IMG/VR virus record: IMGVR_UViG_3300050026_000241
Origin: a virus
Taxonomy: Duplodnaviria > Heunggongvirae > Uroviricota > Caudoviricetes
Direction: 5' to 3' (one strand)
DNA length: 64,000 nt
Program-made: the position numbers and the translations under genes
Notes under the pieces: generated by a model
Told to the model about the DNA's origin: nothing
Seen by the model: the letters and a program-made list of their open reading frames with translations, nothing else
The model's database searches: none
In this document: positions 1 through 64,000 of the stretch, piece by piece
How positions within the stretch are numbered: the stretch's first letter is position 1
How the letters are laid out: each line of letters starts with the position of its first letter

Positions 1-39
1 TCGCTCTATGGGAAGCGTGAGATAACTCTTTCCAACGGT

Positions 40-528
40 TTGAAGGCAAAGGTCAGTCCAGAGGATTTTGACTATCTTAGCCGATGGAATTGGTCGGCCG
101 TTCCGCAAAACAATGCCATCTACCGAAACGGTGAGAGCGGCCAAAAATGGCGAGCAATGAGAAAGTTAAAAATTGCAGGACTTTCGATAACTCGCTATAT
201 GCACCAGGACGTTGTATTAAGAATGGGGTCGCCTTATGACCCTGCCGAAGTCGAAGTAGACCACAGAGACGGGGAACCGTTGAACAACGTGCGTGAAAAT
301 CTGCGAATAACTGAACACCCGATCAATCAGCACAATCGCGGCAAACAAGCCAATAATATGAGCGGTGTGAAAGGGGTTTGGGTCGATAATAAAGGCTTTC
401 ACCACCCTGAAATCTCGTATTACGGTGTAAAACACCGTGTCGGGAAGTACAAGACAATGGAAGAAGCCCGTGAAGTGAGAAACAGCGTAGGTCGAGAACT
501 TCTTGGAGCTAATTACCATGAAATCTGA
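40..528 (+). CDS. HNH homing endonuclease with AP2-type DNA-binding domain
   Basis: HNH motif VDHRDGEPLNNVRENLR; AP2-like segment SGVKGVWV...YYGVKHRVGKYKTMEEA; TTG start after in-frame stop at 25-27. Confidence 0.75.
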   Translation: MKAKVSPEDFDYLSRWNWSAVPQNNAIYRNGESGQKWRAMRKLKIAGLSITRYMHQDVVLRMGSPYDPAEVEVDHRDGEPLNNVRENLRITEHPINQHNRGKQANNMSGVKGVWVDNKGFHHPEISYYGVKHRVGKYKTMEEAREVRNSVGRELLGANYHEI

Positions 529-739
529 CCCTTCCCTTCCCAGACGAACACTTATCAAAGGCTTGTCCTTTGAAGCGATAAGCAACTTGGTTGGCCTTTG
601 GCTGGCCTACCTTTGGTTTGGCGACTTTAACTGTTGCCTCATTTTCACGTTGGTCTGTTTCGCTGTGAAGCTGGCCATATTCTATTTTCACGAACGTCTC
701 TGGCATCAGTTTGACTGGGGCCGAGAGAAAGGGAATTGA
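518..739 (+). CDS. small hydrophobic protein
   Basis: ATG inside track ORF 503..739; hydrophobic LVGLWLAYLWF...LIFTLVCFAV; overlaps end of upstream gene. Confidence 0.35.
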   Translation: MKSDPSLPRRTLIKGLSFEAISNLVGLWLAYLWFGDFNCCLIFTLVCFAVKLAIFYFHERLWHQFDWGREKGN

Positions 740-740
740 C

Positions 741-1025
741 ATGCAGAACACCACGAGTTACAACCAGCCTCAAGACGCATCGACGCCCGCCGTCCAGGCC
801 GAAGCACCCATCATGGGCGGCAAATGCGATGGCCCGGCAGGTATGGGCGGTGCGTTCGAGAGCGGTGGCAGTAGCAATCAGGCCGGCAGCGGCTTCGCTA
901 CCGGTGGCCTTGGCGGCAAGGCCGACAACTGCGTCGGTATGGCCGACAAGAAGACCCCGGCCCCGGAAGTGGCCCAGGGTGGCCCGCTACAGACTTACAG
1001 CGGTGACGCTGGCTGGAAGAACTAA
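741..1025 (+). CDS. Gly-rich small protein, MQNTTSY family copy 1
   Basis: tandem paralog of 1029..1280: shared MQNTTSY N-terminus and YSGDAGW[KQ]N motif. Confidence 0.5.
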   Translation: MQNTTSYNQPQDASTPAVQAEAPIMGGKCDGPAGMGGAFESGGSSNQAGSGFATGGLGGKADNCVGMADKKTPAPEVAQGGPLQTYSGDAGWKN

Positions 1026-1028
1026 GTC

Positions 1029-1280
1029 ATGCAGAACACGACCAGTTATCAGAAAGAAGCGCCGCCGCCCGATAAGGGCAGTGCTTGCCCCGAAGGCAAT
1101 CACGGCGGCGCGGCCCAGGTCTACAGCGGCGATGCCGGCTGGCAGAATGCCGGCACCGACCCGAGTTGGCGTGACGGCACGCCCGAATTTCAAGGTAGCA
1201 ACGTCGATACCGCCCCGATCAGCACGCCTGTCGGTGCAAGCGACAATTTTACTGGCGGCGGCCAGCTACAGGGTGACTGA
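1029..1280 (+). CDS. Gly-rich small protein, MQNTTSY family copy 2
   Basis: paralog of 741..1025. Confidence 0.5.
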   Translation: MQNTTSYQKEAPPPDKGSACPEGNHGGAAQVYSGDAGWQNAGTDPSWRDGTPEFQGSNVDTAPISTPVGASDNFTGGGQLQGD

Positions 1281-1370
1281 TGGAGAATGTCGCAACGGTG
1301 CCGGCAACGGTGCCGGCACCGTTGCGTGCGGCATCCGAAACGCCTTTAATCCTTCAACACGAGAGAAACC

Positions 1371-1853
1371 ATGAGCAGTAAAGCCAGGAAGCGATCAATC
1401 GAAGCCCACAAGCAAAAGGCGGCAAATACCGGAACGGCCTACCTTGGCAGGAACGCCCCCTGTCCTTGTGGCAGCGGGAGGAAAATTAAAGTCTGCTGCT
1501 TGCGGAAGATAAACGCAATCGCGGCGCTGCCGCCTGCCGTGCGCGATGCGATGATTGTCAACCGGATTCTTCACGGGCCAAATGCCGCCTTGCTGCCCGG
1601 AGCGACTGGCCCGGTTGCGATACCGCCCGCCGTGGCCGCGAGGTTCGCTGCCATACGGGCCGCACAGGCGGCAGCACAGGACAAGAATCCTGACGACTCG
1701 GCTGCGCAGGTCATTGCCGGCATCGCCGTCGCCGCTGGCGATCCAACTGATGCCCACCCGCAGCAAACCGGTGTCGAGATCAAGGGTGGCTATGTTGAGT
1801 TCGCCGGACAGCAGTTTGAAATTGAAAGAGCCATTATCGAGGTTGCCAAATGA
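1371..1853 (+). CDS. SEC-C motif-containing protein
   Basis: CPCGSGRKIKVCC matches the SecA C-terminal zinc-binding (SEC-C) motif. Confidence 0.6.
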   Translation: MSSKARKRSIEAHKQKAANTGTAYLGRNAPCPCGSGRKIKVCCLRKINAIAALPPAVRDAMIVNRILHGPNAALLPGATGPVAIPPAVAARFAAIRAAQAAAQDKNPDDSAAQVIAGIAVAAGDPTDAHPQQTGVEIKGGYVEFAGQQFEIERAIIEVAK

Positions 1854-2494
1854 GCATTGACAAAGAAAGATGGAGCACAGCCCAAGAGCGCGAAGCAGCA
1901 TACTGGGGCAACTGCAATAGCCACGTTGCATACGGTGAATTTCTCAAGCAGGAAGTGTACGGACGAGAAATGGGCGTGTTCGCCGAATACGGCACACCTG
2001 AGTTGGAGTTGGATATGCGCGGCAAGAGTGTCTTGGACATTGGCGGCGGCCCTGTGTCAATGACGCTTCGGGCCTTCAATGCCGGCCAACTGGTTGTCGT
2101 CGATCCGTGTAAGTGGCCTGATTGTGTGCTACGTCGCTACGACCGTCACGGCATCAATTTCCTGCGATGTTCCGGCGAGGAACTTGACGAAAAATTCCTC
2201 AGCGACGAGACAACATTCGACGAGGTTTGGATGTACAACGTGCTCCAACACGTTCATAACCCTGAGTTGATCGTCCACAACGCTGTGAAGCGAATCAATC
2301 CTGTTGGTGGTGTCCTGCGGGTTTATGAGTGGGTATGGATTCCTGCGGACGTTAACTGCCATCCACACACATTGACGCCGGAGGGGATGCTGAATTGGCT
2401 TCATGGTTGCCGAATTGTGAAGGTTGGACTGCCGCGAATCGTGGAGCACGGGTGCGATGCCACCGCCTTCACAGGTCTCTTTGAAAGGCCGTAA
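1850..2494 (+). CDS. class I SAM-dependent methyltransferase
   Basis: motif I VLDIGGGPV; ATGA overlap with upstream stop. Confidence 0.7.
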   Translation: MSIDKERWSTAQEREAAYWGNCNSHVAYGEFLKQEVYGREMGVFAEYGTPELELDMRGKSVLDIGGGPVSMTLRAFNAGQLVVVDPCKWPDCVLRRYDRHGINFLRCSGEELDEKFLSDETTFDEVWMYNVLQHVHNPELIVHNAVKRINPVGGVLRVYEWVWIPADVNCHPHTLTPEGMLNWLHGCRIVKVGLPRIVEHGCDATAFTGLFERP

Positions 2495-2495
2495 C

Positions 2496-3965
2496 ATGGC
2501 GGTTCGCAACTATCTGGAAATCGGAACGTGTGATTTTGATACACTGAACGACAAGTTCGCTGACCGCGAACATTGGTGTGGTGTGTCTATCGAGGCCGTG
2601 CCGGAGTATTTCAAACGACTTCGCAAGCTGGATAAGAATGAGTACATCAATGCAGTCTGCTTGGTGGAAAAGAATAAAGAGACGTGTGACTTTCATCATG
2701 TTCCCAGTGATGTTATCACCCGACACGGGCTGCCAGATTGGTTGCGTGGCTGCGGGGCTATTGACAAGGCTATCCAGCCGTCGTTGAGAGCCTACGGCAG
2801 ACACGTCATTACGACACGGCTTCCGGTCGTTTCGATTCGGGACGTTCTCAATCGGGACGTTTTCAAAGACCAGATCACCCGAACCATCCGTGTTGACTTG
2901 TTGAAGATTGACACAGAGGGGTACGACCTGGCGCTGCTTAATGCAGTCTTGGATATTACCTGTCCGACGAACATTGTCTTTGAGACGTGGGGCATAAGTC
3001 CGGCCATCTTCCCGATTCTGGAAAAGCGTCTACTCGACTTGGGTTATAGTTGCCGAGGCCGAAGCGGCGATAATGTGCAGTATTCGTTGCCGTCAGTGTT
3101 GATGATCGGTGAGGCAGCCTGGTCCACGGGGTCGATTGCCAAAGACCTGATCCATGCAAGCAGTTGGCATGGCCGATTGTTGAATTGGAACCGATACCCG
3201 AAGGATTTGCCAGCCAGTTTCCCTGAGTACGATGCGGTAGTGATTTTCGGACTACATTCGCCGACCACCTGGTCCGCACTGGCCCCGCACGGTGTCATTT
3301 GCTGCGGCCCGTGTGAATTGCTCACGACGAATACGTGGCGCAATAATACGGGCGGTGCTTTGTGGGGAGGCTGCTTTGGTGCTGTATCGCGGGAATGCTA
3401 CGACGGAGTGAAGGCCGTGGCTACAAAGGACGTGTTCTACACGCCGGCCAGCACCAGGCTATCGAGGTTCACCCGGCGTCCGGCACGAGAAGTCAAGACA
3501 TTGGGTTGGTGTGCTATCAAGGACAGTGCGAAGAATTTTGGCGGCATTGACTTGAAGCGGTTTTCGATGTTCGATGAGATTGCCAAAGCAGCCTGTCTCA
3601 ACTCTCGTGTGTCAGGTCGTGACTTTACATACGATACGATGCAGGACTTCTACGACTCGATTGATCTGCTGGTCTGCACTTCGGTGTCGGAGGGTGGCCC
3701 GTTGCCTGTGTTTGAAGCGATTGCGTGCGGTGTGCCAGTGATCTCGACACCAGTAGGTCTCGTCAAGGAAACAAGCACCATACCGACATTCTCGACGGTT
3801 CCCTACGCCGCGAGTCTTATAGACTCGATACGAAGCTGCCCTGACCAGTACGCTAACGCACAATACAAGGAACTTGAAGGAATGTCAACTGATCGACTTA
3901 TCCGGCATTGGGAAGATTTCTTCGCCGGCTGTGCGAAAGTCAACAAGACGAAAACCTTCCTATAA
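2496..3965 (+). CDS. FkbM-family methyltransferase fused to GT1 (GT-B) glycosyltransferase
   Basis: N-terminal FkbM signature RVDLLKIDTEGYDLALL; C-terminal GT-B motif SEGGPLPVFEAIACGVPVIST. Confidence 0.65.
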   Translation: MAVRNYLEIGTCDFDTLNDKFADREHWCGVSIEAVPEYFKRLRKLDKNEYINAVCLVEKNKETCDFHHVPSDVITRHGLPDWLRGCGAIDKAIQPSLRAYGRHVITTRLPVVSIRDVLNRDVFKDQITRTIRVDLLKIDTEGYDLALLNAVLDITCPTNIVFETWGISPAIFPILEKRLLDLGYSCRGRSGDNVQYSLPSVLMIGEAAWSTGSIAKDLIHASSWHGRLLNWNRYPKDLPASFPEYDAVVIFGLHSPTTWSALAPHGVICCGPCELLTTNTWRNNTGGALWGGCFGAVSRECYDGVKAVATKDVFYTPASTRLSRFTRRPAREVKTLGWCAIKDSAKNFGGIDLKRFSMFDEIAKAACLNSRVSGRDFTYDTMQDFYDSIDLLVCTSVSEGGPLPVFEAIACGVPVISTPVGLVKETSTIPTFSTVPYAASLIDSIRSCPDQYANAQYKELEGMSTDRLIRHWEDFFAGCAKVNKTKTFL

Positions 3966-3968
3966 GGA

Positions 3969-4382
3969 ATGATTGTGAGCAAGAAAAGAACACTCCGACG
4001 CCGGCTGCAAAATGCCTGCCGCTGGTTTCACGACTGCTGGTATTGGATCAAGTGCCGCCTACTTTGTCGTTACAATGTAGTGGTGTGCAGGCCGCTGCCG
4101 CCGACCTGGGTTGACCGTGATTACCTTTTGCTGTTTGCGTCCTTCCAGATTTTGGAAGACTTTGTGGACCGGGAGGAAGGTCACTTTTACGAGAACGTCT
4201 ACCCGCTCTACCTTGACTGCGGCAAGGAACGTGCCCGCGAGGAAGAGCGGGATTGGGACGCAATTCGCAACCTTTACGTTTGGTGGCAGAGTCGTAAGGC
4301 CGACAAGTACGCCGACGATTACGATGAAGACAGCGACATGCTTCACCGACTTATTGACCTGCGGAAATACCTCTGGACCTGA
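3969..4382 (+). CDS. hypothetical protein
   Basis: 137-aa ORF, Trp/Cys-rich N-terminus, acidic C-terminus; operon-coupled. Confidence 0.4.
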   Translation: MIVSKKRTLRRRLQNACRWFHDCWYWIKCRLLCRYNVVVCRPLPPTWVDRDYLLLFASFQILEDFVDREEGHFYENVYPLYLDCGKERAREEERDWDAIRNLYVWWQSRKADKYADDYDEDSDMLHRLIDLRKYLWT

Positions 4383-4391
4383 AAGAAAACA

Positions 4392-5393
4392 ATGAGAATC
4401 CCCAAATCGCTTTCCTATTCGTCGCTCTCGCTGTTTGAAAAAGATTGCGAAGAGTTTTACATGAAGTACCTTGCGGACAAGTCGCCCGAGCGGCTGCCGC
4501 AAGAACCGCCGATGGCCGTGGGCTCCGCGTTTGACGCCTACTGCAAGTCGTCGCTCCATGCCGCCCTGTTCGGGGCCGGAGCCGATCCGCAATTTGAGTT
4601 GGCGACCATCTTTGAGTCGCAAGTCGAACCGCAGTGCCGAGATTTTGCCTTTGAGGCCGGTAAGCATGTTTTTGAGTGCTATGTGTTGTGCGGGGCCTAC
4701 GACGAATTGCTGTCGCTCTTGAAGCAAAGCACCGAGCCACCGCGATTCGAGTTCACGGTAAAGGGAACCATCGGCGGCGCACCGTTCTTGGGTAAGCCTG
4801 ACTGTCGGTTCGTTCTCGATCTCGGTCAGGGACGCATTAGCGTGGTGTTCGACTTCAAAGTTCATGGCTACTGCTCCAAGTATGGGGCGTCCCCGACGAA
4901 GGGCTACCGGCTGTGCCGCGATGCCTATAAGACGGACAAGCCGAGCCGCTCACACATGACGGCGCACAAGAACTACCTGGGCATGGATTACCGGGGCATG
5001 GAGATCAACAGCGGCTATATGGAGTATTGCGGAAAAGAATACGCTGACCAGCTTTGCCTCTACGGCTGGCTGCTGGGCGAACCTGTCGGCGACGAGAATG
5101 TCATCATGGCCTTGGACGAGGTTGTGGCGAAGTATATGGGCGAAGGCAACAAGCCTCTGCTCCGCGTTGCCAACCATATCGGCCGCGTGAGCAAGGCTCA
5201 CCAGGACGCGCTCGTGAAACGGGTCGAGAAGTGTTGGGCCGCGATTCAGAGCGGCCATATCTTCCCCGAGATGTCGCTGGCCGACAGTCAGAACCGGCAG
5301 TCGATTCTCGATGAAATGTCCGGTGCCCTGTTGACGGACGGTTCGGTCAAGGACGATTTCTTCGTCGATTGCGTGCGGAGTCCCAAATGGTAA
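4392..5393 (+). CDS. putative PD-(D/E)xK nuclease-family protein
   Basis: N-terminus SYSSLSLFEKDCEEFYMKYL resembles Cas4/RecB-like nuclease N-termini; VFDFKVHGY supplies a (D/E)xK. Confidence 0.45.
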   Translation: MRIPKSLSYSSLSLFEKDCEEFYMKYLADKSPERLPQEPPMAVGSAFDAYCKSSLHAALFGAGADPQFELATIFESQVEPQCRDFAFEAGKHVFECYVLCGAYDELLSLLKQSTEPPRFEFTVKGTIGGAPFLGKPDCRFVLDLGQGRISVVFDFKVHGYCSKYGASPTKGYRLCRDAYKTDKPSRSHMTAHKNYLGMDYRGMEINSGYMEYCGKEYADQLCLYGWLLGEPVGDENVIMALDEVVAKYMGEGNKPLLRVANHIGRVSKAHQDALVKRVEKCWAAIQSGHIFPEMSLADSQNRQSILDEMSGALLTDGSVKDDFFVDCVRSPKW

Positions 5394-5410
5394 CTAACCC
5401 GAGAGCAACA

Positions 5411-5674
5411 ATGACCCCTTCACGAACCCTACCGCTGAATGACTCGAACTACAAGGTTCATGCCGACAACATCGCGCGAATCATCGCGGGTGCCGCCAAC
5501 ATCAATGACGCCGATATTAAGGTCGTCTATTACATGGCCCTAGTCACCTACACGGAGCCGGCGAAGTCGGAGCCGGCGAAGTCGGTAACTGTGCCGACGC
5601 ACGCCGAGAAGGCGGCCGCTGCGATTAACCCCGTCGCTCTTGACACGATCTTGGCGGGAGGGGGTGTCAGTTGA
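5411..5674 (+). CDS. hypothetical protein
   Basis: ATG inside track ORF 5369..5674; repeat EPAKSEPAKS. Confidence 0.4.
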   Translation: MTPSRTLPLNDSNYKVHADNIARIIAGAANINDADIKVVYYMALVTYTEPAKSEPAKSVTVPTHAEKAAAAINPVALDTILAGGGVS

Positions 5675-5682
5675 GCAAGTCC

Positions 5683-5901
5683 ATGAAAATCTCCCAGACG
5701 ATCCTTGATCGACTGAAAGATTCAAGGCTATCCCCGGAGCACTTTATCCAGGGCTTCGGGGCCTTGCTGGCAGCTACAAATCACACCGGGCTACTCGGTT
5801 TAGCTATTACCATCGACTATGCCGATGTGGACGAAACGGTTGGACCAGACGAACTAATACCCATCATCACTCTTTCATTTCGAGCAAGCAGTAATCAGTG
5901 A
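5683..5901 (+). CDS. hypothetical protein
   Basis: first ATG in track ORF 5671..5901. Confidence 0.3.
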   Translation: MKISQTILDRLKDSRLSPEHFIQGFGALLAATNHTGLLGLAITIDYADVDETVGPDELIPIITLSFRASSNQ

Positions 5902-6146
5902 CACCCTACGAATTAGTCACCGCCTCAGTGAGTGATTTCCACCGGGACTATCCCCGGCGTGCGGTACGGTCATTGGGTTGGTGCGAGGATGAAGTCACCG
6001 ATTTGCAGGCGGTGCGGGCCAAAAGAAAGACTGTCTGCCACTTGTCTTTTTACAACGGCGGCGGCTCGCTTATACTGATGGGCGGCCTTGACTTTATGAT
6101 GGAAGTTATTCGCACGGAGGATTACTGTTACACTTTACTCATGTGA
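5898..6146 (+). CDS. hypothetical protein
   Basis: GTG start overlapping upstream stop. Confidence 0.3.
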   Translation: MTPYELVTASVSDFHRDYPRRAVRSLGWCEDEVTDLQAVRAKRKTVCHLSFYNGGGSLILMGGLDFMMEVIRTEDYCYTLLM

Positions 6147-6154
6147 GGAATCTT

Positions 6155-6370
6155 ATGACTGCGGAATTGGGCATCGACGGAAACGCCGCCTACGCCCTTC
6201 TTGGTCCGAACCTCCACGAAGGCGAGGCCGAGTTTGTGCAGGTTGAACAAGGTGACGAGCTACTGTCTTCGGCCGAAATGCGCGCCGCCAAGCAGGCTCT
6301 CGCCAAGTTGCGAGCCCGCCTGGGGCAGCCTGAACTTTCCTACTACTTGGGGCCGGGATTGTCAGTATGA
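6155..6370 (+). CDS. hypothetical protein
   Basis: ATG inside track ORF 6143..6370. Confidence 0.4.
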   Translation: MTAELGIDGNAAYALLGPNLHEGEAEFVQVEQGDELLSSAEMRAAKQALAKLRARLGQPELSYYLGPGLSV

Positions 6371-6407
6371 TACACTGTCACAAGATTCGCTTGTTTTGGA
6401 GATTACA

Positions 6408-6584
6408 ATGGTTAGATTGATTGAGGGCGACTGCCTGGAAGAAATGAAGTCGATCCGAGACGGATCAATCGACATGATTCTCTGCGACCTGCCCTACGGA
6501 ACGACTTATTGCAAGTGGGATGTGCGGCTACCTTTCGAGCCGCTGTGGGCTCAGTACGAGCGTATCATCGTGATTGCATTCTGA
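6408..6584 (+). pseudogene. DNA amino-methyltransferase N-terminal fragment (truncated after 58 aa)
   Basis: MVRLIEGDCLEEMKSIRDGSIDMILCDLPYGTTY carries a (D/S)PPY-type motif IV then stops; full-length related methyltransferase at 7749..8516. Confidence 0.45.
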
Positions 6585-6623
6585 TTGAGAATGAACCGCA
6601 ATACTGTGCAATGGTGAGGGAAC

Positions 6624-6776
6624 GATGTTCGATACCAGGGTAGACGAACCTGAATGGCAACACGGCTTTGCCGTCTGTCCGCAATGCAATCACACATGGG
6701 TCTGTTCGGTGCAAGTTGGCGAGGCCCCGGAGTGTCCGGTGTGCCACGAGAAGGGCGAATTGAGAGGGTCATCGTG
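6624..6776 (+). CDS. small zinc-ribbon protein
   Basis: 50-aa ORF with CPQC...CPVC pairs; not in ORF track (<60 aa); coordinates approximate. Confidence 0.35.
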
Positions 6777-7019
6777 AAAGCACTTGTACTGCTTGCGGCG
6801 CTTGTTTGTGGTTTTGTCTACGACTACATCTGGGCGAAGTGCGTCGATGCTGTCCAACATAGGCGGGCTATCTACGCCGCCAACCTTGGCATCATCCTTT
6901 ACATTTGCACACTCATGGCAACTGTTATGGTGGTGGAGAAGTGCTTGTGGGCTGTAATCCTGTACGGCATCGGCAACTGGCTTGGCGTTTACCTGGCAGT
7001 GAAAGGGAAGAAACAATGA
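6774..7019 (+). CDS. small membrane protein (two TM helices)
   Basis: GTG start overlapping upstream stop; LVLLAALVCGFVY and ILYGIGNWLGVYLAV. Confidence 0.4.
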   Translation: MKALVLLAALVCGFVYDYIWAKCVDAVQHRRAIYAANLGIILYICTLMATVMVVEKCLWAVILYGIGNWLGVYLAVKGKKQ

Positions 7020-7333
7020 GCGGCTTACTCCTAATCGACCTGAATCCGAAGTGGTGGCACTTTGACGAAGGTGGCCCGCGTGTCGGGCTCACATTCCTTT
7101 GTCCCTGTTGCGTCGGCACCGAGCGTGAGACGCACCTGGGCATCGCATTTCACCACAAGGGCCACGAAGCCATCGAGGACCAATACATCCGGGCTCATGG
7201 GCACGGCAAGGAAGAACACATCTGGGAACTTGCGAGCGAGGAAGACTTTCATAGTCTGACTTTAACACCGTCCATTGACGCCAGCAAGAGTGGCCATTGG
7301 CACGGTTGGATTCAAAACGGAGAGATACGATGA
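7016..7333 (+). CDS. His/Cys-rich hypothetical protein
   Basis: ATG at 7016 inside track ORF; CPCC and multiple His. Confidence 0.45.
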   Translation: MSGLLLIDLNPKWWHFDEGGPRVGLTFLCPCCVGTERETHLGIAFHHKGHEAIEDQYIRAHGHGKEEHIWELASEEDFHSLTLTPSIDASKSGHWHGWIQNGEIR

Positions 7334-7749
7334 ACAGCATAGGGAATCGACCCTTTCGCGCGGCCATAGATTTTGACGGCACCGTAGTCACAAGCAGCCC
7401 TTGCGACAAGACCCTCATTGGTTCGCCAGTGCCCTTTGCCCTTTACTGGCTGCAAAAATGGCAAGATGCCAGAGCCGAATTGTATCTCTGGACCATGCGT
7501 GGCAGGCAGGGCACCGATGGAGATAGACTCTCCCCTGCTGTTCGTTACTTGCTCGACAACGGTATCAGACTGGCCGGTGTGAACCGTGGTGAGCGGCCGT
7601 GGACCGACAGCCCGAAGCTCTACGCCAATGTCTATGTTGACAATGCGGCGGCCGGAGCACCGCTGATCTATCCCGCAAACGGATTACCGTCGTACCTAGA
7701 CTGGACTGTTGTTGGTCCACTCGTTTACAATATGATTAGGGAGTGGTAA
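7330..7749 (+). CDS. HAD-like hydrolase family protein
   Basis: AIDFDGTVV = HAD motif I (DxDGT). Confidence 0.5.
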   Translation: MNSIGNRPFRAAIDFDGTVVTSSPCDKTLIGSPVPFALYWLQKWQDARAELYLWTMRGRQGTDGDRLSPAVRYLLDNGIRLAGVNRGERPWTDSPKLYANVYVDNAAAGAPLIYPANGLPSYLDWTVVGPLVYNMIREW

Positions 7750-8516
7750 TGGTGAAGTATCAACTGCTGAACATGGATTGCCTTGAGTGGCTGCCGAGCA
7801 TCGAGACCGAGATCGACACGCTTTTCGCGGACCCGCCCGATAATTTGAATCTGGCCTACGACAGCTACAAAGACAAGCTGACCAAGGACCAGTACGTCGG
7901 CATGTTGCAACAGTGGCTCTGCATGTTCGTCGCCAAAGCCCGGACGGTCTGGTTCTCGTACAACGCTAAGTGGTCGTTCGAGGTAGGCCGAATTGTCTGT
8001 GCCCTCCAAGAGTCCTACGGCAAGGGCATCGAATGCAAACCGTGCGTCCAAACCTTTACCTTCGGGCAACACTGCCACTTTGATCTTGGCAACAACCATC
8101 GGCCGTTGCTCCGCATTCAGAAGGCGGGCGCGCCGCTGTACCCGGACGCCATCCGTGTGCCGTCGTGGCGGCAAGAGCACGGCGACAAGCGGGCTGACCC
8201 TCGTGGCAGAGTCCCAGGTGATGTTTTTGATGTTCCTCGCGTGACAGGCAACAGTAAGCAACGCAGAAGTTGGCATCCAACTCAGTTGGGTGAGACGCTG
8301 GTCGAACGCTGCGTAAAGTTCACCACCCCTCCGGGTGGAATGGTTGTCGATCCATTCGCCGGCACCGGCACGACGCTCAGAGTGTGTAAACGTCTTGGCT
8401 TCAACTGTGTCACGACCGAGATCGACAAGACGTATTGTGAGAACATTGCCAAGGAAAACGATCTTGCCCGGTCGGAATACTGCCACCGAGCCGTGTGGGG
8501 GAGCGAGGTAATATGA
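7749..8516 (+). CDS. DNA N6-adenine/N4-cytosine methyltransferase (beta-class)
   Basis: motif IV FADPPDN precedes motif I VVDPFAGTGTT. Confidence 0.8.
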   Translation: MVKYQLLNMDCLEWLPSIETEIDTLFADPPDNLNLAYDSYKDKLTKDQYVGMLQQWLCMFVAKARTVWFSYNAKWSFEVGRIVCALQESYGKGIECKPCVQTFTFGQHCHFDLGNNHRPLLRIQKAGAPLYPDAIRVPSWRQEHGDKRADPRGRVPGDVFDVPRVTGNSKQRRSWHPTQLGETLVERCVKFTTPPGGMVVDPFAGTGTTLRVCKRLGFNCVTTEIDKTYCENIAKENDLARSEYCHRAVWGSEVI

Positions 8517-9262
8517 GATACTTACTCATCTTACTGATCTTTCTTGTCGGCTGCGAGGCCCCGGCCGAGACGCCCGCCCCGCTGCCGGTCGTGGTCGTAG
8601 AGCCTGCCTGGACGCACTACGCCCCTGTCCGAACGGTGCGAGACAGGGGACCAGTGTTGGACGACATTGACTCACATCTGCCCGCTGGCAACGTCTACAC
8701 ACGCGAATCTGACCCCGTTACGGCGTGCCACGAGGGTACTCACGGTGTCAACAGCGACTTGCGGCAAGCCTATCACAAGGCAGGGTTCTATGTCCTGAAC
8801 GACCGGGCCGTCTTGATCGACAACCCGGTCATTACGCTAACGGCCGTGGCCCGTGAGGTTCCGGCCAGCCTACGGGGTTTCAACTATCGGCTGTATTTCG
8901 TCCAACAACTTGCCGACTGGAATGAGCATCCGACATACCCCTTTGACGAGTGGTGTGCTTACACTAACGGAGCGGAAGCCCGGCTGCGGCGGAACATCCC
9001 CGACAGAGACGACACGGTTCAATTCGCCTTAGAATTCGTACCATATAGTATCTGTGTCGCCAAGGCGGCACATGACGCCGGGCTGCCGGATGACCCTCAA
9101 ATGAAAGCGTTCATTCAGTGGCAGGCCGAGCGGTGCATTCGGCTGGGAGGCGAAATTAAGCAACCTCTGCCGAACATGACGGCGGCCGATGCCGCCAGCT
9201 TCCGCGACTTTTGCCACCTTTACTTTGGTGCCCCTTGGACCCTCAAGAATCTAGGTTTCTAA
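8513..9262 (+). CDS. lipoprotein
   Basis: MRYLLILLIFLVGC signal peptide with lipobox. Confidence 0.55.
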   Translation: MRYLLILLIFLVGCEAPAETPAPLPVVVVEPAWTHYAPVRTVRDRGPVLDDIDSHLPAGNVYTRESDPVTACHEGTHGVNSDLRQAYHKAGFYVLNDRAVLIDNPVITLTAVAREVPASLRGFNYRLYFVQQLADWNEHPTYPFDEWCAYTNGAEARLRRNIPDRDDTVQFALEFVPYSICVAKAAHDAGLPDDPQMKAFIQWQAERCIRLGGEIKQPLPNMTAADAASFRDFCHLYFGAPWTLKNLGF

Positions 9263-9522
9263 TGCGATTTCAAACTTGTCCGAACGTCATTGTCGAAGAG
9301 AATCGAATCTGCCTGACACGTATCCGCTGGGAAAACGGCGTCGTCGGCAAGGGCGGCTATTCCGCCAAGTTGAGCCTGTCCCTGTGCTTTGATTGGAGAA
9401 GCCTGTGGGTAGGCTTATTCATCAAGCGGCGGCACCACGGCTTCTATGCTTGGCTTTGCCTACTGCCCTGCCTGCCCCTCCGTATCTCGTTTCAGCGGTC
9501 CTATGGCGGCATCTTCCCCTGA
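9262..9522 (+). CDS. hypothetical protein
   Basis: ATG overlapping upstream TAA. Confidence 0.4.
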   Translation: MRFQTCPNVIVEENRICLTRIRWENGVVGKGGYSAKLSLSLCFDWRSLWVGLFIKRRHHGFYAWLCLLPCLPLRISFQRSYGGIFP

Positions 9523-9530
9523 AAGACACA

Positions 9531-9854
9531 ATGGGCACAATGATTTGCACACGTTGCAACGGCACCGGCTTTCTCAACCTTGAGCAAGTCGATAAAAAGA
9601 CCCTAGCACGGTTTGAAGAAACCGGCGACCCCGGCATAATACTGGCCTGGATCGACGACCGAGACATAAAGGCGGCAGAGTGCGGCGGCTGTTACTGCGC
9701 TGCAACAAGAAGGCCGCCGTGTTCCTACTGTACTGACTTTGCCCACGACGTAAGCCCCTGCGATTGCTGCGGTAACGGAGAGCCCTGGGGCTGGTACTTT
9801 CTCCCTGGCTTACATAATTGGGACGACCCAAACGACCCGAAAGGATGCAGATAA
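9531..9854 (+). CDS. Cys-rich hypothetical protein
   Basis: CTRCNGTG, CGGCYC, CSYC, CDCCGNG clusters. Confidence 0.45.
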   Translation: MGTMICTRCNGTGFLNLEQVDKKTLARFEETGDPGIILAWIDDRDIKAAECGGCYCAATRRPPCSYCTDFAHDVSPCDCCGNGEPWGWYFLPGLHNWDDPNDPKGCR

Positions 9855-10045
9855 TGCTTCTTGATGAAGTCCTGTTAAACGACCGGCAAGTCCGGCCACG
9901 ACAAAAGTTCGACGGCTACGCCCACAACGAGACTGAGGCTGCCGTCGCCGCCCGTCTCGCTGTCTTGGAGGCCCGAGACCCTTCACAGAAGAGGCCGACG
10001 CCGAAGCGGAACGCCAACGCCAACGTCGATTGGATTGACCTATGA
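9845..10045 (+). CDS. hypothetical protein
   Basis: ATG inside track ORF 9818..10045. Confidence 0.35.
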   Translation: MQIMLLDEVLLNDRQVRPRQKFDGYAHNETEAAVAARLAVLEARDPSQKRPTPKRNANANVDWIDL

Positions 10046-10212
10046 GGTTACATGTGGAGAACCATTTGAAATACGTCACCAACTACAAAGCGGCCCTGGA
10101 TGAAGTGCTAGGAAGGCTGTCGCTTCCTTACGCCGATCTGGTGTCGGCTGCTGAACCGTCGTCTGTTTCACTTACCCCGTTCGAGTCCTTAGAAATTGGA
10201 GAGTTCGCATGA
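10042..10212 (+). CDS. hypothetical protein
   Basis: 56-aa ORF with ATGA overlaps at both ends; not in track; approximate. Confidence 0.25.
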   Translation: MRLHVENHLKYVTNYKAALDEVLGRLSLPYADLVSAAEPSSVSLTPFESLEIGEFA

Positions 10213-10433
10213 GTCAAGACTTTATTGGACGAGCCATCGCGGCCGGAAACACCATTGTCTATCCTGTCCGTCGTGGCAGCAAAATGTGGCTGAACAAGTT
10301 GGCCGTCACGCAAGTCGATGACGACCATATCACCGGGTTCAACAGCGACGGCCGCCGTATCACGGTGAAAAATCTCAAGAATTGCGTCGTGGTTGAACCG
10401 CTGCCCGTCGTGGACGGCGCTGCCGGCCTGTAA
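10209..10433 (+). CDS. hypothetical protein
   Basis: 74-aa ORF. Confidence 0.4.
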   Translation: MSQDFIGRAIAAGNTIVYPVRRGSKMWLNKLAVTQVDDDHITGFNSDGRRITVKNLKNCVVVEPLPVVDGAAGL

Positions 10434-10449
10434 ACACGGAGGTTTCATC

Positions 10450-10647
10450 TTGCCGAATTATGACTATCGCTGCGTGGGCTGCGGCCACGAGTGGGAAGTC
10501 TTTCACGCCATTGCCGACGAGGGGCCGAAGAAGTGCCCCAAGTGCAAGACGAAGAAGAGGCCCCGCAAAATGATTACGAGCCCGCCCGCATATCACAACC
10601 ATTATAGCCCGATGCACCCGCGAAAGAATCGCGGCCGGGGCTATTGA
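10450..10647 (+). CDS. FmdB-family zinc-ribbon protein
   Basis: YDYRCVGCGHEWEV...CPKC; TTG start. Confidence 0.5.
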   Translation: MPNYDYRCVGCGHEWEVFHAIADEGPKKCPKCKTKKRPRKMITSPPAYHNHYSPMHPRKNRGRGY

Positions 10648-10692
10648 TCGTAACGATTATACCTGCCGGAGCAATGCTCCGGCAGGCACAGC

Positions 10693-10720
10693 TTGACTTC
10701 TGGCCAAACTATGGTATATA
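10693..10720 (+). promoter_or_regulatory. sigma70-like promoter cassette
   Basis: TTGACT-N16-TGgTATATA; ATG 10728 ~7 nt after -10 (leaderless). Confidence 0.55.
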
Positions 10721-10727
10721 TTAAGAT

Positions 10728-11648
10728 ATGGAATTCATTCGCACGAAGAAGCGCGGTCAAAGTGCAAAAACATATCGCACTTGGCTCGCTGACGACGACT
10801 ACAGGATTGTATGGCGTAAGGAAGCGTTCGGCGTCGAAATGACGCCGGCCTACATGGCGTGTGTTAAGGTCATGGTTCCTAACGTCGGACAGGATTGGTA
10901 CACAACGCCCGAACTAGAGCGCGGCAAGCCGAAGTCCGCCGTCATGTGGGACTTCGTTGACCCGGCCCGCCACCTGCAAAAGAAGCTGAAAACCGCGCAA
11001 GAGACGTGCGAAAAGCACAAACGGCTCTGGACTAAAGCCTGTGACACCACGGGCATTCGCGGCATCATTGAACTTTTCGGTAAGGTGCCGTCTGCCGTGC
11101 CGCTGTGGGTGAAGAGCAAGCTACCCAAGAAAGTACTTGAAGTTCTCACCCGGCCGCCACACCTTTTTTACGAGGATGAAGAGGAATGTCAAGCACCTAC
11201 GCTGCCGGATGGCCCCGAAACAAGCCAGTCCGACCCTATCGCAATCTCTCCGACTTTGTTTCAAAATACCAATACCTCTCCAAGCGAGAGTGGCCCTGTC
11301 TCGCCTGCCGAGGCCGAGGATGGGACTACGACCCGGAAGACCCGGAAGACCCGGAAGACCCACCGTGCCCGGTCAAAGGGAACCGAGGTCGAAACACCAT
11401 CCCCTGCGCCGCCTGCGGAGGCACCGGCGAAGGCACCGGCGAAGGGAGCCGGCCAGCACCTGCTGGATTCTACTGCGCCGCCTGCGGAGGCACCGGCGAA
11501 GGGACGAAAGCCGCGTGTGTCAAAGCCTACCGGGAAGCCATCCAAAGGTTCAAAGCGGAAGCCGACGACTACAAAAGGCTCGCGCAAGTCCGCAAAGAAC
11601 TCCGCGAAGGGCTCTCGAAAGAGCAAATCCGCGCCATCAAAGAACTAG
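10728..11648 (+). CDS. hypothetical protein with basic K/A/P-rich low-complexity tail
   Basis: first gene led by the cassette promoter (ATG at TSS); frame ambiguous after ~11186. Confidence 0.45.
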   Translation: MEFIRTKKRGQSAKTYRTWLADDDYRIVWRKEAFGVEMTPAYMACVKVMVPNVGQDWYTTPELERGKPKSAVMWDFVDPARHLQKKLKTAQETCEKHKRLWTKACDTTGIRGIIELFGKVPSAVPLWVKSKLPKKVLEVLTRPPHLFYEDEEECQAPTLPDGPETSQSDPIAISPTLFQNTNTSPSESGPVSPAEAEDGTTTRKTRKTRKTHRARSKGTEVETPSPAPPAEAPAKAPAKGAGQHLLDSTAPPAEAPAKGRKPRVSKPTGKPSKGSKRKPTTTKGSRKSAKNSAKGSRKSKSAPSKN

Positions 11649-11656
11649 GAATTTAA
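11186..11656 (+). CDS. alternative overlapping ORF, Cys-rich (CxxCxGxG x3)
   Basis: GAGGA 5 nt upstream of ATG; CLACRGRGW, CAACGGTGEG twice; non-low-complexity C-terminus. Confidence 0.3.
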   Translation: MSSTYAAGWPRNKPVRPYRNLSDFVSKYQYLSKREWPCLACRGRGWDYDPEDPEDPEDPPCPVKGNRGRNTIPCAACGGTGEGTGEGSRPAPAGFYCAACGGTGEGTKAACVKAYREAIQRFKAEADDYKRLAQVRKELREGLSKEQIRAIKELGI

Positions 11657-11731
11657 CGTGAACGCCGAGTCGCTTATCCAGCGGCTTACAATCAGAACAA
11701 CCGATACAGAGTGAATTCCGAAAGATTCTAT

Positions 11732-11759
11732 TTGACTTCTCCGAATCAGATGGTATACT
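11732..11759 (+). promoter_or_regulatory. sigma70-like promoter cassette
   Basis: TTGACT-N16-TGgTATACT; ~65-nt leader to ATG 11824. Confidence 0.55.
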
Positions 11760-11823
11760 TGAATAGTCTTTGAGATAGTGCCATTACGGTATTAGTCCTG
11801 AGACAACACCTTTGGAGAGTACT

Positions 11824-12315
11824 ATGAAAACCGCCGACTATGAATCCTTAGCAGAGGCCGAGTTCTACATCTATGCCTACTTTGACGAGAAGGATGTGCC
11901 AATCTACATCAAAGCTGGCCGTGGCGACCAGGCTCATTCGCACATTCAAGGATGTCAGGCGGTATTCCGTGACAACAATTCGCCGGCTTTCTACCGGAAA
12001 CTCCGCGACATGCTTTATAAGAATTTGAAGCCGACTGTCCGCATCATTGCCGAGAATCTGACACAAGTTGAAGCGTTTGAAGTGTGGGAAGATTTCTTCA
12101 TCCAAGCCATCGGCCAACAAAGACTGGGCACCGGCCCGCTGCTGAACGAACACTTGAACGGCGACGGGGATGCTCAGGAACTTCACCCGCGCGTGGCACG
12201 GCCGCAACAACTCGCACACGCGCGCCCACATCGTACCCCGGCACGTTCCACCGTTCGACAGCAGCTTGAAATCGAATGGCAGACCGATTTGCAGACCGAA
12301 TTGCTGGCAACGTAA
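11824..12315 (+). CDS. GIY-YIG-like domain protein
   Basis: FYIYAYFDEKDVPIYIKAGRG resembles GIY...YIG; cassette promoter ~90 nt upstream; Arg-rich tail possibly over-extended. Confidence 0.4.
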   Translation: MKTADYESLAEAEFYIYAYFDEKDVPIYIKAGRGDQAHSHIQGCQAVFRDNNSPAFYRKLRDMLYKNLKPTVRIIAENLTQVEAFEVWEDFFIQAIGQQRLGTGPLLNEHLNGDGDAQELHPRVARPQQLAHARPHRTPARSTVRQQLEIEWQTDLQTELLAT

Positions 12316-12422
12316 TCATCCGGCAGTCCAAACGCGCCAAGGTTGGCGATGCTGCCGGGTGGCGAGCGCCTTCTTGCGAGACTCGTCACCACCCGGCAGC
12401 AATTCGACTGTGACCACACACA

Positions 12423-12617
12423 ATGCAAAAGACAGACCGTTTGAACCAACTGATCGCGGACATTCGCCGCGAGGCCCCGCACGTCGGCAAGAAGCCGTAC
12501 AGCCACAACATTATCCGAACCGCTTTGAGTATCATCGCCGACGAGTTTGGCGTCGAGGAAGCCAATAAGGTCGTCCGAAAACTCAGGCTGCATCGGAGAG
12601 GATTCAACGAAGAGTAA
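12423..12617 (+). CDS. hypothetical protein
   Basis: 64-aa ORF. Confidence 0.4.
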   Translation: MQKTDRLNQLIADIRREAPHVGKKPYSHNIIRTALSIIADEFGVEEANKVVRKLRLHRRGFNEE

Positions 12618-12621
12618 TTCA

Positions 12622-12924
12622 ATGACGAGTAAAGCCAAGGCAACAAAACTGTCGGACCCGACGCCGTTCAGAACAGTGGCGGACGAGCGAATCTCAAAAC
12701 GCACAAGCGAAAAGCAAACCCTACAAACCCTGCGTGAACAAGTACAAGCGGGTAAAAGTGACGCCAAGGTGAAGGCAGTGCTCGCCCAGATCAAGAGCAA
12801 GTTTGGGGACGCCGCCTTCGAGAAAGAACTTCGCGCCTACGCCGTGACCAAGGCCGGCGTCAAAGGTGCGCAAGACGTGAGGCTACCGCCCGGCGTCAGC
12901 CCGAATGTGGGAAGGAACAAGTAA
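12622..12924 (+). CDS. basic small protein, PARAKKLD/KFGD family copy 1
   Basis: array of 5 tandem paralogs; shared N-terminal K..ARAKKLD-like and QIxxKFGD[AE][EA][YF] motifs. Confidence 0.5.
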   Translation: MTSKAKATKLSDPTPFRTVADERISKRTSEKQTLQTLREQVQAGKSDAKVKAVLAQIKSKFGDAAFEKELRAYAVTKAGVKGAQDVRLPPGVSPNVGRNK

Positions 12925-13211
12925 TGGGCAAGGCACGCGCAACACGACTCAACCGGCAAGTGCCCTTGAAGCTGGCGACAGACAGCCAAGCAAAGAAGGC
13001 CGCCGAACAGGCGACAAACAAGGCCCGAATGAAGGCGATGGGCAAGCCGGCAACCAAGGAAGAAAAGCTGAAACTGGCTGTCGCCCAGATTCATGCCCGA
13101 GACTCGGAAGCCTTCAAGCAGCACGCCGAGACCAGGAACGACATGCCGGCTCGCGGCATCGACAAAGTTGGTTTCATACCCAACGACCCCTCAATGGCAA
13201 AGGTAAAGTAA
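12924..13211 (+). CDS. basic small protein, family copy 2 (divergent)
   Basis: MGKARATRLN..., LAVAQIHARDSEAFK. Confidence 0.45.
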   Translation: MGKARATRLNRQVPLKLATDSQAKKAAEQATNKARMKAMGKPATKEEKLKLAVAQIHARDSEAFKQHAETRNDMPARGIDKVGFIPNDPSMAKVK

Positions 13212-13498
13212 TGGGGAAGAAACCAACACCGGCGAGAGCCAAGAAGCTCGATACGAGCGTACCGATGCGGGGCAGAAGCGTCGGTATCGAACCGCCAAAG
13301 ACTGGCCGCCCGCTGCCAGCAACACCCAAGGCAGGGCCGGCGAAAGCCACTAGCAAGGATGCCGCGCTGCAAAAGATTCGTCAGAAGTACGGCGAAGACG
13401 AGTACCACAGGGCGCTGGACGAATACCAGAAAACCTTCCGTGGTGAGCAGCGAACCAACAGCGAGATTCGCAACAAGGATAACAGCCATGCGAAGTAA
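13211..13498 (+). CDS. basic small protein, family copy 3
   Basis: KKPTPARAKKLD; QKIRQKYGEDEY. Confidence 0.5.
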   Translation: MGKKPTPARAKKLDTSVPMRGRSVGIEPPKTGRPLPATPKAGPAKATSKDAALQKIRQKYGEDEYHRALDEYQKTFRGEQRTNSEIRNKDNSHAK

Positions 13499-13823
13499 AC
13501 CGCAACCAGCGCGAGCCAAGAAGCTCGATATGACACGACCGCTGCATACTGTGCCGGCCCAAGCCGACAGGTCTGTGCCCAAGGCAGACAAGCGGACAGT
13601 CCGCAACAAGACCGAACTCGCTGCCTTGCGTGAGCAAGTGAAGCAGGCGGCGGCCACAGAGGGCGGCCGTCAGAGTCAAGCCGCCAAGCTGGCTCTGGGC
13701 CAGATCGAGGCCAAGTTCGGTGACGCCGAGTACCGCAAAGCCATGCGTGAGAACAACTTGACGTACAAAGGGCATCAAGACATGCCCATCAACGTCCTGC
13801 CTGGAAAGGGGCCGGTCCAATGA
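13488..13823 (+). CDS. basic small protein, family copy 4
   Basis: KPQPARAKKLD; LAALREQV; QIEAKFGDAEY. Confidence 0.5.
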   Translation: MRSKPQPARAKKLDMTRPLHTVPAQADRSVPKADKRTVRNKTELAALREQVKQAAATEGGRQSQAAKLALGQIEAKFGDAEYRKAMRENNLTYKGHQDMPINVLPGKGPVQ

Positions 13824-14203
13824 GCAAGCCGTCGAGCAAGAAGCCACAACCCGCCAGAGCCAAGAGACTCGACAGAGAAATGCCGCTGCGGGCTACGCGA
13901 ATGGGCGTCGGCCAGCAAGAGTCGCGGCCGACTATTACCAAAGAGGTAAAGCCACCGGCCCAACTCACGGCGTTGCGTGAGAAAATCCGGGCTGAAAACA
14001 GCGGTAAGAATGACAACGCCCGTGCCCGAACAGCGAACGTCCAAAGCACCTTGGAGCAGATTCGAGTCAAGTTCGGTGACGAGGAATACCGCGCGGCCGT
14101 GCAGGATTTCAAGACAGACTTCCGCGAGTTTGACAAGATCAACTTGCTCAGAAATAAGGGGCCTGGGGTGCAACCCAAAGACCACTTGCAAACCCCTCCC
14201 TGA
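13820..14203 (+). CDS. basic small protein, family copy 5
   Basis: KKPQPARAKRLD; LTALREKI; QIRVKFGDEEY. Confidence 0.5.
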   Translation: MSKPSSKKPQPARAKRLDREMPLRATRMGVGQQESRPTITKEVKPPAQLTALREKIRAENSGKNDNARARTANVQSTLEQIRVKFGDEEYRAAVQDFKTDFREFDKINLLRNKGPGVQPKDHLQTPP

Positions 14204-14218
14204 CAACAAGGCCGACAA

Positions 14219-14626
14219 ATGGGCGACAAGATTGCCGACATGCTTGCATCTTTGCAGCAGTATACCGCCAGCATCAAGCTAGGATGCAACCATGCTGCCC
14301 GTATAATCATACTATCACACCGGTTTACAGTCCTGAACGACATCTTCAAGGAAATGAATAGCGCGTTGCTCGTCGAACACGAGTCCGTGAAAGAAATCCT
14401 TGACGCCGGCACCGACCCGCAGCCACCAGCATACGTGGCTTTCATGGCCCATTACGAGGAATTCAAGGTGATCCACAAGCTGATGCAGGATACGGCCAAG
14501 GAAATACAGGAAGAGAAGGGCTTCGTCGATTGGCACATGGACAATGGAATCATGCCGGATTACAACGAGGTCGTGAAGCACTTGAAAGATGTCATAGGGG
14601 AGCAAGGAAACACGAATGTTAATTGA
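14219..14626 (+). CDS. hypothetical protein, paralog pair member 1
   Basis: TDPQPPAYVAFMAHYEEFKVIHKLMQDTAKE aligns with 14616 paralog. Confidence 0.5.
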   Translation: MGDKIADMLASLQQYTASIKLGCNHAARIIILSHRFTVLNDIFKEMNSALLVEHESVKEILDAGTDPQPPAYVAFMAHYEEFKVIHKLMQDTAKEIQEEKGFVDWHMDNGIMPDYNEVVKHLKDVIGEQGNTNVN

Positions 14627-15242
14627 AATTATCACAGTCGAGCAATTCAAGGTGTTGCTGGACTACGACATTGCCGAGAAAATAGCCAATGACCGGCTAG
14701 CCCGCTTAGAGACGCTCAACAACAGAGTCAGCATGTTGGCCGTGTTATACACGGAGCTGTGCCGCAGGCTGTATGTCGAGTGTGAGGATGCCAGGGAGAT
14801 TGTCGAAGCGACAGAGAACCCGCAGGCAACAGCCTACGTTGAGTACGTGTCCCATTACGACGCTTCCAATGTGGTCTACGATCTGATGCAGGAAGCAACG
14901 AAAGAAGCCAATACGGAAGCAAGCTATCTCGCCTGGTTCAAAACAATGACGTTTGACCCCGCATACAAGGCGGCGATAGAATTGATTAAAGGTAAGAGGG
15001 ACGAAGGGACGAAGGGTGAAACAGTGCAAGATATAACGCTAAACGAAGATATAACGGACGCAGCCGAAGATATAACGGACGCAGCCGAAGAAGCCTTAAT
15101 TGAGGAAGTTAAAGGTCTTGACGCCGATGACTTGCTCGATGCTTGCGAGCATGTCCTTGGATTAAATCATCCAGCGACAAAGGCACTGCGTTTTGAAGTT
15201 GAGCGCATCAATGGTGAACATGAAACACCGGGGAGTCTCTAA
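14616..15242 (+). CDS. hypothetical protein, paralog pair member 2
   Basis: TENPQATAYVEYVSHYDASNVVYDLMQEATKE; internal repeat EDITDAAEx2. Confidence 0.5.
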   Translation: MLIEIITVEQFKVLLDYDIAEKIANDRLARLETLNNRVSMLAVLYTELCRRLYVECEDAREIVEATENPQATAYVEYVSHYDASNVVYDLMQEATKEANTEASYLAWFKTMTFDPAYKAAIELIKGKRDEGTKGETVQDITLNEDITDAAEDITDAAEEALIEEVKGLDADDLLDACEHVLGLNHPATKALRFEVERINGEHETPGSL

Positions 15243-16087
15243 TGTGGTTGAATCTATCAACAACCTTTCCCTCTGCTCCGGTGGTGGCGGGCTCGACATC
15301 GGACTTGAACTCGCTCTCGGAGCGGTTCGCACGGTCTGTTGGGTGGAGTGGGAAGCCTTTGCCATCGAGTACATTGCGAAAGCGATGGAAAACGGCGGCT
15401 TGGATAAAGCACCTATTTGGACTGACGTGCGCACTTTCGACGGACGACCCTGGTGTGGCGTCGTGGATAGCATCACTGCGGGCTACCCGTGTCAACCGTT
15501 CAGCTATGCGGGTGACAGACATGGACAGGATGATCCTCGTCACCTGTGGCCACACGTCGCTCGAATCGTTGGCGAAATTAAACCCACACTCGTCTTTCTC
15601 GAAAACGTGTCAGGACACCTTACCCTTGGGTACGATCAAGTCGCTGCCGATCTTGACAAACTGGATTACACAGTTGCGACAGGACTCTTCACAACGTCAG
15701 AAGTTGGCGGAAGCCAAAAACGAGAGCGGCTTTTCACTGTGGCCTGCGCCGGCCGCGACCATGACAACAGGCGAAGACAAGGATGCGAGCTGGGTTCCCG
15801 GTCAGAAGCCGACACGGTGGGGGAAAGTAGTACAAACAGCGTTGACCACCTGTGCCAAGATTTGGATGCGGGACTACCTCTCTTCCCTCCGCGACCGGAC
15901 GACTATGAAACCTGGACCGCCCTGCTCAAAGACACCCAAAACCAAAGGCTCGCCCCTGCGCTTGAACCCGACCTTCACTGGCTGGCTGATGGGATGGCCG
16001 AACTTCGGTTGCACGGCAACGGAGTGGTCCCGCTACAAGCAGCGTATGCGTTCTGCTCTCTGTGGTCTGTTTTGCGAAACGAAGTAG
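15220..16087 (+). pseudogene. DNA (cytosine-5)-methyltransferase split across two reading frames
   Basis: frame of 15220: motif I LSLCSGGGGLD, motif IV GYPCQPFSYAG, motif VI ENV, motif VIII QKRERLF; frame of 15242 downstream: TRD LWPAPAATMTTGEDKD and motif IX-like RLNPTFTGWLMGWPNFG; switch at T4 run ~15731-15734. Confidence 0.55.
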
Positions 16088-16091
16088 CCAC

Positions 16092-17018
16092 ATGAACATC
16101 TTCTACAAACATCCGAGAAGCGGTATGGTTGTTTGGCCCGCTGACTGGACCGACCGCCACTTCAACTGTAATGAACCCTGTGACGTGCTCATCGGTGCGT
16201 GCTCTTGTGGAGCATGGCACAATGAAAACGAAGAATGGGTGCGCCAGATTTTACTCGACCACAACGCAATCATCCTAGAAAGACCTGACATGCCTCTCTA
16301 TTGTCCGAATTGCCGCTCGCAACTCGACCCCACGAATGCCGTTAAGCAGCATATTAGCTGCGCCATGTGCTTCTGGATGGGTATGCTCAAGGACTGCCTC
16401 AAGGAGCTGCCGTCGCGCATCGGGATGCCGTATGTATCTATTGATTTAGAGACAACCGGCCTGAACCCTGATTATTGCCAGCTTCTTGAGATCGGTGCGG
16501 TATACGACGACGGCAGATTCATTGACGAATTACCGGTCTTCCATAAGTACGTCTACAGTCCTGACGGCCGCTATACTGGCGAACCATTCGCCCTGCAAAT
16601 GAATGCAAAAATCTTAAAGCGGCTGTCGAGCATTTCCGAGGCCGATAAACAGAACAAGGTGTGCGTGCGGCCGGATGAAGTGGCCGAGTGTTTCCGTCAA
16701 TGGTTAATTGAAGCCTGTGGGTGGGACGGTAAAACCTGTATCACCCCGGCCGGCAAGAACTTTGCCAGCTTCGACAAGCAGTTTCTCTACCGACTCCCCG
16801 GCTGGACCGAGAAAGTGAAGCTGAACCATAGGACGCTGGACCCGGCCATGCTCTGGTGGAACCCGTTGACGGACGACAGGCTGCCAGGCAGTCAAGAGTG
16901 CATGGACCGCGCCGGGCTCAAGGGCACCGTTGCCCACACCGCCGTCGAAGATGCGGAAGTTGTAGTCAGGCTTATCCGGTTGGCAGTCAGGCAGGGGCGA
17001 GTCAAGTGGAGCGATTAA
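16092..17018 (+). CDS. DEDDh 3'-5' exonuclease (DnaQ-like) with Cys-rich N-terminal domain
   Basis: Exo I VSIDLETTGL; Exo II GKNFASFD; Exo III HTAVEDA. Confidence 0.7.
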   Translation: MNIFYKHPRSGMVVWPADWTDRHFNCNEPCDVLIGACSCGAWHNENEEWVRQILLDHNAIILERPDMPLYCPNCRSQLDPTNAVKQHISCAMCFWMGMLKDCLKELPSRIGMPYVSIDLETTGLNPDYCQLLEIGAVYDDGRFIDELPVFHKYVYSPDGRYTGEPFALQMNAKILKRLSSISEADKQNKVCVRPDEVAECFRQWLIEACGWDGKTCITPAGKNFASFDKQFLYRLPGWTEKVKLNHRTLDPAMLWWNPLTDDRLPGSQECMDRAGLKGTVAHTAVEDAEVVVRLIRLAVRQGRVKWSD

Positions 17019-17653
17019 CCCTTTCACACCCTGCCACCTCGCAAGATGCCTGGGTCATTGAGACTCTTGGACGTAGGCGCGGTGGTTTCTTCGTAGAGAT
17101 CGGTGGCTACGACGGCGTTACGCACAGTAACACACTGGCTCTGGAACGCAGTTTTGATTGGGATGGCTTGCTGGTGGAAGCCAACCCGGACCACTACAAG
17201 AAGATGGTGGAGTACCGGCCAGCGTGCCAGCATGACAACCGGGCCGTGAGTGTCAGCACCGGCAGTGATGTCAGATTCACTAAAGCCGGTCAGTGGAGCG
17301 GTCTGACCGACTTTCTGCCCGAGGCTTGGCAGCAAGAGTACGACGACCGAAACGCGCCGACCTTCTGGGTGAAGACGGTCAAACTGCTTGACTTGTTCCG
17401 AGAGCACAACGTACCGAGAGTCATTGACTACTTCTCGCTCGACATTGAAGGCGGGGAATTACCTGTGTTGCGGGAGTTTTTCCGATTCGGCCACACCCTG
17501 TTTCGTTTTCGCTGCATGACCGTCGAATACCAGATGGACGGCGGCAACCTCATGCGCTTGGAACGCTTACTTGGACCCCACGGCTACACGCTTGAAAAGG
17601 TGCAAGCGTGGGACGCCTTCTTCGTCAACCGAGACCTTTTGGAGACCCAATGA
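17006..17653 (+). CDS. FkbM-family methyltransferase
   Basis: FVEIGGYDG; IDYFSLDIEGGELPVL; GTG start overlapping upstream gene. Confidence 0.6.
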   Translation: MERLTLSHPATSQDAWVIETLGRRRGGFFVEIGGYDGVTHSNTLALERSFDWDGLLVEANPDHYKKMVEYRPACQHDNRAVSVSTGSDVRFTKAGQWSGLTDFLPEAWQQEYDDRNAPTFWVKTVKLLDLFREHNVPRVIDYFSLDIEGGELPVLREFFRFGHTLFRFRCMTVEYQMDGGNLMRLERLLGPHGYTLEKVQAWDAFFVNRDLLETQ

Positions 17654-17913
17654 TAGTCGAATCCCTGCTTTTCCTTATTGTTGTGCTGCTGGGCCTGTTG
17701 CTCTACAAGGCCGGTATTGTGGAGGCCCCTTCCGAGGGGCGTGAGACACTAAACCGGCTGGACTACGACCGAGAGGCCGTGAAGCTGGCCGCCGAAGAGG
17801 CCGCTGCCAAAGAAGCCGAGCAGGCCCGTTTGAAGCACGACCTTGAGTGTGCTTCCCACGAATCGCCGGCCGCCAAGAAGGCCCGCACCGCGCGAAAACC
17901 GAAAAATTCGTAA
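17650..17913 (+). CDS. small membrane-anchored protein
   Basis: N-terminal TM LLFLIVVLLGLLLY, charged helical tail. Confidence 0.45.
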   Translation: MIVESLLFLIVVLLGLLLYKAGIVEAPSEGRETLNRLDYDREAVKLAAEEAAAKEAEQARLKHDLECASHESPAAKKARTARKPKNS

Positions 17914-17935
17914 GAGCGCGCACAACTCGCGCCCG

Positions 17936-17954
17936 TTTTACGACTCTCTATGTG
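17936..17954 (+). promoter_or_regulatory. T7-like single-subunit RNAP promoter candidate
   Basis: TTTTACGACTCTCTATGTG vs T7 TAATACGACTCACTATAGG; same element recurs at ~23029. Confidence 0.45.
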
Positions 17955-17997
17955 AACACCGTTTACATTCCATTCGTTTGAACCCGGAGAAAGTACC

Positions 17998-18255
17998 ATG
18001 TCCGAAAGCATCATGCAGAAGGTCAAAGACGCCGCCAAGTCGGGCTTGACCGCCGTTGAAACCGCCCTGGGCTTCGCCAAGGCCGAAGGCCAGAAGGTTG
18101 CCGCCGCCGCCACGACGGTCGTGACGACCGACGCCCCCGCCGTACAGGCCGCCATCAAGGCCGGTGAGACCGCTGCCGTCGCCGTCGCGCAGAGCGCCAC
18201 GGCCGCCGTTCAGCAAGTCGCCGCCACCGGTGCCCCGGCACCCGCCGCAAGCTGA
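17998..18255 (+). CDS. Ala-rich small protein
   Basis: 85 aa, ~35% Ala; follows T7-like promoter motif at ~17936. Confidence 0.5.
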   Translation: MSESIMQKVKDAAKSGLTAVETALGFAKAEGQKVAAAATTVVTTDAPAVQAAIKAGETAAVAVAQSATAAVQQVAATGAPAPAAS

Positions 18256-18282
18256 TCGTATCCCGAAGTCGGTTTTCCCGGC

Positions 18283-18310
18283 TTGACTTCTGCGGAATAG
18301 CCGGTATACT
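18283..18310 (+). promoter_or_regulatory. sigma70-like promoter cassette (orphan; drives hairpin transcript)
   Basis: TTGACT-N16-cGgTATACT; no ORF before next cassette at 18432. Confidence 0.45.
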
Positions 18311-18312
18311 TC

Positions 18313-18395
18313 AATACGGCTTCGTAGTTGAGACGAAGATGTCGGGGACAGACAAAAAGTGTGTCAACATAACACCGTCCTTTTTGTCTGTCCCT
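18313..18395 (+). ncRNA. candidate short structured transcript (orphan promoter + 15-bp stem-loop)
   Basis: stem GGGACAGACAAAAAG (~18345-18359) pairs with CTTTTTGTCTGTCCC (~18380-18394), 20-nt loop. Confidence 0.3.
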
Positions 18396-18431
18396 GTGGG
18401 GAACAACTAAGTGGGGGCCAAGGATTTTCAC

Positions 18432-18459
18432 TTGACTTCTACGAAAAAGGTGGTATGAT
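18432..18459 (+). promoter_or_regulatory. sigma70-like promoter cassette
   Basis: TTGACT-N16-TGgTATGAT; ATG 18466 leaderless. Confidence 0.6.
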
Positions 18460-18465
18460 TGAGAT

Positions 18466-18711
18466 ATGAAGACTGTCACCTTAACCGAAGCCGAAGCCAG
18501 ACGTGTTTACGAGCTTCTCGGCGGCTCGTGTCCGTTGGACCCGCTTGAGCAACGTATGGCCGACAAAATAGCCAGAGTGTTACTGTGCGTAACGCCGTAC
18601 CCAAAGCGGCCGGCAGCGCGTCGGGCATATCCAGGCGACCCGATACGTGGCGACCCGATACGTGGCAACCTCACCGACAAAGTAACGGAGTCATTACATG
18701 GCATCAACTGA
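18466..18711 (+). CDS. hypothetical protein, paralog pair member 1
   Basis: cassette promoter, leaderless; LTEAEARRVYELL...MADKIAR; GDPIRGDPIRG from 15-nt tandem repeat. Confidence 0.45.
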   Translation: MKTVTLTEAEARRVYELLGGSCPLDPLEQRMADKIARVLLCVTPYPKRPAARRAYPGDPIRGDPIRGNLTDKVTESLHGIN

Positions 18712-18874
18712 CATCGACGGCTCGACCATCGTGATACTGTCCGAGGCGGAAGCCGTGCGGGTGTACGAACACTTATGCAACATTTCCGCCAACTGGACGT
18801 TCGACAAACTGGACCACCAGATTGCCGACAAACTCTCCCGCGACCTTAACCTTCCACCACTTGGCCAGGATTGA
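18698..18874 (+). CDS. hypothetical protein, paralog pair member 2
   Basis: LSEAEAVRVYEHL...IADKLSR; 58 aa, not in track; approximate. Confidence 0.35.
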   Translation: MASTDIDGSTIVILSEAEAVRVYEHLCNISANWTFDKLDHQIADKLSRDLNLPPLGQD

Positions 18875-18877
18875 ATC

Positions 18878-19147
18878 ATGCAGATCGTAAGATTGTCCGA
18901 ACGCAACCTATTGTCCCTTCTTCACAAGATGGTCATGCCGGGCAGCGCCCGCGAGATCATCAAGTGGAGCGAAGATCAGCCGGGCGTGCCGTCCGAGCAA
19001 GTCGCCATCCGTGTCGCCACCGACGACGAAGTGTACGGCGCTCGCCGGCCCGGCGAAATGCACCCTGAGACGGAAAGTTTCATTGCCTACCTGCGTGTGC
19101 AAGTCGCCAGAATCACCGCCGAAATGTACCCGAGTGAGCAGCAATGA
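18878..19147 (+). CDS. hypothetical protein
   Basis: 89-aa ORF. Confidence 0.45.
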   Translation: MQIVRLSERNLLSLLHKMVMPGSAREIIKWSEDQPGVPSEQVAIRVATDDEVYGARRPGEMHPETESFIAYLRVQVARITAEMYPSEQQ

Positions 19148-19248
19148 GTTGGGACCAGTGGTTCAATCTTGGTTTCAGCATCTTCCTGATCGCCGTGTTC
19201 CTGTACGGCGATTACTTGAACCGGCGTTGGTATAAGAAGCATCCCTAA
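19144..19248 (+). CDS. very small TM protein
   Basis: 34 aa; ATGA overlap; approximate. Confidence 0.25.
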   Translation: MSWDQWFNLGFSIFLIAVFLYGDYLNRRWYKKHP

Positions 19249-19267
19249 CCCACAGGCAACAGTAATC

Positions 19268-19804
19268 ATGGATACGTATTTTCGTGCTTCCAGCGTTCAA
19301 CCCGAGCTTCTTCCTCTTGACAAAGAGTATGGCGACTTGTTGGAGGGTATTGACGACAATGCTGCAAGCACCGGCGTCGATGCAGACTACGCGAGGCATC
19401 CTTACAGACCTGATGGCACACAGTGGTCCGAAACCGTCGCAAAATACCTTGGTTTCACGATAATGGAATCATTGGCCACCTGTTTCGACGGCTCTGGCTG
19501 TGTCATTCTTAGTCGGTGTGAAAAGTCCATCTTCGTTCCTGAGACACACCCGGCAAGACGTTTCAAGTTCCTGTCGGTTCTATCTATCAGCTACGAGGAA
19601 GACATTATCGTAGCAATACGCGACGAGGCCGCTCTGCTTCAATACTATCGGCTGATAGAGTCGTTCCTTCGTCTCACGACGGACAATAGTTTCCAAGACA
19701 CCACCCGAGGTCCGAGCAAAGGTGGCTGGGACCAGGGCAGGAATTGGAAAGCTATTGCCGATAGCCGCAAAGCCTACTTTGACGCCCACCCAGATCAGAA
19801 GTAA
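19268..19804 (+). CDS. hypothetical protein
   Basis: 178-aa ORF. Confidence 0.5.
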   Translation: MDTYFRASSVQPELLPLDKEYGDLLEGIDDNAASTGVDADYARHPYRPDGTQWSETVAKYLGFTIMESLATCFDGSGCVILSRCEKSIFVPETHPARRFKFLSVLSISYEEDIIVAIRDEAALLQYYRLIESFLRLTTDNSFQDTTRGPSKGGWDQGRNWKAIADSRKAYFDAHPDQK

Positions 19805-19819
19805 CCAAAGGAAGTAACC

Positions 19820-20005
19820 ATGAGACCTTTCCTTGAGACTTTCGGCTACGGTGCCATAATCATCCTTCTGCTACTCGGTATGCAAGGTGGCGGGCAGACT
19901 GTGGGTCAATTCATCGTGTCGATGGGTTGCCTCTTCCTATTTGGGGCTGTAGCCCGGTTCCTGGTTGAACTCGGCAAGGACTTCTACCGTTTGTTGAAGG
20001 GGTAA
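19820..20005 (+). CDS. small membrane protein
   Basis: two hydrophobic segments. Confidence 0.4.
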   Translation: MRPFLETFGYGAIIILLLLGMQGGGQTVGQFIVSMGCLFLFGAVARFLVELGKDFYRLLKG

Positions 20006-20006
20006 C

Positions 20007-20144
20007 ATGCGTCGGTTTCAAGAGGTTTGTGTCTGGACGATGTTCACCATCGGCCTCGCACTGTTGTCAATTCGCCTTTGGCCGGTCGTCCTGGTAGGGC
20101 TTCTGGCCTACGGCATTGTTAGCTGCAAACTGTGGAGAAAGTGA
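20007..20144 (+). CDS. small membrane protein
   Basis: 45 aa, hydrophobic; approximate. Confidence 0.3.
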   Translation: MRRFQEVCVWTMFTIGLALLSIRLWPVVLVGLLAYGIVSCKLWRK

Positions 20145-20257
20145 TGGACGCCGCCTACTACATTCATCACTTTCTCGTCGGCTTCCTCTCCCTTGTCGTC
20201 GTAACCGAGAAGATTTGTTACGCCGTCGAAACCTACATTAAGGACAACTATCCATGA
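20145..20257 (+). CDS. small membrane protein
   Basis: 37 aa; ATGA overlaps both sides; approximate. Confidence 0.3.
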
Positions 20258-20703
20258 GTGACACTGTGAACGAACTCTTCAACATCGCGCCGATGGACTT
20301 TGAGCCGGGCCTAATGGAAATCACTGTACCGGGCCGCGAGCCTTTCATAAGGAAAATTCTTGGCGGTGGCGGTGACGGCGTGTTTCCCATGCGATACGCG
20401 CAGCACTTGATCGCCCTCGAATTCGGCGTCAAGGACGAGGAAGTGGGATTCAATCTGCCAGTATACGACAACGAGGAAGATGCCGCAATTTGCAGCTTTA
20501 TTCAAGACGTAGTGTACGGCGTCTGGCAGTTTGGCAACCCCGGCGACTGGTGCCGGGCCGACATCGACGACCCACCGGCCGACTACAATCTGATCGACAC
20601 GCCGCCCGTTTTGGTGTGGTCCACTGTGGAGGCCGCACAGGGCTTCATTGATGCCGCCGAAGCGTGGGCACCCCGCGAGATTCGTCCTTACACGAAGTCG
20701 TAA
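20254..20703 (+). CDS. hypothetical acidic protein
   Basis: 149-aa ORF. Confidence 0.5.
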   Translation: MSDTVNELFNIAPMDFEPGLMEITVPGREPFIRKILGGGGDGVFPMRYAQHLIALEFGVKDEEVGFNLPVYDNEEDAAICSFIQDVVYGVWQFGNPGDWCRADIDDPPADYNLIDTPPVLVWSTVEAAQGFIDAAEAWAPREIRPYTKS

Positions 20704-20758
20704 TCATGGGCTGGTGCGGTGGTGGAGAACTTGCCGCAAAACGCAAGAGGAAATAACT

Positions 20759-21376
20759 ATGATAAATGAAGTGCCTGACGCGCTGTTTCCAACAGATGGA
20801 AATGAGTGGGATATTCCTTCACTTTATCTGCCATTGCAGGCGGATTTTGTCGATTTGCCTGTGCGTGGCTGGGGTTCCATCAAACGGAAAACCACCATGC
20901 GCGGGACTTGGCACTTCTACGTGGACGATTATAAGTTCTCGGCCATTTGGAAAACACCTGATGTGATTATTAAGACAGCAGCCGTGTCAGTCGTGGAAGT
21001 CAACTTTACCACGGAAGACCTGATGCCAAGGGCGGTCGGCCTCTACCGCACGATGCAAAAGCGATGGCTGGCCCGGTACTGGCAGAGTCAAGGACTGCGT
21101 GTGTTCGTAGACCTTAACGTCGCCAAAAAGTTCGACGAAATCAACCTGTTGGGCGTGCCGAAGGGCTGGAAGTCATTTGCCACCAGCGGGGCTGACTACG
21201 CTATCGACCGACTGGAAACTCAGTGGGCGATAGCAAATAACGTCGCCAACGGTAATGGTCCGATCATTTTCCTCGTCTACGGCGGCGGCTTGAAAGTCGC
21301 CAAGATATGCGCCGAGCGCGGCTGGGTATTCATACCCGACGCTCGCAATGCAGCAAGGGAGGCACCTGATGCCTAA
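20759..21376 (+). CDS. hypothetical protein
   Basis: ATG inside track ORF 20648..21376. Confidence 0.5.
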   Translation: MINEVPDALFPTDGNEWDIPSLYLPLQADFVDLPVRGWGSIKRKTTMRGTWHFYVDDYKFSAIWKTPDVIIKTAAVSVVEVNFTTEDLMPRAVGLYRTMQKRWLARYWQSQGLRVFVDLNVAKKFDEINLLGVPKGWKSFATSGADYAIDRLETQWAIANNVANGNGPIIFLVYGGGLKVAKICAERGWVFIPDARNAAREAPDA

Positions 21377-21941
21377 AGAGGGCGGCGGTGGCCGTAGTTC
21401 GGGCGGCGGTGGCCGCAAGGGCCGTGACCGATTCAGTGGCGGTGGTGGCGGCCCAATGTCGCCACAGGATGCCGAGAAGCTGATGCAGCAGCTTGGCGTT
21501 CATGCGGTCAACCTTGCTATGATGAAAGCAGACGGTACGCTGGGTGAGGTTGGTGCGATGATGCCCCCTGGCACAAAGCTGCTGGGGCAAGGGGCCGAGG
21601 CCGTGGCCTTTCGTCTGCCGGACGGCACGGTTTTACGAGTGCAGAACATGGTGCCAGTGGCCAGGCCCAACATCGGCGTAATGACGCAGCCGATGTCAGT
21701 GACAAAGATCGGTAACACGACAGTCGAGCGTCTGCCATACGTACAACCGGCGAGCAGCATGTCAAATGCGATGCAGGCAGAGGGTAAGAGTTACCTTGAA
21801 TCACACATGCCTGCTAGCTACTACGGCGAGGATTTGCACGCCGGTAACTACGGTAAAACAAGCGGCGGACAGTGGCAAGCCTTCGATCCGGGTGCTATCC
21901 AGCCCAAGGTTCCTGGCTTTACTTATTGGCAAACACAATGA
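21369..21941 (+). CDS. hypothetical protein with Gly/Arg-rich N-terminus
   Basis: GGGGRSSGGGGRKGRDRFSGGGGG. Confidence 0.5.
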   Translation: MPKEGGGGRSSGGGGRKGRDRFSGGGGGPMSPQDAEKLMQQLGVHAVNLAMMKADGTLGEVGAMMPPGTKLLGQGAEAVAFRLPDGTVLRVQNMVPVARPNIGVMTQPMSVTKIGNTTVERLPYVQPASSMSNAMQAEGKSYLESHMPASYYGEDLHAGNYGKTSGGQWQAFDPGAIQPKVPGFTYWQTQ

Positions 21942-22096
21942 ATAACCGAGACGAGCAGCGCAAAGAACTTGAGAAGCTAGGTGTTAGTAATTTTCCGAGA
22001 GATCGTTCAAATCGGCGTCGAACTTCTCTGCCGTGAAGGTGCGCCGCCGCGCGAATATAGGAGAACAGTCACTAACATGCGCGACGGTAAACCCGC

Positions 22097-22501
22097 ATGA
22101 AACTATTTTTCATCAAGCGAACGGATACGGGTCAATATCTTGAGTGGCAACGCATCGTGCCGCGATGGACCACGCGCGAAAACGCCACCATCCATCGCAG
22201 TCACGCTTTTGCCGCCGACACGGCCGACACAATCTCGTCAAACGACAACATTCCTGTCAAGGTTGAAACCTACGACCTTGACGCCGGGCAGGAAGCCTTA
22301 CAGATTCTCGCAACTCTGGAGAACATTCAACACCTTGGCGATTACGTCTACGACATACGAGAGCGGGAGGGGCTAGGCTGGGACGGCCCGAAGGTCGCGG
22401 CCTGGGGTGGTGCGAGTGCGCGAGCCGAACAACTGGTAAGACCGTTGATAGCCAAGACGATGCTTGCGGAGGCAGACGATGAAACACTACTTGATTCGTG
22501 A
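22097..22501 (+). CDS. hypothetical protein
   Basis: 134-aa ORF. Confidence 0.5.
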   Translation: MKLFFIKRTDTGQYLEWQRIVPRWTTRENATIHRSHAFAADTADTISSNDNIPVKVETYDLDAGQEALQILATLENIQHLGDYVYDIREREGLGWDGPKVAAWGGASARAEQLVRPLIAKTMLAEADDETLLDS

Positions 22502-22736
22502 CAATTACGTCGGCCTGTGCCTACAGGTCAACGGCTGGGGCAAAGACGCCCTGATATTTTCCGACCACGGTGCCGCCGTCCAAGCGTTGGCCGACGCCCG
22601 AGATTCTGACTACTATCGTCGGCAACACGCCGACGCTATCCAACTTGTACCACTGCCGGAGAAAGAAAATGTGCGACAACGTACCTTCCACCCCCGAAAC
22701 ATCGGACTCCCCCGACGCCCCACCGGCCACACCTAA
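22479..22736 (+). CDS. hypothetical protein
   Basis: overlaps next gene by ~67 nt; end uncertain. Confidence 0.3.
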   Translation: MKHYLIRDNYVGLCLQVNGWGKDALIFSDHGAAVQALADARDSDYYRRQHADAIQLVPLPEKENVRQRTFHPRNIGLPRRPTGHT

Positions 22737-22998
22737 GCAGCCGGTCTTGCAAAAGCTGATCGCCTACGGCACCGGTGCGCTGGCCCTGGCCCTGGTCGCC
22801 GCCTCAACCGGGTCGGCAATCACTTACGCCATCATGCACGGTCAAGACACCTTATCTCAGCTTGGCATGTCCGTGCTGAATGGCATAGGAATTGCTGTTG
22901 GCGGCTGTTTGGGAAGTGCTTTGGTGCTTCGCTTCAAGGCGGCCCGGCGTTTCGTGAATGGCGTCGTCCGCGACGTTCACGACCACCATTTCAAATAA
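22669..22998 (+). CDS. membrane protein
   Basis: GGAGAAAGAAAATG RBS; TM stretches. Confidence 0.45.
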   Translation: MCDNVPSTPETSDSPDAPPATPKQPVLQKLIAYGTGALALALVAASTGSAITYAIMHGQDTLSQLGMSVLNGIGIAVGGCLGSALVLRFKAARRFVNGVVRDVHDHHFK

Positions 22999-23028
22999 TT
23001 TTCTGACCGCGCGCACAACCAACTTCCG

Positions 23029-23047
23029 TTTTACGACTCTCTATGTG
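23029..23047 (+). promoter_or_regulatory. T7-like single-subunit RNAP promoter candidate
   Basis: TTTTACGACTCTCTATGTGGAGG; ATG 23063 16 nt downstream; shares ~40-nt upstream context with 17936 copy. Confidence 0.45.
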
Positions 23048-23062
23048 GAGGAAAGTTGCGAA

Positions 23063-23329
23063 ATGAGAGAGACCGAACTACTGAATGCCCTGGCACTTAG
23101 CAAGCCCGGCATCGAGATTCGCATGTGCAAAGGGCACAAAGTCTCGGTGCGGATGCGCGGCGAGCCCTTAGTGTGCGGCATCGGCACGACGCTTATGGAA
23201 GCCGCCATTGACTGTGCCCACTGGGTTTTCGACGTGTGTGCTGACCGCCCCGAGTTGGAAGAAAAGATTCCCGAAGTCCTGGCCGCTTTGTGTGCCTATG
23301 ACGAACATTCACAGGGTTTACAACTATGA
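23063..23329 (+). CDS. hypothetical protein
   Basis: ATG 16 nt after T7-like promoter motif ending ~23047. Confidence 0.45.
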   Translation: MRETELLNALALSKPGIEIRMCKGHKVSVRMRGEPLVCGIGTTLMEAAIDCAHWVFDVCADRPELEEKIPEVLAALCAYDEHSQGLQL

Positions 23330-23430
23330 ACGCCACCGACCGGTTGTTGGCACTTTTGGCTTTTGGCGTGCTGATGGGCTTTGCGCTTTGCACGGCCACC
23401 GCCATGCTCATTGCACTGTTCACCCGATAA
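23326..23430 (+). CDS. very small TM protein
   Basis: 34 aa; approximate. Confidence 0.25.
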   Translation: MNATDRLLALLAFGVLMGFALCTATAMLIALFTR

Positions 23431-23447
23431 CCCATACGACACGAACT

Positions 23448-24194
23448 ATGAATGACAGCATTGGCGACCGATTCAAGAACAATTATGAGGCCCCCGCGCG
23501 TCACCTACTGACCCGCAGGACGCCCGTAATCGTGCGCATTGACGGTCGTGCCTTCCACACCTTCACCCGCGACTTCCTCAAGCCGTTCGACCGTGAGTTA
23601 ATCAACATGATGGTGTTGTCGGCCATGCACGTCTTTGGCGAAATGCAGGGCTGCAAGATAGCTTACGTCCAGTCGGACGAGGCCAGCTTCGTGTTGACCG
23701 ACTACGACACTTTCGACACGCAGCCTTGGTTCGGCTACGTCAAAAGCAAGGTGGAAAGTGTCGCGGCGTCCTGCATGACGGCTGCGTTCGCACGTTGCCA
23801 GCATCTTGCGGGTGGGCGGTACGCCGACTCACTGGCGACATTTGACGCCCGTGCCTTCAACATCCCCAGGAATGAGGTAGTAAACTACTTCGTGTGGCGG
23901 GCGAAGGACTGGGCGCGCAACAGCTTGTCGATGTACTGCCAGTCGATCTTCTCTCACCGCGAGTTGCAGGGCAGGAACTCCAAGGCCATGCACGAAATGC
24001 TGTTTGCGAAAGGCCGTAACTGGACACGCGACCTTTGCAACGCCGAGAAGAATGGGACGTTCTTGATTGCCCCGAAAGAGGCCGTGGCCGCGAATTCCGA
24101 CATCGAACCAAGATACGGCGACATTGATGCCGTATGGGAAGCCGTTCGACCAAAAGAGGCCGTCACTACCGCAATCGAAATCGTAAGCGAATAA
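23448..24194 (+). CDS. Thg1-like protein (tRNA-His guanylyltransferase family, 3'-5' nucleotidyltransferase)
   Basis: N-terminal VIVRIDGRAFHTFT matches Thg1/TLP signature. Confidence 0.65.
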   Translation: MNDSIGDRFKNNYEAPARHLLTRRTPVIVRIDGRAFHTFTRDFLKPFDRELINMMVLSAMHVFGEMQGCKIAYVQSDEASFVLTDYDTFDTQPWFGYVKSKVESVAASCMTAAFARCQHLAGGRYADSLATFDARAFNIPRNEVVNYFVWRAKDWARNSLSMYCQSIFSHRELQGRNSKAMHEMLFAKGRNWTRDLCNAEKNGTFLIAPKEAVAANSDIEPRYGDIDAVWEAVRPKEAVTTAIEIVSE

Positions 24195-24196
24195 CT

Positions 24197-24625
24197 ATGC
24201 CACCGCCCTCCAACATCTGCCCACCACCGCCGCCTGGGACCATACAGCAAGCGGTGGCAGGGCCGCCGCCGAAGCCGCTGCCGCTAGATACGTCTGTGCC
24301 GCCCCCGGCTGCCCCGTCAGATTCGGGGCTATCGCCGGAGTTGGCAGCAGCCCTGGCTGCGGCGTCAGAAGCGGCAGAAGTGTTGGCACCGCCACCACGG
24401 CCGCCTGTGTTGCCTCCGGCCATGCCTGTGCCGGCCACGACCGACATTGAGCCGCCGCCCGTCACGCTTGACGAAATAGTATTCGACTGGGTTGCGGTCA
24501 ACCGTAAACCGGAAGATGTTTTCAGCCGTGAGGCCCTTGTCGCCTGGGCACATGGTAGCGGCTTTTGCACCAAGGAAGAAGTAGTCAAGGCGATTGTGGA
24601 AAACCTTATACCAAAGAAGCTATGA
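24197..24625 (+). CDS. Pro-rich hypothetical protein
   Basis: PEDVFSREALVAWAHGSGF module shared with 24622 gene. Confidence 0.45.
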   Translation: MPPPSNICPPPPPGTIQQAVAGPPPKPLPLDTSVPPPAAPSDSGLSPELAAALAAASEAAEVLAPPPRPPVLPPAMPVPATTDIEPPPVTLDEIVFDWVAVNRKPEDVFSREALVAWAHGSGFCTKEEVVKAIVENLIPKKL

Positions 24626-24879
24626 GCACCAGACAACAACGCAACGATTTCATCAGTTACGTCATTGCCGACGACCTGTTGGATACCGCAATCGAGTGGA
24701 TTAGCCAAAACATGGCACCGGAGGAAATGTTCGACGAGAGCACCCTTACTTCCTGGGCGCACGAGAACGACATGCGCACACGAGACGAGACCGCCGGCCG
24801 GTTTGGGCCGGAAGACGTTTTCGAGCAGCACGTCCTGCGCGATTGGGCAGAGGCTAACGGCTACGTGGAGGAACAATGA
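24622..24879 (+). CDS. hypothetical protein with two PE[DE][VM]F..WA module repeats
   Basis: PEEMFDESTLTSWAHENDM and PEDVFEQHVLRDWAEANGY. Confidence 0.45.
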   Translation: MSTRQQRNDFISYVIADDLLDTAIEWISQNMAPEEMFDESTLTSWAHENDMRTRDETAGRFGPEDVFEQHVLRDWAEANGYVEEQ

Positions 24880-25391
24880 GCGACCCGACAAACGACACGC
24901 CCCAGATCATTGCCCCGGCCGCCCCTCAGATCGTGGTGCCTCAGATCGTAGTGCCTGAATTCGGCATCCGCGAGTTGATCGACCGCTTCATAGGTGAGAC
25001 GTTGCAACTCGGCGGTAAGCCGAACGCCACGGCCGCCAACACGCCCCGCAACCCGAAATTCGAGGCAGCCGCCAGGCTGTACTTGAAGGGCAAGAAGTGC
25101 ATGATTTGCGGCGGTACGTTGAAGTTAATGGCCCACCACAAATACCCCTTTCACCTATTTCCCGAGTTGGAAATGGACGAGACCCACTGGCGGCCGCTGT
25201 GCGAGGGCGACCACCGGTTGAATTGCCACTTGTTGGTTGGACACGGCGGTAATTTTGAAGGCTTCAATCCGCTTGTGGACGAGTTCGCGGGCCTGATTCA
25301 ATTCCTGCTGCGAACCAACAGCGTCTTGCTGTCGGCAATCCGCCAAGAGATCAAGGCCAACGTCGGGCCGCAACCGGCCGCCGCGACATGA
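24876..25391 (+). CDS. HNH endonuclease-family protein
   Basis: CMICGG...AHHKYP...NCH. Confidence 0.55.
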   Translation: MSDPTNDTPQIIAPAAPQIVVPQIVVPEFGIRELIDRFIGETLQLGGKPNATAANTPRNPKFEAAARLYLKGKKCMICGGTLKLMAHHKYPFHLFPELEMDETHWRPLCEGDHRLNCHLLVGHGGNFEGFNPLVDEFAGLIQFLLRTNSVLLSAIRQEIKANVGPQPAAAT

Positions 25392-25588
25392 AAGACCTAC
25401 AGACTGGACAGTCGGGCCGAATCAGTGACATACGCGGTAGGGCCGACTACGTTCATCGTTTAGAAGAGTTCGGACTGCAAGCGGGCACACGAATTGAAAT
25501 GTTCCAATCAGGGAACCCTTGTATCATTCGCACGGCCGGCTGCAAAATCTGTCTTCGTGCTGACGAGCTAATGATAACCGTGGAGTGA
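25388..25588 (+). CDS. FeoA-domain protein
   Basis: 66 aa; LQTGQSGRISDI...RLEEFGLQAGTRIEM...GNPCII pattern of FeoA/SH3-like fold. Confidence 0.5.
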   Translation: MKDLQTGQSGRISDIRGRADYVHRLEEFGLQAGTRIEMFQSGNPCIIRTAGCKICLRADELMITVE

Positions 25589-25590
25589 TT

Positions 25591-25821
25591 ATGGCCGGAG
25601 TAAGTGACGAACCTGATGCCCGAAACCGACACCGCAAGAAGGCGTCGAAACACAAGAAGTACGGCATACAGGAATGGTCAAAATGGTTCAAGAAGTGGGC
25701 CTTTAGTCACTGGTATGAGACAGAAAAGGCCCGAGACCAAGCATTCGTCGTCTTGGAGAAGGCGAATGAGCGTTTGAAAGCATACGACAAGGACAGTCCT
25801 ATTAGAAAGGTAGACAGGTGA
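25591..25821 (+). CDS. basic hypothetical protein
   Basis: ATG inside track ORF 25585..25821. Confidence 0.4.
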   Translation: MAGVSDEPDARNRHRKKASKHKKYGIQEWSKWFKKWAFSHWYETEKARDQAFVVLEKANERLKAYDKDSPIRKVDR

Positions 25822-26387
25822 AAAACCCCGGCGACCAAGTTATACCGAAGTCAATGATACGCACGTTCCAAAGCGACTTTCGCATTCTGGACGAGTGGAC
25901 CATTGAGTATGAGGAAGACGGCGAGGCGTTGGTCGGTCGGTTTTGCACCAACGGGCAGTGTTGCCATAATGTGTCCGATAAGTTAGCATCCATCTACCCT
26001 TGTCCGGCCGACGTACCGATACATAAGTACGTCCGGCACGAAATGATACACATTGCCCTGGCCGCGTTGTTCGGCCCGGACGAGCCTTACGGCGTCCGAC
26101 GCCGGTTGGAGGAAGAGTTCGTCCAAGACGTTTGCGCCTTGACCCAAAGCAATGGAGAAACCATGAGTCCCGAGCGATTCCCCGAAATGACCGCCACACT
26201 GGCCGAAGACCGGCCCGAATACCTCCCACTCCCCGTCTGCGTTTACGGTGAGCGGACAACAATTTCCTGTTGGCGTTTGAGTTTGTGGGAAAGGCTCAAG
26301 CTGCTGTTCACCGGCCGCTTGTGGCTGCTGGTCCTGAACTTCCGGCAGCCGTTACAGCACAACTTGAACGCAACAAACGCAACATAG
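25818..26387 (+). CDS. hypothetical protein with HExxH motif
   Basis: RHEMIHIALAALFG; GTG start (alt ATG 25854). Confidence 0.4.
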   Translation: MKNPGDQVIPKSMIRTFQSDFRILDEWTIEYEEDGEALVGRFCTNGQCCHNVSDKLASIYPCPADVPIHKYVRHEMIHIALAALFGPDEPYGVRRRLEEEFVQDVCALTQSNGETMSPERFPEMTATLAEDRPEYLPLPVCVYGERTTISCWRLSLWERLKLLFTGRLWLLVLNFRQPLQHNLNATNAT

Positions 26388-27779
26388 TCAAATGACCAAG
26401 CCAATACCTAGAACAACCCCGCAATCGGCTTTTGCCACTATCCAGGGCGACTTGTCGCCATATTGGAATGACAAGTGCCGCGCGTTGCAATCGCGCCTCT
26501 GGTGCCCAACCGAGAATGATTGCAAAGTGTTGTTCGATTCTTCGGAGTTCATTGAGCGTGTTGCCTCACCGTCTGCCGGAGATTTGTGCCCGTCGTTTGT
26601 ACTTCCCGCTCTATCTGGCGAGCGACCCAAGGAAAAGGAAGTTAGCCGTAAGATAAGGCTCTATCCGAAGAACTTGGAGAAGTGGGAGGAATGTTTGTGG
26701 GCGGCTCGTCGGGCCTACAACCTCGCTATTGAGGCTTTCAAGGAATGGAAGAAGGATGTGCCGAGCGAGGCAGATAACCAATCCGCCTTTCGCCGCTCAA
26801 TCCGTGAAAAGGTAGCGGCTGAATTTCCCGGTGTGCCGCGCGTAATGCTTGACGAAGCGGTCAACAGCGCTTACCTCACACGGCAAGCCATCATTAAGAA
26901 AAGATCGCAAGGTGAGCAATGCGACTTTTCCTTCCGTTGCCGGAAGGACACGAAGCAATCGTTTGTAGTTGAGAGGCTTGCGAACGGTGGGCCGTTTCCA
27001 ACCTTTCTGAAATGCCATCTTACCGAGGCGATTCCGAGCGAATCTGCCGGGAAAATGGCGGTTGTTGTGCGAGAGCATGGTAGATGGTTTCTGACGTGTA
27101 AGGTCAAGGTGCCGGTTGCTGCCGAGAGCCAAGGTAGGAAAACCGTCGCTTGCGACCCCGGCGTAAGAACTTTTCTCGCTACCTACTCTCTTAGTGATTG
27201 TGCGTTTATCGGCCACGGCTTTGCCGCCAAGATACGACCAATGCTCTTGCAGCTTGATAAGTTGCTTGGGCGGCGGAAGTGCTTGAGCAACATCAAGGAA
27301 TGGAAGCAATGTCACCGGGATAGGAACCGTAACTTGCAAAAGCGAATCGACTCGATCTTTTGCAAGGTGCAAGACTTGATGGACGATCTGCACCGGCGTG
27401 CGGCCGATTTTCTCACAAAGAACTTCGACGTGATTTTGCTTCCGACATTTGAGACTTCCGAAATGGTTTCCAAGAGCGCACGCAAAATTGGTAGCCGCTC
27501 CGTCCGGTCGATGCTATCCCTTGGTCACTATCGCTTCAAGCAATTCCTGATTTGGTCGGCCTACAAGCGTGGCAAGATCATAGTGGATTGCAGCGAAGCG
27601 TGGACCACATGCACCGACTCCCGAAGCGGTGTGATTATTGATGTTGGTTCAAGGGAATGGATCAACGGACTTCACAGGGATGTAAACGGCTCGCGGGGTA
27701 TTTTCCTCCGAGCGATGGCGGCTTGAGCCCGAAACATCCCCAGCAAACGCTACAAAATGTTGCGTTTGTTGCGTTTCAA
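26364..27779 (+). mobile_element. TnpB-only transposon-like unit bounded by inverted repeats
   Basis: left TTGAACGCAACAAACGCAACAT (~26364-26385) vs right ATGTTGCGTTTGTTGCGTTTCAA (~27757-27779), 22/23 match; tnpB fills the interval. Confidence 0.5.
26392..27726 (+). CDS. tnpB: TnpB-like RuvC-fold nuclease (IS200/IS605 OrfB family)
   Basis: RKIRLYPKNLEKWEECLWAARRAYN; RuvC-I KTVACDPGVRTF; RuvC-II LLPTFETSEM; RuvC-III HRDVNGSRGI; zinc finger degenerate. Confidence 0.75.
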   Translation: MTKPIPRTTPQSAFATIQGDLSPYWNDKCRALQSRLWCPTENDCKVLFDSSEFIERVASPSAGDLCPSFVLPALSGERPKEKEVSRKIRLYPKNLEKWEECLWAARRAYNLAIEAFKEWKKDVPSEADNQSAFRRSIREKVAAEFPGVPRVMLDEAVNSAYLTRQAIIKKRSQGEQCDFSFRCRKDTKQSFVVERLANGGPFPTFLKCHLTEAIPSESAGKMAVVVREHGRWFLTCKVKVPVAAESQGRKTVACDPGVRTFLATYSLSDCAFIGHGFAAKIRPMLLQLDKLLGRRKCLSNIKEWKQCHRDRNRNLQKRIDSIFCKVQDLMDDLHRRAADFLTKNFDVILLPTFETSEMVSKSARKIGSRSVRSMLSLGHYRFKQFLIWSAYKRGKIIVDCSEAWTTCTDSRSGVIIDVGSREWINGLHRDVNGSRGIFLRAMAA

Positions 27780-28015
27780 ATCAAGAGAGTATTCGCAACT
27801 TGGAGCCGGACAAGTGCGTCAAGTTGGAGTGGTTCAAGTGGGACAAGCTGCCCGAACCTTTGATGCCCGGCATCGTGCATCTGGTCGCCTGCGGGTACAA
27901 CCCATTCATACCTGACATTCGAGGTTGCCATGACTGACATACAAGCGGAGTCCGCCAAGCGTGTAATTCCGCTTGCGCCCGATACCGCATGAACCCCGAC
28001 AGCTATTGAGTTAAA

Positions 28016-28540
28016 ATGAGCAAAACCAAACAAAAGGACCGCAAAATGTTCCAAAATAGAATCCCCGGCAACAAGCCCCGCGCCTCATACGCTAATCGCA
28101 CCCGGCGAGAGAAAGTCATAGGTGCTTTGGTACTCGGCGGTGCGATCTTCATGGCTGGCTTCGTGGCTGGCTACGACTGTAAGAACACCCCGACAGCCCC
28201 GGCTACCCCAACCGACCCAGCAGGCCCGACCACGACACCGGCTACCCCGCCGTCTGCCATCGTGCCGGCCACAAGCCGCCCCGGCGTCCCGTCGATTCAG
28301 CTTGCCCCGATGCCCAAACTGGCTGCCGATCTGGCACCCCTCCCGAAAGTAGCAGTCGCACAGGCCCGGGACGACATGGCCCCGGCACCCAAGGTAGCCG
28401 CCCCGGCACCTAAGACGGTCGAGAAGACGGTCGAGAAGACGGTCGAGAAGACGGTCGAGAAGACGGTCGAGAAGACGCCTGCCAAGGCCGCCAAGCCCAA
28501 GAGCACGGCCGCCCCTGCCGCTTTGGGCGGAAAGAGTTGA
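28016..28540 (+). CDS. single-pass membrane protein with Pro/Ala/Thr-rich region and (KTVE)x5 repeat
   Basis: basic N-terminus, TM IGALVLGGAIFMAGFVAGY, 12-nt tandem repeat gtcgagaagacg x5. Confidence 0.5.
   Translation: MSKTKQKDRKMFQNRIPGNKPRASYANRTRREKVIGALVLGGAIFMAGFVAGYDCKNTPTAPATPTDPAGPTTTPATPPSAIVPATSRPGVPSIQLAPMPKLAADLAPLPKVAVAQARDDMAPAPKVAAPAPKTVEKTVEKTVEKTVEKTVEKTPAKAAKPKSTAAPAALGGKS
28415..28476 (+). repeat. 12-nt tandem repeat GTCGAGAAGACG x5 (coding, KTVE x5)
   Basis: seen directly. Confidence 0.8.
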
Positions 28541-28547
28541 TTTCCGC

Positions 28548-28575
28548 TCGACTTCTGCGAATTGCCGTGTATAAT
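28548..28575 (+). promoter_or_regulatory. sigma70-like promoter cassette (variant -35 TCGACT)
   Basis: TCGACT-N16-TGtTATAAT; leader to sigma factor gene ATG 28601. Confidence 0.5.
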
Positions 28576-28600
28576 TGAATAGGATTTAACCACAGGAAAC

Positions 28601-29185
28601 ATGATGCTTCAACTGCAAGATGAAGAACTCTTTTTGCTCTACAAGACGACTCGTAACAACGAATACTTCACCACCGTCTACAATCGCCAGGTGGGTCGGG
28701 TTCGTCACTACCTGATGCGTCTCATGCCGGCATCTGGCGGCTGCATCCATAGCAGTTACATCGACGACCTAATCCAGCTAGTCTTCACCGACCTGGTCGG
28801 ACACGACAGCTTCAAGAAGAGCACGCTGCTTAACTACCTTCTTGAGCGAGCCAAGTGGCATTGCCTGGACCTGCGCCGACACCTGACCGCCAAGAAGCGG
28901 GCCACATCTATGCCGGAAGTTGAAATCAGCGAGACCGACAGCATTACCACCATCACACCGTTAGACGACCTGTGCGAGAAAGAGTCGCGCGAGGTTCTCC
29001 GAGACATGGTCGAGCGTTTGCCCGAAATTGAGCGAAATATCATACAACTTCTGCTGAACGGCCACAGTAAGAGCAAAATCGCCAAGGTTTTGAGCATTAG
29101 CCCTCGTAAATTCCTCACCCGTTACAACTTCGCCCTTCGGTTGTTGAAAATCATGGCCCACAGCAGAGAGCTAACCGTCGCATGA
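28601..29185 (+). CDS. sigma-70 family (ECF-like) RNA polymerase sigma factor
   Basis: region 4 HTH LPEIERNIIQLLLNGHSKSKIAKVLSISPRKFLTRYNFALRLLK; region-2-like LIQLVFTDLVGHDSF. Confidence 0.6.
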   Translation: MMLQLQDEELFLLYKTTRNNEYFTTVYNRQVGRVRHYLMRLMPASGGCIHSSYIDDLIQLVFTDLVGHDSFKKSTLLNYLLERAKWHCLDLRRHLTAKKRATSMPEVEISETDSITTITPLDDLCEKESREVLRDMVERLPEIERNIIQLLLNGHSKSKIAKVLSISPRKFLTRYNFALRLLKIMAHSRELTVA

Positions 29186-29481
29186 AGTTCTTCGGCTGGA
29201 ATCCCGAATGGCTTGAAGGTCGAATTGTCAACCGCCGACTGACGGATGCCTATGACATTTCGATCTGCCGACCCTCAAAATGGGGTAATCCATTCGAGGT
29301 TGAAGTATACGGCCGAGAGCGGGCTATCGCCCTTTTTGCGATACATCTACGACGCCGCCCCGATCTTATCGCATCTTTGCCCGAGCTATCGGGCAAAATT
29401 CTAGGCTGCTGTTGTTATCCGCTACACTGCCACGGTGCTATTTTGCTCCAATTTCTATGGGAATACCACGGCTTGCTATGA
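29182..29481 (+). CDS. DUF4326-family protein
   Basis: RPSKWGNPF and GKILGCCCYPLHCHGAIL. Confidence 0.5.
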   Translation: MKFFGWNPEWLEGRIVNRRLTDAYDISICRPSKWGNPFEVEVYGRERAIALFAIHLRRRPDLIASLPELSGKILGCCCYPLHCHGAILLQFLWEYHGLL

Positions 29482-30515
29482 ATCTTAAATCAATCGGCTT
29501 CTACACGCTCAGCGACGAGCGCTGTCTTAACGTCAGTGCGTTGTCGCCTATGCAGCGGTGCGAAATGATCCTGACGGACAAATGCAACTTCAAGTGTCCG
29601 TACTGCCGGGGCCTGCGCAACGATTGCAAGGGCGACTTGCCGATTGAAGACGCGATGGCGACCCTCAAGCTGTGGTGCGACGACGGCTTGAAGAACGTGC
29701 GGTTCTCTGGCGGCGAACCCCTCACATACCCGCATCTGGACGCCTTGGTGAAGTACGCCAAGTTCCGTGGTGTCGAACACATAGCGATCTCTTCCAACGG
29801 CTCGTTCCCGTTCGGCCGCTACTACGAATTGATTACCGAGGGCGTCAACGACTTCTCAATCAGCCTGGACGCTTGCTGTAGTTCATACGGCGACAAGATG
29901 GCGGGCGTCAGCGGGCAGTTTGAACGGGTGACGTACAACATCGTCGAGTTGTCAAAGCTAGTTTACACGACGGTCGGCGTGGTACTCACAGCCGAGACCG
30001 TTTCCACGACTCGCAGAGTCGTGGAGTTTGCACACGGCCTGGGCGTGACCGACATACGAATCATCCCGTGCGCCCAAGAGGGGAACGGCAACGCTGAACT
30101 TGTTCGACAGGTTGGACTAATTTCGCAAAAAATCTTGGACGCCCACCCTATATTAAAATATCGGGTACAGAACATCCTTAATGGTGTGCTAATTCGCGGC
30201 TTACAAGCGTCCGATACGCACACCTGTTACCTGGCCCTGGACGACAGCGTAGTCAGCGGCGGGTATCACTATCCCTGTGTTATTTACCTGCGTGAGAAGG
30301 GCGAGCCAATCGGCAAAGTCGGCCCGAACATGAGAGGCCAGCGAGTAGCGTGGATGGCCCAGCACGACACCCACAAAGACCCGATCTGCTCTAAGCAATG
30401 TCTCGATGTCTGCTGCGCGCATAATAATCGTTGCGCCTTTTATCAAGAGAGGAAGCACTGGTTTGTCACGCAGACTGCATCTACCGATGCCGAAAATGTC
30501 AGCACGCGACATTGA
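29478..30515 (+). CDS. radical SAM protein with C-terminal Cys-rich region
   Basis: CNFKCPYC (CxxxCxxC); RFSGGEPL; C-terminal CSKQCLDVCCAHNNRC. Confidence 0.7.
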   Translation: MNLKSIGFYTLSDERCLNVSALSPMQRCEMILTDKCNFKCPYCRGLRNDCKGDLPIEDAMATLKLWCDDGLKNVRFSGGEPLTYPHLDALVKYAKFRGVEHIAISSNGSFPFGRYYELITEGVNDFSISLDACCSSYGDKMAGVSGQFERVTYNIVELSKLVYTTVGVVLTAETVSTTRRVVEFAHGLGVTDIRIIPCAQEGNGNAELVRQVGLISQKILDAHPILKYRVQNILNGVLIRGLQASDTHTCYLALDDSVVSGGYHYPCVIYLREKGEPIGKVGPNMRGQRVAWMAQHDTHKDPICSKQCLDVCCAHNNRCAFYQERKHWFVTQTASTDAENVSTRH

Positions 30516-30562
30516 TCGTTTCAAATCAAGAGCAAGAAGTCTATAGCCAACGGATAAACTCA

Positions 30563-31015
30563 ATGCCTAATATACTTAAAAGTTGGACCGAGAAGCTGGG
30601 CCTACGGCACCAGGGCGTGCTCATGTCGGTCATTCGCGGGTGCGACAACGTGCCCAAGGAAGACCCTTGCAAATCATTGGCCCGCTGCATCCGGTACGTG
30701 TTGCTTAACTCGTTCAGCGAGAAACCATCGTCCTTCATCGAGAACGTGGACGACCGAGAATTGGAGCGGCGCATGAGGGAAGTCCTACGCAGCCACGACC
30801 AGTACCCTGTCCATTACATCATGCACGTTTTGCACGCCACAGAAATCATCGGGTATAAGCACCCAGACGACCGAGTGGCCGACCGCTGGCGATGGTTCTA
30901 CTCGAATCTAGCCAGATGTTTCCACCTTAACCCCGAAACCGAAGAGCAACTGGACGCGCGGCTTGGCGCTTGCGAAGACCAGTTTGCTCGAAACGCGGAG
31001 ATTGTTGCATCGTGA
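30563..31015 (+). CDS. hypothetical protein
   Basis: ATG inside track ORF 30431..31015. Confidence 0.45.
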   Translation: MPNILKSWTEKLGLRHQGVLMSVIRGCDNVPKEDPCKSLARCIRYVLLNSFSEKPSSFIENVDDRELERRMREVLRSHDQYPVHYIMHVLHATEIIGYKHPDDRVADRWRWFYSNLARCFHLNPETEEQLDARLGACEDQFARNAEIVAS

Positions 31016-31584
31016 TTCAGAAGCAAAAGAAAGTCTTGACCTACCCCGAAACCCGCCAAGTGTATGACTATGATTGCGGCAGCAACTCTCTAATGAGTAT
31101 GCTCGTCTACTGTGGAGTGGAAGAGAGGGAGGAACGCATTGCCAAGCTGGCAGGCACCACCGAGGAGGAGGGCACCACCACGGAAGGCATACTCTTTGTA
31201 TTTGGCTACTTCGGCCTTGAAGTATCGGCCGGAGAGGGCATGACAACTGCTGACATTCGTGAGGCCATCGACCAGGGGCACCCGGTTTTGCTTACCTTGC
31301 AAGCCTACCGCGACCCTACCGATTTACGACCGTACTCAGAAATATGGGACTCCGGGCATTACGTCGTGGCTATTGGATACGAGGGGGACGGCACCGCTGT
31401 TGACGACCGAATTATTTTTGAAGACCCCGCCTCATTCCACCGAACCTATCTGACAGATGGCGAGTTGAACGAGCGGTGGCGGGATGACAACGGCGCGGCC
31501 AACCCGCCGAGGCTGAATCACTGGGGCTGTATCTTGCTTACCCAGAGTACCTACAACCATGATCTCATGGAACGCATGGAATGA
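31012..31584 (+). CDS. papain-like cysteine peptidase (C39-like)
   Basis: YDYDCGSNSLMSML (Cys) and GHYVVAIGYEGD (His); GTG start. Confidence 0.5.
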   Translation: MIQKQKKVLTYPETRQVYDYDCGSNSLMSMLVYCGVEEREERIAKLAGTTEEEGTTTEGILFVFGYFGLEVSAGEGMTTADIREAIDQGHPVLLTLQAYRDPTDLRPYSEIWDSGHYVVAIGYEGDGTAVDDRIIFEDPASFHRTYLTDGELNERWRDDNGAANPPRLNHWGCILLTQSTYNHDLMERME

Positions 31585-31613
31585 AACGGATTCCTTTTTA
31601 TGGATTTGTCCGC

Positions 31614-31641
31614 TTGACTTCTGCGGAAAGGGTGGTATAGT
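31614..31641 (+). promoter_or_regulatory. sigma70-like promoter cassette
   Basis: TTGACT-N16-TGgTATAGT; leaderless ATG 31648. Confidence 0.55.
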
Positions 31642-31647
31642 TGTAGT

Positions 31648-31821
31648 ATGATGACACTAACACTGATCGCCTACAGCCTGTTTGTTCAACTGCCACTGGT
31701 GGCCGCCTGCGGCCTGATGTGGTTGGCGATGATGTGGCGTGACTTGTGGTGCGATGCCTCCGAGGCCACCCAAGAGGCCGAGGCGATTACCCGCGATTTC
31801 ATCTTTGGGGAGAGACATTGA
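31648..31821 (+). CDS. small membrane protein
   Basis: cassette promoter, leaderless; 57 aa; approximate. Confidence 0.35.
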   Translation: MMTLTLIAYSLFVQLPLVAACGLMWLAMMWRDLWCDASEATQEAEAITRDFIFGERH

Positions 31822-31897
31822 TTACCGAAGGCACCCATTTTCGATACGAAATGGTCCCTGCTGGACGAGCAAATTCGCACACTGGAAAGGTCTGCCC

Positions 31898-32101
31898 GTG
31901 ACTGAACAGTCCGGTAAACCGGACTACGACAGAGATATGGCCCGCTTGGAGAACTTCATCGCTCTGGTGCGGCTGGTCCCTGTCCTGCATATCCCCACAC
32001 CGGGCAGGGTCGAAGAGCACGAAGTCAGAATGGCCGGCGTAAACATCGGCACGATCGGCGTCAAGTCGCTGGCGTGCTGGGATATTCCCGAGGGGCCATG
32101 A
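31898..32101 (+). CDS. hypothetical protein, paralog pair member 1
   Basis: LENFIALVRLVPVLHIPTPGRVEEHEVRMAGVNIGTIGVKSLACW; GTG start. Confidence 0.4.
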   Translation: MTEQSGKPDYDRDMARLENFIALVRLVPVLHIPTPGRVEEHEVRMAGVNIGTIGVKSLACWDIPEGP

Positions 32102-32409
32102 CGCTCACAACAACCTTCAATTACCGGGTCTACATCGAAGTCACCCGCAAGACGCCGGAGACTATTAACTTCAACATCGTGCCCACGGTCGAAGTAATAG
32201 GCGAGGCCCTACGCCGGCTGAAGGAAGATGTCTGCAAGCAAGAGATCGAGCGGCTGGACAACCTTGTCTCGCTCGTCAGGTTGGCCGGCACGCTCCGCAT
32301 TCCGACTGCCGGACAGAAAGAGATTCACGATGTAAAAGTGTCCGGCATCTACATCGGGAAGGTCGTTATCAAATCCATAATTGCCTGGACCACAGTAGGG
32401 ACACCATGA
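32098..32409 (+). CDS. hypothetical protein, paralog pair member 2
   Basis: LDNLVSLVRLAGTLRIPTAGQKEIHDVKVSGIYIGKVVIKSIIAW. Confidence 0.45.
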   Translation: MTLTTTFNYRVYIEVTRKTPETINFNIVPTVEVIGEALRRLKEDVCKQEIERLDNLVSLVRLAGTLRIPTAGQKEIHDVKVSGIYIGKVVIKSIIAWTTVGTP

Positions 32410-32969
32410 ATTTTTTATCGAGCATCTTTGGATTTTTCAAGTCCTTCCAGTTTTGGGTGGTTGTGGCTCCGTGGGAGTTGGGACTTCGGATACGTCTTGG
32501 CAAGACGGCTGTTGTCCTGCGTCCGGGTCCGCACATACGCATTCCGTTTCTCGACCGTATGTACGTTCAGCCCACCAGACTGCGTACAATCAGTGGCATC
32601 GCCCAAACAGTGACCACCAAAGATGTCAAGGCATTTACGGTCGGGACTGCCGTTATGTATCAGATCGCAGACATCCTAAAGCTGCACATGGCCGTGGCGA
32701 ACCCGGAAAGTTCGCTTCTCAATCTGATATACGGAGTAATCTCGAAAATCGTCACCGATCGTTTGTCTACTGAGCTAACCCTTGAAACATTGGAAACGCA
32801 AGTAATCAAGGAATTGCCCACGGCAGATTGGGGACTGTCAGATGTCAAGTTGATCGTGACGACATTCGCTTTTACGAGAGTGCTTCGACTTCTGAATACG
32901 GCCTCGTATGAGTACCAAAACACGAGTCAAACGAATAACCTTTCGGCCACCACTGATGTCCAAGGATAG
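32406..32969 (+). CDS. SPFH/band-7 domain protein, copy 1
   Basis: FQFWVVVAPWELGLRIRLGK...PGPHIRIPFLDRMYVQPTRLRT. Confidence 0.55.
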   Translation: MNFLSSIFGFFKSFQFWVVVAPWELGLRIRLGKTAVVLRPGPHIRIPFLDRMYVQPTRLRTISGIAQTVTTKDVKAFTVGTAVMYQIADILKLHMAVANPESSLLNLIYGVISKIVTDRLSTELTLETLETQVIKELPTADWGLSDVKLIVTTFAFTRVLRLLNTASYEYQNTSQTNNLSATTDVQG

Positions 32970-32973
32970 AGCA

Positions 32974-33495
32974 ATGTCCTACACCTTCTGCCTCTGCCAG
33001 CTTCACCCCAAGTGCCCCGACCTGACCGGCTGGATGCTCGCCATACGGCCTACCGATCCCGTTGGCCTTCTAATGGAGGTTCACCGGGGCGTTATTTCGC
33101 TCTACTATAACAAGTTCGGACTGGACCCGCATATCCAAGCTGACGAGTTTCGCCGGGGCCTTTACAATCCAATCAAGTTGGCGGCCGGCTGGCTTCAAAC
33201 CGCCGACAAATTCCTGATCGAAGGTGAGACAATCCTGGTAAACGTCAACGGCGGCATGATGTGTGCCAAGGAAGTCACCATCCTCGAAACCATCGAGAGA
33301 GATAAGATTGACTGGACCGTCCGCTACGAGGACGAGCGCATTACAATCTCCCGCTGGCCTGAGGGGGAGCATTACTATCTGTGCTCAAGCAAGAATCGTA
33401 TCTTCGTACCGGACAAGTATCACGATTACGCCGACGCACTCAAGGCGGCCCACCGCTACGTGCCGGTAGCCCGAATAATTTCCAAGGGCTGTTGA
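32974..33495 (+). CDS. hypothetical protein
   Basis: ATG inside track ORF 32908..33495. Confidence 0.5.
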   Translation: MSYTFCLCQLHPKCPDLTGWMLAIRPTDPVGLLMEVHRGVISLYYNKFGLDPHIQADEFRRGLYNPIKLAAGWLQTADKFLIEGETILVNVNGGMMCAKEVTILETIERDKIDWTVRYEDERITISRWPEGEHYYLCSSKNRIFVPDKYHDYADALKAAHRYVPVARIISKGC

Positions 33496-33511
33496 TTCGC
33501 TAGGGTTTCAC

Positions 33512-33539
33512 TTGACTTCTGTAAAAAGGATGGTATGAT
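33512..33539 (+). promoter_or_regulatory. sigma70-like promoter cassette
   Basis: TTGACT-N16-TGgTATGAT; leaderless ATG 33546. Confidence 0.6.
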
Positions 33540-33545
33540 TGTAGT

Positions 33546-33872
33546 ATGAGCGAACGAAACATGAACCCACTGCGTCTTGCCGGCCTTTTCCACAACGAAT
33601 ACGTCACTCTCGCGCCGGTGTACGGCCTTGAGCCGACACTGGAATTCCCGCCCGCCTTTCGGCCCACGTCGCCGCACGGACGGCTGCTGGTGCGTGTGTG
33701 CGAAAAGCTATTGAAGGACATTCTGGGCTGCCAAAAGTGCGGCGGCCATCGTTTTCATATCGTCAACACCTTGGGCAACGATCCCGACATTATCCTGGGC
33801 GACCTGGAAATCTGCCTCGATTGTGGCCAAGTCCAAGGCAAGTGGCCCTACCCGGAGAACCCAAATACCTGA
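33546..33872 (+). CDS. Cys-rich hypothetical protein
   Basis: cassette promoter, leaderless; CQKCGGHRF...CLDCG. Confidence 0.5.
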   Translation: MSERNMNPLRLAGLFHNEYVTLAPVYGLEPTLEFPPAFRPTSPHGRLLVRVCEKLLKDILGCQKCGGHRFHIVNTLGNDPDIILGDLEICLDCGQVQGKWPYPENPNT

Positions 33873-33900
33873 TCGACCCGAGGCCCGACCCGTGAGTGAA

Positions 33901-34401
33901 ATGACCGACCAAGACGTTATCCTGTTGGTAATCAACGCCATTCCTGGCAGCAAGACCGTGACTGTTGGCGGTAGAAAATTCGAGTTTGCTACCATCGCAA
34001 ACGGTGCTGTCGAAAAACGGTTCGCCAGATTCATCAAGAAGCTCCCGCACCCCATCGACTTCACCGTCCGCCGCTACCTGGACGATACCTACCTGGACGA
34101 AGCCGGCAAGATCAAGCAGTGGTCCGTTATCTACGGGTTGCAACTGGACGGCGAGAAGATTTTCCCGGTCTCCGGCGAGACCATGAAGCGCAGCCGCAAG
34201 AAGATGGAGGGTGTCGTATTCGAGACCCCGGACCTTCACGCCCTGCTGGCCCGGCTCATGGCAAACGCTGCTGGCGAGATCGGTGAGGCCGGGTCCGACG
34301 CCTACAAGGCCGCCATCAAGGCCGGTGGCGAGTGTGAGGATGCCTGTGAAGCCGCCATCAACGCCGCCGCCGAGGCCGCGATAAGGAAGATCAAACAATG
34401 A
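33901..34401 (+). CDS. hypothetical protein
   Basis: ATG 33901 (or GTG 33892) in track ORF. Confidence 0.5.
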   Translation: MTDQDVILLVINAIPGSKTVTVGGRKFEFATIANGAVEKRFARFIKKLPHPIDFTVRRYLDDTYLDEAGKIKQWSVIYGLQLDGEKIFPVSGETMKRSRKKMEGVVFETPDLHALLARLMANAAGEIGEAGSDAYKAAIKAGGECEDACEAAINAAAEAAIRKIKQ

Positions 34402-34841
34402 AGAAAATTCTCCCCTGGCTCCCCGTCACCCTAGCCCTGTTGTTCCTGGTATTCATGTTCGGCTTGGACGCCACCATCAAGCACACTCCCGAGGCCACTT
34501 GCCTTTTCCTGGTGGCCTGCGTAATGGCGGCGGCCGTCCTATTCAGCTTGATTATGGCGAATGTCACAGTGTCGGCGGCCGGCGAAATCATCCAAGAGGC
34601 CGAAGCTGTGGTACAAGCAGTGCCCGAGCGACCGAGAGAAGACCTTTCCGACGCCGAGGCCCTGGCCATCCTTGGCGATTATTTACTAGGCAAGAACGGC
34701 GAGATTCCAGACACGATCACCTTTGAGCGTGAAGCCATCGGATGGGCCTACGGCCGAATGCAGTACCGACACACCTGGGTCGTCTGCGGCCCGTGCGAGG
34801 ATTCAATGGAACGGCTGATGAAGAAGAGGGAGCAAGCATGA
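34398..34841 (+). CDS. membrane protein
   Basis: two N-terminal TM helices. Confidence 0.5.
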   Translation: MKKILPWLPVTLALLFLVFMFGLDATIKHTPEATCLFLVACVMAAAVLFSLIMANVTVSAAGEIIQEAEAVVQAVPERPREDLSDAEALAILGDYLLGKNGEIPDTITFEREAIGWAYGRMQYRHTWVVCGPCEDSMERLMKKREQA

Positions 34842-35044
34842 GAGGCTTTGGAACAGACGGTCTTGGCAGCGTCCAAGCCGACGTGTGGAAGTCACTTCAA
34901 GAACACGGCTATTGGTCCCGTGTCGGCTGCGGCTGGCTCTGGGACACGCCATCCAACACGGCCCGCATCATGGAGTCACTCGTCCGTCGTGGGCTGGCGA
35001 CAAAGACCGTTGACGGCCACCGAATCATCTACAAACCAACATAA
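34838..35044 (+). CDS. hypothetical protein
   Basis: ATG inside track ORF 34742..35044. Confidence 0.4.
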   Translation: MRGFGTDGLGSVQADVWKSLQEHGYWSRVGCGWLWDTPSNTARIMESLVRRGLATKTVDGHRIIYKPT

Positions 35045-35079
35045 GGTGGACTCGTGGCGTGGAACCCGCGAGTTGCAAT

Positions 35080-35328
35080 ATGAAGCGGCGACCCTACGGC
35101 GACCCTACGGGGAGGCTGGCGTATACCGCCGTCGCGCGATGTGCCGTATGGCGACGTTCGTTCGGTCCAATTCCGACCTTCACCACCTTTGAAACTATGA
35201 ACATCGCCATCAAGTACAATAGAAAAGGCCGTCCGATCTTCGGCACCCTTTGGCAGCGGCTCTGGTGGGGCCTTGGCTGCTGGTCCCACGAAGACACTAT
35301 CGTGTCTGTGTTTACTGGCGGATTGTGA
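35080..35328 (+). CDS. hypothetical protein
   Basis: weak; Trp-rich. Confidence 0.3.
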   Translation: MKRRPYGDPTGRLAYTAVARCAVWRRSFGPIPTFTTFETMNIAIKYNRKGRPIFGTLWQRLWWGLGCWSHEDTIVSVFTGGL

Positions 35329-35383
35329 ACGGCAACCTGGAATCGTTCAGCACGGCATACAATAAAGGCAACGGACAACTCGT

Positions 35384-35590
35384 ATGATTTTCAAAGCAAC
35401 CCATATCGGACAGCTTACCGGCGATGCCCGCACAGGCGGCCAAAAGCCGACCGTGCGACTGCGTGAGACCAAGACGTGCTGGATAGACAAGCACGGCATC
35501 AAGTATCGAAAGGCAACCGGCTGGCCCACGGGCGGCGATAGCTGGCCTCTCTGGACATTGGCCGTAGAGACAGTGAGGCCAATAGTATGA
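35384..35590 (+). CDS. hypothetical protein
   Basis: 68-aa ORF. Confidence 0.4.
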   Translation: MIFKATHIGQLTGDARTGGQKPTVRLRETKTCWIDKHGIKYRKATGWPTGGDSWPLWTLAVETVRPIV

Positions 35591-36138
35591 GTTGGCTTAC
35601 GAGTGTGTTTGGGTTCTTTCGTTCCTTCCAATTTTGGGTCACGGTAGCCCCGTGGGAATCTGGCCTGCGTGTTCGTTACGGTACAACGGCCACACTACTT
35701 AACCCAGGTCTACACTGGCGGGTTCCGTTTCTGGATCGTATCTTCATCCAGCCTGTCCGTCTTAGAACCATTGAGACGCCGACCATCACGTTCACCACGA
35801 AGGACGGCAAGACGCTTTCCGTGCGACTGGCAGTAATGTACCGGGTGGCCGATGTTAAGGCACTCCACATGACCGTGGCGAATCCCGAAAGCACGCTTCT
35901 GGCAACCGTACAAGGATTGATTGCGACATACGTTAGCGCTACGGCGGCTGACGATATTACTACGGAGGGTTTGACCGCGATCATTAAGCAAAACAAAGTC
36001 GGCATTGATTGGGGTTTGTGCGACGTGGACGTACTGGTTATGACCTTTGCGTTCTGCCGGACGCTTCGGCTTCTTATGCAAGACTGGCAGAATACCAGCA
36101 TGACCAACATGCTGCCATCGACAACCGATCCTCTGTAG
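35587..36138 (+). CDS. SPFH/band-7 domain protein, copy 2
   Basis: FQFWVTVAPWESGLRVRYGT...PGLHWRVPFLDRIFIQPVRLRT; paralog of 32406. Confidence 0.55.
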   Translation: MSWLTSVFGFFRSFQFWVTVAPWESGLRVRYGTTATLLNPGLHWRVPFLDRIFIQPVRLRTIETPTITFTTKDGKTLSVRLAVMYRVADVKALHMTVANPESTLLATVQGLIATYVSATAADDITTEGLTAIIKQNKVGIDWGLCDVDVLVMTFAFCRTLRLLMQDWQNTSMTNMLPSTTDPL

Positions 36139-36143
36139 TTGAC

Positions 36144-36171
36144 TTGACTTCTCTGAAAAGGATGCTATGAT
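36144..36171 (+). promoter_or_regulatory. sigma70-like promoter cassette (duplicate copy with doubled -35)
   Basis: GTTGACTTGACT...TGcTATGAT; followed by truncated copy of 36523 gene start. Confidence 0.45.
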
Positions 36172-36295
36172 TGAGTATGGACACAACCAAGAACCGACAG
36201 CGTGACGCCTACACCTTCGCCTACACCTTCGCCAACACCAACCTGTTGGGTCGGTCCACTTTTCCAAATGGCTCAACTAGACCTGGGAGATTGAT

Positions 36296-36493
36296 ATGCA
36301 CGAAGTTGAATTTGTAAGCGCCCGATACCTGGAAATGGCCGCCGCGCATCCGGGCCTGATTACCAGAAGCCGCCCGGTAATGATCGAACGGCGGATACTC
36401 GACAGGCGAACGACCGACCGGCGCGAAGTTGACCGCTGCGATTCAGTAGCACAACTGCTACGGGCCGCCTTTCCCGAATTCGGCCGCGCTTGA
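36296..36493 (+). CDS. hypothetical protein
   Basis: 65 aa; lies between the duplicated promoter/5'-end copies. Confidence 0.4.
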   Translation: MHEVEFVSARYLEMAAAHPGLITRSRPVMIERRILDRRTTDRREVDRCDSVAQLLRAAFPEFGRA

Positions 36494-36517
36494 CTTCTCC
36501 GAAAAGGATGCTATGAT
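36490..36517 (+). promoter_or_regulatory. sigma70-like promoter cassette
   Basis: leaderless ATG 36523. Confidence 0.6.
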
Positions 36518-36522
36518 TGAGT

Positions 36523-37368
36523 ATGGACACAACCAAGAACCGACAGCGTGACGCCTACACCTTCGCCAACATCAACCTGTTGGGCCGGTGCAACTGTGAT
36601 TGTTTCTTCTGCTTGGGTAAGGATATTCCCGAGCTATTACAGCAACATGACCAGCGGGCCGTCCACTTTTCCAAGTGGCTCAACTGGTGGGCCTTCCTTC
36701 GTCGCTGCTGTGACGAGGGTGTGTCCAAGCTGTACGTCACCGGGCAGAACACCGATTCATTACAGTACGTCCACTTGCAGGAATTGATCGACTTCCTGCA
36801 TCGCCAACGCTTCCAAGTCGGGCTGCGGACCAACGGCTATCTCGCATCAAAGCGGCTGGCCGTAATCAACAGCACTGACCTGAGCGTGGGCTACAGCATC
36901 CATTCGATCATCCCGGCCACGACCAGGGCCATTCTCGGTCGAAGCGACATTCCCGATTGGGACATGCTTCTCACCGAGACCGAACGGCCGCGCGTGCAGA
37001 TCGTCGTCAATCGCTACAACAAGACCGAATTCTGGCCGCTGCTTGAGCACATCGCCAGCTTCCCAAAGGTCCGCTACGTTCAGGTGCGGCGGGTTTGCTC
37101 CGACACGCGAGAGCCCGAGTTGACGCCGGACATTGAGGCACACGACCGGCTGCATGACGAAGTTCGGCAACTCTACCCGCTCAAGAAGATCATCTACGGA
37201 AGCGCGGAAGTCTACAACATTTACGGCAAGGAAGTAGTCTTCTGGCGCACGGTCAAGACAACGGCCAACTCGCTCAACTACTTCACGGACGGCACCGTGA
37301 GCGACCAGTATTTCATTGTGGAGGGCTACCAGAAATACTGCGGCCGGGAGTGCGCCAATGCCAACTGA
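36523..37368 (+). CDS. radical SAM protein
   Basis: cassette promoter, leaderless; CNCDCFFC (CxxxCxxC). Confidence 0.7.
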   Translation: MDTTKNRQRDAYTFANINLLGRCNCDCFFCLGKDIPELLQQHDQRAVHFSKWLNWWAFLRRCCDEGVSKLYVTGQNTDSLQYVHLQELIDFLHRQRFQVGLRTNGYLASKRLAVINSTDLSVGYSIHSIIPATTRAILGRSDIPDWDMLLTETERPRVQIVVNRYNKTEFWPLLEHIASFPKVRYVQVRRVCSDTREPELTPDIEAHDRLHDEVRQLYPLKKIIYGSAEVYNIYGKEVVFWRTVKTTANSLNYFTDGTVSDQYFIVEGYQKYCGRECANAN

Positions 37369-37594
37369 CCGTCCAACTGATCGACCGGAGCGCCAGACTG
37401 AGCTACTGAGCGCGCCAGGCGCTAATCAACCGGCGCGCCAGGGAAAACCAGAATTTGTTGGCGCGCTAGGCGAACTCGGTTCCGAGATCGACTGGTCGCG
37501 CGAGCCGGAGACACGAGTATTCGATTCGGTCTTGTGGACCCTTGCCGACGCCGAGCAAGTCACCTACGGCGGCCTAACCTTCTGGCATCCATAG
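37358..37594 (+). CDS. hypothetical protein
   Basis: repeat PTDRPTDRP; 3' half coincides with dispersed GGCGCGCC-containing repeat, coding status uncertain. Confidence 0.3.
   Translation: MPTDRPTDRPERQTELLSAPGANQPARQGKPEFVGALGELGSEIDWSREPETRVFDSVLWTLADAEQVTYGGLTFWHP
37378..37470 (+). repeat. dispersed element ACTGATCGACCGGAGCGC...GGAAAACCAGAATTTGTTGGCGCGCTAGGCG (copy 1)
   Basis: copies at ~43343-43380 (partial) and ~63584-63645. Confidence 0.5.
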
Positions 37595-38690
37595 TCACGA
37601 ACCGTGTAAACCGTGTAAACGTCTTGTGTAAACGTCGCCACCGCTACCGGCGACCGTCAGCGGCCCTGTTACTGAACGGATTCCCGTTCGGGAATAGGGC
37701 CGTTTTCATTGCGCAGTGAAATGCGCATTTGTGTAACGCCCGTTAGAAAAGTCAGCCGCGTTTTAGACTATAAGCATCAGTGATACTGGCAGGCTGCGGG
37801 TGGGTGAAGTTGCCGTCAGAGCGACTACAGGAACCGGACATAACCGGACATGCCAATGACATAAACCGGACACGCCAATGAGACAGTTATGGCACTTATG
37901 AGCCATGTTCACGAAACCGGCTTCGGGCATCGGGCGGGTAAAGGCCGGAGCTAAGGGCCAGGTCAGGCTCCGGTTAAATCGAAACCGAAAAGTCAAAACT
38001 TGGCCCTCGCGCGCCACGGTTACTAAGGGCGCGGGCCCTCCCCGGACAGCTTCCGGTGAAAACGGAAACCGATTTTTCAAACTTGGGGAGTTTTTTCTCA
38101 CGGTTAAAATGACCCGGGTGGCCTCCCTCTAACGGGGGTCAGCCACCACCCCTGTCTTGGCCGGTGCTACCGTCACGACCCTTCCGAGCACCCCCGGTCG
38201 CTACATCCCTCGCCCACGGCCCCGCACAGGCGCTCCAGACAGTCGCCTTGGAGTAACCGTCATAACCGGACTCTGGCTGCGCAGTCCCGGCCAGCGGTTT
38301 GCGGGGAGTTTCAAAGCGGCCATTGAAGCGGCCATTGAACCGGCCCTGGCCCCTGGCTTCGCGTAGGACAGGCGAAAACAGCGGGGATAGCCGGGAAGTC
38401 AACCAGCGGATGAAAGCGGCCAAAACAGCGGCCAAAGGCCCTATCAGGGGCTGGTGCGGGGCAGAGTTTGATTGCTTCAAAAACATGGACGCCGGGGAAA
38501 GGTTTTCTATGTCTTCCGGCCTGTTGCGTATCTTAATTATGACAGCCAATTCGCAGAAGTCAAGGATTATTCCAAAGAATCCGGTTGCCGGGCGCGAGTC
38601 GAAGTCAAGCGGGAATCTGAAAATAGTTTTCCGGCTGCGTTTTTGGCGCTTATATTGCGCGCTTTCGCGCGATGTCGAATTCGCCGGCCG
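37595..38690. other. ~1.1-kb repeat-rich noncoding block
   Basis: no credible + strand ORF; internal direct repeats (CGTGTAAAC x3, AACCGGACAT/GCCAATGA x2, GGCCATTGAA x2) and many GC hairpins. Confidence 0.5.
38060..38110 (+). repeat. dispersed noncoding element AAACCGAATTTTTCAAACTTGG...TTTTC..TCACGGTT (copy 1)
   Basis: related copies at ~43950-43995 and ~55930-55995; partial at ~37960-38000. Confidence 0.5.
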
Positions 38691-38694
38691 CGAC

Positions 38695-38722
38695 TTGACT
38701 TCTCCGAACCACATGGTATGAT
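38695..38722 (+). promoter_or_regulatory. sigma70-like promoter cassette
   Basis: leaderless ATG 38729. Confidence 0.6.
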
Positions 38723-38728
38723 TGCAGT

Positions 38729-39040
38729 ATGAGCGAACCAATTTACGCAATACCGGGCACCAGAATCATCGGTGCAAAATTGTCAGTCGGCACGACCCTC
38801 CGGGTCCACGGCTGGATCATGCTGAAAAACCTTGACGAAGGCGATTACGTCATTACGTCGGTCGGTTACTTCTACAACAATCCTTGCTACACCTTTCGCA
38901 AGGCGCGGGGCCGCAAGCGGGTTTGCTGCCACTTTGCCAATGACGTTGACCGTTGCGTCCGCCCGGCCGGCGACATCGACCTTAACAGGATTGAGATATT
39001 GGCCGTTGGCGAGCGGCGGCCGGTCGAAATCCCGGCTTGA
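38729..39040 (+). CDS. hypothetical protein
   Basis: cassette promoter, leaderless. Confidence 0.55.
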   Translation: MSEPIYAIPGTRIIGAKLSVGTTLRVHGWIMLKNLDEGDYVITSVGYFYNNPCYTFRKARGRKRVCCHFANDVDRCVRPAGDIDLNRIEILAVGERRPVEIPA

Positions 39041-39064
39041 CTTTTCTCCGGCACATGGTAGAAT
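39037..39064 (+). promoter_or_regulatory. sigma70-like promoter cassette
   Basis: TTGACT-N16-TGgTAGAAT; leader to 39095. Confidence 0.55.
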
Positions 39065-39094
39065 TGAACATCAATCAAGCAACAGGGAGCAGCA

Positions 39095-39550
39095 ATGTCA
39101 ACCACGAAACTACCGCACGAAACGAAGATTATTCAGTTCGAGCGGGCACACGCGACCGTCATTTTCAAAAACGAGTTGAGCGCCGCGACGGGCAAGCGTA
39201 TACCCCGGCTTTACGTCCAGTGTATCGACCAATATGGCTATCAGCGCGAATGGTCTTTGCAACGCACCCACAAGCCCGGCGATTCCAGCACAACCTACTG
39301 GGAGAGCCACATCTACCAGCACCCCGGCCGCCGTGAGATAACAGAAGTGAGCGATTCGATTGCCGCCCGGTGTATCGGCCGTTTCCTCTATTTGTGTGAG
39401 AATTACCCCACCCTCTTGTTCAACGAAACCGCGATACGGGCGCAGAACGCGCCGAACGGTACGCCGGACGTGCGGCCCCGTTCCGAGGGGTTTGTCCACT
39501 TTGCCGAAGCCCTGCACCGGGGCGCGCGGCCTACCGCGAAAATGCTCTAA
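39095..39550 (+). CDS. hypothetical protein
   Basis: cassette promoter + leader AACAGGGAGCAGCAATG. Confidence 0.55.
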   Translation: MSTTKLPHETKIIQFERAHATVIFKNELSAATGKRIPRLYVQCIDQYGYQREWSLQRTHKPGDSSTTYWESHIYQHPGRREITEVSDSIAARCIGRFLYLCENYPTLLFNETAIRAQNAPNGTPDVRPRSEGFVHFAEALHRGARPTAKML

Positions 39551-39557
39551 GAGCCGC

Positions 39558-39585
39558 TTGACTTTTCTCCGGCAGGATTGAAATA
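39558..39585 (+). promoter_or_regulatory. degenerate cassette copy
   Basis: TTGACT present, -10 region deleted/altered (ggcaggattgaaata); ATG 39587. Confidence 0.3.
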
Positions 39586-39586
39586 A

Positions 39587-39802
39587 ATGGACCCGAACGA
39601 AACCCTATCAAACATCGTCGAATCGCTAGACAATGGCGATTACAATGATGCCCGCGATGCGGCCGAGATTCTAAAATCCTGGCTTAGTCGCAACGGTTGC
39701 CCGCCTATCGGTTGCACGAAAGAGGAAACTTTAGCGTTTTGCGTCAAGGTTCTCCGAAACGCCGCCGCCGTCACCCTAGTTGAAACCTGCATTGGAGAGT
39801 AG
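39587..39802 (+). CDS. hypothetical protein
   Basis: degenerate cassette upstream. Confidence 0.45.
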   Translation: MDPNETLSNIVESLDNGDYNDARDAAEILKSWLSRNGCPPIGCTKEETLAFCVKVLRNAAAVTLVETCIGE

Positions 39803-39817
39803 AAAGAGACAAAACCG

Positions 39818-40375
39818 ATGATCGAATTCATGCCCGAACCAACTTTGATTTTGGAAAACAAAGACGACCTTGCCGCCCTTCTCGACACGAAGCCGGAAGC
39901 CGAAATTCGTTTGCACCGTCACCGTATCAAGAGCCGTTGGCTTATCGGCCTGATCGACGAAATCGCCGCTTCCGGCCGTTACCCCTACAACGCCACGGTG
40001 AACAAGTTGGCTTGCGAGCGCCTGGGCTACCCGCCGAAATCCGAAGCCGAGTATTCGCGTGAGGGCACTGCCCTATCCTGGCTTATTTACAACGCGCAGA
40101 ACTTCCGGCGTAGCGACCAGTTTATCGCGGCCGGCTACACCCCGTTTACGCCCGCCATGCTTGACGAAGCGTACACCATCGGGGCGAAGGTCGAAGTGGC
40201 GGCCGAAACGCTGCTAGGCGGTTCCGCCGTCATCGTCCTAACCCCGAAGGACATCGACGGCAAACTCTACGCCGTGCTGCCGCGCAAGCGGACCCAGCAC
40301 TTGCCGCCGATGGGTCAACCGGCGAAAATCATCAAGGCCGGCAAGCGGGTGAAAAAATCCGTTGCCGCCGCTTGA
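39818..40375 (+). CDS. hypothetical protein
   Basis: 185 aa; co-transcribed. Confidence 0.5.
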   Translation: MIEFMPEPTLILENKDDLAALLDTKPEAEIRLHRHRIKSRWLIGLIDEIAASGRYPYNATVNKLACERLGYPPKSEAEYSREGTALSWLIYNAQNFRRSDQFIAAGYTPFTPAMLDEAYTIGAKVEVAAETLLGGSAVIVLTPKDIDGKLYAVLPRKRTQHLPPMGQPAKIIKAGKRVKKSVAAA

Positions 40376-40399
40376 CTTCTCACCGGCACATGGTATGAT
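40372..40399 (+). promoter_or_regulatory. sigma70-like promoter cassette
   Basis: canonical; leader to 40434. Confidence 0.6.
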
Positions 40400-40433
40400 T
40401 GAGTAAGTTCAAACTACAACAGGGAACAACACA

Positions 40434-40868
40434 ATGATCGAACAGCTAGACCAGATTTTCACGACTGTCAACGTATCGCACGACATTCCTGAGCAGCGAG
40501 TACGCGATTTGCTTTGTTCCGCCTGGGAGGGCGGTAGCAATTACTGGTGCAACTACAAGAGCCGCACCATGTCTATCACCGGCCTGAGCGAAGTCAATCG
40601 GATTCGACGGGAACGGAAAGCGGCCGGAGAAGACTTCTATGTCCATGAGTACCCTTTCATCGACGGGGTTGCCCTGATACTCGAAGTCAATGACGAAGAT
40701 GACCCCCGGCCCCTGACCCTGGACCGCGCCGCGCTGATTCGCGGGTTGCAAGTCATGGCGGAAAAGTACCCCCGCCAATTCCACAATTTTCTGATTGAGA
40801 ATGATGACGCCGAAACCGGCGACACATTCCTGCAATGCTGTCTTTTCGGTGAAACCGTTTACGGCTAA
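40434..40868 (+). CDS. hypothetical protein
   Basis: cassette promoter + full conserved leader. Confidence 0.55.
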   Translation: MIEQLDQIFTTVNVSHDIPEQRVRDLLCSAWEGGSNYWCNYKSRTMSITGLSEVNRIRRERKAAGEDFYVHEYPFIDGVALILEVNDEDDPRPLTLDRAALIRGLQVMAEKYPRQFHNFLIENDDAETGDTFLQCCLFGETVYG

Positions 40869-40924
40869 CCGGCCACAACCCTCCGACCCCTCCAACTCTC
40901 ACAATAGGAACAACAGGAACAACC

Positions 40925-41194
40925 ATGAAAGAAGTAACCGCCAGTTTTAGCGATGCGTTCGATTGCACGAAAATCCGCAAGGTCCGCGTGACGATCGAAA
41001 CCCAGGGCGTTTGTATTCAACCGGAGGGCACCGGCGTTTACGACGGGGCCGATTGCGGCCCGATCCTGGTGGAATTCCAGAACGGCAAGCCGTTCCTTCA
41101 CGTTTGGGCCGACATTAACGAGGATAGCCCCACCCACACCATCGACCTTTCTGGGGCGCTGGAGGCGGCCCGCCGCGAGCCGTTGGAAGTCTAA
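40925..41194 (+). CDS. hypothetical protein
   Basis: AGGAACAACAGGAACAACCATG RBS. Confidence 0.5.
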   Translation: MKEVTASFSDAFDCTKIRKVRVTIETQGVCIQPEGTGVYDGADCGPILVEFQNGKPFLHVWADINEDSPTHTIDLSGALEAARREPLEV

Positions 41195-41208
41195 GCCGAG
41201 ATTCCGGC

Positions 41209-41236
41209 TTGACTTCTCCGATTCACATGCTATGAT
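41209..41236 (+). promoter_or_regulatory. sigma70-like promoter cassette
   Basis: TGcTATGAT; leader to 41271. Confidence 0.6.
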
Positions 41237-41270
41237 TGAGTAGACTTCAATCACAACAGGAAACCAGACA

Positions 41271-41684
41271 ATGAGCAACAAAATCATTACCGTGTCGAAC
41301 CTTGATGAATTCGCCCGCGCCTACGTCGAAGCGGCCTTATGGTCTACCACCGACGAATCGGACGAACAGGGCGGCGAACCAATGGACCAGAATTATGACG
41401 CCTGGGATGTTGACCCGGAAACGCTGAGAGGCATGGCCGCCGACTGTGCCGAGTTCCAAGCGGAAAACGCCGCCGACTTGGCGCTCTACAACGCCCCGCA
41501 ATGGACGGCGGCCGAATTGGGCGGCCACGATTTTTGGTTGACCCGCAACGGCCACGGTTGCGGCTTCTGGGACCGCAATGGTATCCTGCCGGAAGATGCC
41601 GGCGAGCGCCTGACCGCTGCCGCCAAAAAGTACGGGGAAGTATACCTCTATATTTCTGATAGTGGCATGGTTTGCAGTAACTAA
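41271..41684 (+). CDS. hypothetical protein (GHDFWLTRNGHGCGFWD motif)
   Basis: cassette promoter + leader. Confidence 0.55.
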   Translation: MSNKIITVSNLDEFARAYVEAALWSTTDESDEQGGEPMDQNYDAWDVDPETLRGMAADCAEFQAENAADLALYNAPQWTAAELGGHDFWLTRNGHGCGFWDRNGILPEDAGERLTAAAKKYGEVYLYISDSGMVCSN

Positions 41685-41690
41685 TCCGGC

Positions 41691-41718
41691 TTGACTTCTC
41701 CGAATCACATGCTATGAT
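41691..41718 (+). promoter_or_regulatory. sigma70-like promoter cassette
   Basis: leader with (CA)n to 41779. Confidence 0.6.
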
Positions 41719-41733
41719 TGAGTAGACTTCAAT

Positions 41734-41764
<31 letters not shown>

Positions 41765-41778
41765 CAGGGAGCAACACA

Positions 41779-42288
41779 ATGCAGACTTTCATTTACCGTT
41801 GGCAAGAGCGAGCCGGGGTCGAAGGCACCCGGCGGGGCGAAATCGACGGCCCTATTCACGAAATCCGGGGCGATGCCTACGCCCTTTGGACCGTCGCCAA
41901 GCAGCTTGAATTGCCGGTGCGCCCTTTCTGGTCCGAATTCACCGACCTTGACGGCAATGCCGCCGACATCTGGGGCGCCAGTATAGCCGCGAAAACCGAG
42001 CGGCTACGCCCGCCAACGGAGTTGCTTTGGATTCGCATTGGCGATGCCGGCGACTACGCTTCCTTTACCGACCTTGACGCCGCCATTGACGACCTGAACA
42101 TGATGGAAGTGGGCACCGTCGATTATTGGCTTGACGGCGGGGTAGGAATTGGATTCGCTACCTGGAATTACCACGGCCACGATTTTGTTTCATTCTTCTG
42201 GGGCGATGCCGAAGCCAATCTGATTCGCGCCTTGAACGCGGATGAAAAAGCCTACACCGAAAACAACCTAGAAGCGTACCTGAACTAG
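41779..42288 (+). CDS. hypothetical protein
   Basis: cassette promoter; leader contains (CA)~14. Confidence 0.55.
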   Translation: MQTFIYRWQERAGVEGTRRGEIDGPIHEIRGDAYALWTVAKQLELPVRPFWSEFTDLDGNAADIWGASIAAKTERLRPPTELLWIRIGDAGDYASFTDLDAAIDDLNMMEVGTVDYWLDGGVGIGFATWNYHGHDFVSFFWGDAEANLIRALNADEKAYTENNLEAYLN

Positions 42289-42294
42289 ACGCCA

Positions 42295-42519
42295 ATGGAA
42301 ACGACCATCATTCGCGTGCAATCGCACCCCGCCGATGTTTACCACGGTAAGGTATGGTATGGCCCGCGTGACAAGAAGGCCGCCAAGTCCCCCGGCTTTT
42401 CAACCTGGGAAGCGGCCCGCCGTTGGATTTTCAGCCAGCCGAAAACCGGCCGGTTCAAGGCAACACGCCAGTCAACCATCCTGAAAAACGGCACGCTCTT
42501 TACCACATGCTCTGATTGA
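42295..42519 (+). CDS. hypothetical protein
   Basis: 3' end encodes -10/leader-like sequence for next gene. Confidence 0.45.
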   Translation: METTIIRVQSHPADVYHGKVWYGPRDKKAAKSPGFSTWEAARRWIFSQPKTGRFKATRQSTILKNGTLFTTCSD

Positions 42520-42583
42520 GTAGTAACTTAACAACACAACGCAACCGAAGCCCAAACCGGAGGAAAAGAAAGTGGAAACCCCC

Positions 42584-42775
42584 ATGAAGAGCGTCCGCGA
42601 CAAAATCGCCGAGTTGACCCAGGGCGCGAAGTCGGTTTGCGACTTCGACCGCATCGTTTCCAAGGCCGGCGGCCTTGGGGCATTGTGGAAGCAAATCGGC
42701 GGCGACCGCGACGAATTCGCCTACGAATGGGACATGGTGAAAAACTCCATTAAGAAAATGACTAGGTACGATTGA
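42584..42775 (+). CDS. hypothetical protein
   Basis: ATG (alt GTG 42572). Confidence 0.45.
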   Translation: MKSVRDKIAELTQGAKSVCDFDRIVSKAGGLGALWKQIGGDRDEFAYEWDMVKNSIKKMTRYD

Positions 42776-42805
42776 GTAACTTAACAACACAACAGGAACA
42801 CCAGA

Positions 42806-43342
42806 ATGAGCCAGACTGAAAACTATCGTGATCTTGCCGAATCGGACGCCAAGAGCACCGTTAGCAACTTCCGCGATGAAATCGTTGAAATGCTGCTTGA
42901 CGACGGCAAGGCCAGCGATGACCTACTGAACGATTACCCGGGCGGCGACAGTTACCACCACGAAACGCACACTGACAAGTGGTACAACTTGCAGGAAGCG
43001 GCGGCCGTTCTCGACCAGCTTGACAATTTTGAGGAAACCGACAGCGGGCTATGGCAAGGACAAGACATGAAAACCGCCCTGGCGACCTGCGCGGCCTACA
43101 CCTATGCCAATGCGGTCTACTCCGAATGGCATGACCTTATCGGCACAATCAACGACCGGGCCGAAGATATTCTCTCCGATTTTATCACGGAAGAAACCGA
43201 CCTGGAAACCGAGCGTGACGAGCCTCGGACAATGACCGAAGCCGCCCGCACCTGTGCGGCCGAGAAGCAAGCCTTGCTCGATTCGCTGGACATACGCAAG
43301 GCGGACGCCTTGCGAGAAATGGTTGACGAAATCGCAAGCTAG
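42806..43342 (+). CDS. acidic hypothetical protein
   Basis: leader AACAGGAACACCAGAATG. Confidence 0.5.
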   Translation: MSQTENYRDLAESDAKSTVSNFRDEIVEMLLDDGKASDDLLNDYPGGDSYHHETHTDKWYNLQEAAAVLDQLDNFEETDSGLWQGQDMKTALATCAAYTYANAVYSEWHDLIGTINDRAEDILSDFITEETDLETERDEPRTMTEAARTCAAEKQALLDSLDIRKADALREMVDEIAS

Positions 43343-43468
43343 GCCGGCGCGCTAGGGACTGATCGACCGGCGCGCTAGACAAAACAAGAGTGACCCTGTT
43401 GTGTGGCCGGGGCCTGCAAGCATCTACTCACTTGCGGCCCCGGCCCTCTGAATTACCCTGTTGCGATT

Positions 43469-43506
43469 GGCCGGGCAGATCGTTTCCGCCCGGCCTATTT
43501 TTATTT
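43469..43506 (+). terminator. intrinsic terminator candidate
   Basis: GGCCGGGC...GCCCGGCC stem + TATTTTTATTT. Confidence 0.5.
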
Positions 43507-43532
43507 GACTTCTTGCAATCACATGCTATGAT
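43505..43532 (+). promoter_or_regulatory. sigma70-like promoter cassette
   Basis: leaderless ATG 43539. Confidence 0.6.
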
Positions 43533-43538
43533 TTAGGT

Positions 43539-43724
43539 ATGAGTACAATTCAAGCAAAGGATTTAGTCGAGGGTCAAACGGTCGAAACTCGCAAGGGTGT
43601 CAAGACAGTAAAGACCAGCGGCTACCTTAACGAGAAACTTTGGCGGCTGGAATTCACCGACTGGGAAATCTGCCTTTGCCGGCATGACCACCCATTTCCC
43701 ACTACATCGGAGCGACCAGCATGA
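43539..43724 (+). CDS. hypothetical protein
   Basis: cassette promoter, leaderless. Confidence 0.5.
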   Translation: MSTIQAKDLVEGQTVETRKGVKTVKTSGYLNEKLWRLEFTDWEICLCRHDHPFPTTSERPA

Positions 43725-43945
43725 GAGCAAGGTTCTACGGAATCAAAGGGCGATGCGGCTTCGTTCACGCCTGTTGTTTTGACGCCTTTGTAGAGGCCAA
43801 TGCCGTAAGGGATGTGCAAGGCCGCATTGTTCGCCGGCCGCTTGCCGACGCCATTGTCTACACGCTAGGACACGCCGGCAACGGCCCTTGCCTGCATTGC
43901 AAGGAAGTGCTATCGGCCGCCCCAAACACGGCCCGGAGAAATTGA
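43721..43945 (+). CDS. Cys-rich hypothetical protein
   Basis: CGFVHACCF...CLHC. Confidence 0.45.
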   Translation: MRARFYGIKGRCGFVHACCFDAFVEANAVRDVQGRIVRRPLADAIVYTLGHAGNGPCLHCKEVLSAAPNTARRN

Positions 43946-43949
43946 TTCC

Positions 43950-43995
43950 CGATTGAGTAAATTTGGGGAAAATTTTCACACGGTTGCGCGCACCC
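43950..43995 (+). repeat. dispersed noncoding element (copy 2)
   Basis: GTAAATTTGGGGAAAATTTTCACACGGTTGCGCGCACCC. Confidence 0.5.
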
Positions 43996-44083
43996 GCCCC
44001 CGCCTACCCGCCCGCACCCAGGTAATCCGATCAACCCTTAACCTTAGAAAGCCCGCTATGACCCCGAAACCGCAAAATCCGGC

Positions 44084-44111
44084 TTGACTTCTGCCGTTTA
44101 CGTGATATGAT
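44084..44111 (+). promoter_or_regulatory. sigma70-like promoter cassette
   Basis: leader to 44150. Confidence 0.55.
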
Positions 44112-44149
44112 TGAGTAGGTTCACAACGCAACACAACAGGACTACCGCA

Positions 44150-45028
44150 ATGAATGATAATCGAGCCAAGTATCAGGCCCTCCGCAACGCCGGCAAACTG
44201 ACCGGCACAATCGAAGCCGCCGTGAGACTGCGCGACAAGAGAGCCGCCGCGAAGCCCCAAAAAGTTTCTGGCAAGTGGAAGCAAAATCTTCGTGCCAAGT
44301 GGGTCCGTTCAATCCCCCTGGGCAGTAACGACCGCGCCGCCGCCTATGCAATCGGCCGAGAATTGCGCTCGCATATTCGCAACTTTCACGATGTTTCGGC
44401 GAGTATCGAGACGAACAACGGCCGGGGTTGCACGGTCATCGACCGTGACGCCGGCCGGTATGGCGGCCCTTGCACATACCGCAAGATTGAGCATACTATC
44501 TTTGTCACGTCCTACGGCCGCACCGACGGGCGCGTGCTAACCTATCGGTTGTTTACGACCGATAAGACCATCAAGGCCCCCTTCGGCTACCGATGGGGTT
44601 ATGATTCCAACGGTATCAAACTCTACGCCATTGCCCGCCCGGCCGACGATTTTCACCCGGACACTGCCGACTTGGCGGCCGGTAGCAAGCATTGCGTGGA
44701 AAAGCTGAAGCGCAACGCCGAAACCCGGTGCAAGTGCGTAGGTGAAACGAAGCATCAAATTGCATTGATTCGCAAGGCCGAGCGGGAGGGATTGTCTGTC
44801 TGCCTTGCGGACAGCTTGAAAGCCGGCAACTGCCGGGCCGGCACAATCGCATGGGCCAATCGACACGGCTTTTCAAACGGACAGCACTACAAGCCGAGCC
44901 AACTGCTTGCGGACGCCAACGGCGATACGCCGCGCGTGGCCCTGGTGGTAGCGGTAGCGCTACGACGCCACCGCCGCGAAATGGAGCAAGGGTACGCCGT
45001 GCTTGCCGAGCATCTTGACCCCGGCTAA
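44150..45028 (+). CDS. hypothetical protein
   Basis: cassette promoter + long leader (track M... upstream residues are leader). Confidence 0.55.
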   Translation: MNDNRAKYQALRNAGKLTGTIEAAVRLRDKRAAAKPQKVSGKWKQNLRAKWVRSIPLGSNDRAAAYAIGRELRSHIRNFHDVSASIETNNGRGCTVIDRDAGRYGGPCTYRKIEHTIFVTSYGRTDGRVLTYRLFTTDKTIKAPFGYRWGYDSNGIKLYAIARPADDFHPDTADLAAGSKHCVEKLKRNAETRCKCVGETKHQIALIRKAEREGLSVCLADSLKAGNCRAGTIAWANRHGFSNGQHYKPSQLLADANGDTPRVALVVAVALRRHRREMEQGYAVLAEHLDPG

Positions 45029-45043
45029 ATCCGGGCGGCCGGC

Positions 45044-45071
45044 TTGACTTCTGCCGGGCACATGCTATGAT
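45044..45071 (+). promoter_or_regulatory. sigma70-like promoter cassette
   Basis: leader to 45116. Confidence 0.6.
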
Positions 45072-45115
45072 TGAGTAGGTTCACAACGCAACACAACACA
45101 ACGCAACAGGAAACC

Positions 45116-45616
45116 ATGACCATGACAGCCGCCACTATCACGCCCGAAACCGCCGTAACGATCAACGAAGAGCAGCAGCTTTACGTCATTCCCTCTTACC
45201 GCAATGGCAAGGTCGGCGGCTACTCATGCCTGGGCTTCGACTACCTTTTGCAACGGGCCAACGCCGTTGCCGATTGGCTTATCAGCGAAAGTCAGCACGC
45301 CACCCGGATACCGGCCGAAGACCGGGGCACGCCCCGCGCCTACGGTGCTTACCTGGCCCTCATGTCCCAGGGGAGCGCCTACAATCAGCGCACCGGCAAG
45401 CGATGCAACGGCGAACTAGAGCCGCAACTGATTGGCCTTGAAAACAAGCGGGTAGAAGTCACCTATGACGACGGCCGCACCGGGCGCTTCTGGGTGGGCA
45501 AGTCAACCGGGTGGATGCCTTGCCACTTGGAAATCAAACGCCGTGACAGCACAGGCGGGGGCGCGGTTTGCGGCCCTTACAAGCGCGTTCGCGTAGTCAG
45601 CAGCAACCGCCGCTAG
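45116..45616 (+). CDS. hypothetical protein
   Basis: near-identical promoter/leader to 44150 gene. Confidence 0.55.
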   Translation: MTMTAATITPETAVTINEEQQLYVIPSYRNGKVGGYSCLGFDYLLQRANAVADWLISESQHATRIPAEDRGTPRAYGAYLALMSQGSAYNQRTGKRCNGELEPQLIGLENKRVEVTYDDGRTGRFWVGKSTGWMPCHLEIKRRDSTGGGAVCGPYKRVRVVSSNRR

Positions 45617-45627
45617 AACCGCTACAG

Positions 45628-45696
45628 CCCGCAGGAATCAGTAATCCGGTACAATCAGTCCACCCTACCTGATTACCGATTACTGTTTCCTGCGGG
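45628..45696 (+). terminator. long imperfect hairpin (19-bp stem) abutting next promoter
   Basis: CCCGCAGGAATCAGTAATC / GATTACTGTTTCCTGCGGG. Confidence 0.35.
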
Positions 45697-45726
45697 TTGA
45701 CTTCTTGACGGTAGTATGCTATACTC
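45697..45726 (+). promoter_or_regulatory. sigma70-like promoter cassette (variant)
   Basis: TTGACT then TTGACG; -10 TATACT at 18-nt spacing; leaderless ATG 45732. Confidence 0.45.
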
Positions 45727-45731
45727 TAAGT

Positions 45732-46520
45732 ATGAAACCACCTTTCACCTATCAGGGGAACAAGACCCACTATGCGAAAGAGATTCTTTCGCATATCGAC
45801 CCGGCCCGTAACGAATCGTTTTACGATTTGTGTTGCGGTTCCGGGGCAATCTCGATTGAGCTAATCAATCAGGGGTTTCGGCCTAAGTCAATCACGATGC
45901 TTGACAAAGGCCCCTGGGGTCTATTCTGGGCGGAAGTGGGCAAGGGCACTTTTGACCTTGACAGATTCGCGCAGTATTGCCGTGAATTGCCCGAACCGGC
46001 CGACGTGAAACGACACTTGGAAATGCTTGCCGAGCGACCGGCAAGCCTTGACACTGTTTGCGTTTTTCTATTGCTGCAATCGGGCACTTTCGGCGGGGTT
46101 GCCGTTTGGATTGAAAACGGACGATGGGCAAAACAAACAGGGTTCCGGCCCTATTGGACCCCTACCGCCACGTCGAAATGCCGCTACCCTACGCGCACCG
46201 TGCCGAATGACCTGCCGAAAAAGGTAAGGGCAATCTGTGAGAGTATGAGGGGAATTAAGGGAATCTGTACTGATATAGGCGACTTCCGGCCCGGCCCTGG
46301 CAACGTCTACATCGACCCGCCTTATCAGGGAACGGGCGGATATGGGCACAATTTTGACGTGCTAGGGTGTGCCCGGCGAATCGGCCGTTGTTTCGTTTCC
46401 GAAGGCCGCCCGCTATCGGCAACAGCTTGGCAGCTAGGCGAGCGAAAGAAGGCAAGCGCCGTCTACAACGGCCGGGGAGTTGCCCCTAATCAGGAATGGC
46501 TTTCGCTAATTTTGCCTTGA
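45732..46520 (+). CDS. DNA adenine methyltransferase (Dam-like, D12 class)
   Basis: PFTYQGNKT N-terminus; motif I CCGSGAISIE; VYIDPPYQGTGGY. Confidence 0.75.
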   Translation: MKPPFTYQGNKTHYAKEILSHIDPARNESFYDLCCGSGAISIELINQGFRPKSITMLDKGPWGLFWAEVGKGTFDLDRFAQYCRELPEPADVKRHLEMLAERPASLDTVCVFLLLQSGTFGGVAVWIENGRWAKQTGFRPYWTPTATSKCRYPTRTVPNDLPKKVRAICESMRGIKGICTDIGDFRPGPGNVYIDPPYQGTGGYGHNFDVLGCARRIGRCFVSEGRPLSATAWQLGERKKASAVYNGRGVAPNQEWLSLILP

Positions 46521-46544
46521 CTTCTGCCGGGCACATGGTAAGAT
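46517..46544 (+). promoter_or_regulatory. sigma70-like promoter cassette
   Basis: TGgTAAGAT; leaderless ATG 46551. Confidence 0.55.
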
Positions 46545-46550
46545 TCAAGT

Positions 46551-47111
46551 ATGAGCAACGGGACAGCGACCATTGAAGCGACCATTGAACGGATTGCGGC
46601 CGAATTCCAGACAAGGAAACCGGCTAATTATCAGTTTGACGCCTTTCAAAAGTACAAAAAGGCGACAGCCTTGCGGGAGGGGAAAGTTGCCCCGGCCGCA
46701 CCCGCCGCTTTCGACCCGGCAACAGTCAAGGATACTCGCAAGCAAACCTTTACAACGCAACGCGACGGGCAAGCCGAGTTTCGCAAGCAACTGATTGCGG
46801 CATACGGCGGCAAGTGTGCCGTCACTAGCAATAGGGTTGAGGCTATTTTAGAAGCCGCGCATATCACCCCTTACAAGGGTGAGGATTCAAACCACGTTAG
46901 CAACGGCTTGCTTCTATCTGCCGAGTTGCACATCCTTTTCGACCGGGGCCTGATTGCCATTGACCTATCGGGTTGCCTTCTGGTTTCCTCTAAGCTAACG
47001 GGAAGCATTTACGAAAGCTACAAGGGCAAGCGAGTCGCAATGCCGGTTGACCCGGCGAATCGACCGAGCCGCAAGGCACTTGACCGACACCGAGAAACTT
47101 TCATACCCTGA
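46551..47111 (+). CDS. HNH endonuclease (HNH_2-type)
   Basis: GGKCAVTSNRVEAILEAAHITPY...NGLLLSAELHILFDRG. Confidence 0.6.
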   Translation: MSNGTATIEATIERIAAEFQTRKPANYQFDAFQKYKKATALREGKVAPAAPAAFDPATVKDTRKQTFTTQRDGQAEFRKQLIAAYGGKCAVTSNRVEAILEAAHITPYKGEDSNHVSNGLLLSAELHILFDRGLIAIDLSGCLLVSSKLTGSIYESYKGKRVAMPVDPANRPSRKALDRHRETFIP

Positions 47112-47120
47112 GCAATCACT

Positions 47121-47555
47121 ATGAAATGCCTTATCTGCCAGAAGCCTATCGGGCGGCGAACCACCCGGACCTATGTAACGGTCAAGGCCGCCGCCACAAG
47201 CCGCCCCCGCAAGGTCTACGCTTGCGAGCATTGCCAAGCCGAGTTTGACAAGTGGATTGACAGCCGAGCCGTTGACACTGACGGTACGCTATTCGACTTT
47301 CAAGTGGCCGTGCGAACCTACAAGACCTATGCCGCCGCCGTCAAAGACATGCCCACTTGTTGCGCGGTCGATGATGTGTCAGGAATCGAGGCGCAAGCCG
47401 AGCGGGATTGTGAGAGTCCGATAGCCCTTTTGCGGGACATGGTACGCACCGAACTTGACTTGATTGACGAAGGCGAAGAGGCGGCCGGGGATTACAACGC
47501 CCGCCAGCGTAGAAGCCTCTACAACTATTGGCTACAACTGTGCGGATCGGCATAA
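47121..47555 (+). CDS. zinc-ribbon hypothetical protein
   Basis: CLICQ...CEHCQ. Confidence 0.5.
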   Translation: MKCLICQKPIGRRTTRTYVTVKAAATSRPRKVYACEHCQAEFDKWIDSRAVDTDGTLFDFQVAVRTYKTYAAAVKDMPTCCAVDDVSGIEAQAERDCESPIALLRDMVRTELDLIDEGEEAAGDYNARQRRSLYNYWLQLCGSA

Positions 47556-47602
47556 CCGATACCGAACATAAGCAGCATTATCGGACGAAGAGACCTTACA
47601 AT

Positions 47603-47770
47603 ATGCACAACCCCGACAACTACATCCGTTACCTTGAAGTCTTGTCGTTGTCGCTTCTCCATGAGCGGAAGCAAAACGGCGGCGACGAGCTAGACGATAT
47701 TCGAGCCGTTGAAAACGACTTTCCGCCGACAAGAGGTTCTGATTTTTGCCCGAAAAATGCAAGGGGCTAA
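47603..47770 (+). CDS. hypothetical protein
   Basis: weak; internal ATG of track ORF 47528..47770. Confidence 0.25.
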   Translation: MHNPDNYIRYLEVLSLSLLHERKQNGGDELDDIRAVENDFPPTRGSDFCPKNARG

Positions 47771-47969
47771 TCGAAAACAACATTGCAATCCGCGACAAGG
47801 GCGGCGAAGGCTCCGCCCTGGCTTGGCGCAATCCCCACAACCCTGCCGCTTGGAGCGACCATTGATACTCGCACTTCTACTAGTCGTCATCGGGGCGGTA
47901 TGGTTCTGTGCGCCTAGCAGTAGCAGGGCCGACCGAAAAACTCATTTGGTGAGGGAGGATGGTGGTAAT

Positions 47970-48197
47970 ATGGGAACCTGCCTTGGAACCTACTTGCTAC
48001 GCGAAATCGAAACATCGACCGACGAACCGACAGGCATCATCCTCTCGTTCAAAAGCGAGGGCCGCCGTATCGAGTTTGCCGCTACGCATGAGGCAAGAGC
48101 GGGTTGCCACTTTGAAACCGGGTATCAGGACGAAAACGGCAAGCCGCAAAATTTAGATTCATTTGACTTCTGCCATACACATGGTAGAGTTGTTTAG
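47970..48197 (+). CDS. hypothetical protein
   Basis: AGGGAGGATGGTGGTAATATG RBS; may extend upstream to include TM LILALLLVVIGAVWF; 3' end encodes next cassette promoter. Confidence 0.4.
   Translation: MGTCLGTYLLREIETSTDEPTGIILSFKSEGRRIEFAATHEARAGCHFETGYQDENGKPQNLDSFDFCHTHGRVV
48163..48190 (+). promoter_or_regulatory. sigma70-like promoter cassette inside 3' end of upstream CDS
   Basis: TGgTAGAGT; leader to 48226. Confidence 0.55.
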
Positions 48198-48225
48198 AGT
48201 TCAACAACACAACAGGGTGCAAACC

Positions 48226-48690
48226 ATGACAAAGTTTATTATCGCTTTCACCTGGGTTACAACGATCTTCGGCATTGCCTACTGGCTTACGTCGAACAAA
48301 CCGGCCCCGACCCTGGCAACGTCACCGCAACCGCAACCGGCAAGTTCTATCCCGCCGATGGTCAATCCGTCACAACCATTAGAATTGCAAAAAGCGATAG
48401 AAGAGGCGGATGCCTCTTGTGTCAGCGTAATTCAACGGTACAGATGTGTGGAAGCTAACATGCCCGCAAATACTATCCTGCTAGACCAAAGCGGGCAACG
48501 TATTGAGGCTTGGAAGTTTTTGGATGATACCGCATTTTGTGCCAAACGGGCACAAGATTTTTTAGACCGGAGGATTGCCCCGGCAGCGTTTGTAAACACA
48601 GTACACACTTGGCAACGCAAGTATTCCGATCTTAAAATATACGACCCTGAAAACGGCGTCTACGTAACCGTCGTCCCGCACTTTCAATAA
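48226..48690 (+). CDS. membrane-anchored or secreted protein
   Basis: N-terminal hydrophobic FIIAFTWVTTIFGIAYWL. Confidence 0.55.
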   Translation: MTKFIIAFTWVTTIFGIAYWLTSNKPAPTLATSPQPQPASSIPPMVNPSQPLELQKAIEEADASCVSVIQRYRCVEANMPANTILLDQSGQRIEAWKFLDDTAFCAKRAQDFLDRRIAPAAFVNTVHTWQRKYSDLKIYDPENGVYVTVVPHFQ

Positions 48691-48706
48691 CCCGCCCGAA
48701 AACCAC

Positions 48707-48734
48707 TTGACTTCTGCAAACCACATGGTATAGT
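48707..48734 (+). promoter_or_regulatory. sigma70-like promoter cassette
   Basis: TGgTATAGT; leaderless ATG 48741. Confidence 0.55.
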
Positions 48735-48740
48735 TTCATT

Positions 48741-48920
48741 ATGAGCAACCGTACCGCGCAAGAGATACTAATGGGCCTTGCCCGCCGATGGGCCGCCGAC
48801 GATTGTACCGATCTAGTATTAGATATGCTTGAAAAGGTACTCGACTTGACGCATGAGGATACCTTGCGCGACAACTTCCAAGCCGACATTGAAGAAGAGG
48901 AATCAAAGGAACCGGAATAA
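48741..48920 (+). CDS. acidic small protein
   Basis: cassette promoter, leaderless; 59 aa; approximate. Confidence 0.4.
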   Translation: MSNRTAQEILMGLARRWAADDCTDLVLDMLEKVLDLTHEDTLRDNFQADIEEEESKEPE

Positions 48921-49321
48921 TGAGCAACCCAACACTCAAAGAACTAGCCCGCAAAGTCGATCTTACCTTTACGCACGGTGCGACCCTCACCGTTGCCGAG
49001 CGGGACGAACAAAGCGATTGGCAGTGTAACGCCAACAGCTATCGTTGCACGTTGAACTATCAGGGGCGGCGGTACAGTTTCAACTACTGGCAGGGAATAG
49101 GTATCAAGGATGGTCCGACTGCCGAAGGTTGCCTCGATTCGCTCTTGTCCGACGCCGACGCCGCCGGTGAGACTTTCGGGGAGTTTTGCGGAAATATGGG
49201 CTATGACGAAGACAGCCGGACGGCAGAGCGGATTTACACGGCTTGCCGCAAAGAGGGTGTAAGCCTCAAACGCCTGTTAGGCGGCGATTACGAAACTTTC
49301 CGCGATGCCGAGCGTGATTAG
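48920..49321 (+). CDS. hypothetical protein
   Basis: ATGA overlap. Confidence 0.5.
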   Translation: MSNPTLKELARKVDLTFTHGATLTVAERDEQSDWQCNANSYRCTLNYQGRRYSFNYWQGIGIKDGPTAEGCLDSLLSDADAAGETFGEFCGNMGYDEDSRTAERIYTACRKEGVSLKRLLGGDYETFRDAERD

Positions 49322-49323
49322 AC

Positions 49324-49351
49324 TTGACTTCTCACAACCACATGGTATAGT
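49324..49351 (+). promoter_or_regulatory. sigma70-like promoter cassette
   Basis: identical -10/start context to 48707 copy; leaderless 49358. Confidence 0.55.
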
Positions 49352-49357
49352 TTCATT

Positions 49358-49723
49358 ATGAGCAAGCGAAAACCGAAAACCGAACCGGCTTACGAGCCGC
49401 CCGCGCCCGAGCCGATGAATACGATTGCCGGGGTTCAAGCCGAGTACAATCGTCAATATGAGCGATACGCGGCCGCGCGCAAGGCATGGTATGACGCGAA
49501 CCCCTACGTTCGCGGCGAGAATCGGGTTTATCCTGGCCTCACCATCGACTATGACGGCATGGGCGGGTTGCTTGTCAAGGCGATTCAAGCCGAGTACGGC
49601 TTCTCCGAAGCCCGCGCCGGCGCAGTCTACGGCCTTGCGTATGAGAAAGGCCACTCGTCCTTCAGTGACGTGTTTTGCTACGCTTACGAGTTTGCCGATT
49701 TTGTCAAGGGGTTGCCGGCATAG
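49358..49723 (+). CDS. hypothetical protein
   Basis: cassette promoter, leaderless. Confidence 0.55.
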   Translation: MSKRKPKTEPAYEPPAPEPMNTIAGVQAEYNRQYERYAAARKAWYDANPYVRGENRVYPGLTIDYDGMGGLLVKAIQAEYGFSEARAGAVYGLAYEKGHSSFSDVFCYAYEFADFVKGLPA

Positions 49724-49726
49724 CAA

Positions 49727-49762
49727 CCAGCATGACAACCAGCATGACAACCAGCATGACAG
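49727..49762 (+). repeat. 12-nt tandem repeat CAACCAGCATGA x3 spanning a start codon
   Basis: seen directly. Confidence 0.75.
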
Positions 49763-49971
49763 ACCCGGCCCACACAATCGTTATGGTTGCCAAGACCCAC
49801 AAGGGCTATCTGCCGGGCTACTTGAACCACTACGGGCGGAAGCTAGGGCGGCAACTGTATCGGCAAACCCGGTACGGGGCCGCCACCTATCTCCGTTCCT
49901 TGACCCACGAAGGCCGCCGACTCGTCTACTTTCGGCATGACAACCTTGTGAACCCCGCGCCCGGCCAATGA
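49732..49971 (+). CDS. hypothetical protein with MTTS N-terminal repeats
   Basis: start lies in 12-nt repeat caaccagcatga x3. Confidence 0.4.
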   Translation: MTTSMTTSMTDPAHTIVMVAKTHKGYLPGYLNHYGRKLGRQLYRQTRYGAATYLRSLTHEGRRLVYFRHDNLVNPAPGQ

Positions 49972-50159
49972 ACAACGAAGCCAACAGTTACCTACCCCTT
50001 GACCCGCGACTAGCCGATTGTATGAAACGGACGATACAATTCTGCCGAGCCGCCACCGAAGACCCTACACCGTTCAAGTTGAACACCGCCCGCATGTGGC
50101 TTACCAACTTGGAAGGGTGGCTACCCGAACAACCCTTAACACCCGGAGAATCAGTATGA
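49968..50159 (+). CDS. hypothetical protein
   Basis: 63-aa ORF. Confidence 0.45.
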   Translation: MNNEANSYLPLDPRLADCMKRTIQFCRAATEDPTPFKLNTARMWLTNLEGWLPEQPLTPGESV

Positions 50160-50386
50160 TTATCAAAATCAATAGCGAAGCCGTGGCCGAATTGTTTTTC
50201 GCCGCCCGGCGACTTCTCTACAACACGCCTTACACAACCGCCCTGGCCCCCAGCCTTGACCAGCTTCGCAATGCCTTGGCCGCCTTTGCCCTGGCCCCGC
50301 CCGTCAAGGCCCTGGCCCTGCGCAAGAAGGCCGCCAAGAAGGCCGCCAAGAAGGCCCCGCGCAAGAAATCGAAATCCTGTGCTTGA
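50156..50386 (+). CDS. hypothetical protein with basic KKAAKKAAKKAPRKK tail
   Basis: ATG inside track ORF 50018..50386. Confidence 0.45.
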   Translation: MIIKINSEAVAELFFAARRLLYNTPYTTALAPSLDQLRNALAAFALAPPVKALALRKKAAKKAAKKAPRKKSKSCA

Positions 50387-50410
50387 CTTTCGCGCGGCAC
50401 ATGATAGAGT
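50383..50410 (+). promoter_or_regulatory. sigma70-like promoter cassette
   Basis: TGaTAGAGT; leaderless 50417. Confidence 0.5.
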
Positions 50411-50416
50411 TGTCTT

Positions 50417-50698
50417 ATGAACAAATCAACAGTCGAAGGCAATTACATCGAAAACGGAATCCTCTATAACCGCCTGGGCAGGGTGGTTGACCCCGGTATC
50501 TGCCGACAATACGGATGGGATTGTCCGGTCGGGCAAGCCGCCGCCTATGACAAGTATTGTGAGCGGGTTGCCGCCGAATACCATGCCGCCTGGCGTAATG
50601 CCCCGGTATCACATGAGGAAGCGGCCGAAATGCGGGCCGCCTTCGGCCCCGGGGCGGAGGTTGTCAACGTGTTCACCGGCCGCCGTCATCGCACCTAA
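50417..50698 (+). CDS. hypothetical protein
   Basis: cassette promoter, leaderless. Confidence 0.5.
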   Translation: MNKSTVEGNYIENGILYNRLGRVVDPGICRQYGWDCPVGQAAAYDKYCERVAAEYHAAWRNAPVSHEEAAEMRAAFGPGAEVVNVFTGRRHRT

Positions 50699-50716
50699 AC
50701 GGCCAAAAGTTTCGAC

Positions 50717-50744
50717 TTGACTTCTTGCAATCACATGCTATGAT
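50717..50744 (+). promoter_or_regulatory. sigma70-like promoter cassette
   Basis: leaderless 50751. Confidence 0.6.
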
Positions 50745-50750
50745 TTAGAT

Positions 50751-50969
50751 ATGAGCGACGAACTTGCTATCCTTGACGCCCTGTGGACAACGCTCCGTAT
50801 CCGGTTGCACGGTCCTTTCATCGGCGTAGGATATTTCATTGTGAAAGACCTGGGGGCCTGTGCCGAGAGGATTTGGACCGGGGAAGATTGGGGCCGTGCC
50901 CCGAAATACTACCCCACCTTGCAAGCCGCCTTTGACGACTTGCCTAACATCTGCCGGTTTCTGACTTGA
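50751..50969 (+). CDS. hypothetical protein
   Basis: cassette promoter, leaderless. Confidence 0.5.
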   Translation: MSDELAILDALWTTLRIRLHGPFIGVGYFIVKDLGACAERIWTGEDWGRAPKYYPTLQAAFDDLPNICRFLT

Positions 50970-51001
50970 CTTTCGACTTGACTTTCGACTTGACTTTCGA
51001 C
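50962..51001 (+). repeat. 12-nt tandem iterons TTGACTTTCGAC x3 merging into true -35
   Basis: seen directly. Confidence 0.8.
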
Positions 51002-51029
51002 TTGACTTCTCTCCGGCACATGCTATGAT
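51002..51029 (+). promoter_or_regulatory. sigma70-like promoter cassette preceded by three extra -35 iterons
   Basis: leader to 51065. Confidence 0.6.
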
Positions 51030-51064
51030 TAAGTAGGTTCACAACACAACAGGGAGCAACCGCA

Positions 51065-51493
51065 ATGATTACCGCAATGATTACCGCAAAAGGCCGCCTG
51101 GGCAACCACGACATTGAAGCCGAATGTATCAATCCTGGCGATTGGTTTGGCAAGGTTTGGCTCTTGGAAATCGGTTGCGGTTATAGTTCCGGCTTCTTTG
51201 CCGTCGAAGCCGACTCCGTTACCGATGCCATTGACGAATTTTCAGGCAGCAAGTACGGCCACCTTATCCTGATCGACGAAGCCGATTTTGCCGATTACGT
51301 GGAAGATGGCGAGTTCAACGGTTACACCAACGATGGTGGGCAGCCCTGTGATTTGGACAACGTAATGGTTCACGGCGAAGAGCGCCCCGGCCGTGGCGAG
51401 TATACCCCCTGGAATTGCCGATATTTTGCCGACGATCTTCCGGCCGAAGGCATGACGCCGATTGCCTACTATCGACGAAATGACGAAGAGTAA
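51065..51493 (+). CDS. acidic hypothetical protein
   Basis: MITAMITA from 12-nt duplication. Confidence 0.55.
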   Translation: MITAMITAKGRLGNHDIEAECINPGDWFGKVWLLEIGCGYSSGFFAVEADSVTDAIDEFSGSKYGHLILIDEADFADYVEDGEFNGYTNDGGQPCDLDNVMVHGEERPGRGEYTPWNCRYFADDLPAEGMTPIAYYRRNDEE

Positions 51494-51500
51494 AAATCAC

Positions 51501-51529
51501 TTGACTTCTTGCGGCCACATGCTATTCTT
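51501..51529 (+). promoter_or_regulatory. sigma70-like promoter cassette (variant -10 TATTCT)
   Basis: 17-nt spacer; leader to 51550. Confidence 0.45.
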
Positions 51530-51549
51530 AAACAGAAGGAAACATTGTT

Positions 51550-52041
51550 ATGATAACTAAGGGCAGAATCGTCAACAGCGGTGTGGGCGGGTTTCTCAAC
51601 CCGCCTGGGCACCCGGAGCATACTCATTCGGTCGAAACGGACCTTCGCCGCAAGCCGGAAAACCGGGGTTCAATGTCCCTGAGTTACGCCGTCAAGTCAC
51701 AATGGCTTGACAGCGGCACGTTTGCCGAAGCTATGACCTTGCTATTAGCCTGGGCAGTGAATAAATTGCCCTTGACCGCCCCGGCCGTCAAGGATTGGAT
51801 TCTGCAATGCCTGGGTTACTTCCGGGGTTGCTACAACTTTCGTTTCGGCGGCACGCCGGCAGACAACGAAGCCGGATGGGAGGCGGGCAACCTTACCATC
51901 GACCAGGGTCTTGACCCGATGAAAAACGCCGATTTTCACGCCGGGGTTCACCATATCCGCGAATTCTACCCGGACTACACGCCCCGCGCCGTTGACTTCC
52001 AACGGGCCTACTGGGGTAAACAGCGTCAATCCGCTTTCTAA
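51550..52041 (+). CDS. hypothetical protein
   Basis: cassette promoter + GAAGGAAACATTGTTATG leader. Confidence 0.55.
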   Translation: MITKGRIVNSGVGGFLNPPGHPEHTHSVETDLRRKPENRGSMSLSYAVKSQWLDSGTFAEAMTLLLAWAVNKLPLTAPAVKDWILQCLGYFRGCYNFRFGGTPADNEAGWEAGNLTIDQGLDPMKNADFHAGVHHIREFYPDYTPRAVDFQRAYWGKQRQSAF

Positions 52042-52042
52042 C

Positions 52043-52070
52043 TTGACTTCGCCCCGGCACATGATATGAT
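52043..52070 (+). promoter_or_regulatory. sigma70-like promoter cassette
   Basis: leader to 52103. Confidence 0.6.
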
Positions 52071-52102
52071 TGATTAGTCAACTAACAACGCAAGAGGAAA
52101 CC

Positions 52103-52495
52103 ATGACGACCCGCGACAAGTGCAAGCAACTCCGAATCGAACTCGATACCGCCCTCAAGGCCATTGGCGAAAAGCTGGGCATGACGATTCAAGTAGGCCG
52201 GTCAATGAGTTTCACTGACTCGGCGATCAACATCAAACTCGTTGCGAGCCTCCCGAACGCCACGACCGGCGTAATCGAACCCGTCGAAGCCAAGGACTTC
52301 AAAGCGAACACCTGGAAGTGGGGTCTGGAAGCCAGCGACCTGGGCCGCACCTTCACCCATGCCGGCGACACTTTCGAGATTACCGGAGCAAAGCCGAAAG
52401 CCAGCAAATTCCCTATCCTCGCCAAGCGCGGCGACGGCAAGGGCTACAAGTTTCCGGCCGACTTGATTCGCTTGAAACTTCACCCGGCCGCCTGA
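52103..52495 (+). CDS. hypothetical protein
   Basis: cassette promoter + leader. Confidence 0.55.
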   Translation: MTTRDKCKQLRIELDTALKAIGEKLGMTIQVGRSMSFTDSAINIKLVASLPNATTGVIEPVEAKDFKANTWKWGLEASDLGRTFTHAGDTFEITGAKPKASKFPILAKRGDGKGYKFPADLIRLKLHPAA

Positions 52496-52503
52496 AATCT
52501 GAC

Positions 52504-52531
52504 TTGACTTCTTCAAACCACATGGTATGCT
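52504..52531 (+). promoter_or_regulatory. sigma70-like promoter cassette
   Basis: TGgTATGCT; leaderless 52537. Confidence 0.55.
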
Positions 52532-52536
52532 TGAGC

Positions 52537-52740
52537 ATGTTCAAGAGCTTCTATACGAAAGATCAACTGACAATGCTTCTACTCGATTGGAGGCAACCCC
52601 TCGTCATTCCGAAGGGTAATCAGTCAATCGTTTTGGAGTTCCCGCCTGACCGACAATTCAGCCGATGCCGCTACAATCGGGCCGCGCAGAAATCGACCTA
52701 CGGCAAGCCACTTTACGAAGTCACCCTCTACAACCCCTAG
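52537..52740 (+). CDS. hypothetical protein
   Basis: cassette promoter, leaderless. Confidence 0.45.
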   Translation: MFKSFYTKDQLTMLLLDWRQPLVIPKGNQSIVLEFPPDRQFSRCRYNRAAQKSTYGKPLYEVTLYNP

Positions 52741-52750
52741 AACCCGCACA

Positions 52751-53152
52751 ATGCAAACAGCAAAAATCAGAATGGCACTCACGAAGGGCGAACGAGCCGC
52801 CCGCGATCATGCCGAGAAAAACAGCCGCCTGGGCTTGCCGGCAACGCCGGCGGACGCCCGGCACTTGGCGAACTATCGGCGTAAGATGCACCTATGGCAG
52901 TACGGAAAAGCCGCAATAGGTGCGGCGGCGATAGGCGTCACTGCTATTCTAGCAGCTTTCGCAATGGCAAAATTCGCCGACGAACAGTACAATGCGGCGG
53001 GTCAGAAAGCCCGCGCAGATTTTGAAAAGACACGCAGCGACCAACTCGCTATGGAAGACGCAGCCAGAGCCGAGAAGATAGCGGCCGAAGCCGCTGCCGA
53101 TGACATTGAGTTTAAGTTCCGCCGTTGCCTAGGCTACCGGCCCTTGCCCTGA
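52751..53152 (+). CDS. membrane-associated coiled-coil protein
   Basis: TM AIGAAAIGVTAILAAFAMA. Confidence 0.5.
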   Translation: MQTAKIRMALTKGERAARDHAEKNSRLGLPATPADARHLANYRRKMHLWQYGKAAIGAAAIGVTAILAAFAMAKFADEQYNAAGQKARADFEKTRSDQLAMEDAARAEKIAAEAAADDIEFKFRRCLGYRPLP

Positions 53153-53161
53153 AATTCCAGC

Positions 53162-53189
53162 TTGACTTCTCACCGTCACATGGTATGAT
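53162..53189 (+). promoter_or_regulatory. sigma70-like promoter cassette
   Basis: leader with 21-nt duplication to 53244. Confidence 0.6.
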
Positions 53190-53243
53190 TGATTATCAGT
53201 CAACCAACAGGAAGCAGCAGTCAACCAACAGGAAGCAGCAGTT

Positions 53244-53693
53244 ATGTTTTTCGACGCCACCGAATTGCAAGAAGTCCTGGGCACCGTCACCTGCCCGCAC
53301 ATGAAACGGGCCTTTCGCAACCGAAGCCCTATCACGGTTTCCCTCTGGAATCGGGCCGCTTTCAAGTTGACCGGCGACCACTATAACGGCGGCGCGATCT
53401 ATGCCGCTTGTAGCCGGTATTGCAGCAAAATGGGAGTTTTCGACGGCGGCAAAATGACACCCGGCAACTGGCAAGAGATTGCCGGCAAACTGCCTGGGTT
53501 TATTGCGGACCCGCCCGAATTGGCCCTGAGCCGCTACAGGTACGAAGTGCGCCACGGCCTGACGGACAGCCGGCAAGACAGCGATTACCCGGCCGGGAAA
53601 TTCCGGCTTGACTTTTCCCCGGCACATGTATATAGCTTGATTAAGTTAAATCTGTTCCCCGGCAGGGAACAAACCGACAAGAGGATATTATGA
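53244..53693 (+). CDS. hypothetical protein
   Basis: leader has 21-nt duplication; 3' end encodes next promoter (true stop may be earlier only if sequence differs). Confidence 0.5.
   Translation: MFFDATELQEVLGTVTCPHMKRAFRNRSPITVSLWNRAAFKLTGDHYNGGAIYAACSRYCSKMGVFDGGKMTPGNWQEIAGKLPGFIADPPELALSRYRYEVRHGLTDSRQDSDYPAGKFRLDFSPAHVYSLIKLNLFPGREQTDKRIL
53609..53636 (+). promoter_or_regulatory. sigma70-like promoter cassette inside upstream CDS
   Basis: TGtATATAG; leader with small hairpin to 53690. Confidence 0.5.
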
Positions 53694-54151
53694 GACTTAA
53701 CGCATCGTCCGCCGAAATCGTAAAAGTTCTACGGCGTTACGGCTATGACGTTTCCTTCCCCGTCGAAATCGACTTGCAAGAGTATCAGGCGAAGGTCACC
53801 CTGACCGGCAACCGGCGCGCCCTTGTATCGAAGAACGATCAAGGCGGATGGGTAATGGAATACGCGAAAATTTACCCGGACAAGTTGACCTATCACGATC
53901 ATCTTTGCATCTACAACGCCCTCACCCGCGAGGGCGTGCGCCTTATGGCCCTCTGGTATGACAGCCTATGCGAGCCGGCTCTACGCGATAAGGCCGCCGA
54001 GTATTCGGCAGACTTGAACCAGAATAATTATCTCAAGTGCAAGGTGGAACGGCTATTGAAAGCCGAGCGCAACCGGCAACTTGCCGCCGAGCGAGCCGAG
54101 CAAGCCGCCGCCCTGAAATCTGACTTGACTTCTTCAAACCACATGGTATGA
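53690..54151 (+). CDS. hypothetical protein
   Basis: internal cassette promoter; 3' end encodes the next cassette promoter. Confidence 0.5.
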   Translation: MRLNASSAEIVKVLRRYGYDVSFPVEIDLQEYQAKVTLTGNRRALVSKNDQGGWVMEYAKIYPDKLTYHDHLCIYNALTREGVRLMALWYDSLCEPALRDKAAEYSADLNQNNYLKCKVERLLKAERNRQLAAERAEQAAALKSDLTSSNHMV

Positions 54152-54152
54152 T
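54125..54152 (+). promoter_or_regulatory. sigma70-like promoter cassette
   Basis: near-identical to 52504 copy; ATG 54161. Confidence 0.6.
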
Positions 54153-54160
54153 TGAGAACT

Positions 54161-54508
54161 ATGAAACTCTTTCGCCCTTACACCAGCGTCAAGCCCACCC
54201 TCGCAACGGGCGGGGCCTGTTACAAACTGACCGAAGCCGAGTTACGCCGGCTCGTGCCGAAGGCCGCCGCCGATGACATCATGGCCGCCGCCAACAGCCG
54301 CGAGCCGGGCCAATGGAGCAAGGAAACCGTTTCCTACCCCTTGAACCGCCCCGGCACCGTTACCGTGCAAAACGTCGAATTCTACGGCGGAGAAAACTTT
54401 GGGCAAGCCTACGCTTTCCCGGCCGAAATCCGGCACAATACGACGCAATCGGCTTTTGCCGCCTGTGTCAACCGCCTGCGCATACCCCTCCGTCCCCTCA
54501 ACTACTAG
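54161..54508 (+). CDS. hypothetical protein
   Basis: cassette promoter, short leader. Confidence 0.5.
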   Translation: MKLFRPYTSVKPTLATGGACYKLTEAELRRLVPKAAADDIMAAANSREPGQWSKETVSYPLNRPGTVTVQNVEFYGGENFGQAYAFPAEIRHNTTQSAFAACVNRLRIPLRPLNY

Positions 54509-54526
54509 CCCTGACTCGACGCCGCC

Positions 54527-55090
54527 ATGCAAAACAAAACCATCGCCAAGAAGGTAGACGAAATCGAACGACAGATTAACACCGGCCGTTCTGCCCTGCA
54601 CGCGCCAACGGGCAAGAAGGCCGATTCCGCAATGTTTGACGCCCAGCGTTACGCTATCGGCTTTTCGTACCGGGCAAGAGAAGGCCACCTTACACCGAAG
54701 GGCTTGATTATCAACGCGAACCGTCTAGCCCGCCTGATTGCCGCCGCCCGCCCCACCGTTCCCGCTATCGACGGTATCGCCCTTAACGCCCTTACCCGCG
54801 CCCAAATGGCCGCCAACGCCCTTGCCGCCGCCTTGCTACCGGCCCCGGCCCCGGCAGTAAGCGGGCCGGCGAAACAAGCGACAAAACGACCGACTATGAA
54901 TCAAAACGAATTCATTGTCAAGGCCGATGCCGCGAAAGATCAAGCCCAGGTTTACTTTCGCAACCGGCGTTTGACCCTCCGGCAGTACGGTTGCATACTC
55001 CGTAACATCGGAGCAACCGTCAAGAAGCACGAAACCGAATCGGCCCCGGCAGAAAGCCGCCTTGCCGAGATTTTGCAAAAGTTGACTTGA
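54527..55090 (+). CDS. hypothetical protein
   Basis: 187-aa ORF. Confidence 0.5.
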   Translation: MQNKTIAKKVDEIERQINTGRSALHAPTGKKADSAMFDAQRYAIGFSYRAREGHLTPKGLIINANRLARLIAAARPTVPAIDGIALNALTRAQMAANALAAALLPAPAPAVSGPAKQATKRPTMNQNEFIVKADAAKDQAQVYFRNRRLTLRQYGCILRNIGATVKKHETESAPAESRLAEILQKLT

Positions 55091-55114
55091 CTTCTCCCCG
55101 GCACATGGTATGAT
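55087..55114 (+). promoter_or_regulatory. sigma70-like promoter cassette (doubled -35)
   Basis: GTTGACTTGACT; leader to 55151. Confidence 0.6.
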
Positions 55115-55150
55115 TGAATATCTAACAGAATATCTAACAGGGAGCAACAC

Positions 55151-55528
55151 ATGACCGCCGACGAATACAAAGCATACGAAGCCGCCGTCGCCAAGTTCTT
55201 TTTCCTTGAGGGAGTCACGAATCTCTCAACCGGGCATTACCGTTGCCCGAATTGCAGCACCCCGGAACGGGATGTCGAATTCGACGACAACGGTATCTGC
55301 CCAGAATGTGGCGCTGATCGGGAAATCCTGAACGAGTCGAGTTTCTCATGGCGACGTTGCGATTGTTGCAACCGGCCCCTGGGCGGGGACCGGGAATTTG
55401 CAACCGGCTACAACCCCACAACGCGCGAGATTCAGGAATATCACATCTGCACCGATTGTGTCTACTTTGCCGAGTACGGCCGCCTTGACGATATGACCAT
55501 GATGAAAGTGGAGGAAAGCAAGCAATGA
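55151..55528 (+). CDS. zinc-finger-rich hypothetical protein
   Basis: CPNC, CPECG, CDCCN, CTDC. Confidence 0.55.
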   Translation: MTADEYKAYEAAVAKFFFLEGVTNLSTGHYRCPNCSTPERDVEFDDNGICPECGADREILNESSFSWRRCDCCNRPLGGDREFATGYNPTTREIQEYHICTDCVYFAEYGRLDDMTMMKVEESKQ

Positions 55529-55719
55529 GCAAATGGCAATTATTCAGCCTGTTAGCCGATGCCGACGCCCGGCCCCGGCACTTTACCGATAACAACGGGG
55601 TTCAATACTTTGGACTTCTGCAATCGGTAGCAAGGGAGAGCGGTAACGGTTCTTCCTTTAATGTCACCGTTGCAAATCAATCGGGTTGTGCCACATTCCA
55701 TTTAAGAACGGTTGACTAA
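55525..55719 (+). CDS. hypothetical protein
   Basis: 64-aa ORF. Confidence 0.45.
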   Translation: MSKWQLFSLLADADARPRHFTDNNGVQYFGLLQSVARESGNGSSFNVTVANQSGCATFHLRTVD

Positions 55720-55934
55720 TGAATTGCATCTATTGCAACGCCGTAGTTGCCGATGGCAACCTTGAACGGCACGCGGAACAAAGCGCCCTGTGCGCCCGTA
55801 TGGCCCTGGCTTTCATCCGTTCGATTCCTACCGGGCACGCCGACATCGACGGTTCTTTCAGCCGCGAGGATAAGGCTGGGGCAATCCGGCGAAGCCGGGC
55901 ACGTCTAGCGAAAGCATTGGCGGCCCCGGCGTAA
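55719..55934 (+). CDS. hypothetical protein
   Basis: CIYC N-terminus. Confidence 0.45.
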   Translation: MNCIYCNAVVADGNLERHAEQSALCARMALAFIRSIPTGHADIDGSFSREDKAGAIRRSRARLAKALAAPA

Positions 55935-55995
55935 CTCCGGTAAAATCGAAAACCGAATTTTCAAACTTTGGCCCTTTTCCTTCACGGTTGCGCAC
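55930..55995 (+). repeat. dispersed noncoding element (copy 3)
   Basis: CGAAAACCGAATTTTCAAACTTTGGCCCTTTTCCTTCACGGTTGCGCACACCC. Confidence 0.5.
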
Positions 55996-56016
55996 ACCCA
56001 CCCACCCAGGCTAATT

Positions 56017-56262
56017 ATGAGCAGCAAGAAGAATCGACCGAAACCCGCCGCCAAAACCCTGCGCGACAAGAAGAAAGCGAAAGACACCCGCTGCGCGAAA
56101 CGGAAAGAGCGGGCCTGGGCCGCGAAATTGACCGCCCCGGCCCTGCCGACTTGGAAGCGACCGCCCGGCCCCTTGCCGCCACCCGGCCCCTTGCCGCCAC
56201 CTGCGGCCGGCGAAAATAGCCACTTGGATTCTGGCTTGACTTCTCCCCGGCACATGGTATGA
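56017..56262 (+). CDS. basic hypothetical protein with PGPLPP x2
   Basis: 3' end encodes next cassette promoter. Confidence 0.45.
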   Translation: MSSKKNRPKPAAKTLRDKKKAKDTRCAKRKERAWAAKLTAPALPTWKRPPGPLPPPGPLPPPAAGENSHLDSGLTSPRHMV

Positions 56263-56263
56263 T
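56236..56263 (+). promoter_or_regulatory. sigma70-like promoter cassette
   Basis: leader to 56293. Confidence 0.6.
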
Positions 56264-56292
56264 TGATCTAACAACGCAACAGGGAGCAAGCA

Positions 56293-56724
56293 ATGAACAA
56301 TTACATTCTCTACGCCTACCCGCATACGGCCGGCGCGAAGAACAAGGGAATCATCGGCACCAGCGGGCCGAACCCCCGCGCCACAATCCACAATTCCAGC
56401 GGCCTACGGCCGGAGCGGTTTTACTTCCGGGCCGCCGACAATGCCGCCGCCTACCGCTACGTTTGCGAGAATTACCGGCCGGAAGATACCCGGCCGCTAT
56501 CGGGCAAGAGTTACATCAAGCCCCGCAAGTTGGCGGAAGGGGATAGGGTCTATCTCATTGAGCCTTACCGCCTGGGGTGGAACGATAACGGCGATAAGGT
56601 TTACGCCGATTGTGGCGTCATTTCCGAAGTACTCGAAACATTCATCAGTATCGACTTTAACGGTGTTCACGATCAGCACTATCACACGCGGTTTGTCGAT
56701 TTTTCCTTGAGTGAGATTCTCTAA
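56293..56724 (+). CDS. hypothetical protein
   Basis: cassette promoter + leader. Confidence 0.55.
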   Translation: MNNYILYAYPHTAGAKNKGIIGTSGPNPRATIHNSSGLRPERFYFRAADNAAAYRYVCENYRPEDTRPLSGKSYIKPRKLAEGDRVYLIEPYRLGWNDNGDKVYADCGVISEVLETFISIDFNGVHDQHYHTRFVDFSLSEIL

Positions 56725-56738
56725 CAGAAGGTAGCATC

Positions 56739-56966
56739 ATGGCAATCAATATGGGAACGGGTGGCAAGCGACGGGGGAAAAACCTATGGCTCGACCTTGT
56801 TACCTCTCAGCAGCAATGGGTTGCGGAGCATGGCGGGGACTTGGCGGGCTACATCGACCGCTACACCGGCCGATACGGGCGAACCGTGGAAAACGCGACA
56901 GCGATCTATCAGGCGGATATTGACGCCCTGAAACGATACGAAGCCCACCTTGCCAATTATCGGTAA
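56739..56966 (+). CDS. hypothetical protein
   Basis: GAAGGTAGCATCATG RBS. Confidence 0.5.
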   Translation: MAINMGTGGKRRGKNLWLDLVTSQQQWVAEHGGDLAGYIDRYTGRYGRTVENATAIYQADIDALKRYEAHLANYR

Positions 56967-56983
56967 TCCCGTTGAAATTCGAC

Positions 56984-57011
56984 TTGACTTCTTCCCGGCA
57001 CATGCTATGAT
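56984..57011 (+). promoter_or_regulatory. sigma70-like promoter cassette
   Basis: leader to 57055. Confidence 0.6.
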
Positions 57012-57054
57012 TGTATAGATTCACAACGCAACGCAAGCAACAGGGAGCAAAACA

Positions 57055-57426
57055 ATGGGAATACAAGTTCCGCGATTGGCGAAGGGTAAGGGCTATAAAG
57101 GGCCGGAGTTTTACGGTTGTTTCAATACCGGCATGGCCCCGGCAATCTTTCATTCGCGCACCGGCAAGTATGTGGTGGGGCCGGAAATCCCCTGCCGTGA
57201 CGCAATGCGGGCCTGTGCTTGCCTTGATAACAAGCGCACCTGGGGCACCGACCCGCGCCGCAAGGTTTACATTTTCAAAGGCCGGGCCGCCGCCGTTTCA
57301 AAGTTCCTGGCATTGTGCGGGGCGGCAATTCTACAGAACCACCAGATACGGCAAGAGCATATCGAAACCGCCCGCAAGGCAAAGGCCGGGGACATTGGGG
57401 CCGCCCTTGCCCTGGGAGATTACTAA
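57055..57426 (+). CDS. hypothetical protein
   Basis: cassette promoter + leader. Confidence 0.55.
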   Translation: MGIQVPRLAKGKGYKGPEFYGCFNTGMAPAIFHSRTGKYVVGPEIPCRDAMRACACLDNKRTWGTDPRRKVYIFKGRAAAVSKFLALCGAAILQNHQIRQEHIETARKAKAGDIGAALALGDY

Positions 57427-57624
57427 ATGGCAAAGCGACCGCCGAAACCTATCGACCCGGCCGATGCCCGCGAAACCGTCTATGCGGTCCTGAACGTAAT
57501 GCAGGGAGTGACGGCCGGCATGTTGCAAATGGCGACACAACTGCCAGCGGCCTACTGTCACGAAGTTGCCGCCCTCCACCGGCGGCTACTTGCCCGATAT
57601 GGGGATGATTGGGAAAATTCCTAG
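57427..57624 (+). CDS. hypothetical protein
   Basis: 65-aa ORF. Confidence 0.45.
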   Translation: MAKRPPKPIDPADARETVYAVLNVMQGVTAGMLQMATQLPAAYCHEVAALHRRLLARYGDDWENS

Positions 57625-57632
57625 ACCGCCGC

Positions 57633-57660
57633 TTGACTTCGCCCCGGCACATGGTATGAT
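57633..57660 (+). promoter_or_regulatory. sigma70-like promoter cassette
   Basis: leader to 57694. Confidence 0.6.
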
Positions 57661-57693
57661 TAAGTAGGTTCACAACACAACAGGGAGCAAACC

Positions 57694-58254
57694 ATGAGCG
57701 TGCATATCGTAGATCGAATTGAAGCTGTCCGCTTTCCCGCCCTCGCTATCGGCCACTATGAGGATGTCTTTCTCGTCATGGAATTGGGCGGCGACAATAA
57801 TTGCACAAACGCCCGCACCGGCCGCCGCGCGAAATCGTGGTCCGCTACTTGCATCGGGCCGGACTGGGTTGTAGTTGGCGATTGCTGCCGTTTCGCGGCC
57901 GATTGTGCGGGCGGTTCTACGAAGTTGAAAAGCCGCCGCACAACGCCCGAAGCCTACATCCGGGCCTATCGCAAGGCCCTGGCAAACGCTACCACCTTGC
58001 AAGACGCACTTGTTTCGCGCGGCCTGCATATCCGGGGGCGCATTCGATTCAACCCCGCCGATAAGAGCGGGGCCTACGCCCTGGAAAGGGCAATCGCGGG
58101 TGGCAAGGCCCCGGTTGAAATCGACTACTTCGGTACGAAGATGCTTTCCGTCGAATTCAATCTTGACGACACTGCCGACCTTTCCCTTTGGAACGATTGT
58201 CGGCACGGTACGGGCTGGAACAACTGTGACGTTCACGGCCCCGGCTGCCATTAA
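57694..58254 (+). CDS. Cys-rich hypothetical protein
   Basis: cassette promoter + leader. Confidence 0.55.
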   Translation: MSVHIVDRIEAVRFPALAIGHYEDVFLVMELGGDNNCTNARTGRRAKSWSATCIGPDWVVVGDCCRFAADCAGGSTKLKSRRTTPEAYIRAYRKALANATTLQDALVSRGLHIRGRIRFNPADKSGAYALERAIAGGKAPVEIDYFGTKMLSVEFNLDDTADLSLWNDCRHGTGWNNCDVHGPGCH

Positions 58255-58269
58255 ATTCTTACGGCCGGC

Positions 58270-58297
58270 TTGACTTCTCCCCGGCACATGCTATGAT
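58270..58297 (+). promoter_or_regulatory. sigma70-like promoter cassette
   Basis: leader to 58351. Confidence 0.6.
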
Positions 58298-58350
58298 TGA
58301 GTAAGTTCAGACCGTGTAAACGCAACAGGGAGCAACAGGGAGCAAACAGT

Positions 58351-58662
58351 ATGACCGACACCGAAACCACCGTTGACGAAGTTATCTTTCGCGTTTGGAA
58401 CAAAGTCCGACATGGTGGGTGTGACGACGTTTTCGCGCTCTTCCCCTACATCCCGGCGACCGACCGCTACGTCACCAGTTATCAGTATATCGGCCAGCAT
58501 TGCGCCGCCGATTACGACTGGTGTATCGCGCATAGCCGCCCGGCCACCCCTGCCGAGTATGCAGACCTTTTAGCCGAATTGCGCGGCCTGGGATACTGCC
58601 CCCGGGCGGTTACGCGAGTCAACCGCCACCGTATGCTTGACGCCTTCGCGGCGATTCTGTGA
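58351..58662 (+). CDS. hypothetical protein
   Basis: leader has CAACAGGGAGCAA x2. Confidence 0.55.
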   Translation: MTDTETTVDEVIFRVWNKVRHGGCDDVFALFPYIPATDRYVTSYQYIGQHCAADYDWCIAHSRPATPAEYADLLAELRGLGYCPRAVTRVNRHRMLDAFAAIL

Positions 58663-58669
58663 ACACCGC

Positions 58670-58697
58670 TTGACTTTTACCCGGCACATGGTAGAGT
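58670..58697 (+). promoter_or_regulatory. sigma70-like promoter cassette
   Basis: TGgTAGAGT; leader to 58728. Confidence 0.55.
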
Positions 58698-58727
58698 TCA
58701 TTATCTAACAAGCAACAGGGAGAAACC

Positions 58728-59132
58728 ATGTTCAACACCGAGCGAGCCGAAGCCACCGTGAGACTTGATACCGCTATCCGATTCCGACAAATGGGCGGGG
58801 GTTACTGGTATCCCGATACGACCACCGACCGCAACGCTATCAAGTTGGCAGGGGTCAAGACTTTCAAGCCGACGAAGACCGAGGATGAAATCCTGACGCA
58901 ACTTTCCGGGGTTGCCTTTTGCGAATTTCTGACGCCGCCCCTGGGCCGCAACAGCGAGAAGGCCGCCCTCGTTACCGCCTTTCAAGCGCGGCAAACCGCC
59001 TACGCCGCCCAGCCCCTAAGCGACCGTGACGCAAAGCGGCTTGCAATCGTCGAAACCGCGCTTGAGCAACTGGAATACCCCACGGCCGAAGCTATCGACG
59101 CCGCCGCGCATATTCTGGAAATGCTGGCTTGA
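58728..59132 (+). CDS. hypothetical protein
   Basis: cassette promoter + leader. Confidence 0.55.
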   Translation: MFNTERAEATVRLDTAIRFRQMGGGYWYPDTTTDRNAIKLAGVKTFKPTKTEDEILTQLSGVAFCEFLTPPLGRNSEKAALVTAFQARQTAYAAQPLSDRDAKRLAIVETALEQLEYPTAEAIDAAAHILEMLA

Positions 59133-59156
59133 CTTCTCTCCGGCACATGGTATGAT
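59129..59156 (+). promoter_or_regulatory. sigma70-like promoter cassette
   Basis: leader to 59206. Confidence 0.6.
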
Positions 59157-59205
59157 TGAGTAAGTTCAAACTACAACGCAACCGCAAGCAACAGGAACAA
59201 AGACC

Positions 59206-59658
59206 ATGATCGACCACGAAACCGACCCTTACACTCTGCCTATCGACGCCCACGTTATCAGCCTGAACGAAACGGACCACTATCAGATCGACGAAGCCGA
59301 CGCCCCTTTCATCGCGGAAATCCGCGGCGCGTACTTTTACGACAGTAATGTCGTTACGTGTTGCTGCGAATTGACCGGAAGTTATTTCCTCATGCACATT
59401 GGCGACTCCGTTATCCTGACGCCGGCCGGGGAGGAATTGGACGATGACGCGAAGGACGAGATTTACCAGAAGTACGAATTTAACGGCGGGGACGATATTT
59501 ACATGCACGCGCACACCATCGACCGCCTTGCCGCCAATGCCGAATACCGCTTCGAGTATCACCACTATGGCGAGACTGGCGTTTCTTACGACGAATCGGA
59601 CTATGAATCCCAAATTGAGGGATTGCGGGAACACTTCTGCGGAAACGCATACGTCTAA
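59206..59658 (+). CDS. acidic hypothetical protein
   Basis: followed by intrinsic terminator. Confidence 0.55.
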   Translation: MIDHETDPYTLPIDAHVISLNETDHYQIDEADAPFIAEIRGAYFYDSNVVTCCCELTGSYFLMHIGDSVILTPAGEELDDDAKDEIYQKYEFNGGDDIYMHAHTIDRLAANAEYRFEYHHYGETGVSYDESDYESQIEGLREHFCGNAYV

Positions 59659-59684
59659 TCGACGCCACAACTTATCCCGTTGCC

Positions 59685-59729
59685 CCGGCCGGCTTGCCCT
59701 CCCCTTGCAAGCCGGCCGGTTGTTTTTCT
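59685..59729 (+). terminator. rho-independent terminator
   Basis: CCGGCCGGCTTGC...GCAAGCCGGCCGG stem followed by TTGTTTTTCT. Confidence 0.7.
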
Positions 59730-59739
59730 GGGATGAAAC

Positions 59740-59767
59740 TTGACTTCTCCCCGGCACATGGTATGAT
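59740..59767 (+). promoter_or_regulatory. sigma70-like promoter cassette
   Basis: leader to 59799. Confidence 0.6.
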
Positions 59768-59798
59768 TGATTAACAGTCAACAACAGGGAGCAACAAA

Positions 59799-60044
59799 AT
59801 GAGCAAGCCAGTACGATTTTTCGAGCAAGCCGACAGAACCGGCAGTGTTATTACCTACTCTTGGATCATCGACGCCCCGAAGCGGGCCGCCCGGCACTTG
59901 CCCGGATGGAAGTGGGTTGTCGGCCGCCCCGGCAGCTTCGTCACTAACGACCGGCAAACCGCCGCCGAAACGGCCGCCCGCCTGGGCCTTACCCCGCAAT
60001 CGAACGGCACGCACCACGTTCACAACGCCCCCTTCTGCCTCTAA
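59799..60044 (+). CDS. hypothetical protein
   Basis: cassette promoter + leader. Confidence 0.5.
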   Translation: MSKPVRFFEQADRTGSVITYSWIIDAPKRAARHLPGWKWVVGRPGSFVTNDRQTAAETAARLGLTPQSNGTHHVHNAPFCL

Positions 60045-60055
60045 CAACGCGAATC

Positions 60056-60274
60056 ATGTGCAACCATAGCGACCATCCTCTTGACGCCCGGTTTATCGTG
60101 CAACTGACTCAAATGAGTACCGGCAGCACGCACCTATCGGACCCTACCGACCGCCGCCAACTTGCCCGTAGCATTCGGGCCGCCCGCCGCGAAACGCAAC
60201 ACTATCAAGCGCAACGCGATTACACCGGCCCCTACCGCATCTTCGACCACTGGACACCCCGCCGCCCGGGTTGA
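60056..60274 (+). CDS. hypothetical protein
   Basis: 72-aa ORF. Confidence 0.4.
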   Translation: MCNHSDHPLDARFIVQLTQMSTGSTHLSDPTDRRQLARSIRAARRETQHYQAQRDYTGPYRIFDHWTPRRPG

Positions 60275-60336
60275 CCCTATCGACGTTTACCGAATTGTCC
60301 CCCGGCCGGACCCCTCCGAAAATCTTGACGGCCCAT

Positions 60337-60364
60337 TTGACATTGCCCCGGCACATGGTATGAT
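60337..60364 (+). promoter_or_regulatory. sigma70-like promoter cassette (-35 TTGACA)
   Basis: leader to ~60407. Confidence 0.5.
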
Positions 60365-60406
60365 TGATTATCAGTCAACGCAATCACGCCGCAACAGGGA
60401 GCAACA

Positions 60407-60574
60407 ATGTACGCCACGACCCAGAAAACCAGCAAGCCAATGATTATCAGCGGCCGGGACATCCTGGCCGGGACTCGACAACTTTACAAGTTGCCGTTTC
60501 GTTGCGAAACGCATGGAAAGAAGGGGCGAAAAACGCGAGGGGAAATCAGCCGCCGCGCTATCAGGGAATTCTAA
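60407..60574 (+). CDS. small basic protein
   Basis: 55 aa after cassette promoter + leader; not in track; approximate. Confidence 0.4.
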   Translation: MYATTQKTSKPMIISGRDILAGTRQLYKLPFRCETHGKKGRKTRGEISRRAIREF

Positions 60575-60583
60575 TTGCCCGGC

Positions 60584-60611
60584 TTGACTTCTTAGAGGCA
60601 CATGGTAGAGT
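60584..60611 (+). promoter_or_regulatory. sigma70-like promoter cassette
   Basis: TGgTAGAGT; leader to 60654. Confidence 0.55.
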
Positions 60612-60653
60612 TAAATATCTAACAACGCAACAGGGAGCAACAGGGAGCAAACA

Positions 60654-60836
60654 ATGGACTTTCAAGTAGGTCAGCATTTGATACATACCGACCGCCGCCA
60701 ATGTCAAACAATTTGCGAGTTTCGCGGTTTCCATAACCACGCCGAAACCGGGCAGCGCGTAGCCCGCGTGATCTTCCGCCCGGTTGCCGGGCCGCCGTTT
60801 GAAACCTCCGTTGACCCCGCCGAATTGAGAGCCTGA
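60654..60836 (+). CDS. hypothetical protein
   Basis: cassette promoter + leader. Confidence 0.5.
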   Translation: MDFQVGQHLIHTDRRQCQTICEFRGFHNHAETGQRVARVIFRPVAGPPFETSVDPAELRA

Positions 60837-60852
60837 CACCGGAGCAAGAGCA

Positions 60853-61044
60853 ATGCACAACATTCGCCTATCATTGACGCCGGCCGGCTGGGTTGCCCGG
60901 TACACTGACCCGGAGATTTACCGGCTATTCAAGACCGTCACCTTATTGACCACTTTCACGGCCAACGCCGCGCCTATGGCCGTTCTAGCGGAAATTAGAC
61001 GACTTAACCCGGCCGCCGATGTTCAACTAGACCTGGGAGATTGA
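60853..61044 (+). CDS. hypothetical protein
   Basis: 3' end shares CAACTAGACCTGGGAGATTGA with ~36268. Confidence 0.45.
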   Translation: MHNIRLSLTPAGWVARYTDPEIYRLFKTVTLLTTFTANAAPMAVLAEIRRLNPAADVQLDLGD

Positions 61045-61062
61045 CTTGACTTCGCCCCGGCG
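61035..61062 (+). promoter_or_regulatory. sigma70-like promoter cassette (doubled -35)
   Basis: TGgTAGTAT; leader with (CAACG)n to 61128. Confidence 0.55.
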
Positions 61063-61069
61063 CATGGTA

Positions 61070-61105
61070 GTATTAAGTAACAACGCAACGCAACGCAACG
61101 CAACG
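61070..61105 (+). repeat. (CAACG)n pentanucleotide repeat in 5' leader
   Basis: 5-6 units; exact count uncertain. Confidence 0.7.
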
Positions 61106-61127
61106 CAACGCAACAGAAAGTAGAACA

Positions 61128-61388
61128 ATGAGCAACACAACCGCGACCGCAACCGAAATCTATCCGAAAGAACTTTTCGACCTTGCCGACGCAATCAAAC
61201 GGCAGCCGCCCGACATTCGGGCCGCCCTTGCCGCCCCGTTGAAAACGGCCCTTGACGCCGCCGCCCGCCTCCGGCTCGTCCTGACGCTAGTACAGGACAC
61301 CTTGCAACAGATACGGCTTGACATCAAGTTTCTGACCTTCGACCTTGAGGCAACGCGCCGCGAGCGCGATGCCGCGAAAGGATTGTAA
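61128..61388 (+). CDS. hypothetical protein
   Basis: leader has (CAACG)n. Confidence 0.5.
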   Translation: MSNTTATATEIYPKELFDLADAIKRQPPDIRAALAAPLKTALDAAARLRLVLTLVQDTLQQIRLDIKFLTFDLEATRRERDAAKGL

Positions 61389-61390
61389 CA

Positions 61391-61612
61391 ATGGCAGCGA
61401 TTGCAACATTCAACGGCCGCAATATGAAAACCATACGCCGGGCCGATGCCACGTCTTTCGGACCCTCTTCCGGGGGTCAAGACGGCCGCAACGAAACACA
61501 TGCAAAGCGGGAAGTAGCGGAAGAAGTTGCCGCCCGACTTACACAACTCGATTACCTTTTCCCTACCCAAAAACGACCCCAGAAACGACCCCAGAAACGG
61601 AGCAGCAAATGA
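61391..61612 (+). CDS. hypothetical protein
   Basis: KRPQKRPQK from 12-nt duplication. Confidence 0.45.
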   Translation: MAAIATFNGRNMKTIRRADATSFGPSSGGQDGRNETHAKREVAEEVAARLTQLDYLFPTQKRPQKRPQKRSSK

Positions 61613-61767
61613 AACCCATGCGAACGTACAAGGACAAAAATAACCTGACCGGCACGGCCGCCGAACTCGCTACAATCGAAAAGGTCCGCACGGAGTTTCA
61701 AGCGGAATGGCTTTTGCAGAAGGCCCGCCTGACGCGCAAGACGGCCGCCGCCAAGAAGCGGGCTTAA
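61609..61767 (+). CDS. small basic protein
   Basis: 52 aa; ATGA overlap; approximate. Confidence 0.35.
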   Translation: MKPMRTYKDKNNLTGTAAELATIEKVRTEFQAEWLLQKARLTRKTAAAKKRA

Positions 61768-61799
61768 CTTTCAACTTAACTTTCGACTTAACTTTCGAC
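61768..61799 (+). repeat. 12-nt tandem iterons CTTAACTTTCGA(~x3) upstream of -35
   Basis: seen directly. Confidence 0.75.
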
Positions 61800-61827
61800 T
61801 TGACTTCGCCCCGGCACATGGTATTAT
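61800..61827 (+). promoter_or_regulatory. sigma70-like promoter cassette preceded by 12-nt iterons
   Basis: TGgTATTAT; leader to 61852. Confidence 0.55.
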
Positions 61828-61851
61828 TGAGTAACCTAACAGGGAGAAATC

Positions 61852-62124
61852 ATGGCAAAAAACAACGGCAAATGCAGCGAGTGTAACAAGAGCCTGCGCA
61901 TCAGCGTAGAGCAGTTTATCGGCCCCGCCAAGAGTAAGCCGATTGCCCCCGGCACTACAATGCCGGGTGGCACTACAACCTGCATAAAGCAACTAAGCGG
62001 AACAAGCTGGTGCGCGGATTTTCGCGTAGGAAACTGGGCAATCATCGACGGCCGCAAAATCTGCACGACCTGCGCAGAAGCTAAACTCGACCCGAACAAT
62101 CACCCGGCACTTGAGCCGACTTGA
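61852..62124 (+). CDS. Cys-rich hypothetical protein
   Basis: CSECN...CTTC. Confidence 0.5.
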   Translation: MAKNNGKCSECNKSLRISVEQFIGPAKSKPIAPGTTMPGGTTTCIKQLSGTSWCADFRVGNWAIIDGRKICTTCAEAKLDPNNHPALEPT

Positions 62125-62168
62125 GAATCGACTTGAGAATCGACTTGAGAATCGACTTGAGAATCGAC
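62117..62168 (+). repeat. 12-nt tandem iterons CGACTTGAGAAT x4 upstream of -35
   Basis: seen directly. Confidence 0.8.
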
Positions 62169-62196
62169 TTGACTTCTCCCCGGCACATGGTAAGAT
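62169..62196 (+). promoter_or_regulatory. sigma70-like promoter cassette preceded by 12-nt iterons
   Basis: TGgTAAGAT; leader to 62258. Confidence 0.55.
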
Positions 62197-62257
62197 TGAG
62201 CATACAAACAACGCAACAGGAACAACACAACAGGAACACCGCAACAGGAACACCGCT

Positions 62258-62563
62258 ATGAAAATCACCGGAAGCAAGTTTGCAACAATGGCCGCCGCCG
62301 TCAAGGCCGTTGTCGAATACGCTGGGGGACCGCGAGCCATTATGGCCGCCTATGACCGATACACCGAGAAACGCCTGATATGGGACTTGTGGCACGCCGC
62401 AAGCCACAATATCCTCTATGATGACGCGCACCCTCAATTTGCCCTGGGATACTGCACCCGCGTCTATCCGCACGTTCCGAACTTCGATATTTACAGTGAC
62501 GGGGTTTACGATTCGCATATCGAAACGGCACTTTTTAAGATTTGGCGTGAAATTGCCGCTTGA
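62258..62563 (+). CDS. hypothetical protein
   Basis: leader has CAACAGGAACA x3. Confidence 0.55.
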   Translation: MKITGSKFATMAAAVKAVVEYAGGPRAIMAAYDRYTEKRLIWDLWHAASHNILYDDAHPQFALGYCTRVYPHVPNFDIYSDGVYDSHIETALFKIWREIAA

Positions 62564-62587
62564 CTTCTCCCCGGCACATGGTAAGAT
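62560..62587 (+). promoter_or_regulatory. sigma70-like promoter cassette
   Basis: TGgTAAGAT; leader to 62623. Confidence 0.55.
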
Positions 62588-62622
62588 TGATTAACAGTCA
62601 AACAACAACAGGAACAACAGAA

Positions 62623-62808
62623 ATGCACACCAAGCTAAAACAAGCCGTCATCCAATTCATCTTTGACAACCTGAATGAGTTTCAGTTAGTCAACGCCACC
62701 GTCGCACACTTCCGACCCTACATATACGACAGCAAAGGCGAATACCTAATCGGCGGAAAAGAAGTCGCCGGCTTCATCGTCAACGCCGCCAGACTTATCG
62801 CGTCCTAA
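62623..62808 (+). CDS. hypothetical protein
   Basis: cassette promoter + leader. Confidence 0.5.
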   Translation: MHTKLKQAVIQFIFDNLNEFQLVNATVAHFRPYIYDSKGEYLIGGKEVAGFIVNAARLIAS

Positions 62809-62828
62809 CCGAAACGGGGAGAACCGAA

Positions 62829-63104
62829 ATGGTACGCAAAACCGACTTGAATATGTTCACGGAAATGGCGGGCGAACCCGTCGAAGCTGAAAAAATCAAG
62901 GGCGTGATCTTCGTCTTTGGCAGCGAACTCGCCACGCTACGTATTTTCGCCAAGTATCAGGCGAACGGCAGCATACACAACCCGAAGGCCCGCGTAGGTC
63001 ATAGCGTCAACCTGGGCAAGTTTTACTTTGCCCTGGACACGACCGCCTATCACACCACCGAACGGTCCACCGAACCCGGCCACTTGAACCTCACCCTCGT
63101 TTAA
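62829..63104 (+). CDS. hypothetical protein
   Basis: GGGGAGAACCGAAATG RBS. Confidence 0.5.
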   Translation: MVRKTDLNMFTEMAGEPVEAEKIKGVIFVFGSELATLRIFAKYQANGSIHNPKARVGHSVNLGKFYFALDTTAYHTTERSTEPGHLNLTLV

Positions 63105-63127
63105 CCCGCCCGAACCGGAGAATCAGT

Positions 63128-63274
63128 ATGCGTAAAATCGTTCAACTCGTTTTACTTGTTGCCGCAACTTGTTGCCTTGTTGCCGGCTTCGGACTCGCGA
63201 AAGGCTGGGGTATCGTCCTCTTGTACCTAACAGCCCAAACTTTCGTTGCCCGGTTGCATGAGGGGGACGATTGA
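63128..63274 (+). CDS. small membrane protein
   Basis: 48 aa hydrophobic; approximate. Confidence 0.3.
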   Translation: MRKIVQLVLLVAATCCLVAGFGLAKGWGIVLLYLTAQTFVARLHEGDD

Positions 63275-63380
63275 ACAAGCCGCCGCCAACTATCCGCAAG
63301 GCTTGTCAATCAGACACGAAAACGACACGCCGACAGCGTATTGATTACTGATTACTGATTACTGATGCCAGAAGGTAGAC

Positions 63381-63554
63381 CATGCCGAACCATTTGAAAT
63401 TCTGCGGTTGCAAGGCTTGCCGGAGGGGCAAGCATACCCCGGCCGGCAGCGCCACGGTACGCGCAGCGATACGAAAGGACCGCAAGGCAGTCAAGGCCGC
63501 GCTAAAGAAAGGCGAAGAGCCGCCGCGCAAGGCCGGAGTGACGTACACGGATTA
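63381..63554 (+). CDS. small basic protein
   Basis: 57 aa; CGCKACRRG; approximate. Confidence 0.3.
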
Positions 63555-63583
63555 ACCCCGGCGACCGGCGCAACCGGGCCACT

Positions 63584-63645
63584 GATCGACCGGAGCGCTA
63601 GGCGCTAGGAAAACCGGAATTTGTTGGCGCGCCAGGCGGAATCGA
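63584..63645 (+). repeat. dispersed element (copy 3)
   Basis: ACTGATCGACCGGAGCGCTAGGCGCTAGGAAAACCGGAATTTGTTGGCGCGCCAGGCGG. Confidence 0.5.
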
Positions 63646-63825
63646 AAACCCCGGCAAATCCGGCACAATACCACCAGCGCGTTTACACGCTCTTTCTTCA
63701 CGCCGCCCGAAGTTTCCGTCGATGCCCGGGACTTGACGCCCGGCCGACGCCCGCCGGCACCCATGCCCGGCAGATCGAAACCGAGCGCCCGGACTCTGCG
63801 AAAAATGGAACACGGTTGATAAGGC

Positions 63826-64000
<175 letters not shown>

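What the first reader, a model, noticed from the sequence alone, without database searches (positions are those of the whole stretch)
17920..23062. Two copies of a motif nearly identical to the T7 RNA polymerase promoter
TTTTACGACTCTCTATGTG occurs at ~17936 and ~23029 and matches the T7 class III promoter TAATACGACTCACTATAGG at 17 of 23 positions, including the ACGACTC and CTAT core. Both copies sit in the same ~40-nt context, CGCGCACAAC...CCGTTTTACGACTCTCTATGTG, and lie immediately upstream of genes. The first is a small Ala-rich protein at 17998. For the second, the ATG at 23063 is 16 nt downstream and the transcript would begin with GGAGGA. This implies the phage uses a T7-like single-subunit RNAP, encoded elsewhere in the genome because no RNAP gene lies in this window, alongside the many host-sigma70 promoters. 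The window also carries its own ECF-like sigma factor. That would make three layers of transcriptional control.
Basis: partly seen in the sequence, partly recalled or inferred. Interest (0 to 1): 0.8.

Follow-up and report, generated by a model that had tools for sequence, protein, structure and literature searches.

The report
Phage sigma-factor promoter resembling T7's
The repeated T7-promoter look-alike is real, but it is most likely a two-part promoter read by the host RNA polymerase carrying a sigma factor encoded by this large uncultivated phage, not by a T7-type polymerase.

Summary
The exact 19-mer occurs at 17936 and 23029. A third copy lies 2.5 kb upstream of the window, and 36 distinct copies occur in related peat and bog phage contigs. 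All copies are intergenic and point the same way as the gene just downstream. The consensus core matches the T7 class III promoter at 18 of 23 positions.

The element is larger than a T7 promoter, however. It has an A/T tract, a fixed block GCGCGCACAA, a variable spacer, and then the core. At the same gene positions in sister phage lineages the promoter reads GAAAAC-N17-CAACTCT or GAAAAC-N17-CGTCTCTCT. The T7-like "TATAGGGAGA" half is lost there. This is the ECF sigma promoter layout: AAC-type -35, 17-nt spacer, CGxC -10.

The phage encodes an ECF sigma in the window (28601-29185), behind a sigma70-type early promoter. Relatives also carry a second sigma next to the DNA polymerase gene. No T7-like polymerase was found in the 72.6 kb of contiguous sequence held, nor in about 3 Mb of other fetched DNA, mostly from relatives. 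The genome is incomplete, so one cannot be excluded.

Verdict: a phage sigma-dependent middle/late promoter. The T7 likeness is probably coincidental.

The parts
17901..17909 (+). A/T tract (GAAAAATTC) upstream of copy 1, UP-element-like; overlaps the end of the upstream ORF (stop codon at 17911-17913)
   Evidence: Positions -33 to -28 relative to the core are A/T in most of the 36 distinct sites. A similar RAAWTYCGR tract precedes the -35 box of the window's sigma70-type promoters.
17916..17925 (+). -35-like block GCGCGCACAA of copy 1
   Evidence: The block is near-invariant at a fixed distance (10 nt before TTTT) in the 36 distinct sites.
17936..17958 (+). Core of copy 1, TTTTACGACTCTCTATGTGAACA. 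The inferred -10 element is CGAC(TCT) at 17941-17947. The transcription start is inferred near 17951-17955.
   Evidence: The -10 and start assignments are inferred from the xxxxAC-N17-CGAC geometry.
17998..18255 (+). First gene after copy 1: an 85-aa Ala-rich protein with no family match
22992..23003 (+). A/T tract (CAAATAATTTTC) upstream of copy 2; overlaps the stop codon of ORF 22570-22998
23009..23018 (+). -35-like block GCGCGCACAA of copy 2
23029..23051 (+). Core of copy 2, TTTTACGACTCTCTATGTGGAGG. The inferred -10 element CGAC is at 23034-23037. GGAGG doubles as the ribosome-binding site.
23063..23329 (+). First gene after copy 2: an 88-aa protein with no family match
23208..24194 (+). 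Thg1-like tRNA-His guanylyltransferase ORF in the copy-2 operon (true start uncertain)
   Evidence: Pfam PF04446, E = 3.5e-27.
28548..28575 (+). Sigma70-type promoter (TCGACT-N16-TATAAT) in front of the phage ECF sigma gene
28601..29185 (+). Phage ECF-type sigma factor, called 'sigma-W' in this report; a candidate reader of the motif
   Evidence: NCBIfam TIGR02937 (sigma70-ECF) scores 44.5 bits against a cut-off of 42.9, E = 1.2e-11, covering both sigma2 and sigma4. The best PDB profile hit is ECF SigK. PHROG families annotate it as RNA polymerase sigma factor.

Best explanation
The motif is a bipartite promoter read by the host multi-subunit RNA polymerase carrying a phage-encoded sigma factor. 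It is not a T7-type promoter.

Full element (about 55 nt): an A/T tract, about 5 nt, caGCGCGCACAAc (-35 region), 8 variable nt, then cG-TTTTACGACTCTCTATG-TGGAGA. Read as an ECF-type promoter it is gCGCAC-N17-CGAC(TCT). Transcription would start a few bases downstream, near the G's of TGTGGAG, so GGAGA serves as the first transcribed bases and often as the ribosome-binding site.

Proposed programme:
- Host sigma70-type promoters drive the early arm, including the ECF sigma gene at 28601-29185.
- The phage sigma then redirects host core polymerase to these promoters.
- These are the only recognisable promoters in the replication and DNA-modification arm, and one also sits inside the tail module.

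Shown: the repeat, its architecture, its variants at orthologous sites, the two sigma genes, and the sigma70-type promoter on the window's sigma gene.

Inferred: that it is a promoter at all, the start site, and which sigma reads it. The candidates are the window's ECF sigma ('sigma-W'), slightly preferred, and the pan-lineage sigma next to the DNA polymerase ('sigma-P').
For: 1. Architecture. In 36 distinct sites the -35-like block GCGCGCACAA is near-invariant at a fixed 10 nt before the core, preceded by an A/T tract. The 8 nt between block and core vary.

2. Orthologous sites in sister lineages carry other versions of the same geometry.
- L188/L189 type: GAAAAC-N17-CAACTCT-N5(variable)-TGG, 10 sites.
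- L197 type: (G)AAAAC-N17-CGTCTCTCTTAGTGGAG, 4 sites, of which 3 show the upstream AAAACCAG block.
- The switch of type is seen at three orthologous positions: upstream of the ligase gene, at the equivalent of window ~10,000, and upstream of the 1112-aa tail gene.

3. AAC-type -35 elements and CGAC/CGTC/CGTA -10 elements are the documented ECF rule in B. subtilis (PMC5758882).

4. The window encodes an ECF sigma above the curated NCBIfam cut-off, behind a sigma70-type promoter. A phage whose sigma is only 51% identical carries the identical motif 3.5 kb upstream of that gene.

5. A second sigma sits beside the DNA polymerase gene in all relatives examined. It is only 50-54% identical between promoter types, whereas the polymerase is about 80% identical.

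6. The replication arm has no sigma70-type sites: 0 in 20 kb of L188 and none on the coding strand of L103. The early arm has more than 40.

7. Both promoter classes share an AAWTYCGR tract just upstream of their -35 position. This fits a single core enzyme reading both.

8. No T7 RNA polymerase homologue was found in 1.73 Mb plus 1.23 Mb of fetched loci, mostly from relatives.
Against: - There are no transcript data. The promoter function and the start site are inferred.
- The 18/23 identity to T7 is unlikely by chance (about 1e-7 in one register). It includes the positions that determine T7 specificity, -12 to -7.
- The conserved downstream block (about 25 nt) is much longer than a normal -10 element.
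- No orthologue of the window's ECF sigma was detected in the lineages with variant promoters. Their early arms could not be reached, however.
- The head and packaging part of the genome was never seen, so a polymerase gene could be hiding there.
- The sequence counts for the core are biased, because the relatives were found by exact match to 17 nt of it.
Confidence: 0.8

Rival explanations
1. One reading: a promoter for a T7-like single-subunit RNA polymerase encoded elsewhere in the genome.
For: The consensus matches T7 class III at 18/23, in the functional register: AT-rich -17 to -13, identical ACGACTC at -13 to -7, TAT, then GGAGA. All copies are near-invariant, as T7 class III promoters are. 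Only part of the genome of perhaps 150-200 kb has been seen.
Against: A -35-like block and an A/T tract are conserved at fixed spacing upstream, which T7-type promoters lack. Orthologous promoters in sister lineages lose the TATA/GGGAGA half, falling to 12-14 of 23. The position aligned to T7 +1 is T, not G. No homologue of T7 polymerase appears in the 72.6 kb of contiguous sequence held or in about 3 Mb of fetched loci, mostly from relatives. The phage has two sigma genes of its own.
Confidence: 0.05
2. A promoter for a host alternative (ECF) sigma factor that the phage exploits, rather than for a phage sigma.
For: The architecture is ECF-like. Polymerase homologues of this phage group are binned with Planctomycetota genomes. 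By my own knowledge, that phylum encodes many ECF sigmas.
Against: No copy with the proper context exists in one genome each of 185,579 species; the 23 hits are coding or chance matches. The promoter type switches between closely related phages at orthologous sites, which fits a co-evolving phage factor better. The phage carries its own sigmas.
Confidence: 0.06
3. Not a promoter: a repeated binding site for a regulator, a recombination hot spot between gene cassettes, or a conserved 5'-UTR RNA element.
For: The element is extremely invariant. It marks gene-cassette differences between relatives: for example, a promoter plus a small gene is present in L083 but absent at window ~10,045-10,209.
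Against: There is no consistent RNA fold (z-scores -2.3, +0.4, +1.3) and no Rfam match. The element is always intergenic, co-oriented with and 10-100 nt upstream of a start codon. The two blocks have -35/-10 spacing.
Confidence: 0.04

Closest known systems
T7 class III promoter (TAATACGACTCACTATAGGGAGA) and other Autographiviridae single-subunit polymerase promoters
   Same: 18/23 identical to the consensus. By my recollection of the T3 sequence, that is as close to T7 as the T3 promoter is (17/23). It shares an AT-rich 5' end, ACGACTC, TAT, GGAGA, near-invariant copies and a position just upstream of genes.
   Different: It has additional conserved upstream blocks (-35-like block and A/T tract). 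T7 +1 aligns to T. Relatives do not conserve the melting and initiation half. No cognate polymerase gene was found. The genome is a large phage of a different kind, with contigs of 113-196 kb, a DNA polymerase A, a tape-measure tail module and two sigma genes.
ECF (group 4) sigma promoters, e.g. B. subtilis sigmaX (tGtAAC-N17-CGAC), sigmaW (TGAAAC-N16-CGTA) and sigmaM/V (CGTC) (PMC5758882 for the elements; the spacings are from my own knowledge)
   Same: Two blocks with a 17-nt spacing. The -10 tetranucleotide is CGAC (window type), CGTC (L197 type) or CAAC (L188/L189 type). The -35 ends in AAC or CAC. Degeneracy is low. An ECF sigma is encoded by the same element.
   Different: The window-type -35 is GCGCAC rather than GGAAC/GAAAC. 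The conserved -10 side runs on for about 20 nt (TTTT...CTCTATGTGGAGA). The sigma gene is not preceded by its own promoter type, and no anti-sigma gene was seen.
Phage sigma cascades: Bacillus phage SPO1 gp28 and gp33/34 (PMC13401047 abstract), and phiEco32 / 7-11 ECF-like sigma (PMC5333181)
   Same: Strong host-sigma early promoters on an array of small genes, followed by phage-encoded sigma(s) that redirect host core polymerase to middle and late promoters.
   Different: The promoter sequences are unrelated. The phage ECF promoters described in PMC5333181 have an extended -10 and no recognisable -35, whereas these have a strong -35 block. The host is probably a planctomycete, and the lineage has no relative in GenBank phages.

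Membership tests
T7-type single-subunit RNA polymerase promoter | Contiguous consensus of about 23 bp (-17 to +6) resembling the T7/T3/SP6 group | tested here: met
   16, 17 and 18 of 23 identities for the three copies in this genome.
T7-type single-subunit RNA polymerase promoter | A cognate single-subunit polymerase gene in the same genome | tested here: inconclusive
   None in the window, in L073, or in about 3 Mb of fetched loci, mostly from relatives. The head and packaging region and part of the genome were never seen.
T7-type single-subunit RNA polymerase promoter | No sequence requirement upstream of about -17 to -22 | tested here: not met
   GCGCGCACAA and an A/T tract are conserved at fixed distance in the 36 sites. 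A corresponding block, GAAAACCAG, is conserved in sister lineages.
T7-type single-subunit RNA polymerase promoter | Conserved -7 to +1 (CACTATAG-like) melting and initiation region across related phages, with G at +1 | tested here: not met
   In L188/L189-type promoters the 5 nt after ACTCT vary (ttctt, taatg, ctagg and others). The position aligned to T7 +1 is T in all window-type sites.
ECF sigma-dependent promoter | A cognate ECF sigma (sigma2 plus sigma4 only) encoded by the element | tested here: met
   Window 28601-29185: TIGR02937 scores 44.5 bits against a cut-off of 42.9. The best PDB profile hit is ECF SigK.
ECF sigma-dependent promoter | Bipartite -35/-10 with a rigid spacing of 16-17 nt | tested here: met
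   xxxxAC-N17-CGAC / CAAC / CGTC in three lineages, with invariant spacing.
ECF sigma-dependent promoter | AAC in the -35 and CGT/CGxC in the -10 | tested here: inconclusive
   L197 type: AAAAC with CGTC, canonical. L188 type: GAAAAC with CAAC. Window type: GCGCAC (CAC, not AAC) with CGAC, as in sigmaX (PMC5758882).
ECF sigma-dependent promoter | Transcription from the site depends on that sigma | not testable with these tools
   This needs in vitro transcription or 5'-end mapping. Two candidate sigmas (window sigma-W, polymerase-adjacent sigma-P) cannot be told apart by sequence alone.
ECF sigma-dependent promoter | Autoregulatory promoter in front of the sigma gene, and a co-encoded anti-sigma | tested here: not met
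   The window's sigma gene has a sigma70-type promoter. No anti-sigma family was found among its neighbours. This feature is typical of cellular ECF systems and is not required for a phage timing switch.

The most novel reading that the evidence does not exclude
The T7 likeness is not a coincidence. The lineage has a diverged single-subunit polymerase in the unseen part of the genome. That polymerase needs a sigma-like specificity factor bound to the upstream GCGCGCACAA block, giving a two-component system like the mitochondrial polymerase with its initiation factors, here in a large planctomycete-associated phage.
Probability: 0.04. Interest if true: 0.85.

Novelty: new member of a known kind. 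Interest (0 to 1): 0.4.

Why it matters
The finding gives a concrete, testable transcription programme for an uncultivated lineage of large phages from peat and wood, probably infecting Planctomycetota. Dozens of near-consensus host-type early promoters come first, followed by a phage sigma (or two) with a very stringent promoter of about 55 nt.

Sister lineages carry three distinct promoter versions at orthologous positions. That makes them a natural set of sigma/promoter pairs that have diverged together. Such pairs are useful for studying how ECF-type specificity evolves, and possibly as orthogonal expression parts.

There is also a caution for annotation. An 18/23 match to the T7 promoter does not show that a T7-type polymerase is present.

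Tried and rejected
- GenBank phages. A nucleotide search with the region and protein searches with the 513-aa ORF found nothing. The DNA polymerase found only matches below 36% identity.
- Exact-motif scan of IMG/VR. Only one true relative turned up, L065, with a 27/28-nt match.
- Scan of GTDB representative genomes. Only coding or chance hits, so there is no sign of a host-genome origin.
- Search for T7 polymerase. A motif-A regular expression and tblastn with T7 gene 1 against all fetched loci found nothing below E = 0.26.
- RNA element or terminator reading. There is no consistent fold, the hairpin in copy 1 is not conserved, and Rfam gives no match.
- Weaker extra copies in the window. None of either block was found.
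- Sigma-W orthologue in the variant-promoter lineage. The IMG/VR contig ends just past an IscB-like gene, and the profile found nothing.
- Unbiased window-type polymerase locus. The look-up of P0002 returned no DNA.
- Pfam on all early-arm proteins. No families matched.
- De novo promoter discovery in more distant relatives (L198, L201, L207, L211, L216, L219). No clear motif emerged.
Full report
**Observation**

The 19-mer TTTTACGACTCTCTATGTG occurs exactly twice in the window, at 17936 and 23029. Both copies are on the + strand, nothing else matches within 3 mismatches, and none is expected by chance. Both copies share GCGCGCACAAC-N6-CCG upstream and sit in short intergenic gaps. Copy 1 lies 44 nt before an 85-aa Ala-rich ORF. 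Copy 2 lies 15 nt before an ATG at 23063 that opens an operon with a Thg1-like gene.

Identity to the T7 class III consensus is 16/23 for copy 1 and 17/23 for copy 2. It is 18/23 for a third copy found 2.5 kb upstream of the window, on a Logan contig of the same phage (L073 position 6109). The chance of at least 17/23 in one register is about 1e-6.

**Context**

The window is part of a large phage genome.
- Nearly all genes are on the + strand.
- There are many DNA methyltransferases, a radical SAM enzyme, a Thg1-like enzyme, an exonuclease and a TnpB-like gene. No structural genes are present, and no ORF exceeds 513 aa.
- Positions 38-63 kb hold more than 40 near-identical sigma70-type promoters (CTTGACTTCT-N8-CACATGGTATGATTGAG), each before a small ORF. 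This is an early arm.
- GenBank phages contain no relative.
- The poly-C at the window end is an assembly artefact. Other assemblies continue into a repeat-rich region.

**Relatives**

A 17-nt core scan of JGI metagenomes gave about 45 peat and bog contigs. Together with the window and Logan copies, 36 distinct sequences carry the motif with the same flanks. These contigs are syntenic relatives, with 70-90% protein identity to window genes.

The full consensus is an A/T tract, N5, caGCGCGCACAAc, N8 (variable), then cG-TTTTACGACTCTCTATG-TGGAGA. The flanks are unbiased by the search. The core is biased, because it was the search key.

Downstream genes include a DNA ligase, N6/N4 methyltransferases, DeoC, an SPFH protein and a 1112-aa tail protein that follows the tape-measure gene. 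The element therefore serves middle-type and late-type genes.

No copy with this context exists in the representative genomes of 185,579 species.

**The decisive comparison**

The family A DNA polymerase of a window-type relative (L103) has homologues on contigs of up to 196-444 kb. Some of these are binned as Planctomycetota. Two sister lineages are collinear with the region just upstream of the window. They are L188 (polymerase 78% identical) and L189 (81% identical).

| Lineage | Promoter | Sites |
|---|---|---|
| Window type | gCGCAC-N17-CGACTCTCTATGTGGAGA | 36 |
| L188 / L189 | A-tract ... GAAAAC-N17-CAACTCT-N5(variable)-TGG | 10 |
| L197 | (G)AAAAC-N17-CGTCTCTCTTAGTGGAG | 4 (3 show the upstream block) |

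The switch of type is seen at three orthologous positions:
- upstream of the ligase gene;
- at the equivalent of window ~10,000, where several window-type relatives have a copy that this window lacks;
- upstream of the tail gene.

Both blocks and their spacing are kept, while their sequences change together. The part that makes the window type look like T7 (CTATAG/GGGAGA) is not conserved in the sister lineages, where identity to T7 falls to 12-14 of 23.

The layout xxAAC/CAC-N17-CGxC is that of ECF sigma promoters. CGAC, CGTC and CGTA are the documented -10 elements of B. subtilis sigmaX, sigmaM/V and sigmaW, with tgaAAC-type -35 elements (PMC5758882).

**Sigma factors**

Window 28601-29185 encodes an ECF sigma, here called sigma-W.
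- TIGR02937 scores 44.5 bits against a cut-off of 42.9, covering both domains. The best PDB profile hit is ECF SigK.
- Its gene has a sigma70-type promoter, so it should be made early.
- Its family is small, with 11 proteins among 5.8 billion.
- A member only 51% identical sits 3.5 kb downstream of an identical motif.

A second sigma, here called sigma-P, is about 220 aa long. It lies 1-2 kb downstream of the DNA polymerase gene in every relative examined, just upstream of the ligase promoter.
- In L103, TIGR02937 gives E = 5e-11. The PDB profile hit to SigF is 1e-13.
- It is only 50-54% identical between window-type and L188/L189-type phages, while the polymerase is about 80% identical.
- Its sigma4 helix differs: STPTVYRLKRE in L103 versus SLATTYRLKEN in L189 and SLASTYRMKEG in L188.

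The replication arm has no sigma70-type promoter sites. There are 0 in 20 kb of L188 and none on the coding strand of L103. Sigma-P itself therefore sits in a motif-driven operon. This slightly favours a cascade: host sigma, then sigma-W, then the motif, which drives the replication genes and sigma-P. No sigma-W orthologue was seen in the variant lineages, but their early arms could not be reached. Which sigma reads the motif is unresolved.

**Against the T7 model**

- No T7-like polymerase was found in the window, in L073, or in about 3 Mb of fetched loci, mostly from relatives, around the polymerase, primase, radical SAM and tail genes.
- About 54 of the 114 kb of one relative's IMG/VR contig were inspected without finding one.
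- The head and packaging module was not seen, so absence is not proven.
- A distant single-subunit polymerase would not be expected to keep a T7-identical promoter either. SP6 matches T7 at only 11/23 (SP6 sequence from memory).

**Other readings**

- The three window-type copies share no RNA fold, and Rfam finds nothing.
- The hairpin in copy 1 is not conserved.
- Both promoter classes share an AAWTYCGR tract just upstream of their -35 position, which fits one core enzyme reading both.

**Verdict**

This is a phage sigma-dependent (ECF-type) middle/late promoter, with confidence about 0.8. The T7-type reading has a probability of about 0.05. It is a new member of a known kind of system. The T7 likeness is a striking coincidence, or at most convergence.

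Noticed in passing
window 38694-62600 (also 10692, 11731, 18282, 18431, 31613, 33511, 36143, 36489): More than 40 near-identical sigma70-type promoters (CTTGACTTCT-N8-CACATGGTATGATTGAG, extended -10). Each precedes a small ORF with no known family, with CA-rich leaders such as AACAACGCAACAGGGAGCAAC. This looks like a host-takeover-style early arm.
   Followed up: partly
window 37996-38024, 38079-38105, 43959-43985, 55963-55989; L182 2256-2284: Another repeated element of about 55 nt: ccGGtAAAatCGGAAACCGAaaaTtCAAACTTtGG-N11-CACGGTT. It lies at operon ends in the early arm and in the terminal repeat region. It could be a second phage-sigma promoter class (AAAC...CGGTT) or a terminator or regulatory site.
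   Followed up: partly
window 63820-64000: The window ends in a run of CCCCG repeats followed by pure poly-C, which is an assembly artefact. In other assemblies (L182, L185) the genome continues with a 50-nt direct repeat and arrays of CGGCACAATCGTTACGAC-like units. This may be an origin or a terminal repeat region where assemblies break.
   Followed up: partly
window 50965-51012 and 62117-62176: Tandem 12-nt repeats that multiply the -35 box just upstream of sigma70-type promoters: CGACTTGACTTT x4 and CGACTTGAGAAT x4.
   Followed up: no
window 26392-27726; L273 9995-12964: A TnpB-like ORF (Cas12f1-like TNB domain, E = 1e-4) in the window. At the syntenic place in a sister phage there is a 989-aa IscB/Cas9-like ORF with RuvC and HNH motifs. 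Different RNA-guided-nuclease-type mobile genes occupy the same spot.
   Followed up: no
window 23208-24194; L073 4496-5605: A Thg1-like tRNA-His guanylyltransferase in the motif-driven operon, and an RNA ligase a few kb upstream of the window. Together they may form a tRNA repair set.
   Followed up: no
window 736-9262, 15193-16095, 45705-46520; L073 875-6985: An unusually large set of DNA methyltransferases (N6/N4, C5, D12, MT-A70 and FkbM-type), plus a glycosyltransferase fusion at 2424-3965.
   Followed up: no
window 10045-10209 versus L083 1353-1932 (also L108, L127, L157, L239): Relatives carry a promoter-plus-small-gene cassette (the motif and a gene of about 93 aa) between the homologues of window genes 9818-10045 and 10209-10433. 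This window lacks the cassette. In L116, L114 and L136 an extra 444-aa SPFH-like gene follows copy 1.
   Followed up: partly
window 28400-28489: Five and a half tandem copies of a 12-nt unit (AAGACGGTCGAG) encode KTVE repeats, in a Pro/Ala-rich membrane-anchored protein just upstream of the sigma gene.
   Followed up: no
L103 4354-5013; L188 13460-14125; L189 13749-14414; L207 14338-15075: A second phage sigma factor (SigF/SigE-like region 2 plus region 4) is conserved next to the DNA polymerase gene throughout the phage group. In this phage it would lie roughly 15 kb upstream of the window.
   Followed up: partly

Follow-up and report, generated by a model that had tools for sequence, protein, structure and literature searches.

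The locus lies in a 64,000-nucleotide stretch of phage DNA (hereafter the window, meaning the whole stretch that was analysed) and comprises two promoter cassettes with a pair of hairpins between them. On its left an 85-aa Ala-rich gene (17998-18255, + strand), whose product matches no Pfam or PHROG family, follows a gene ending at 17913 and a canonical terminator at 17919-17940 (GCGCG...CGCGC, then CCGTTTT). A sigma-70-type cassette comes next at 18283-18310 on the + strand, with TTGACT (18283-18288) as its -35, a 16-nt spacer and TATACT (18305-18310) as its -10, in agreement with an earlier note on this DNA that had described an orphan cassette here. Two hairpins occupy 18320-18338 (hp1) and 18343-18396 (hp2), and hp2 ends 35 nt upstream of another + strand cassette (18432-18459; TTGACT at 18432-18437, 16 nt, then TGgTATGAT with the -10 at 18454-18459). 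As the same note had it, this second cassette belongs to the gene at 18466: it drives a leaderless 81-aa gene (18466-18711, + strand) with its ATG at that position. The 81-aa gene is paralogous to the gene that follows it (58 aa, 18698-18874; 46% identity over 39 aa, E 3e-9).

The phage is uncultured and widely sampled. Its exact 85-aa protein is encoded by 12 public contigs, of which the largest exceeds 50 kb, and the longest contig in the cluster of a neighbouring protein measures 97 kb. GC content is about 55%. The window encodes several DNA methyltransferases as well as RNase T-type exonuclease, Thg1-like, TnpB-like and radical-SAM proteins; one window protein has a match to sigma-70 region 4, and dozens of small genes belong to no known family.

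The orphan cassette is one of many. A search of the window for TTGACT-N16-TATNNT with at most one mismatch gave 48 matches where 1.5 were expected, nearly all on the + strand, and 43 cassettes were scored for a downstream ORF. An ORF of at least 46 codons starts 5-64 nt past the -10 in 42 of these 43, the cassette at 18283 being the sole exception. Fifteen of the 42 are leaderless, with the ATG 5-8 nt past the -10 and mostly at 6 nt; the remaining cassettes have CA-rich leaders that end in a CAGGGAGCAA-type ribosome-binding site and are essentially unstructured (-0.6 to -2.6 kcal/mol over 58 nt). The earlier claim that no ORF follows the orphan cassette therefore stands for ordinary genes but not for short ones, as ORFs of 23 and 36 codons overlap the long hairpin. 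Both the -35 block (TTGACTTCT) and the 16-nt spacer length of the 18283 cassette are those of the family. It lacks the TGn extended -10, which is present in 41 of the 43 cassettes and missing elsewhere only at 28548, and for want of this element the promoter may be weak. When the ATG position of the leaderless cassettes is mapped onto this copy it falls at 18317, which puts the predicted transcription start at 18316-18318 on the + strand. A strong hairpin lies just 5' of only four of the 43 cassettes (10693, 18432, 45697 and 59740), and stem-loops are thus not a regular cassette component in this phage. Those before 10693 (10662-10686) and 45697 (45625-45699, -44.6 kcal/mol) have no U-tract, and the one before 59740 is a true terminator (59685-59719, then TTGTTTTTCT), the only one of the four with a U-tract.

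Downstream of the orphan cassette the earlier note had seen a perfect 15-bp stem with a 20-nt loop and had suggested folding it. The two arms, GGGACAGACAAAAAG at 18345-18359 and CTTTTTGTCTGTCCC at 18380-18394, are exactly complementary, and folding of the + strand yields a long hairpin (hp2) of -28.2 kcal/mol (z = -6.7), with 0 of 200 shuffled sequences as stable. The 15 perfect pairs are continued by G18344.U18395 and C18343-G18396 into a 17-bp stem, and the 20-nt loop contains a 4-bp inner stem (GUGU/ACAC), leaving an asymmetric internal loop and a 7-nt apical loop. The G.U and C-G closing pairs form in + strand RNA only; the minus-strand fold reaches -27.9 kcal/mol. Perfect 15-nt inverted repeats with a loop of at most 40 nt occurred in 0 of 200 first-order Markov random sequences of 64 kb, and the window contains two, at 1291-1326 and in hp2. 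The hp2 repeat is beyond chance. The smaller hairpin on its 5' side, hp1, is predicted by folding as a 6-bp stem (CUUCGU-AGUUGAG-ACGAAG, -5.6 kcal/mol) and begins 3-4 nt from the predicted transcription start. At -28 and -5.6 kcal/mol, where the ordinary 58-nt cassette leaders reach only -0.6 to -2.6 kcal/mol, RNA from this segment is predicted to be far more structured than an ordinary translation leader and to differ from it in kind. The U-tract that the note had reported missing is indeed absent: there is no T-run 3' of the second arm, where the sequence reads TGTGGGGAACAAC, the pairing of a GC-rich stem with a U-tract that marks an intrinsic terminator is not found, and a terminator scan of the window does not list the hairpin. 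On the minus strand the loop carries TTGACA, but an antisense promoter was rejected because no -10 lies 16-18 nt away.

The two short ORFs run directly across these structures. The shorter one (MSGTDKKCVNITPSFLSVPVGNN; 23 codons, 18339-18410, + strand, ATG to TAA) has its putative Shine-Dalgarno (SD) sequence in hp1 and codons 2-19 in hp2, and is probably not translated. The longer one (36 codons, 18359-18469, + strand, GTG to TGA) traverses the next cassette; its putative SD and start codon coincide with the 5' arm of hp2, and its TGA overlaps the ATG at 18466 as ATGA. The start regions of both are buried in predicted helices. Codon scores were 0.05 for the 23-codon ORF and -0.12 for the part of the 36-codon ORF before the cassette, compared with 0.37 +/- 0.24 for in-frame windows and -0.49 +/- 0.33 for off-frame windows. 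When the 45-aa translation of the frame of the longer ORF was compared with 1.84 billion representative proteins, spurious short matches inside long unrelated proteins were the only result, and none of the public gene calls covers either ORF. The marks of a small protein-coding gene (an accessible ribosome-binding site, coding-like codons and homologs) were found for neither. A remnant of a protein gene within the segment was likewise rejected, no credible relative being present among the 1.84 billion representatives.

Database searches assigned the region to no known family. Neither megablast nor blastn matched it to any of 50,697 phage records, and a pattern scan of IMG/VR for the hairpin gave no match with 15+15 or with 12+12 arms. 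The 12+12-arm scan of JGI metagenome contigs and GTDB genomes returned 18 matches; as homologs these were rejected, being unrelated terminators (A-tract, GC hairpin, U-tract) in diverse bacteria. The general cassette was seen in IMG/VR on two loosely related contigs only, and the cassette with its specific spacer on none. Rfam 15 gave no match for the region at gathering thresholds and, once relaxed to E <= 10, only miRNA-precursor models that share a generic hairpin shape (22.8 bits vs a gathering threshold of 69). Visually, hp1 is like a D-arm and CAACU like a T-loop, but a tRNA-derived origin was rejected on negative results from nhmmer, from the Rfam tRNA model (no match to the segment even at E < 10) and from ARAGORN, which reported no tRNA in the window. 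The end of an IS605/TnpB element, a MITE and a REP palindrome were also considered and rejected, the hairpin being single-copy; no similarity was found to the hairpin near the TnpB-like gene at 26392-27726. Even with up to 3 mismatches allowed, the hp2 arm sequence occurs nowhere else in the window; a covariance model of the hairpin structure found no further copy in 194 kb of window and relatives, and antisense matches to the rest of the window do not exceed 10-11 nt, which is the chance level.

Among near-identical genomes, the hairpin is covered by 10 contigs from ten samples (L001-L009 and L050), and all 10 are identical across it. The only differences nearby, 18312 C>G and 18414 G>T, are both outside the stems. 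Since the 10 carriers do not vary at the hairpin, they carry no information on selection, conservation or covariation. On one of them, L002, position 18412 is joined directly to 18834, a deletion that removes the cassette at 18432 together with the 81-aa gene and most of its 58-aa neighbour; this junction lies only 30 nt from the contig end and needs read confirmation.

More divergent relatives place the segment in a wider context, and it is this comparative view of slot and cassette that goes beyond a reading of the single sequence. Homologs of the 85-aa protein with 78-83% identity led to three contig groups, in which breakpoints were located by blastn. Two other routes were less productive: the neighbouring 178-aa protein as query recovered a relative of 994 nt only, and the relatives of the FkbM methyltransferase (L015-L018, 54-59% identity) have lost synteny. 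In comparison with L021 and L030, whose flanks share about 76-80% nucleotide identity with ours, homology stops at 18259, just past the 85-aa gene's stop codon, and restarts at 18427, which leaves 5 nt to the -35 of the cassette at 18432. The 167 nt between (18260-18426, + strand) form a lineage-specific replacement module that contains the orphan cassette and both hairpins. It stands in place of 589 nt in L021 and of 416 nt in L030. The slot of the group L019-L023 holds a degenerate tRNA-like element (Rfam tRNA model, 26.5 bits), a tRNA-Glu(UUC) (49.4 bits) and a 130-aa gene, and that of L030 a tRNA-like element with the C-terminal remnant of a TnpB-type gene. The third group (L024-L029) has another short segment, a tRNA-Glu and an N-terminal extension fused to a homolog of the 81-aa protein, whose gene is also called in L020-L023 and L030. 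Four lineages thus have four kinds of slot content.

The module itself is composite. The block 18279-18315, including the spacer GCGGAATAGCCGG, matches L024 4752-4788 at 36 of 37 positions; there it sits at the 3' end of a 181-aa gene and is followed, 6 nt past its TATAAT, by the ATG of a leaderless 58-aa gene. The cassette block with this same spacer fronts the leaderless 58-aa gene throughout L024-L028; the 58-aa gene of the window has lost the cassette of its L024 homolog and is preceded by a GGAG ribosome-binding site. As a leaderless ATG 6 nt past the -10 is workable only with a firing promoter, the copy at 18283 is probably active too. The other 111 nt (18316-18426, with both hairpins) had no relative in nhmmer, blastn-short and tblastx searches of all loci and the window, which matched the cassette alone. 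We regard it as reasonably well supported by these comparisons that the slot is hypervariable, with a promoter cassette as its right border, and that the module joins a displaced cassette, functional elsewhere, to a unique hairpin segment. The left border is a stop codon and not a cassette, and a simple cassette-to-cassette exchange therefore explains the topology incompletely. Even so, judged from the alignments, the feature looks more like the product of cassette-linked module exchange than like a conserved RNA gene.

We tentatively favour, short of an even expectation, the reading that 18283 is a displaced working promoter making a structured, gene-less leader into gene 18466. The cassette would be a genuine, probably active copy of the repeated early promoter for host RNA polymerase (sigma-70-type), parted from a protein-coding gene by recombination in the hypervariable slot. 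Transcription starting near 18317 would give a gene-less RNA with the 6-bp hairpin at its 5' end and the 17-bp hairpin after it, strongly hairpinned and predicted to span 116 bases before it runs into the next promoter. Because no terminator follows hp2, the transcript is expected to pass that cassette and continue into the 81-aa gene. The cassettes at 18283 and 18432 would then act as tandem promoters, the first adding a structured, leadered message to the leaderless one from the second. On this view the hairpins most plausibly work in cis on the RNA that carries them, by stabilising or protecting its 5' end, by RNase III-type processing or by attenuation, and would be neither the product of a gene nor a canonical terminator. 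The extension of the stem by a G.U and a C-G pair in + strand RNA is a strand hint for such a leader; against it, gene 18466 has a strong cassette and a leaderless start of its own and can do without a further promoter upstream, and on a leadered transcript its ATG would have a poor SD.

Other explanations were weighed against this leader. It is possible, although we doubt it, that the locus is a neutral recombination scar: a stranded promoter beside a palindrome formed by a single mutational event (an inverted duplication or a template switch), with no selected role and any transcript incidental. The four slot contents, the clear displacement of the cassette, the absence of the hairpin from every relative and collection searched and the L002 junction, which suggests ongoing deletions beside the hairpin, are all consistent with a scar, and in near-clonal carriers the stem may be perfect simply because it is young. 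Yet the repeat is far beyond chance, and a special origin is therefore needed; moreover, the additional closing pairs suit an RNA helix on the transcribed strand, and the genotype is unchanged in 10 samples. A stand-alone small RNA gene appears unlikely. It would yield a separate transcript of about 80-115 nt, made up of hp1 and hp2, with its 3' end formed by processing and a trans-acting role as regulator or decoy. Its own consensus promoter without an ordinary ORF, its strong and non-random structure, the presence of RNA-repair-type genes (Thg1-like) in the window and the use of the slot for tRNA-Glu and tRNA-like genes in relatives would all fit. There is, however, no terminator or other defined 3' end, no Rfam match above noise, no tRNA likeness, no antisense match above chance and no second copy or diverged homolog. 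The fuller version, in which a bona fide small-RNA gene with a 17-bp helix has replaced the tRNA-Glu and tRNA-like genes of an RNA-gene slot and has a trans-acting role, such as that of decoy or regulator in an RNA-level conflict, is more unlikely still. The idea of such a conflict rests on the Thg1-like and other RNA-repair-type genes of the phage group. Since the module is replaceable and its cassette displaced, a by-product of shuffling is no less likely than an RNA gene in its own right.

Three further proposals concern the hairpin as part of a gene, as DNA and as a terminator. We find it quite improbable that the promoter serves the 36-codon GTG or the 23-codon ATG ORF, with the hairpin hiding the ribosome-binding region as a translational switch. 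The 5' arm (GGGGACAGACAAAAAGTG) does resemble the usual leader and ribosome-binding site of this phage (CAGGGAGCAACAAAATG), the 48-nt leader is within the 21-64 nt of the family, and the stop of the longer ORF overlaps the downstream ATG; the codon scores are nevertheless intermediate to poor, both starts sit inside stable helices, and neither a homologous peptide nor a gene call was found. A site acting at the DNA level, with the 15-bp arms 20 bp apart serving as a binding site or cruciform (operator, roadblock, origin or recombination site), strikes us as very improbable. The symmetry is equally good on both DNA strands, the position is between two promoters and the L002 deletion junction is 16 nt from the stem, but a 20-bp arm spacing is atypical for dimeric operators, the arm sequence is single in the window, no iterons or AT-rich tract lie nearby and the cumulative GC skew does not turn here. 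To a terminator or insulator that ends the transcripts of the 85-aa gene and of the 18283 promoter ahead of the next cassette we give scarcely any credence: the stem lacks a following U-tract, its inner hairpin is just 4 bp and AU/GU-rich, the terminator scan missed it and the clear terminators of this phage are canonical. In its favour are a position just 5' of a cassette, like the stem-loop component of the promoter arrays of T4-type phages discussed below, and an A-tract, inner hairpin and U-rich 3' arm superficially like those of bidirectional terminators, the sole database matches to the arms.

If the promoter at 18283 fires, the locus would be a clean natural example of the leftovers of module shuffling between repeated promoter cassettes, namely a promoter that carries nothing but a structured RNA, at a place where relatives have tRNA genes. 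Phage non-coding RNAs, or new leaders that re-tune downstream expression, could arise at sites of this sort. Should the hairpin be a neutral scar, the case would be an ordinary one. The wider system of about 43 near-identical cassettes, with leaderless genes or unstructured CA-rich leaders, may outweigh this single locus in what it says about regulation and plasticity.

The closest parallel is with the promoter-early stem-loop (PeSL) cassettes of T4-type phages (Arbiol et al. 2010, PMC2839356; Comeau et al. 2014, PMC4122927). In those phages small orphan genes are flanked by repeated sigma-70 promoters with associated stem-loops, and these elements bring about the insertion, deletion and replacement of the genes. 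Both systems have many near-identical, strong sigma-70-type early promoters before small orphan genes in plastic regions. Breakpoints of insertion, deletion and replacement coincide with cassettes in PeSL, as does the right breakpoint here (18427), although the left one (18259) is at a stop codon. In both, stem-loops sometimes adjoin or overlap the promoter, and recombination can put cassettes in new contexts. The present phage is, however, unrelated (no match in the 50,697 records), has a GC content of about 55%, lacks an AT-rich upstream region, and shows an adjacent strong stem-loop at only about 4 of 43 cassettes. Moreover, the stem-loop studied here follows one cassette and precedes the next by 35 nt, has no poly-G/poly-C stem and, lacking a U-tract, is of doubtful terminator activity. 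We therefore draw the analogy as a functional and imperfect one, not as a phylogenetic one.

Resemblances to three other systems are more partial. With rho-independent terminators, bidirectional ones included, the feature shares an intergenic stem-loop whose arms begin and end with A5/T5 runs, but here the T-run is inside the stem, there is no GC-rich inner hairpin and the consensus scan does not pick the element up. With phage tRNA clusters it shares the exact position of the tRNA-Glu(UUC) and the degenerate tRNA-like element of its relatives; it differs in having a promoter of its own and no tRNA features, whereas the tRNAs of the relatives directly follow the upstream gene. An RNase III site calls for about two turns of dsRNA. 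In the early region of T7, transcripts made by the host polymerase are processed at RNase III hairpins in which a bubble is flanked by two stems of about 10 bp. The likeness to these sites lies in a long, near-perfect intercistronic RNA helix with an asymmetric internal loop and no U-tract, placed between a promoter and the first gene of what would be a host-polymerase early transcript, where cleavage would leave a stabilising hairpin. The helix here measures 17+4 bp, in contrast to the T7 sites, to which it has no sequence or Rfam relationship; as modelled, such a coaxial helix with its internal loop is compatible with an RNase III site.

The sigma-70-type promoter cassette, TTGACTTCT-N-CACATGgTATGAT, is present in about 43-48 copies between 10693 and 62587 of the window, nearly all on the + strand and at their highest density from 36 to 63 kb. 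By start type the copies form two classes: a leaderless one (15 cassettes), where the ATG lies 5-8 nt past the -10, and a leadered one comprising the remaining cassettes, with CA-rich, unstructured leaders of 21-64 nt that carry CAGGGAGCAA at their end. Inside a number of leaders 3' of cassettes we observed short tandem repeats, namely (CA)n and (CAACG)n as well as RBS blocks present in duplicate, for example CAGGGAGCAACAGGGAGCAA (41725-41760, 53195-53240, 55115-55140, 58300-58330, 60615-60640, 61075-61110 and 62200-62255), suggesting that these leaders are prone to slippage and variable in length. Some cassettes are also immediately preceded by tandem 13-nt repeats with the -35-like units TTGACTT, TTAACTT or TTGAGAA, and TTGACTTGACTTC is doubled in some members of this group (50975-51010, 61775-61810 and 62130-62175; also 36139, 55082 and 61041). 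The 13-nt repeats may be footprints of recombination or slippage, or else UP-like elements.

Besides the 17-bp hairpin (18343-18396) behind the gene-less cassette 18283, two further hairpins without a U-tract lie against cassettes. The strongest of the window (45625-45699; 22-nt arms, -44.6 kcal/mol, z -9.5) begins 9 nt past a stop codon and reaches with its 3' arm into the -35 of cassette 45697, an atypical copy with a 17-nt spacer and an apparently leaderless gene behind it (ATG 6 nt past the -10). The other, at 10662-10686, has perfect 12-nt arms that form 11 pairs in the predicted structure (-23.5 kcal/mol, z -6.3), and cassette 10693 begins 6 nt further downstream. Apart from the repeat that forms the 17-bp hairpin, the window has a single perfect inverted repeat with arms of 15 nt or more, at 1291-1326 (16-nt arms, 4-nt loop), close to the 3' end of ORF 829-1374.

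The slot that holds the 17-bp hairpin, between the 85-aa gene and cassette 18432, is filled differently in related phages. Immediately 3' of the 85-aa gene homolog, these have tRNA-Glu(UUC) together with a degenerate tRNA-like element whose anticodon arm is truncated (26.5 bits), located at 4298-4441 in contig L019, 4132-4204 in L024 and 4180-4250 in L030; the whole 64-kb window contains no tRNA genes. In L030 the slot further includes a C-terminal remnant of a TnpB/Cas12f-like protein (YTSQxCxxC zinc-ribbon region) with its 3' flank (4250-4580), and a full-length TnpB-like ORF is found in the window at 26392-27726, 8 kb from the slot. TnpB-like elements are thus mobile in this group of phages.

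Downstream of the slot, the 81-aa gene (18466-18711) and the 58-aa gene (18698-18874) are paralogous (46% identity over 39 aa, E 3e-9). The former, leaderless, is missing from the gene calls published for the lineage of the window itself. Its homolog in the L024 lineage has about 100 additional aa fused at the N-terminus (L024 4228-4773). In the near-identical contig L002 (from ERR14884525), window position 18412 is joined to 18834 (L002 3413-3444), a 421-nt deletion that takes out cassette 18432 together with the 81-aa gene and the larger part of the 58-aa gene. The junction shows short microhomology and lies 16 nt beyond the 17-bp hairpin; being only some 30 nt away from the end of the contig, it may represent an artefact of the assembly graph or else a minor variant.

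Elsewhere the window encodes a Thg1-like and a radical-SAM protein, along with several DNA or FkbM-type methyltransferases (23298-24194, 29457-30515, 7749-8516, 15211-16095 and 17006-17653), and the relative L016 encodes an RlaP-type protein (12216-12666), an accessory set that suggests DNA modification and RNA repair. The window also encodes a sigma-70 region-4-like protein (28601-29185).

Finally, a terminator-like GCGCG hairpin with CCGTTTTACGACTCTCTATGTG behind it constitutes a conserved block with two copies in the window (17919-17959 and 23009-23048), and the block recurs with 100% conservation in a relative of 80% identity (L012 1345-1383). The core of the block, ACGACTCTCTATG, looks similar to the core of T7-type promoters. 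Ahead of the 85-aa gene, the block may serve as a middle or late promoter specific to the phage.

Follow-up and report, generated by a model that had tools for sequence, protein, structure and literature searches.

A repeated sigma70-type promoter cassette with leadered and putatively leaderless forms in a probable phage genome

The window analyzed here, a stretch of 64,000 nt, belongs to an uncultivated mobile genome that was recovered by metagenome assembly and is most likely that of a large bacteriophage. Because no virion structural genes are present in the window, the phage label rests on IMG/VR relatives, PHROG-type functions, and genome style. A systematic scan of the window revealed 43 promoter cassettes with a downstream ORF on the + strand (10693 to 62625) and two further + strand variants, at 18283 and 53608 (table 1). 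The array that the sequence-only reading had placed at 18432-50760 is real, but its true span is wider, and almost every small gene between 10.7 and 62.6 kb has its own copy. The cassette-driven genes are small and mostly lack known relatives. The 17-mer TGGTATGATTGAGTATG (at most three mismatches) is present in 19 places, with 0.07 expected, and scanning of the - strand gave seven weak hexamer matches, none with the architecture of TTGACT, 16-nt spacer, and extended -10. The timing of expression is probably early, and the cassette set may be called an early gene array; the early promoter set of T4 is comparable in size.

Table 1. Promoter cassettes and associated features in the window (gap, nucleotides from -10 to ATG)
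Feature	Coordinates	Strand	Gap	ATG	Details
Leaderless	10693..10730	+	5-7	10728	TTGACT; TGG-TATATA (family register) or TATATT
ORF of 10693 cassette	10728-11648	+			306 aa; exact protein among IMG gene calls
Leadered	11732..11826	+	64	11824	TTGACT-16-TATACT; GGAG SD; ORF to 12315
Variant	18283..18425	+			TTGACT-16-TATACT, no TG; then ~110-nt structured RNA (MFE -40.1 kcal/mol, z -3.3), no ORF
Leaderless	18432..18468	+	6	18466	TATGAT; ORF to 18711, 81 aa
Leadered variant	28548..28603	+	25	28601	TCGACT-16-TATAAT; AGGA SD; ECF-type sigma gene 28601-29185
Leaderless	31614..31650	+	6	31648	TATAGT; ORF to 31821, 57 aa
Leaderless	33512..33548	+	6	33546	TATGAT; ORF to 33872, 108 aa
Leaderless, duplicated copy	36144..36179	+	5	36177	truncated 46-aa copy of N-terminus of 36523 gene
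Leaderless	36490..36525	+	5	36523	TATGAT; radical SAM protein, ORF to 37368, 281 aa
Leaderless	38695..38731	+	6	38729	ORF to 39040, 103 aa
Leadered	39037..39097	+	30	39095	AGGGAG
Leadered	40372..40436	+	34	40434	
Leadered	41209..41273	+	34	41271	
Leadered	41691..41781	+	60	41779	(CA)14 in leader; AGGGAG
Leaderless	43505..43541	+	6	43539	ORF to 43724, 61 aa
Leadered	44084..44152	+	38	44150	
Leadered	45044..45118	+	44	45116	
Leaderless	45697..45734	+	6	45732	TTGACT-17-TATACT; D12-class adenine methyltransferase, ORF to 46520
Leaderless	46517..46553	+	6	46551	TAAGAT; HNH endonuclease, ORF to 47111; TGA stop of upstream gene inside -35 hexamer
Leadered	48163..48228	+	35	48226	
Leaderless	48707..48743	+	6	48741	TATAGT; ORF to 48920
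Leaderless	49324..49360	+	6	49358	TATAGT; ORF to 49723
Leaderless	50383..50419	+	6	50417	TAGAGT; ORF to 50698
Leaderless	50717..50753	+	6	50751	ORF to 50969
Leadered	51002..51067	+	35	51065	
Leadered	51501..51552	+	21	51550	GAAGGA
Leadered	52043..52105	+	32	52103	
Leaderless	52504..52539	+	5	52537	TATGCT; ORF to 52740
Leadered	53162..53246	+	54	53244	21-nt tandem duplication including SD
Variant	53608..53692	+		53690	irregular -10 (TATATA at 15 nt); hairpin-containing leader; AGAGGA
Near-leaderless	54125..54163	+	8	54161	ORF to 54508
Leadered	55087..55153	+	36	55151	
Leadered	56236..56295	+	29	56293	
Leadered	56984..57057	+	43	57055	
Leadered	57633..57696	+	33	57694	
Leadered	58270..58353	+	53	58351	duplicated GCAACAGGGA
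Leadered	58670..58730	+	30	58728	
Leadered	59129..59208	+	49	59206	
Leadered	59740..59801	+	31	59799	
Leadered	60337..60409	+	42	60407	TTGACA
Leadered	60584..60656	+	42	60654	duplicated GCAACAGGGA
Leadered	61046..61130	+	54	61128	(CAACG)x6.8
Leadered	61800..61854	+	24	61852	
Leadered	62169..62260	+	61	62258	three tandem AACAGGAAC SD-like units
Leadered	62560..62625	+	35	62623	

The cassette (~40 bp) comprises C-TTGACTTC, a spacer ending in CACATGG, TATGAT, and TG. Judged by its sequence, it is a near-consensus promoter of the sigma70 type, its hexamers lying 16 nt apart and its -10 extended by TGN: of the 12 positions of TTGACT and TATGAT, 10 agree with the sigma70 consensus, and the extended -10 comes in addition. 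The 14 ATGs that had been named as leaderless all lie directly after such a promoter, TTGACT-N16-(TGN)TANNNT, which would be read by the housekeeping sigma factor of the host.

In 16 of the 43 cassettes, an ATG opening an ORF is located 5-8 nt past the -10 (6 nt in 11 copies, 5 nt in four, and 8 nt in one). Among the remaining TANNNT sites of the window, just 3.7% show an ATG at this distance (binomial P ~1e-12), and the exact 6-nt gap has a background of 0.7% (P ~1.6e-14). The 16 include two that had been missed earlier (36177 and 54161), and the usual gap is 5-6 nt past TATGAT rather than 6-7 nt. It had also been stated that most of these genes begin with MS; this applies to only 7 of 16, and MS is common in leadered genes too. 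RNA polymerase would start ~7 nt past the -10, and in these 16 cassettes the start base would be the A of the ATG or lie 1-2 nt off. For the four copies with a 5-nt gap the polymerase would need to start at position 6, and for the 8-nt gap a leader of 1-3 nt is expected. The transcript would begin with AUG, and the ribosome with initiator tRNA would bind this 5'-terminal AUG without a Shine-Dalgarno (SD) sequence. A -10 about 6 nt ahead of an ORF giving leaderless mRNA has precedents (PMC12340547, PMC3160421, PMC4007540). From this geometry we infer leaderless mRNAs and leaderless translation, together with a host capacity to translate them.

Several independent lines suggest that these ATGs, lying at the expected sigma70 start base, are true initiation codons. 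IMG gene calls contain proteins identical to those read from them. Within the first ~30 codons of the leaderless genes no SD-preceded in-frame alternative start was found, the sole SD-like alternatives being codon 31 of the 50751 gene and codon 42 of the 48741 gene. Domain profiles begin within residues 7-17 of the products: position 1 of the Pfam profile falls on residue 7 of the D12 methyltransferase (45732), and radical SAM profiles align from residues 16-17 of the 36523 product. The first 40 nt of the leaderless mRNAs are A-rich and G-poor and fold at -3.3 kcal/mol, compared with -8.3 in internal windows of the same genes (P 2e-13). Ortholog substitutions from codon 2 onward number 21/13/48 at codon positions 1/2/3. 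In addition, the 5-6-nt slot is occupied by ATG in 41 of 41 cases and never by GTG or TTG, which fits the known requirement of leaderless initiation (PMC8459731).

The other 27 cassettes have 21-64 nt from -10 to ATG, corresponding to 15-58 nt from the predicted +1. Their leaders are A/C-rich and unstructured, and carry AGGGA(G) or AGGAA 7-9 nt ahead of the ATG (consensus TGAGTAAGTTCAAAACACAACAGGGAGC), a genuine SD at canonical spacing, as had been proposed. These 27 transcripts would use canonical initiation via the small ribosomal subunit. The idea that the ATG of leaderless copies sits exactly where the leader begins was confirmed only in part: the literal GATTGAGTATG is present in just two copies (36163 and 36509), and a related GCTTGAGCATG is found at 52523.

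In about 60 related metagenome contigs the gaps likewise fall into two peaks, one at 5-6 nt and the other at 32-36 nt. Gaps between the peaks are almost absent, the ATG being found either at 5-6 nt or at at least ~15-20 nt with an SD. Both forms are also present in the more distant relatives L055 and L088. The initiation form is uniform in 47 of 51 ortholog groups and mixed in four; there the first Met is shared, but one relative has it in leaderless form and another behind an SD, a further sign that this Met is a true start. The ortholog of 38729 in L076, those of 52537 in L093 and L110, and four diverged orthologs of 43539 (gap 5 nt) are likewise leaderless. On the other hand, the leaderless 50417 has an ortholog with a 40-nt SD leader in L109, 54161 (8 nt) has one with a 21-nt leader in L103, and the leadered 51550 (21 nt) corresponds to a leaderless gene in L088 and to one with a leader of 35 nt in L091. 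Interconversion of the two forms, also proposed from the sequence alone, is thus supported by the four mixed groups and by the frequent slippage-type tandem duplications in the leaders. Since the sequence 3' of the -10 would travel with the gene, the initiation mode would be a heritable trait of the gene module, and small insertions or deletions between -10 and ATG would flip it, as seen in these four groups.

A point missing from the earlier note is that the cassettes, judging from genome comparisons, are also the sites at which gene modules are joined by recombination. The homology that the window shares with L091, L076, L083, and L104 comes in blocks whose beginnings or ends fall at cassettes, and the genomes differ in gene order. 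The conserved promoter core would serve as a homology stretch at which related genomes recombine, shuffling gene modules. Tandem repeats of 12 nt of the -35 region precede the 51002 cassette (50958-51008), and 12-nt tandem repeats also precede those at 61800 (61763-61806) and 62169 (62117-62172). At 36144, part of a cassette has been duplicated along with the 5' end of the gene behind it. Taken as a whole, the observations are probably best explained by a host-sigma early promoter cassette with leaderless and leadered forms that doubles as recombination homology. The three substantive claims (leaderless, leadered, and interconversion) survived all computational tests run.

The coincidence of homology breakpoints and gene-order changes with cassettes, the duplications in -35 regions, leaders, and a gene 5' end, and a spacer (CACATGG) unusually conserved beyond the needs of a sigma70 promoter would also suit a cassette that is foremost a portable homology block, similar to the promoter-early stem-loop (PeSL) elements of T4-type phages, with two states that are for the most part neutral consequences of slippage and inexact joining. 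We regard such neutrality as possible but rather doubtful, because two sharp gap peaks with almost nothing intermediate, ATG alone at +1, conserved states in nearly all ortholog groups, and unstructured 5' ends indicate that functional initiation is under purifying selection in either state. A role as recombination module and the promoter reading given above are compatible, not exclusive.

Two other explanations concern transcription itself. Neither intergenic terminators nor upstream hairpins are enriched in the window, so read-through from upstream cassettes is probable for every gene, and on such RNA a leaderless-type ATG would be internal and without an SD. Several cassettes begin 0-20 nt from the upstream stop codon, the TGA within TTGACT is the stop codon of 12 of the 43 upstream ORFs, and the start-site position is a mere rule of thumb; transcription might start upstream or a few nucleotides off, and the "leaderless" ORFs might be translated internally on polycistronic RNAs, by SD-independent initiation or re-initiation. 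This appears improbable, since the precision of the 6-nt gap and the recurrence of 5-6 nt in relatives would be left without explanation if the promoter-to-ATG distance were irrelevant, the stop-to-ATG distance (~30 nt or more) is too long for classical coupling, and the ATG-only rule is one expected of leaderless initiation. It is more improbable still that a phage factor, either the ECF-type sigma or an RNA polymerase from a phage gene beyond the window, reads the cassette as a middle or late class, even though the sigma gene is present and the conserved CACATGG and an upstream CCGGC could contact an additional factor. TG-extended -10 elements are read by sigma domains absent from ECF sigmas, which typically use other -35 and -10 motifs; because the TG-extended -10 with TATGAT needs these domains, and the match to the sigma70 consensus is close, a host sigma is favored. 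Moreover, the ECF-type sigma gene is driven by a cassette too, which would be expected if it is an early gene, and small cassette-driven genes without known relatives are typical of early genes.

Each ingredient of the preferred reading, a host-sigma cassette in two forms, is already known, from Deinococcota and Actinobacteria, phiYS40, and Cluster O mycobacteriophages. The earlier description of the two modes as unusual was overstated, as leaderless-rich bacteria use the same housekeeping-sigma promoters for leaderless and SD-led genes (PMC3160421, PMC12340547). In Deinococcota, Actinobacteria, and others, as here, the -10 TANNNT ends ~6 nt before the start codon (PMC12340547, PMC3160421, PMC4007540, PMC4633059), and leaderless genes lack an SD, transcription being taken to begin at the start codon. 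Orthologs can also change initiation mode over evolutionary time (PMC3160421). Unlike those chromosomes, the present genome is mobile or viral and uses ATG only, and all its copies go back to a single, highly conserved cassette in which a strong -35 accompanies the extended -10; in Deinococcus, many leaderless promoters depend chiefly on the -10 element.

To our knowledge, all T4 early genes are leadered. The abstracts on PeSL elements (PMC2839356, PMC4122927) describe a conserved early-promoter module whose dozens of copies flank small, variable, function-unassigned genes in hyperplastic regions and contain the breakpoints of insertions, deletions, replacements, and rearrangements between related phages, all resembling the present array; these abstracts contain no leaderless form. 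Conversely, no PeSL-type terminator or stem-loop component was found in the cassettes of the window, and lineage and promoter sequence are unrelated. The middle and late promoters of Thermus phage phiYS40 reportedly consist of an extended -10 without a -35, unlike here, where both forms share one promoter type whose -35 is strong. A large share of the phiYS40 genes is expressed as leaderless mRNAs from host-polymerase promoters, much as would be the case here (Sevostyanova et al. 2007, as summarized in PMC3594737), but the phiYS40 mRNAs belong to the middle and late classes and are linked to changed IF2 and IF3 levels. For Cluster O mycobacteriophages (Corndog and relatives), predictions also point to mixed use: their strongly predicted SigA-like promoters are common to the cluster, and for some of these the +1 coincides with the first start-codon base, giving a predicted leaderless mRNA; these phages have just 8-9 promoters, each heading an operon, with no repeated per-gene cassette, and form switching among orthologs, seen here in four groups, is not documented for them (PMC4351075). 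Finally, the lambda cI mRNA from PRM is a phage transcript starting at AUG (Shean and Gottesman 1992, as cited in PMC12340547), but there it concerns a single regulatory gene in a host poor at leaderless translation, whereas here it would be a genome-wide architecture.

Scanning of the window with TTGACT(T) followed at 16–18 nt by TANNNT revealed 43 cassettes with a downstream ORF on the + strand. They extend from 10693 to 62625, so the range of 18432–50760 given for the array in the sequence-only reading was too small. Two irregular cassettes were found besides these (at 18283 and 53608), and the same scan of the - strand gave only seven weak matches, which lack the features of the cassette family. 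The 17-mer TGGTATGATTGAGTATG occurs 19 times in the window with up to three mismatches, versus 0.07 expected. All 14 ATGs named in that reading lie directly behind the same promoter motif, ...CTTGACTTCT-N-CACATGG-TATGAT-N5/6-ATG, which confirms its basic observation.

The -35 element is TTGACT (5/6 vs. TTGACA) in 41 of the 43 cassettes, a spacer of 16 nt is likewise present in 41, and the commonest -10 element is TATGAT (5/6 vs. TATAAT). In a sigma70 scan, copies scored 9–10 of 12 consensus positions plus the TG extension; TG was located one base before the -10 in every family copy flagged for extension. Comparison of 171 distinct copies from the window and its relatives revealed a conserved core, C-TTGACTTC, then CACATGG-TATGAT-TG, with weaker conservation of an upstream (AAA)TCCGGC and of the discriminator TGAGTA; the -35 positions are near-invariant, as the scan itself demanded. 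The cassette is a compact and probably very strong promoter. Its spacer is conserved beyond the need of a sigma70 promoter, which could reflect binding of a shut-off factor to an operator, methylation at CCGG or CATG, or shared ancestry alone. Leadered cassettes tend to contain CCGGC twice, just upstream of the -35 and within the spacer, as in 55077–55115, with the layout tCCGGC-TTGACTTCTCC-CCGGC-ACATGG.

The cassettes occur in two forms. In 16 of the 43, an ATG opening an ORF of 46–306 aa is located 5–8 nt after the -10 (6 nt in 11, 5 nt in four, and 8 nt in one), that is, mostly at 5–6 nt instead of the 6–7 nt proposed earlier. An ATG at 5–8 nt follows only 3.7% of other TANNNT sites in the window (binomial P ~1e-12), and a gap of exactly 6 nt is found in 11/43 cassettes versus 0.7% of the background (P ~1.6e-14). 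TANNNT-N5-8-ATG with a long ORF and without a -35 occurs five times on the + strand and six times on the - strand, which is chance level. In the other 27 cassettes, the distance from -10 to ATG is 21–64 nt. The leader of this form starts with TGAGTA(A/G)GTTCA, continues with an A/C-rich middle (CAACACAACA) and ends with AGGGAGCAAC-ATG. The claim that leadered copies carry an AGGGAG Shine-Dalgarno (SD) was borne out: among 118 distinct copies from the window and relatives, the SD ends 7–9 nt before the ATG, and AGGGA(G) is the commonest version (65/118), followed by AGGAA (23/118).

Two further claims held less well. Most leaderless genes had been thought to begin with MS, which opens only seven of the 16 and also about one-quarter of the leadered genes; MS was rejected as a leaderless signature because it is equally common among leadered genes. 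The leaderless ATG had also been placed exactly where the leader begins; this overlap, GATTGAGTATG, is literal in two copies (36163 and 36509) and not elsewhere, the copy at 52523 having a related GCTTGAGCATG in its place.

Seven lines of evidence agree in suggesting that the leaderless ATGs are genuine start codons. The most telling is that orthologs which differ in cassette form share the same first Met (four groups, described below). The proteins starting at 10728, 33546, 36523, 45732, and 46551 are identical to IMG gene calls, which is weak evidence as it merely reflects the choice of a gene caller. No SD was found upstream of the leaderless ATGs, where the space is taken by the promoter, and no SD-preceded in-frame ATG/GTG/TTG occurs in the first ~30 codons of these genes; the only SD-like internal candidates are at codon 31 of the gene starting at 50751 and codon 42 of that starting at 48741. 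The Pfam D12 methyltransferase profile has its position 1 at residue 7 of the protein starting at 45732, radical SAM profiles align from residues 16–17 of that starting at 36523, and a CX3CX2C motif was read from the sequence within the first ~30 residues of the latter; thus, these N-termini cannot be further downstream.

Over their first 40 nt, 34 distinct leaderless mRNAs have a mean folding energy of -3.3 kcal/mol, versus -8.3 kcal/mol for windows inside the same genes (P = 2e-13), and codons 2–11 are A-rich and G-poor; leadered genes have the same initiation-site signature at their own starts. Of the substitutions between leaderless orthologs, codon positions 1/2/3 receive 21/13/48 over codons 2–25 and 9/4/17 over codons 2–8; these counts come from only ten pairs, which are not independent. 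In the window and its relatives, the codon that opens a long ORF at 5–6 nt is ATG in all 41 cases and never GTG or TTG. This fits the AUG dependence known for leaderless initiation (PMC8459731).

To the relatives of the window we turned with similarity and pattern searches. Megablast of 10 kb found no match for the window in the INPHARED phage set; the window is part of a 97,254-bp JGI/IMG metagenome contig, and pieces almost identical to it were detected in further JGI assemblies and in Logan assemblies. Scanning metagenome contigs for the cassette pattern yielded 76 loci, ~60 of which carry 2–11 cassettes each (loci on these related contigs are designated by L-numbers). The distance from -10 to ATG in relatives is two-peaked, with 31 copies at 5–6 nt and a broad peak at 32–36 nt. 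After deduplication, 44 copies are leaderless versus ~120 leadered (~26% leaderless). The cassette is also present in more distant relatives with which the window has only part of its proteins in common (L055, L088, and L001/L002 from IMG/VR); L055 and L088 have both forms. With a looser promoter pattern, most matches in IMG/VR were isolated generic sigma70-like sites of unrelated viruses; only L001 and L002 had the family cassette together with its leader.

The 51 ortholog groups comprise 11 with leaderless members only, 36 with leadered members only, and four mixed ones. In the group beginning MRTILFIVALL, the gap is 6 nt in L122 versus a 44-nt leader in L124 and L060, with the first 33 coding nt identical. 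The MKLFRP group has 8 nt in the window (54125) and L061, and 21 nt with GAAAGG in L103. In the MITK(G/R) group, the distance is 5 nt in L088, 21 nt in the window (51501), and 35 nt with AGGGAG in L091. The gene at 50417 of the window is leaderless, and its counterpart in L109 has a 40-nt leader. These four groups, which differ in form and keep the same first Met, uphold the earlier suggestion that the two forms interconvert. The state of the cassette is stable in most orthologs, yet demonstrably interconvertible.

An alternative is that leaderless and leadered genes possess separate promoter subtypes, as spacers in the window differ, with a CGAA type in leaderless and a CCCCGGC type in leadered copies. 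Leaderless copies with the CCCCGGC spacer exist in relatives, indicating that the promoter core is common to both forms, and this alternative was rejected.

Slippage-type tandem duplications are abundant in this genome. Those in leaders (see the table), several of which duplicate the SD unit itself, offer a plausible mechanism for the gain and loss of leaders. The units of the 12-nt arrays ahead of three cassettes, TTTCGACTTGAC, CTTAACTTTCGA, and CGACTTGAGAAT, contain the -35 region or a close variant; these arrays may be slippage products or extra binding-site arrays. Coding regions contain many in-frame duplications of 12, 15, and 21 nt. A larger duplication comprises a cassette and the first ~100 nt of a radical SAM gene (36143–36258 vs. 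36489–36592, 93–98% identity), and the copy, located 346 nt upstream, puts a second leaderless cassette in front of a truncated ORF of 46 aa.

Repeats and annotated genes in the window
Feature	Coordinates	Details
Leader repeat	41734-41762	(CA)14.5
Leader repeat	53197-53242	21-nt unit x2.2
Leader repeat	58322-58345	GCAACAGGGA x2.4
Leader repeat	60627-60650	GCAACAGGGA x2.4
Leader repeat	61081-61114	(CAACG)x6.8
Leader repeat	62207-62256	AACAACGCAACAGG x3.6
12-nt tandem arrays ahead of three cassettes	50958-51008, 61763-61806, 62117-62172	3.7-4.7 copies
DNA methyltransferase-like genes (at least four)	1850-2494, 7743-8516, 15193-16095, 45732-46520	
Fused FkbM methyltransferase and glycosyltransferase	2424-3965	
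Thg1-like enzyme	23208-24194	
TnpB/Cas12f-like gene	26392-27726	444 aa; within 26367-27778
ECF-type sigma factor	28601-29185	TIGR02937 (NCBIfam), 44.5 bits vs. cut-off 42.9
Radical SAM proteins (two)	29412-30515, 36523-37368	
C39-like peptidase	30970-31584	
SPFH/Band 7 genes (two)	32406-32969, 35587-36138	

Searches of Pfam returned nothing for 20 small cassette-driven proteins, and among those tested only a radical SAM enzyme, a D12 methyltransferase, and an HNH endonuclease were matched. Among the gene products of the left part of the window are several DNA methyltransferases, a glycosyltransferase, a nuclease, and an RNase T-like exonuclease, and genes for nucleic-acid modification and repair are unusually numerous in 1–36000. 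Searches of phages by tblastn with single and concatenated proteins gave remote matches only, such as ~51% for the Thg1-like enzyme to Mycobacterium/Rhodococcus phages and the radical SAM protein to huge uncultured phages. No tRNA genes were found in the window, and no Rfam family reached its gathering threshold. The small genes in one direction, the phage-type functions, and the IMG/VR relatives all suggest an early, hyperplastic region of a large phage that would be transcribed by the host polymerase. The ECF-type sigma gene is located behind a cassette variant at 28548; Sigma70_r4_2 (Pfam) scored below its own cut-off for the product, which probably directs a later class of promoters. The related contigs have JGI prefixes that we take to denote bog and peat samples.

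Several other features of the window were observed. On either side of the TnpB-like gene lies one arm of a perfect 19-bp inverted repeat (AACGCAACAAACGCAACAT at ~26368–26386, reverse complement at ~27759–27777) built from AACGCAACA, a unit that recurs in cassette leaders; gene and repeats together look like a compact IS-like insertion. As a tracer of the host the gene was uninformative, its match being only 32% to a Nodularia MAG. At 18283–18425, a cassette (TTGACT-16-TATACT) precedes ~110 nt without an ORF that contain a long perfect hairpin, GGGGACAGACAAAAAG...CTTTTTGTCTGTCCC (MFE -40.1 kcal/mol, z -3.3), and may represent a phage small RNA; cassettes before ORF-less hairpin-forming sequence are also present in L072, L085, L104, and L075. 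At 63825–64000, GCCCC-type repeats run into >100 consecutive C at the window end, which could be a real homopolymer or an artefact of sequencing or assembly (poly-G/C reads where a fragment or genome ends). The cassette array stops ~1.2 kb before this tract.

The sequence-only reading proposed two modes of translation initiation attached to one promoter. Our analysis supports this interpretation as far as sequence can show, the transcription start sites, host, and timing being predictions; calling the arrangement unusual was an overstatement. A -10 ending 6 nt before the ORF is an established leaderless signature (PMC3160421, PMC12340547, PMC4007540), described as TANNNT ~12 bp upstream of the start (PMC3160421). 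Experiments in Deinococcus have validated leaderless promoters, showing that their spacing matters and that adding a -35 gives a boost (PMC12340547), and 47% of the mRNAs of D. deserti start exactly at the initiation codon (PMC4007540). What is new is the combination: one conserved cassette in ~45 copies, two discrete interconvertible forms, and a recombination joint without a terminator.

A stronger reading is a programmed translational switch, in which all cassettes, having one promoter type, would fire together and leaderless and leadered mRNAs would be translated at different times or under different conditions. The phage or a stressed host would shift the balance between 70S/leaderless and 30S/SD-dependent initiation, for instance via IF3/IF2 levels (as proposed for phiYS40) or ribosome modification. 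We consider such a switch improbable. If it were real, temporal gene classes (~16 leaderless vs. ~27 leadered) would be set by translation initiation and not by promoters.

If the dual-initiation interpretation is right, this lineage would be a natural replicated experiment on translation initiation, in which dozens of genes have essentially one strong promoter and differ only in a ~30-nt SD leader. Ortholog pairs with the same start (L122 vs. L124; window 54161 vs. L103) are ready-made constructs for measuring the benefit or cost of a leader across bacterial species, and cassettes with and without a 5' UTR are possible parts for synthetic biology. One-quarter to one-third of the presumed early genes are predicted to be leaderless across diverged relatives, so the host probably handles leaderless mRNA well and would translate it efficiently. 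This share points to leaderless-rich host phyla and might help to predict the hosts of metagenomic viruses. The predicted share of leaderless genes is 39% in Deinococcus-Thermus, compared with 19% in Actinobacteria, 16% in Deltaproteobacteria, and 13% in Acidobacteria; in most other groups it is no more than a few per cent (PMC3160421, Table 2). The main value of the system lies in its natural paired constructs and this possible clue to the host.

Leaderless transcripts have precedents in phages. Middle and late transcripts of phiYS40 are leaderless, according to the summary in PMC3594737; leaderless SigA-like promoters were predicted in Cluster O mycobacteriophages (PMC4351075), and lambda cI is another case. 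In phiKZ, no leaderless transcripts were found (PMC8244752), and AR9 has UTRs of 26–491 nt (PMC5312081). The literature searched contained no description of this lineage or cassette arrangement.

With regard to recombination, the cassettes resemble the promoter-early stem-loop (PeSL) cassettes of T4-type phages. Gene content and order vary among the relatives, and blastn alignments of the window to L091, L076, L083, and L104 begin or end at cassette positions. For example, L091 1953–2654 corresponds to window 57632–58338 and 6583–6989 to 50998–51418; its block 3626–4144 (window 58668–59177) directly adjoins 4079–4597 (window 55070–55584), which places the junction inside a cassette. Cassettes mostly begin 0–20 nt past the upstream stop codon, leaving hardly any intergenic space besides the cassette itself. 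The TGA of TTGACT serves as the upstream stop of 12/43 ORFs, which is about the one-in-three-frames expectation and was read as tight packing only.

A search for a composite terminator-promoter of the PeSL type was negative: the window has 31 terminator-like sites versus 24.3 expected, the 50-nt stretches ahead of cassettes are not folded more stably than controls (-11.6 vs. -10.0 kcal/mol, P = 0.07), and T-runs precede 8/44 cassettes. No near match was found in the phage collection, and no T4-type phage is among the tblastn matches listed there; the window contains no structural genes for classification of the phage. The cassettes here and PeSL (PMC2839356, PMC4122927) are alike in that an early promoter is repeated in variable regions (here in ~45 copies, with small genes lacking known relatives) and that breakpoints between related genomes fall in cassettes. 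They differ in that the defining terminator stem-loop of PeSL is absent from the cassettes here. If our interpretation is right, the PeSL idea of promoter cassettes as recombination joints would extend to an unrelated lineage with a terminator-less cassette.
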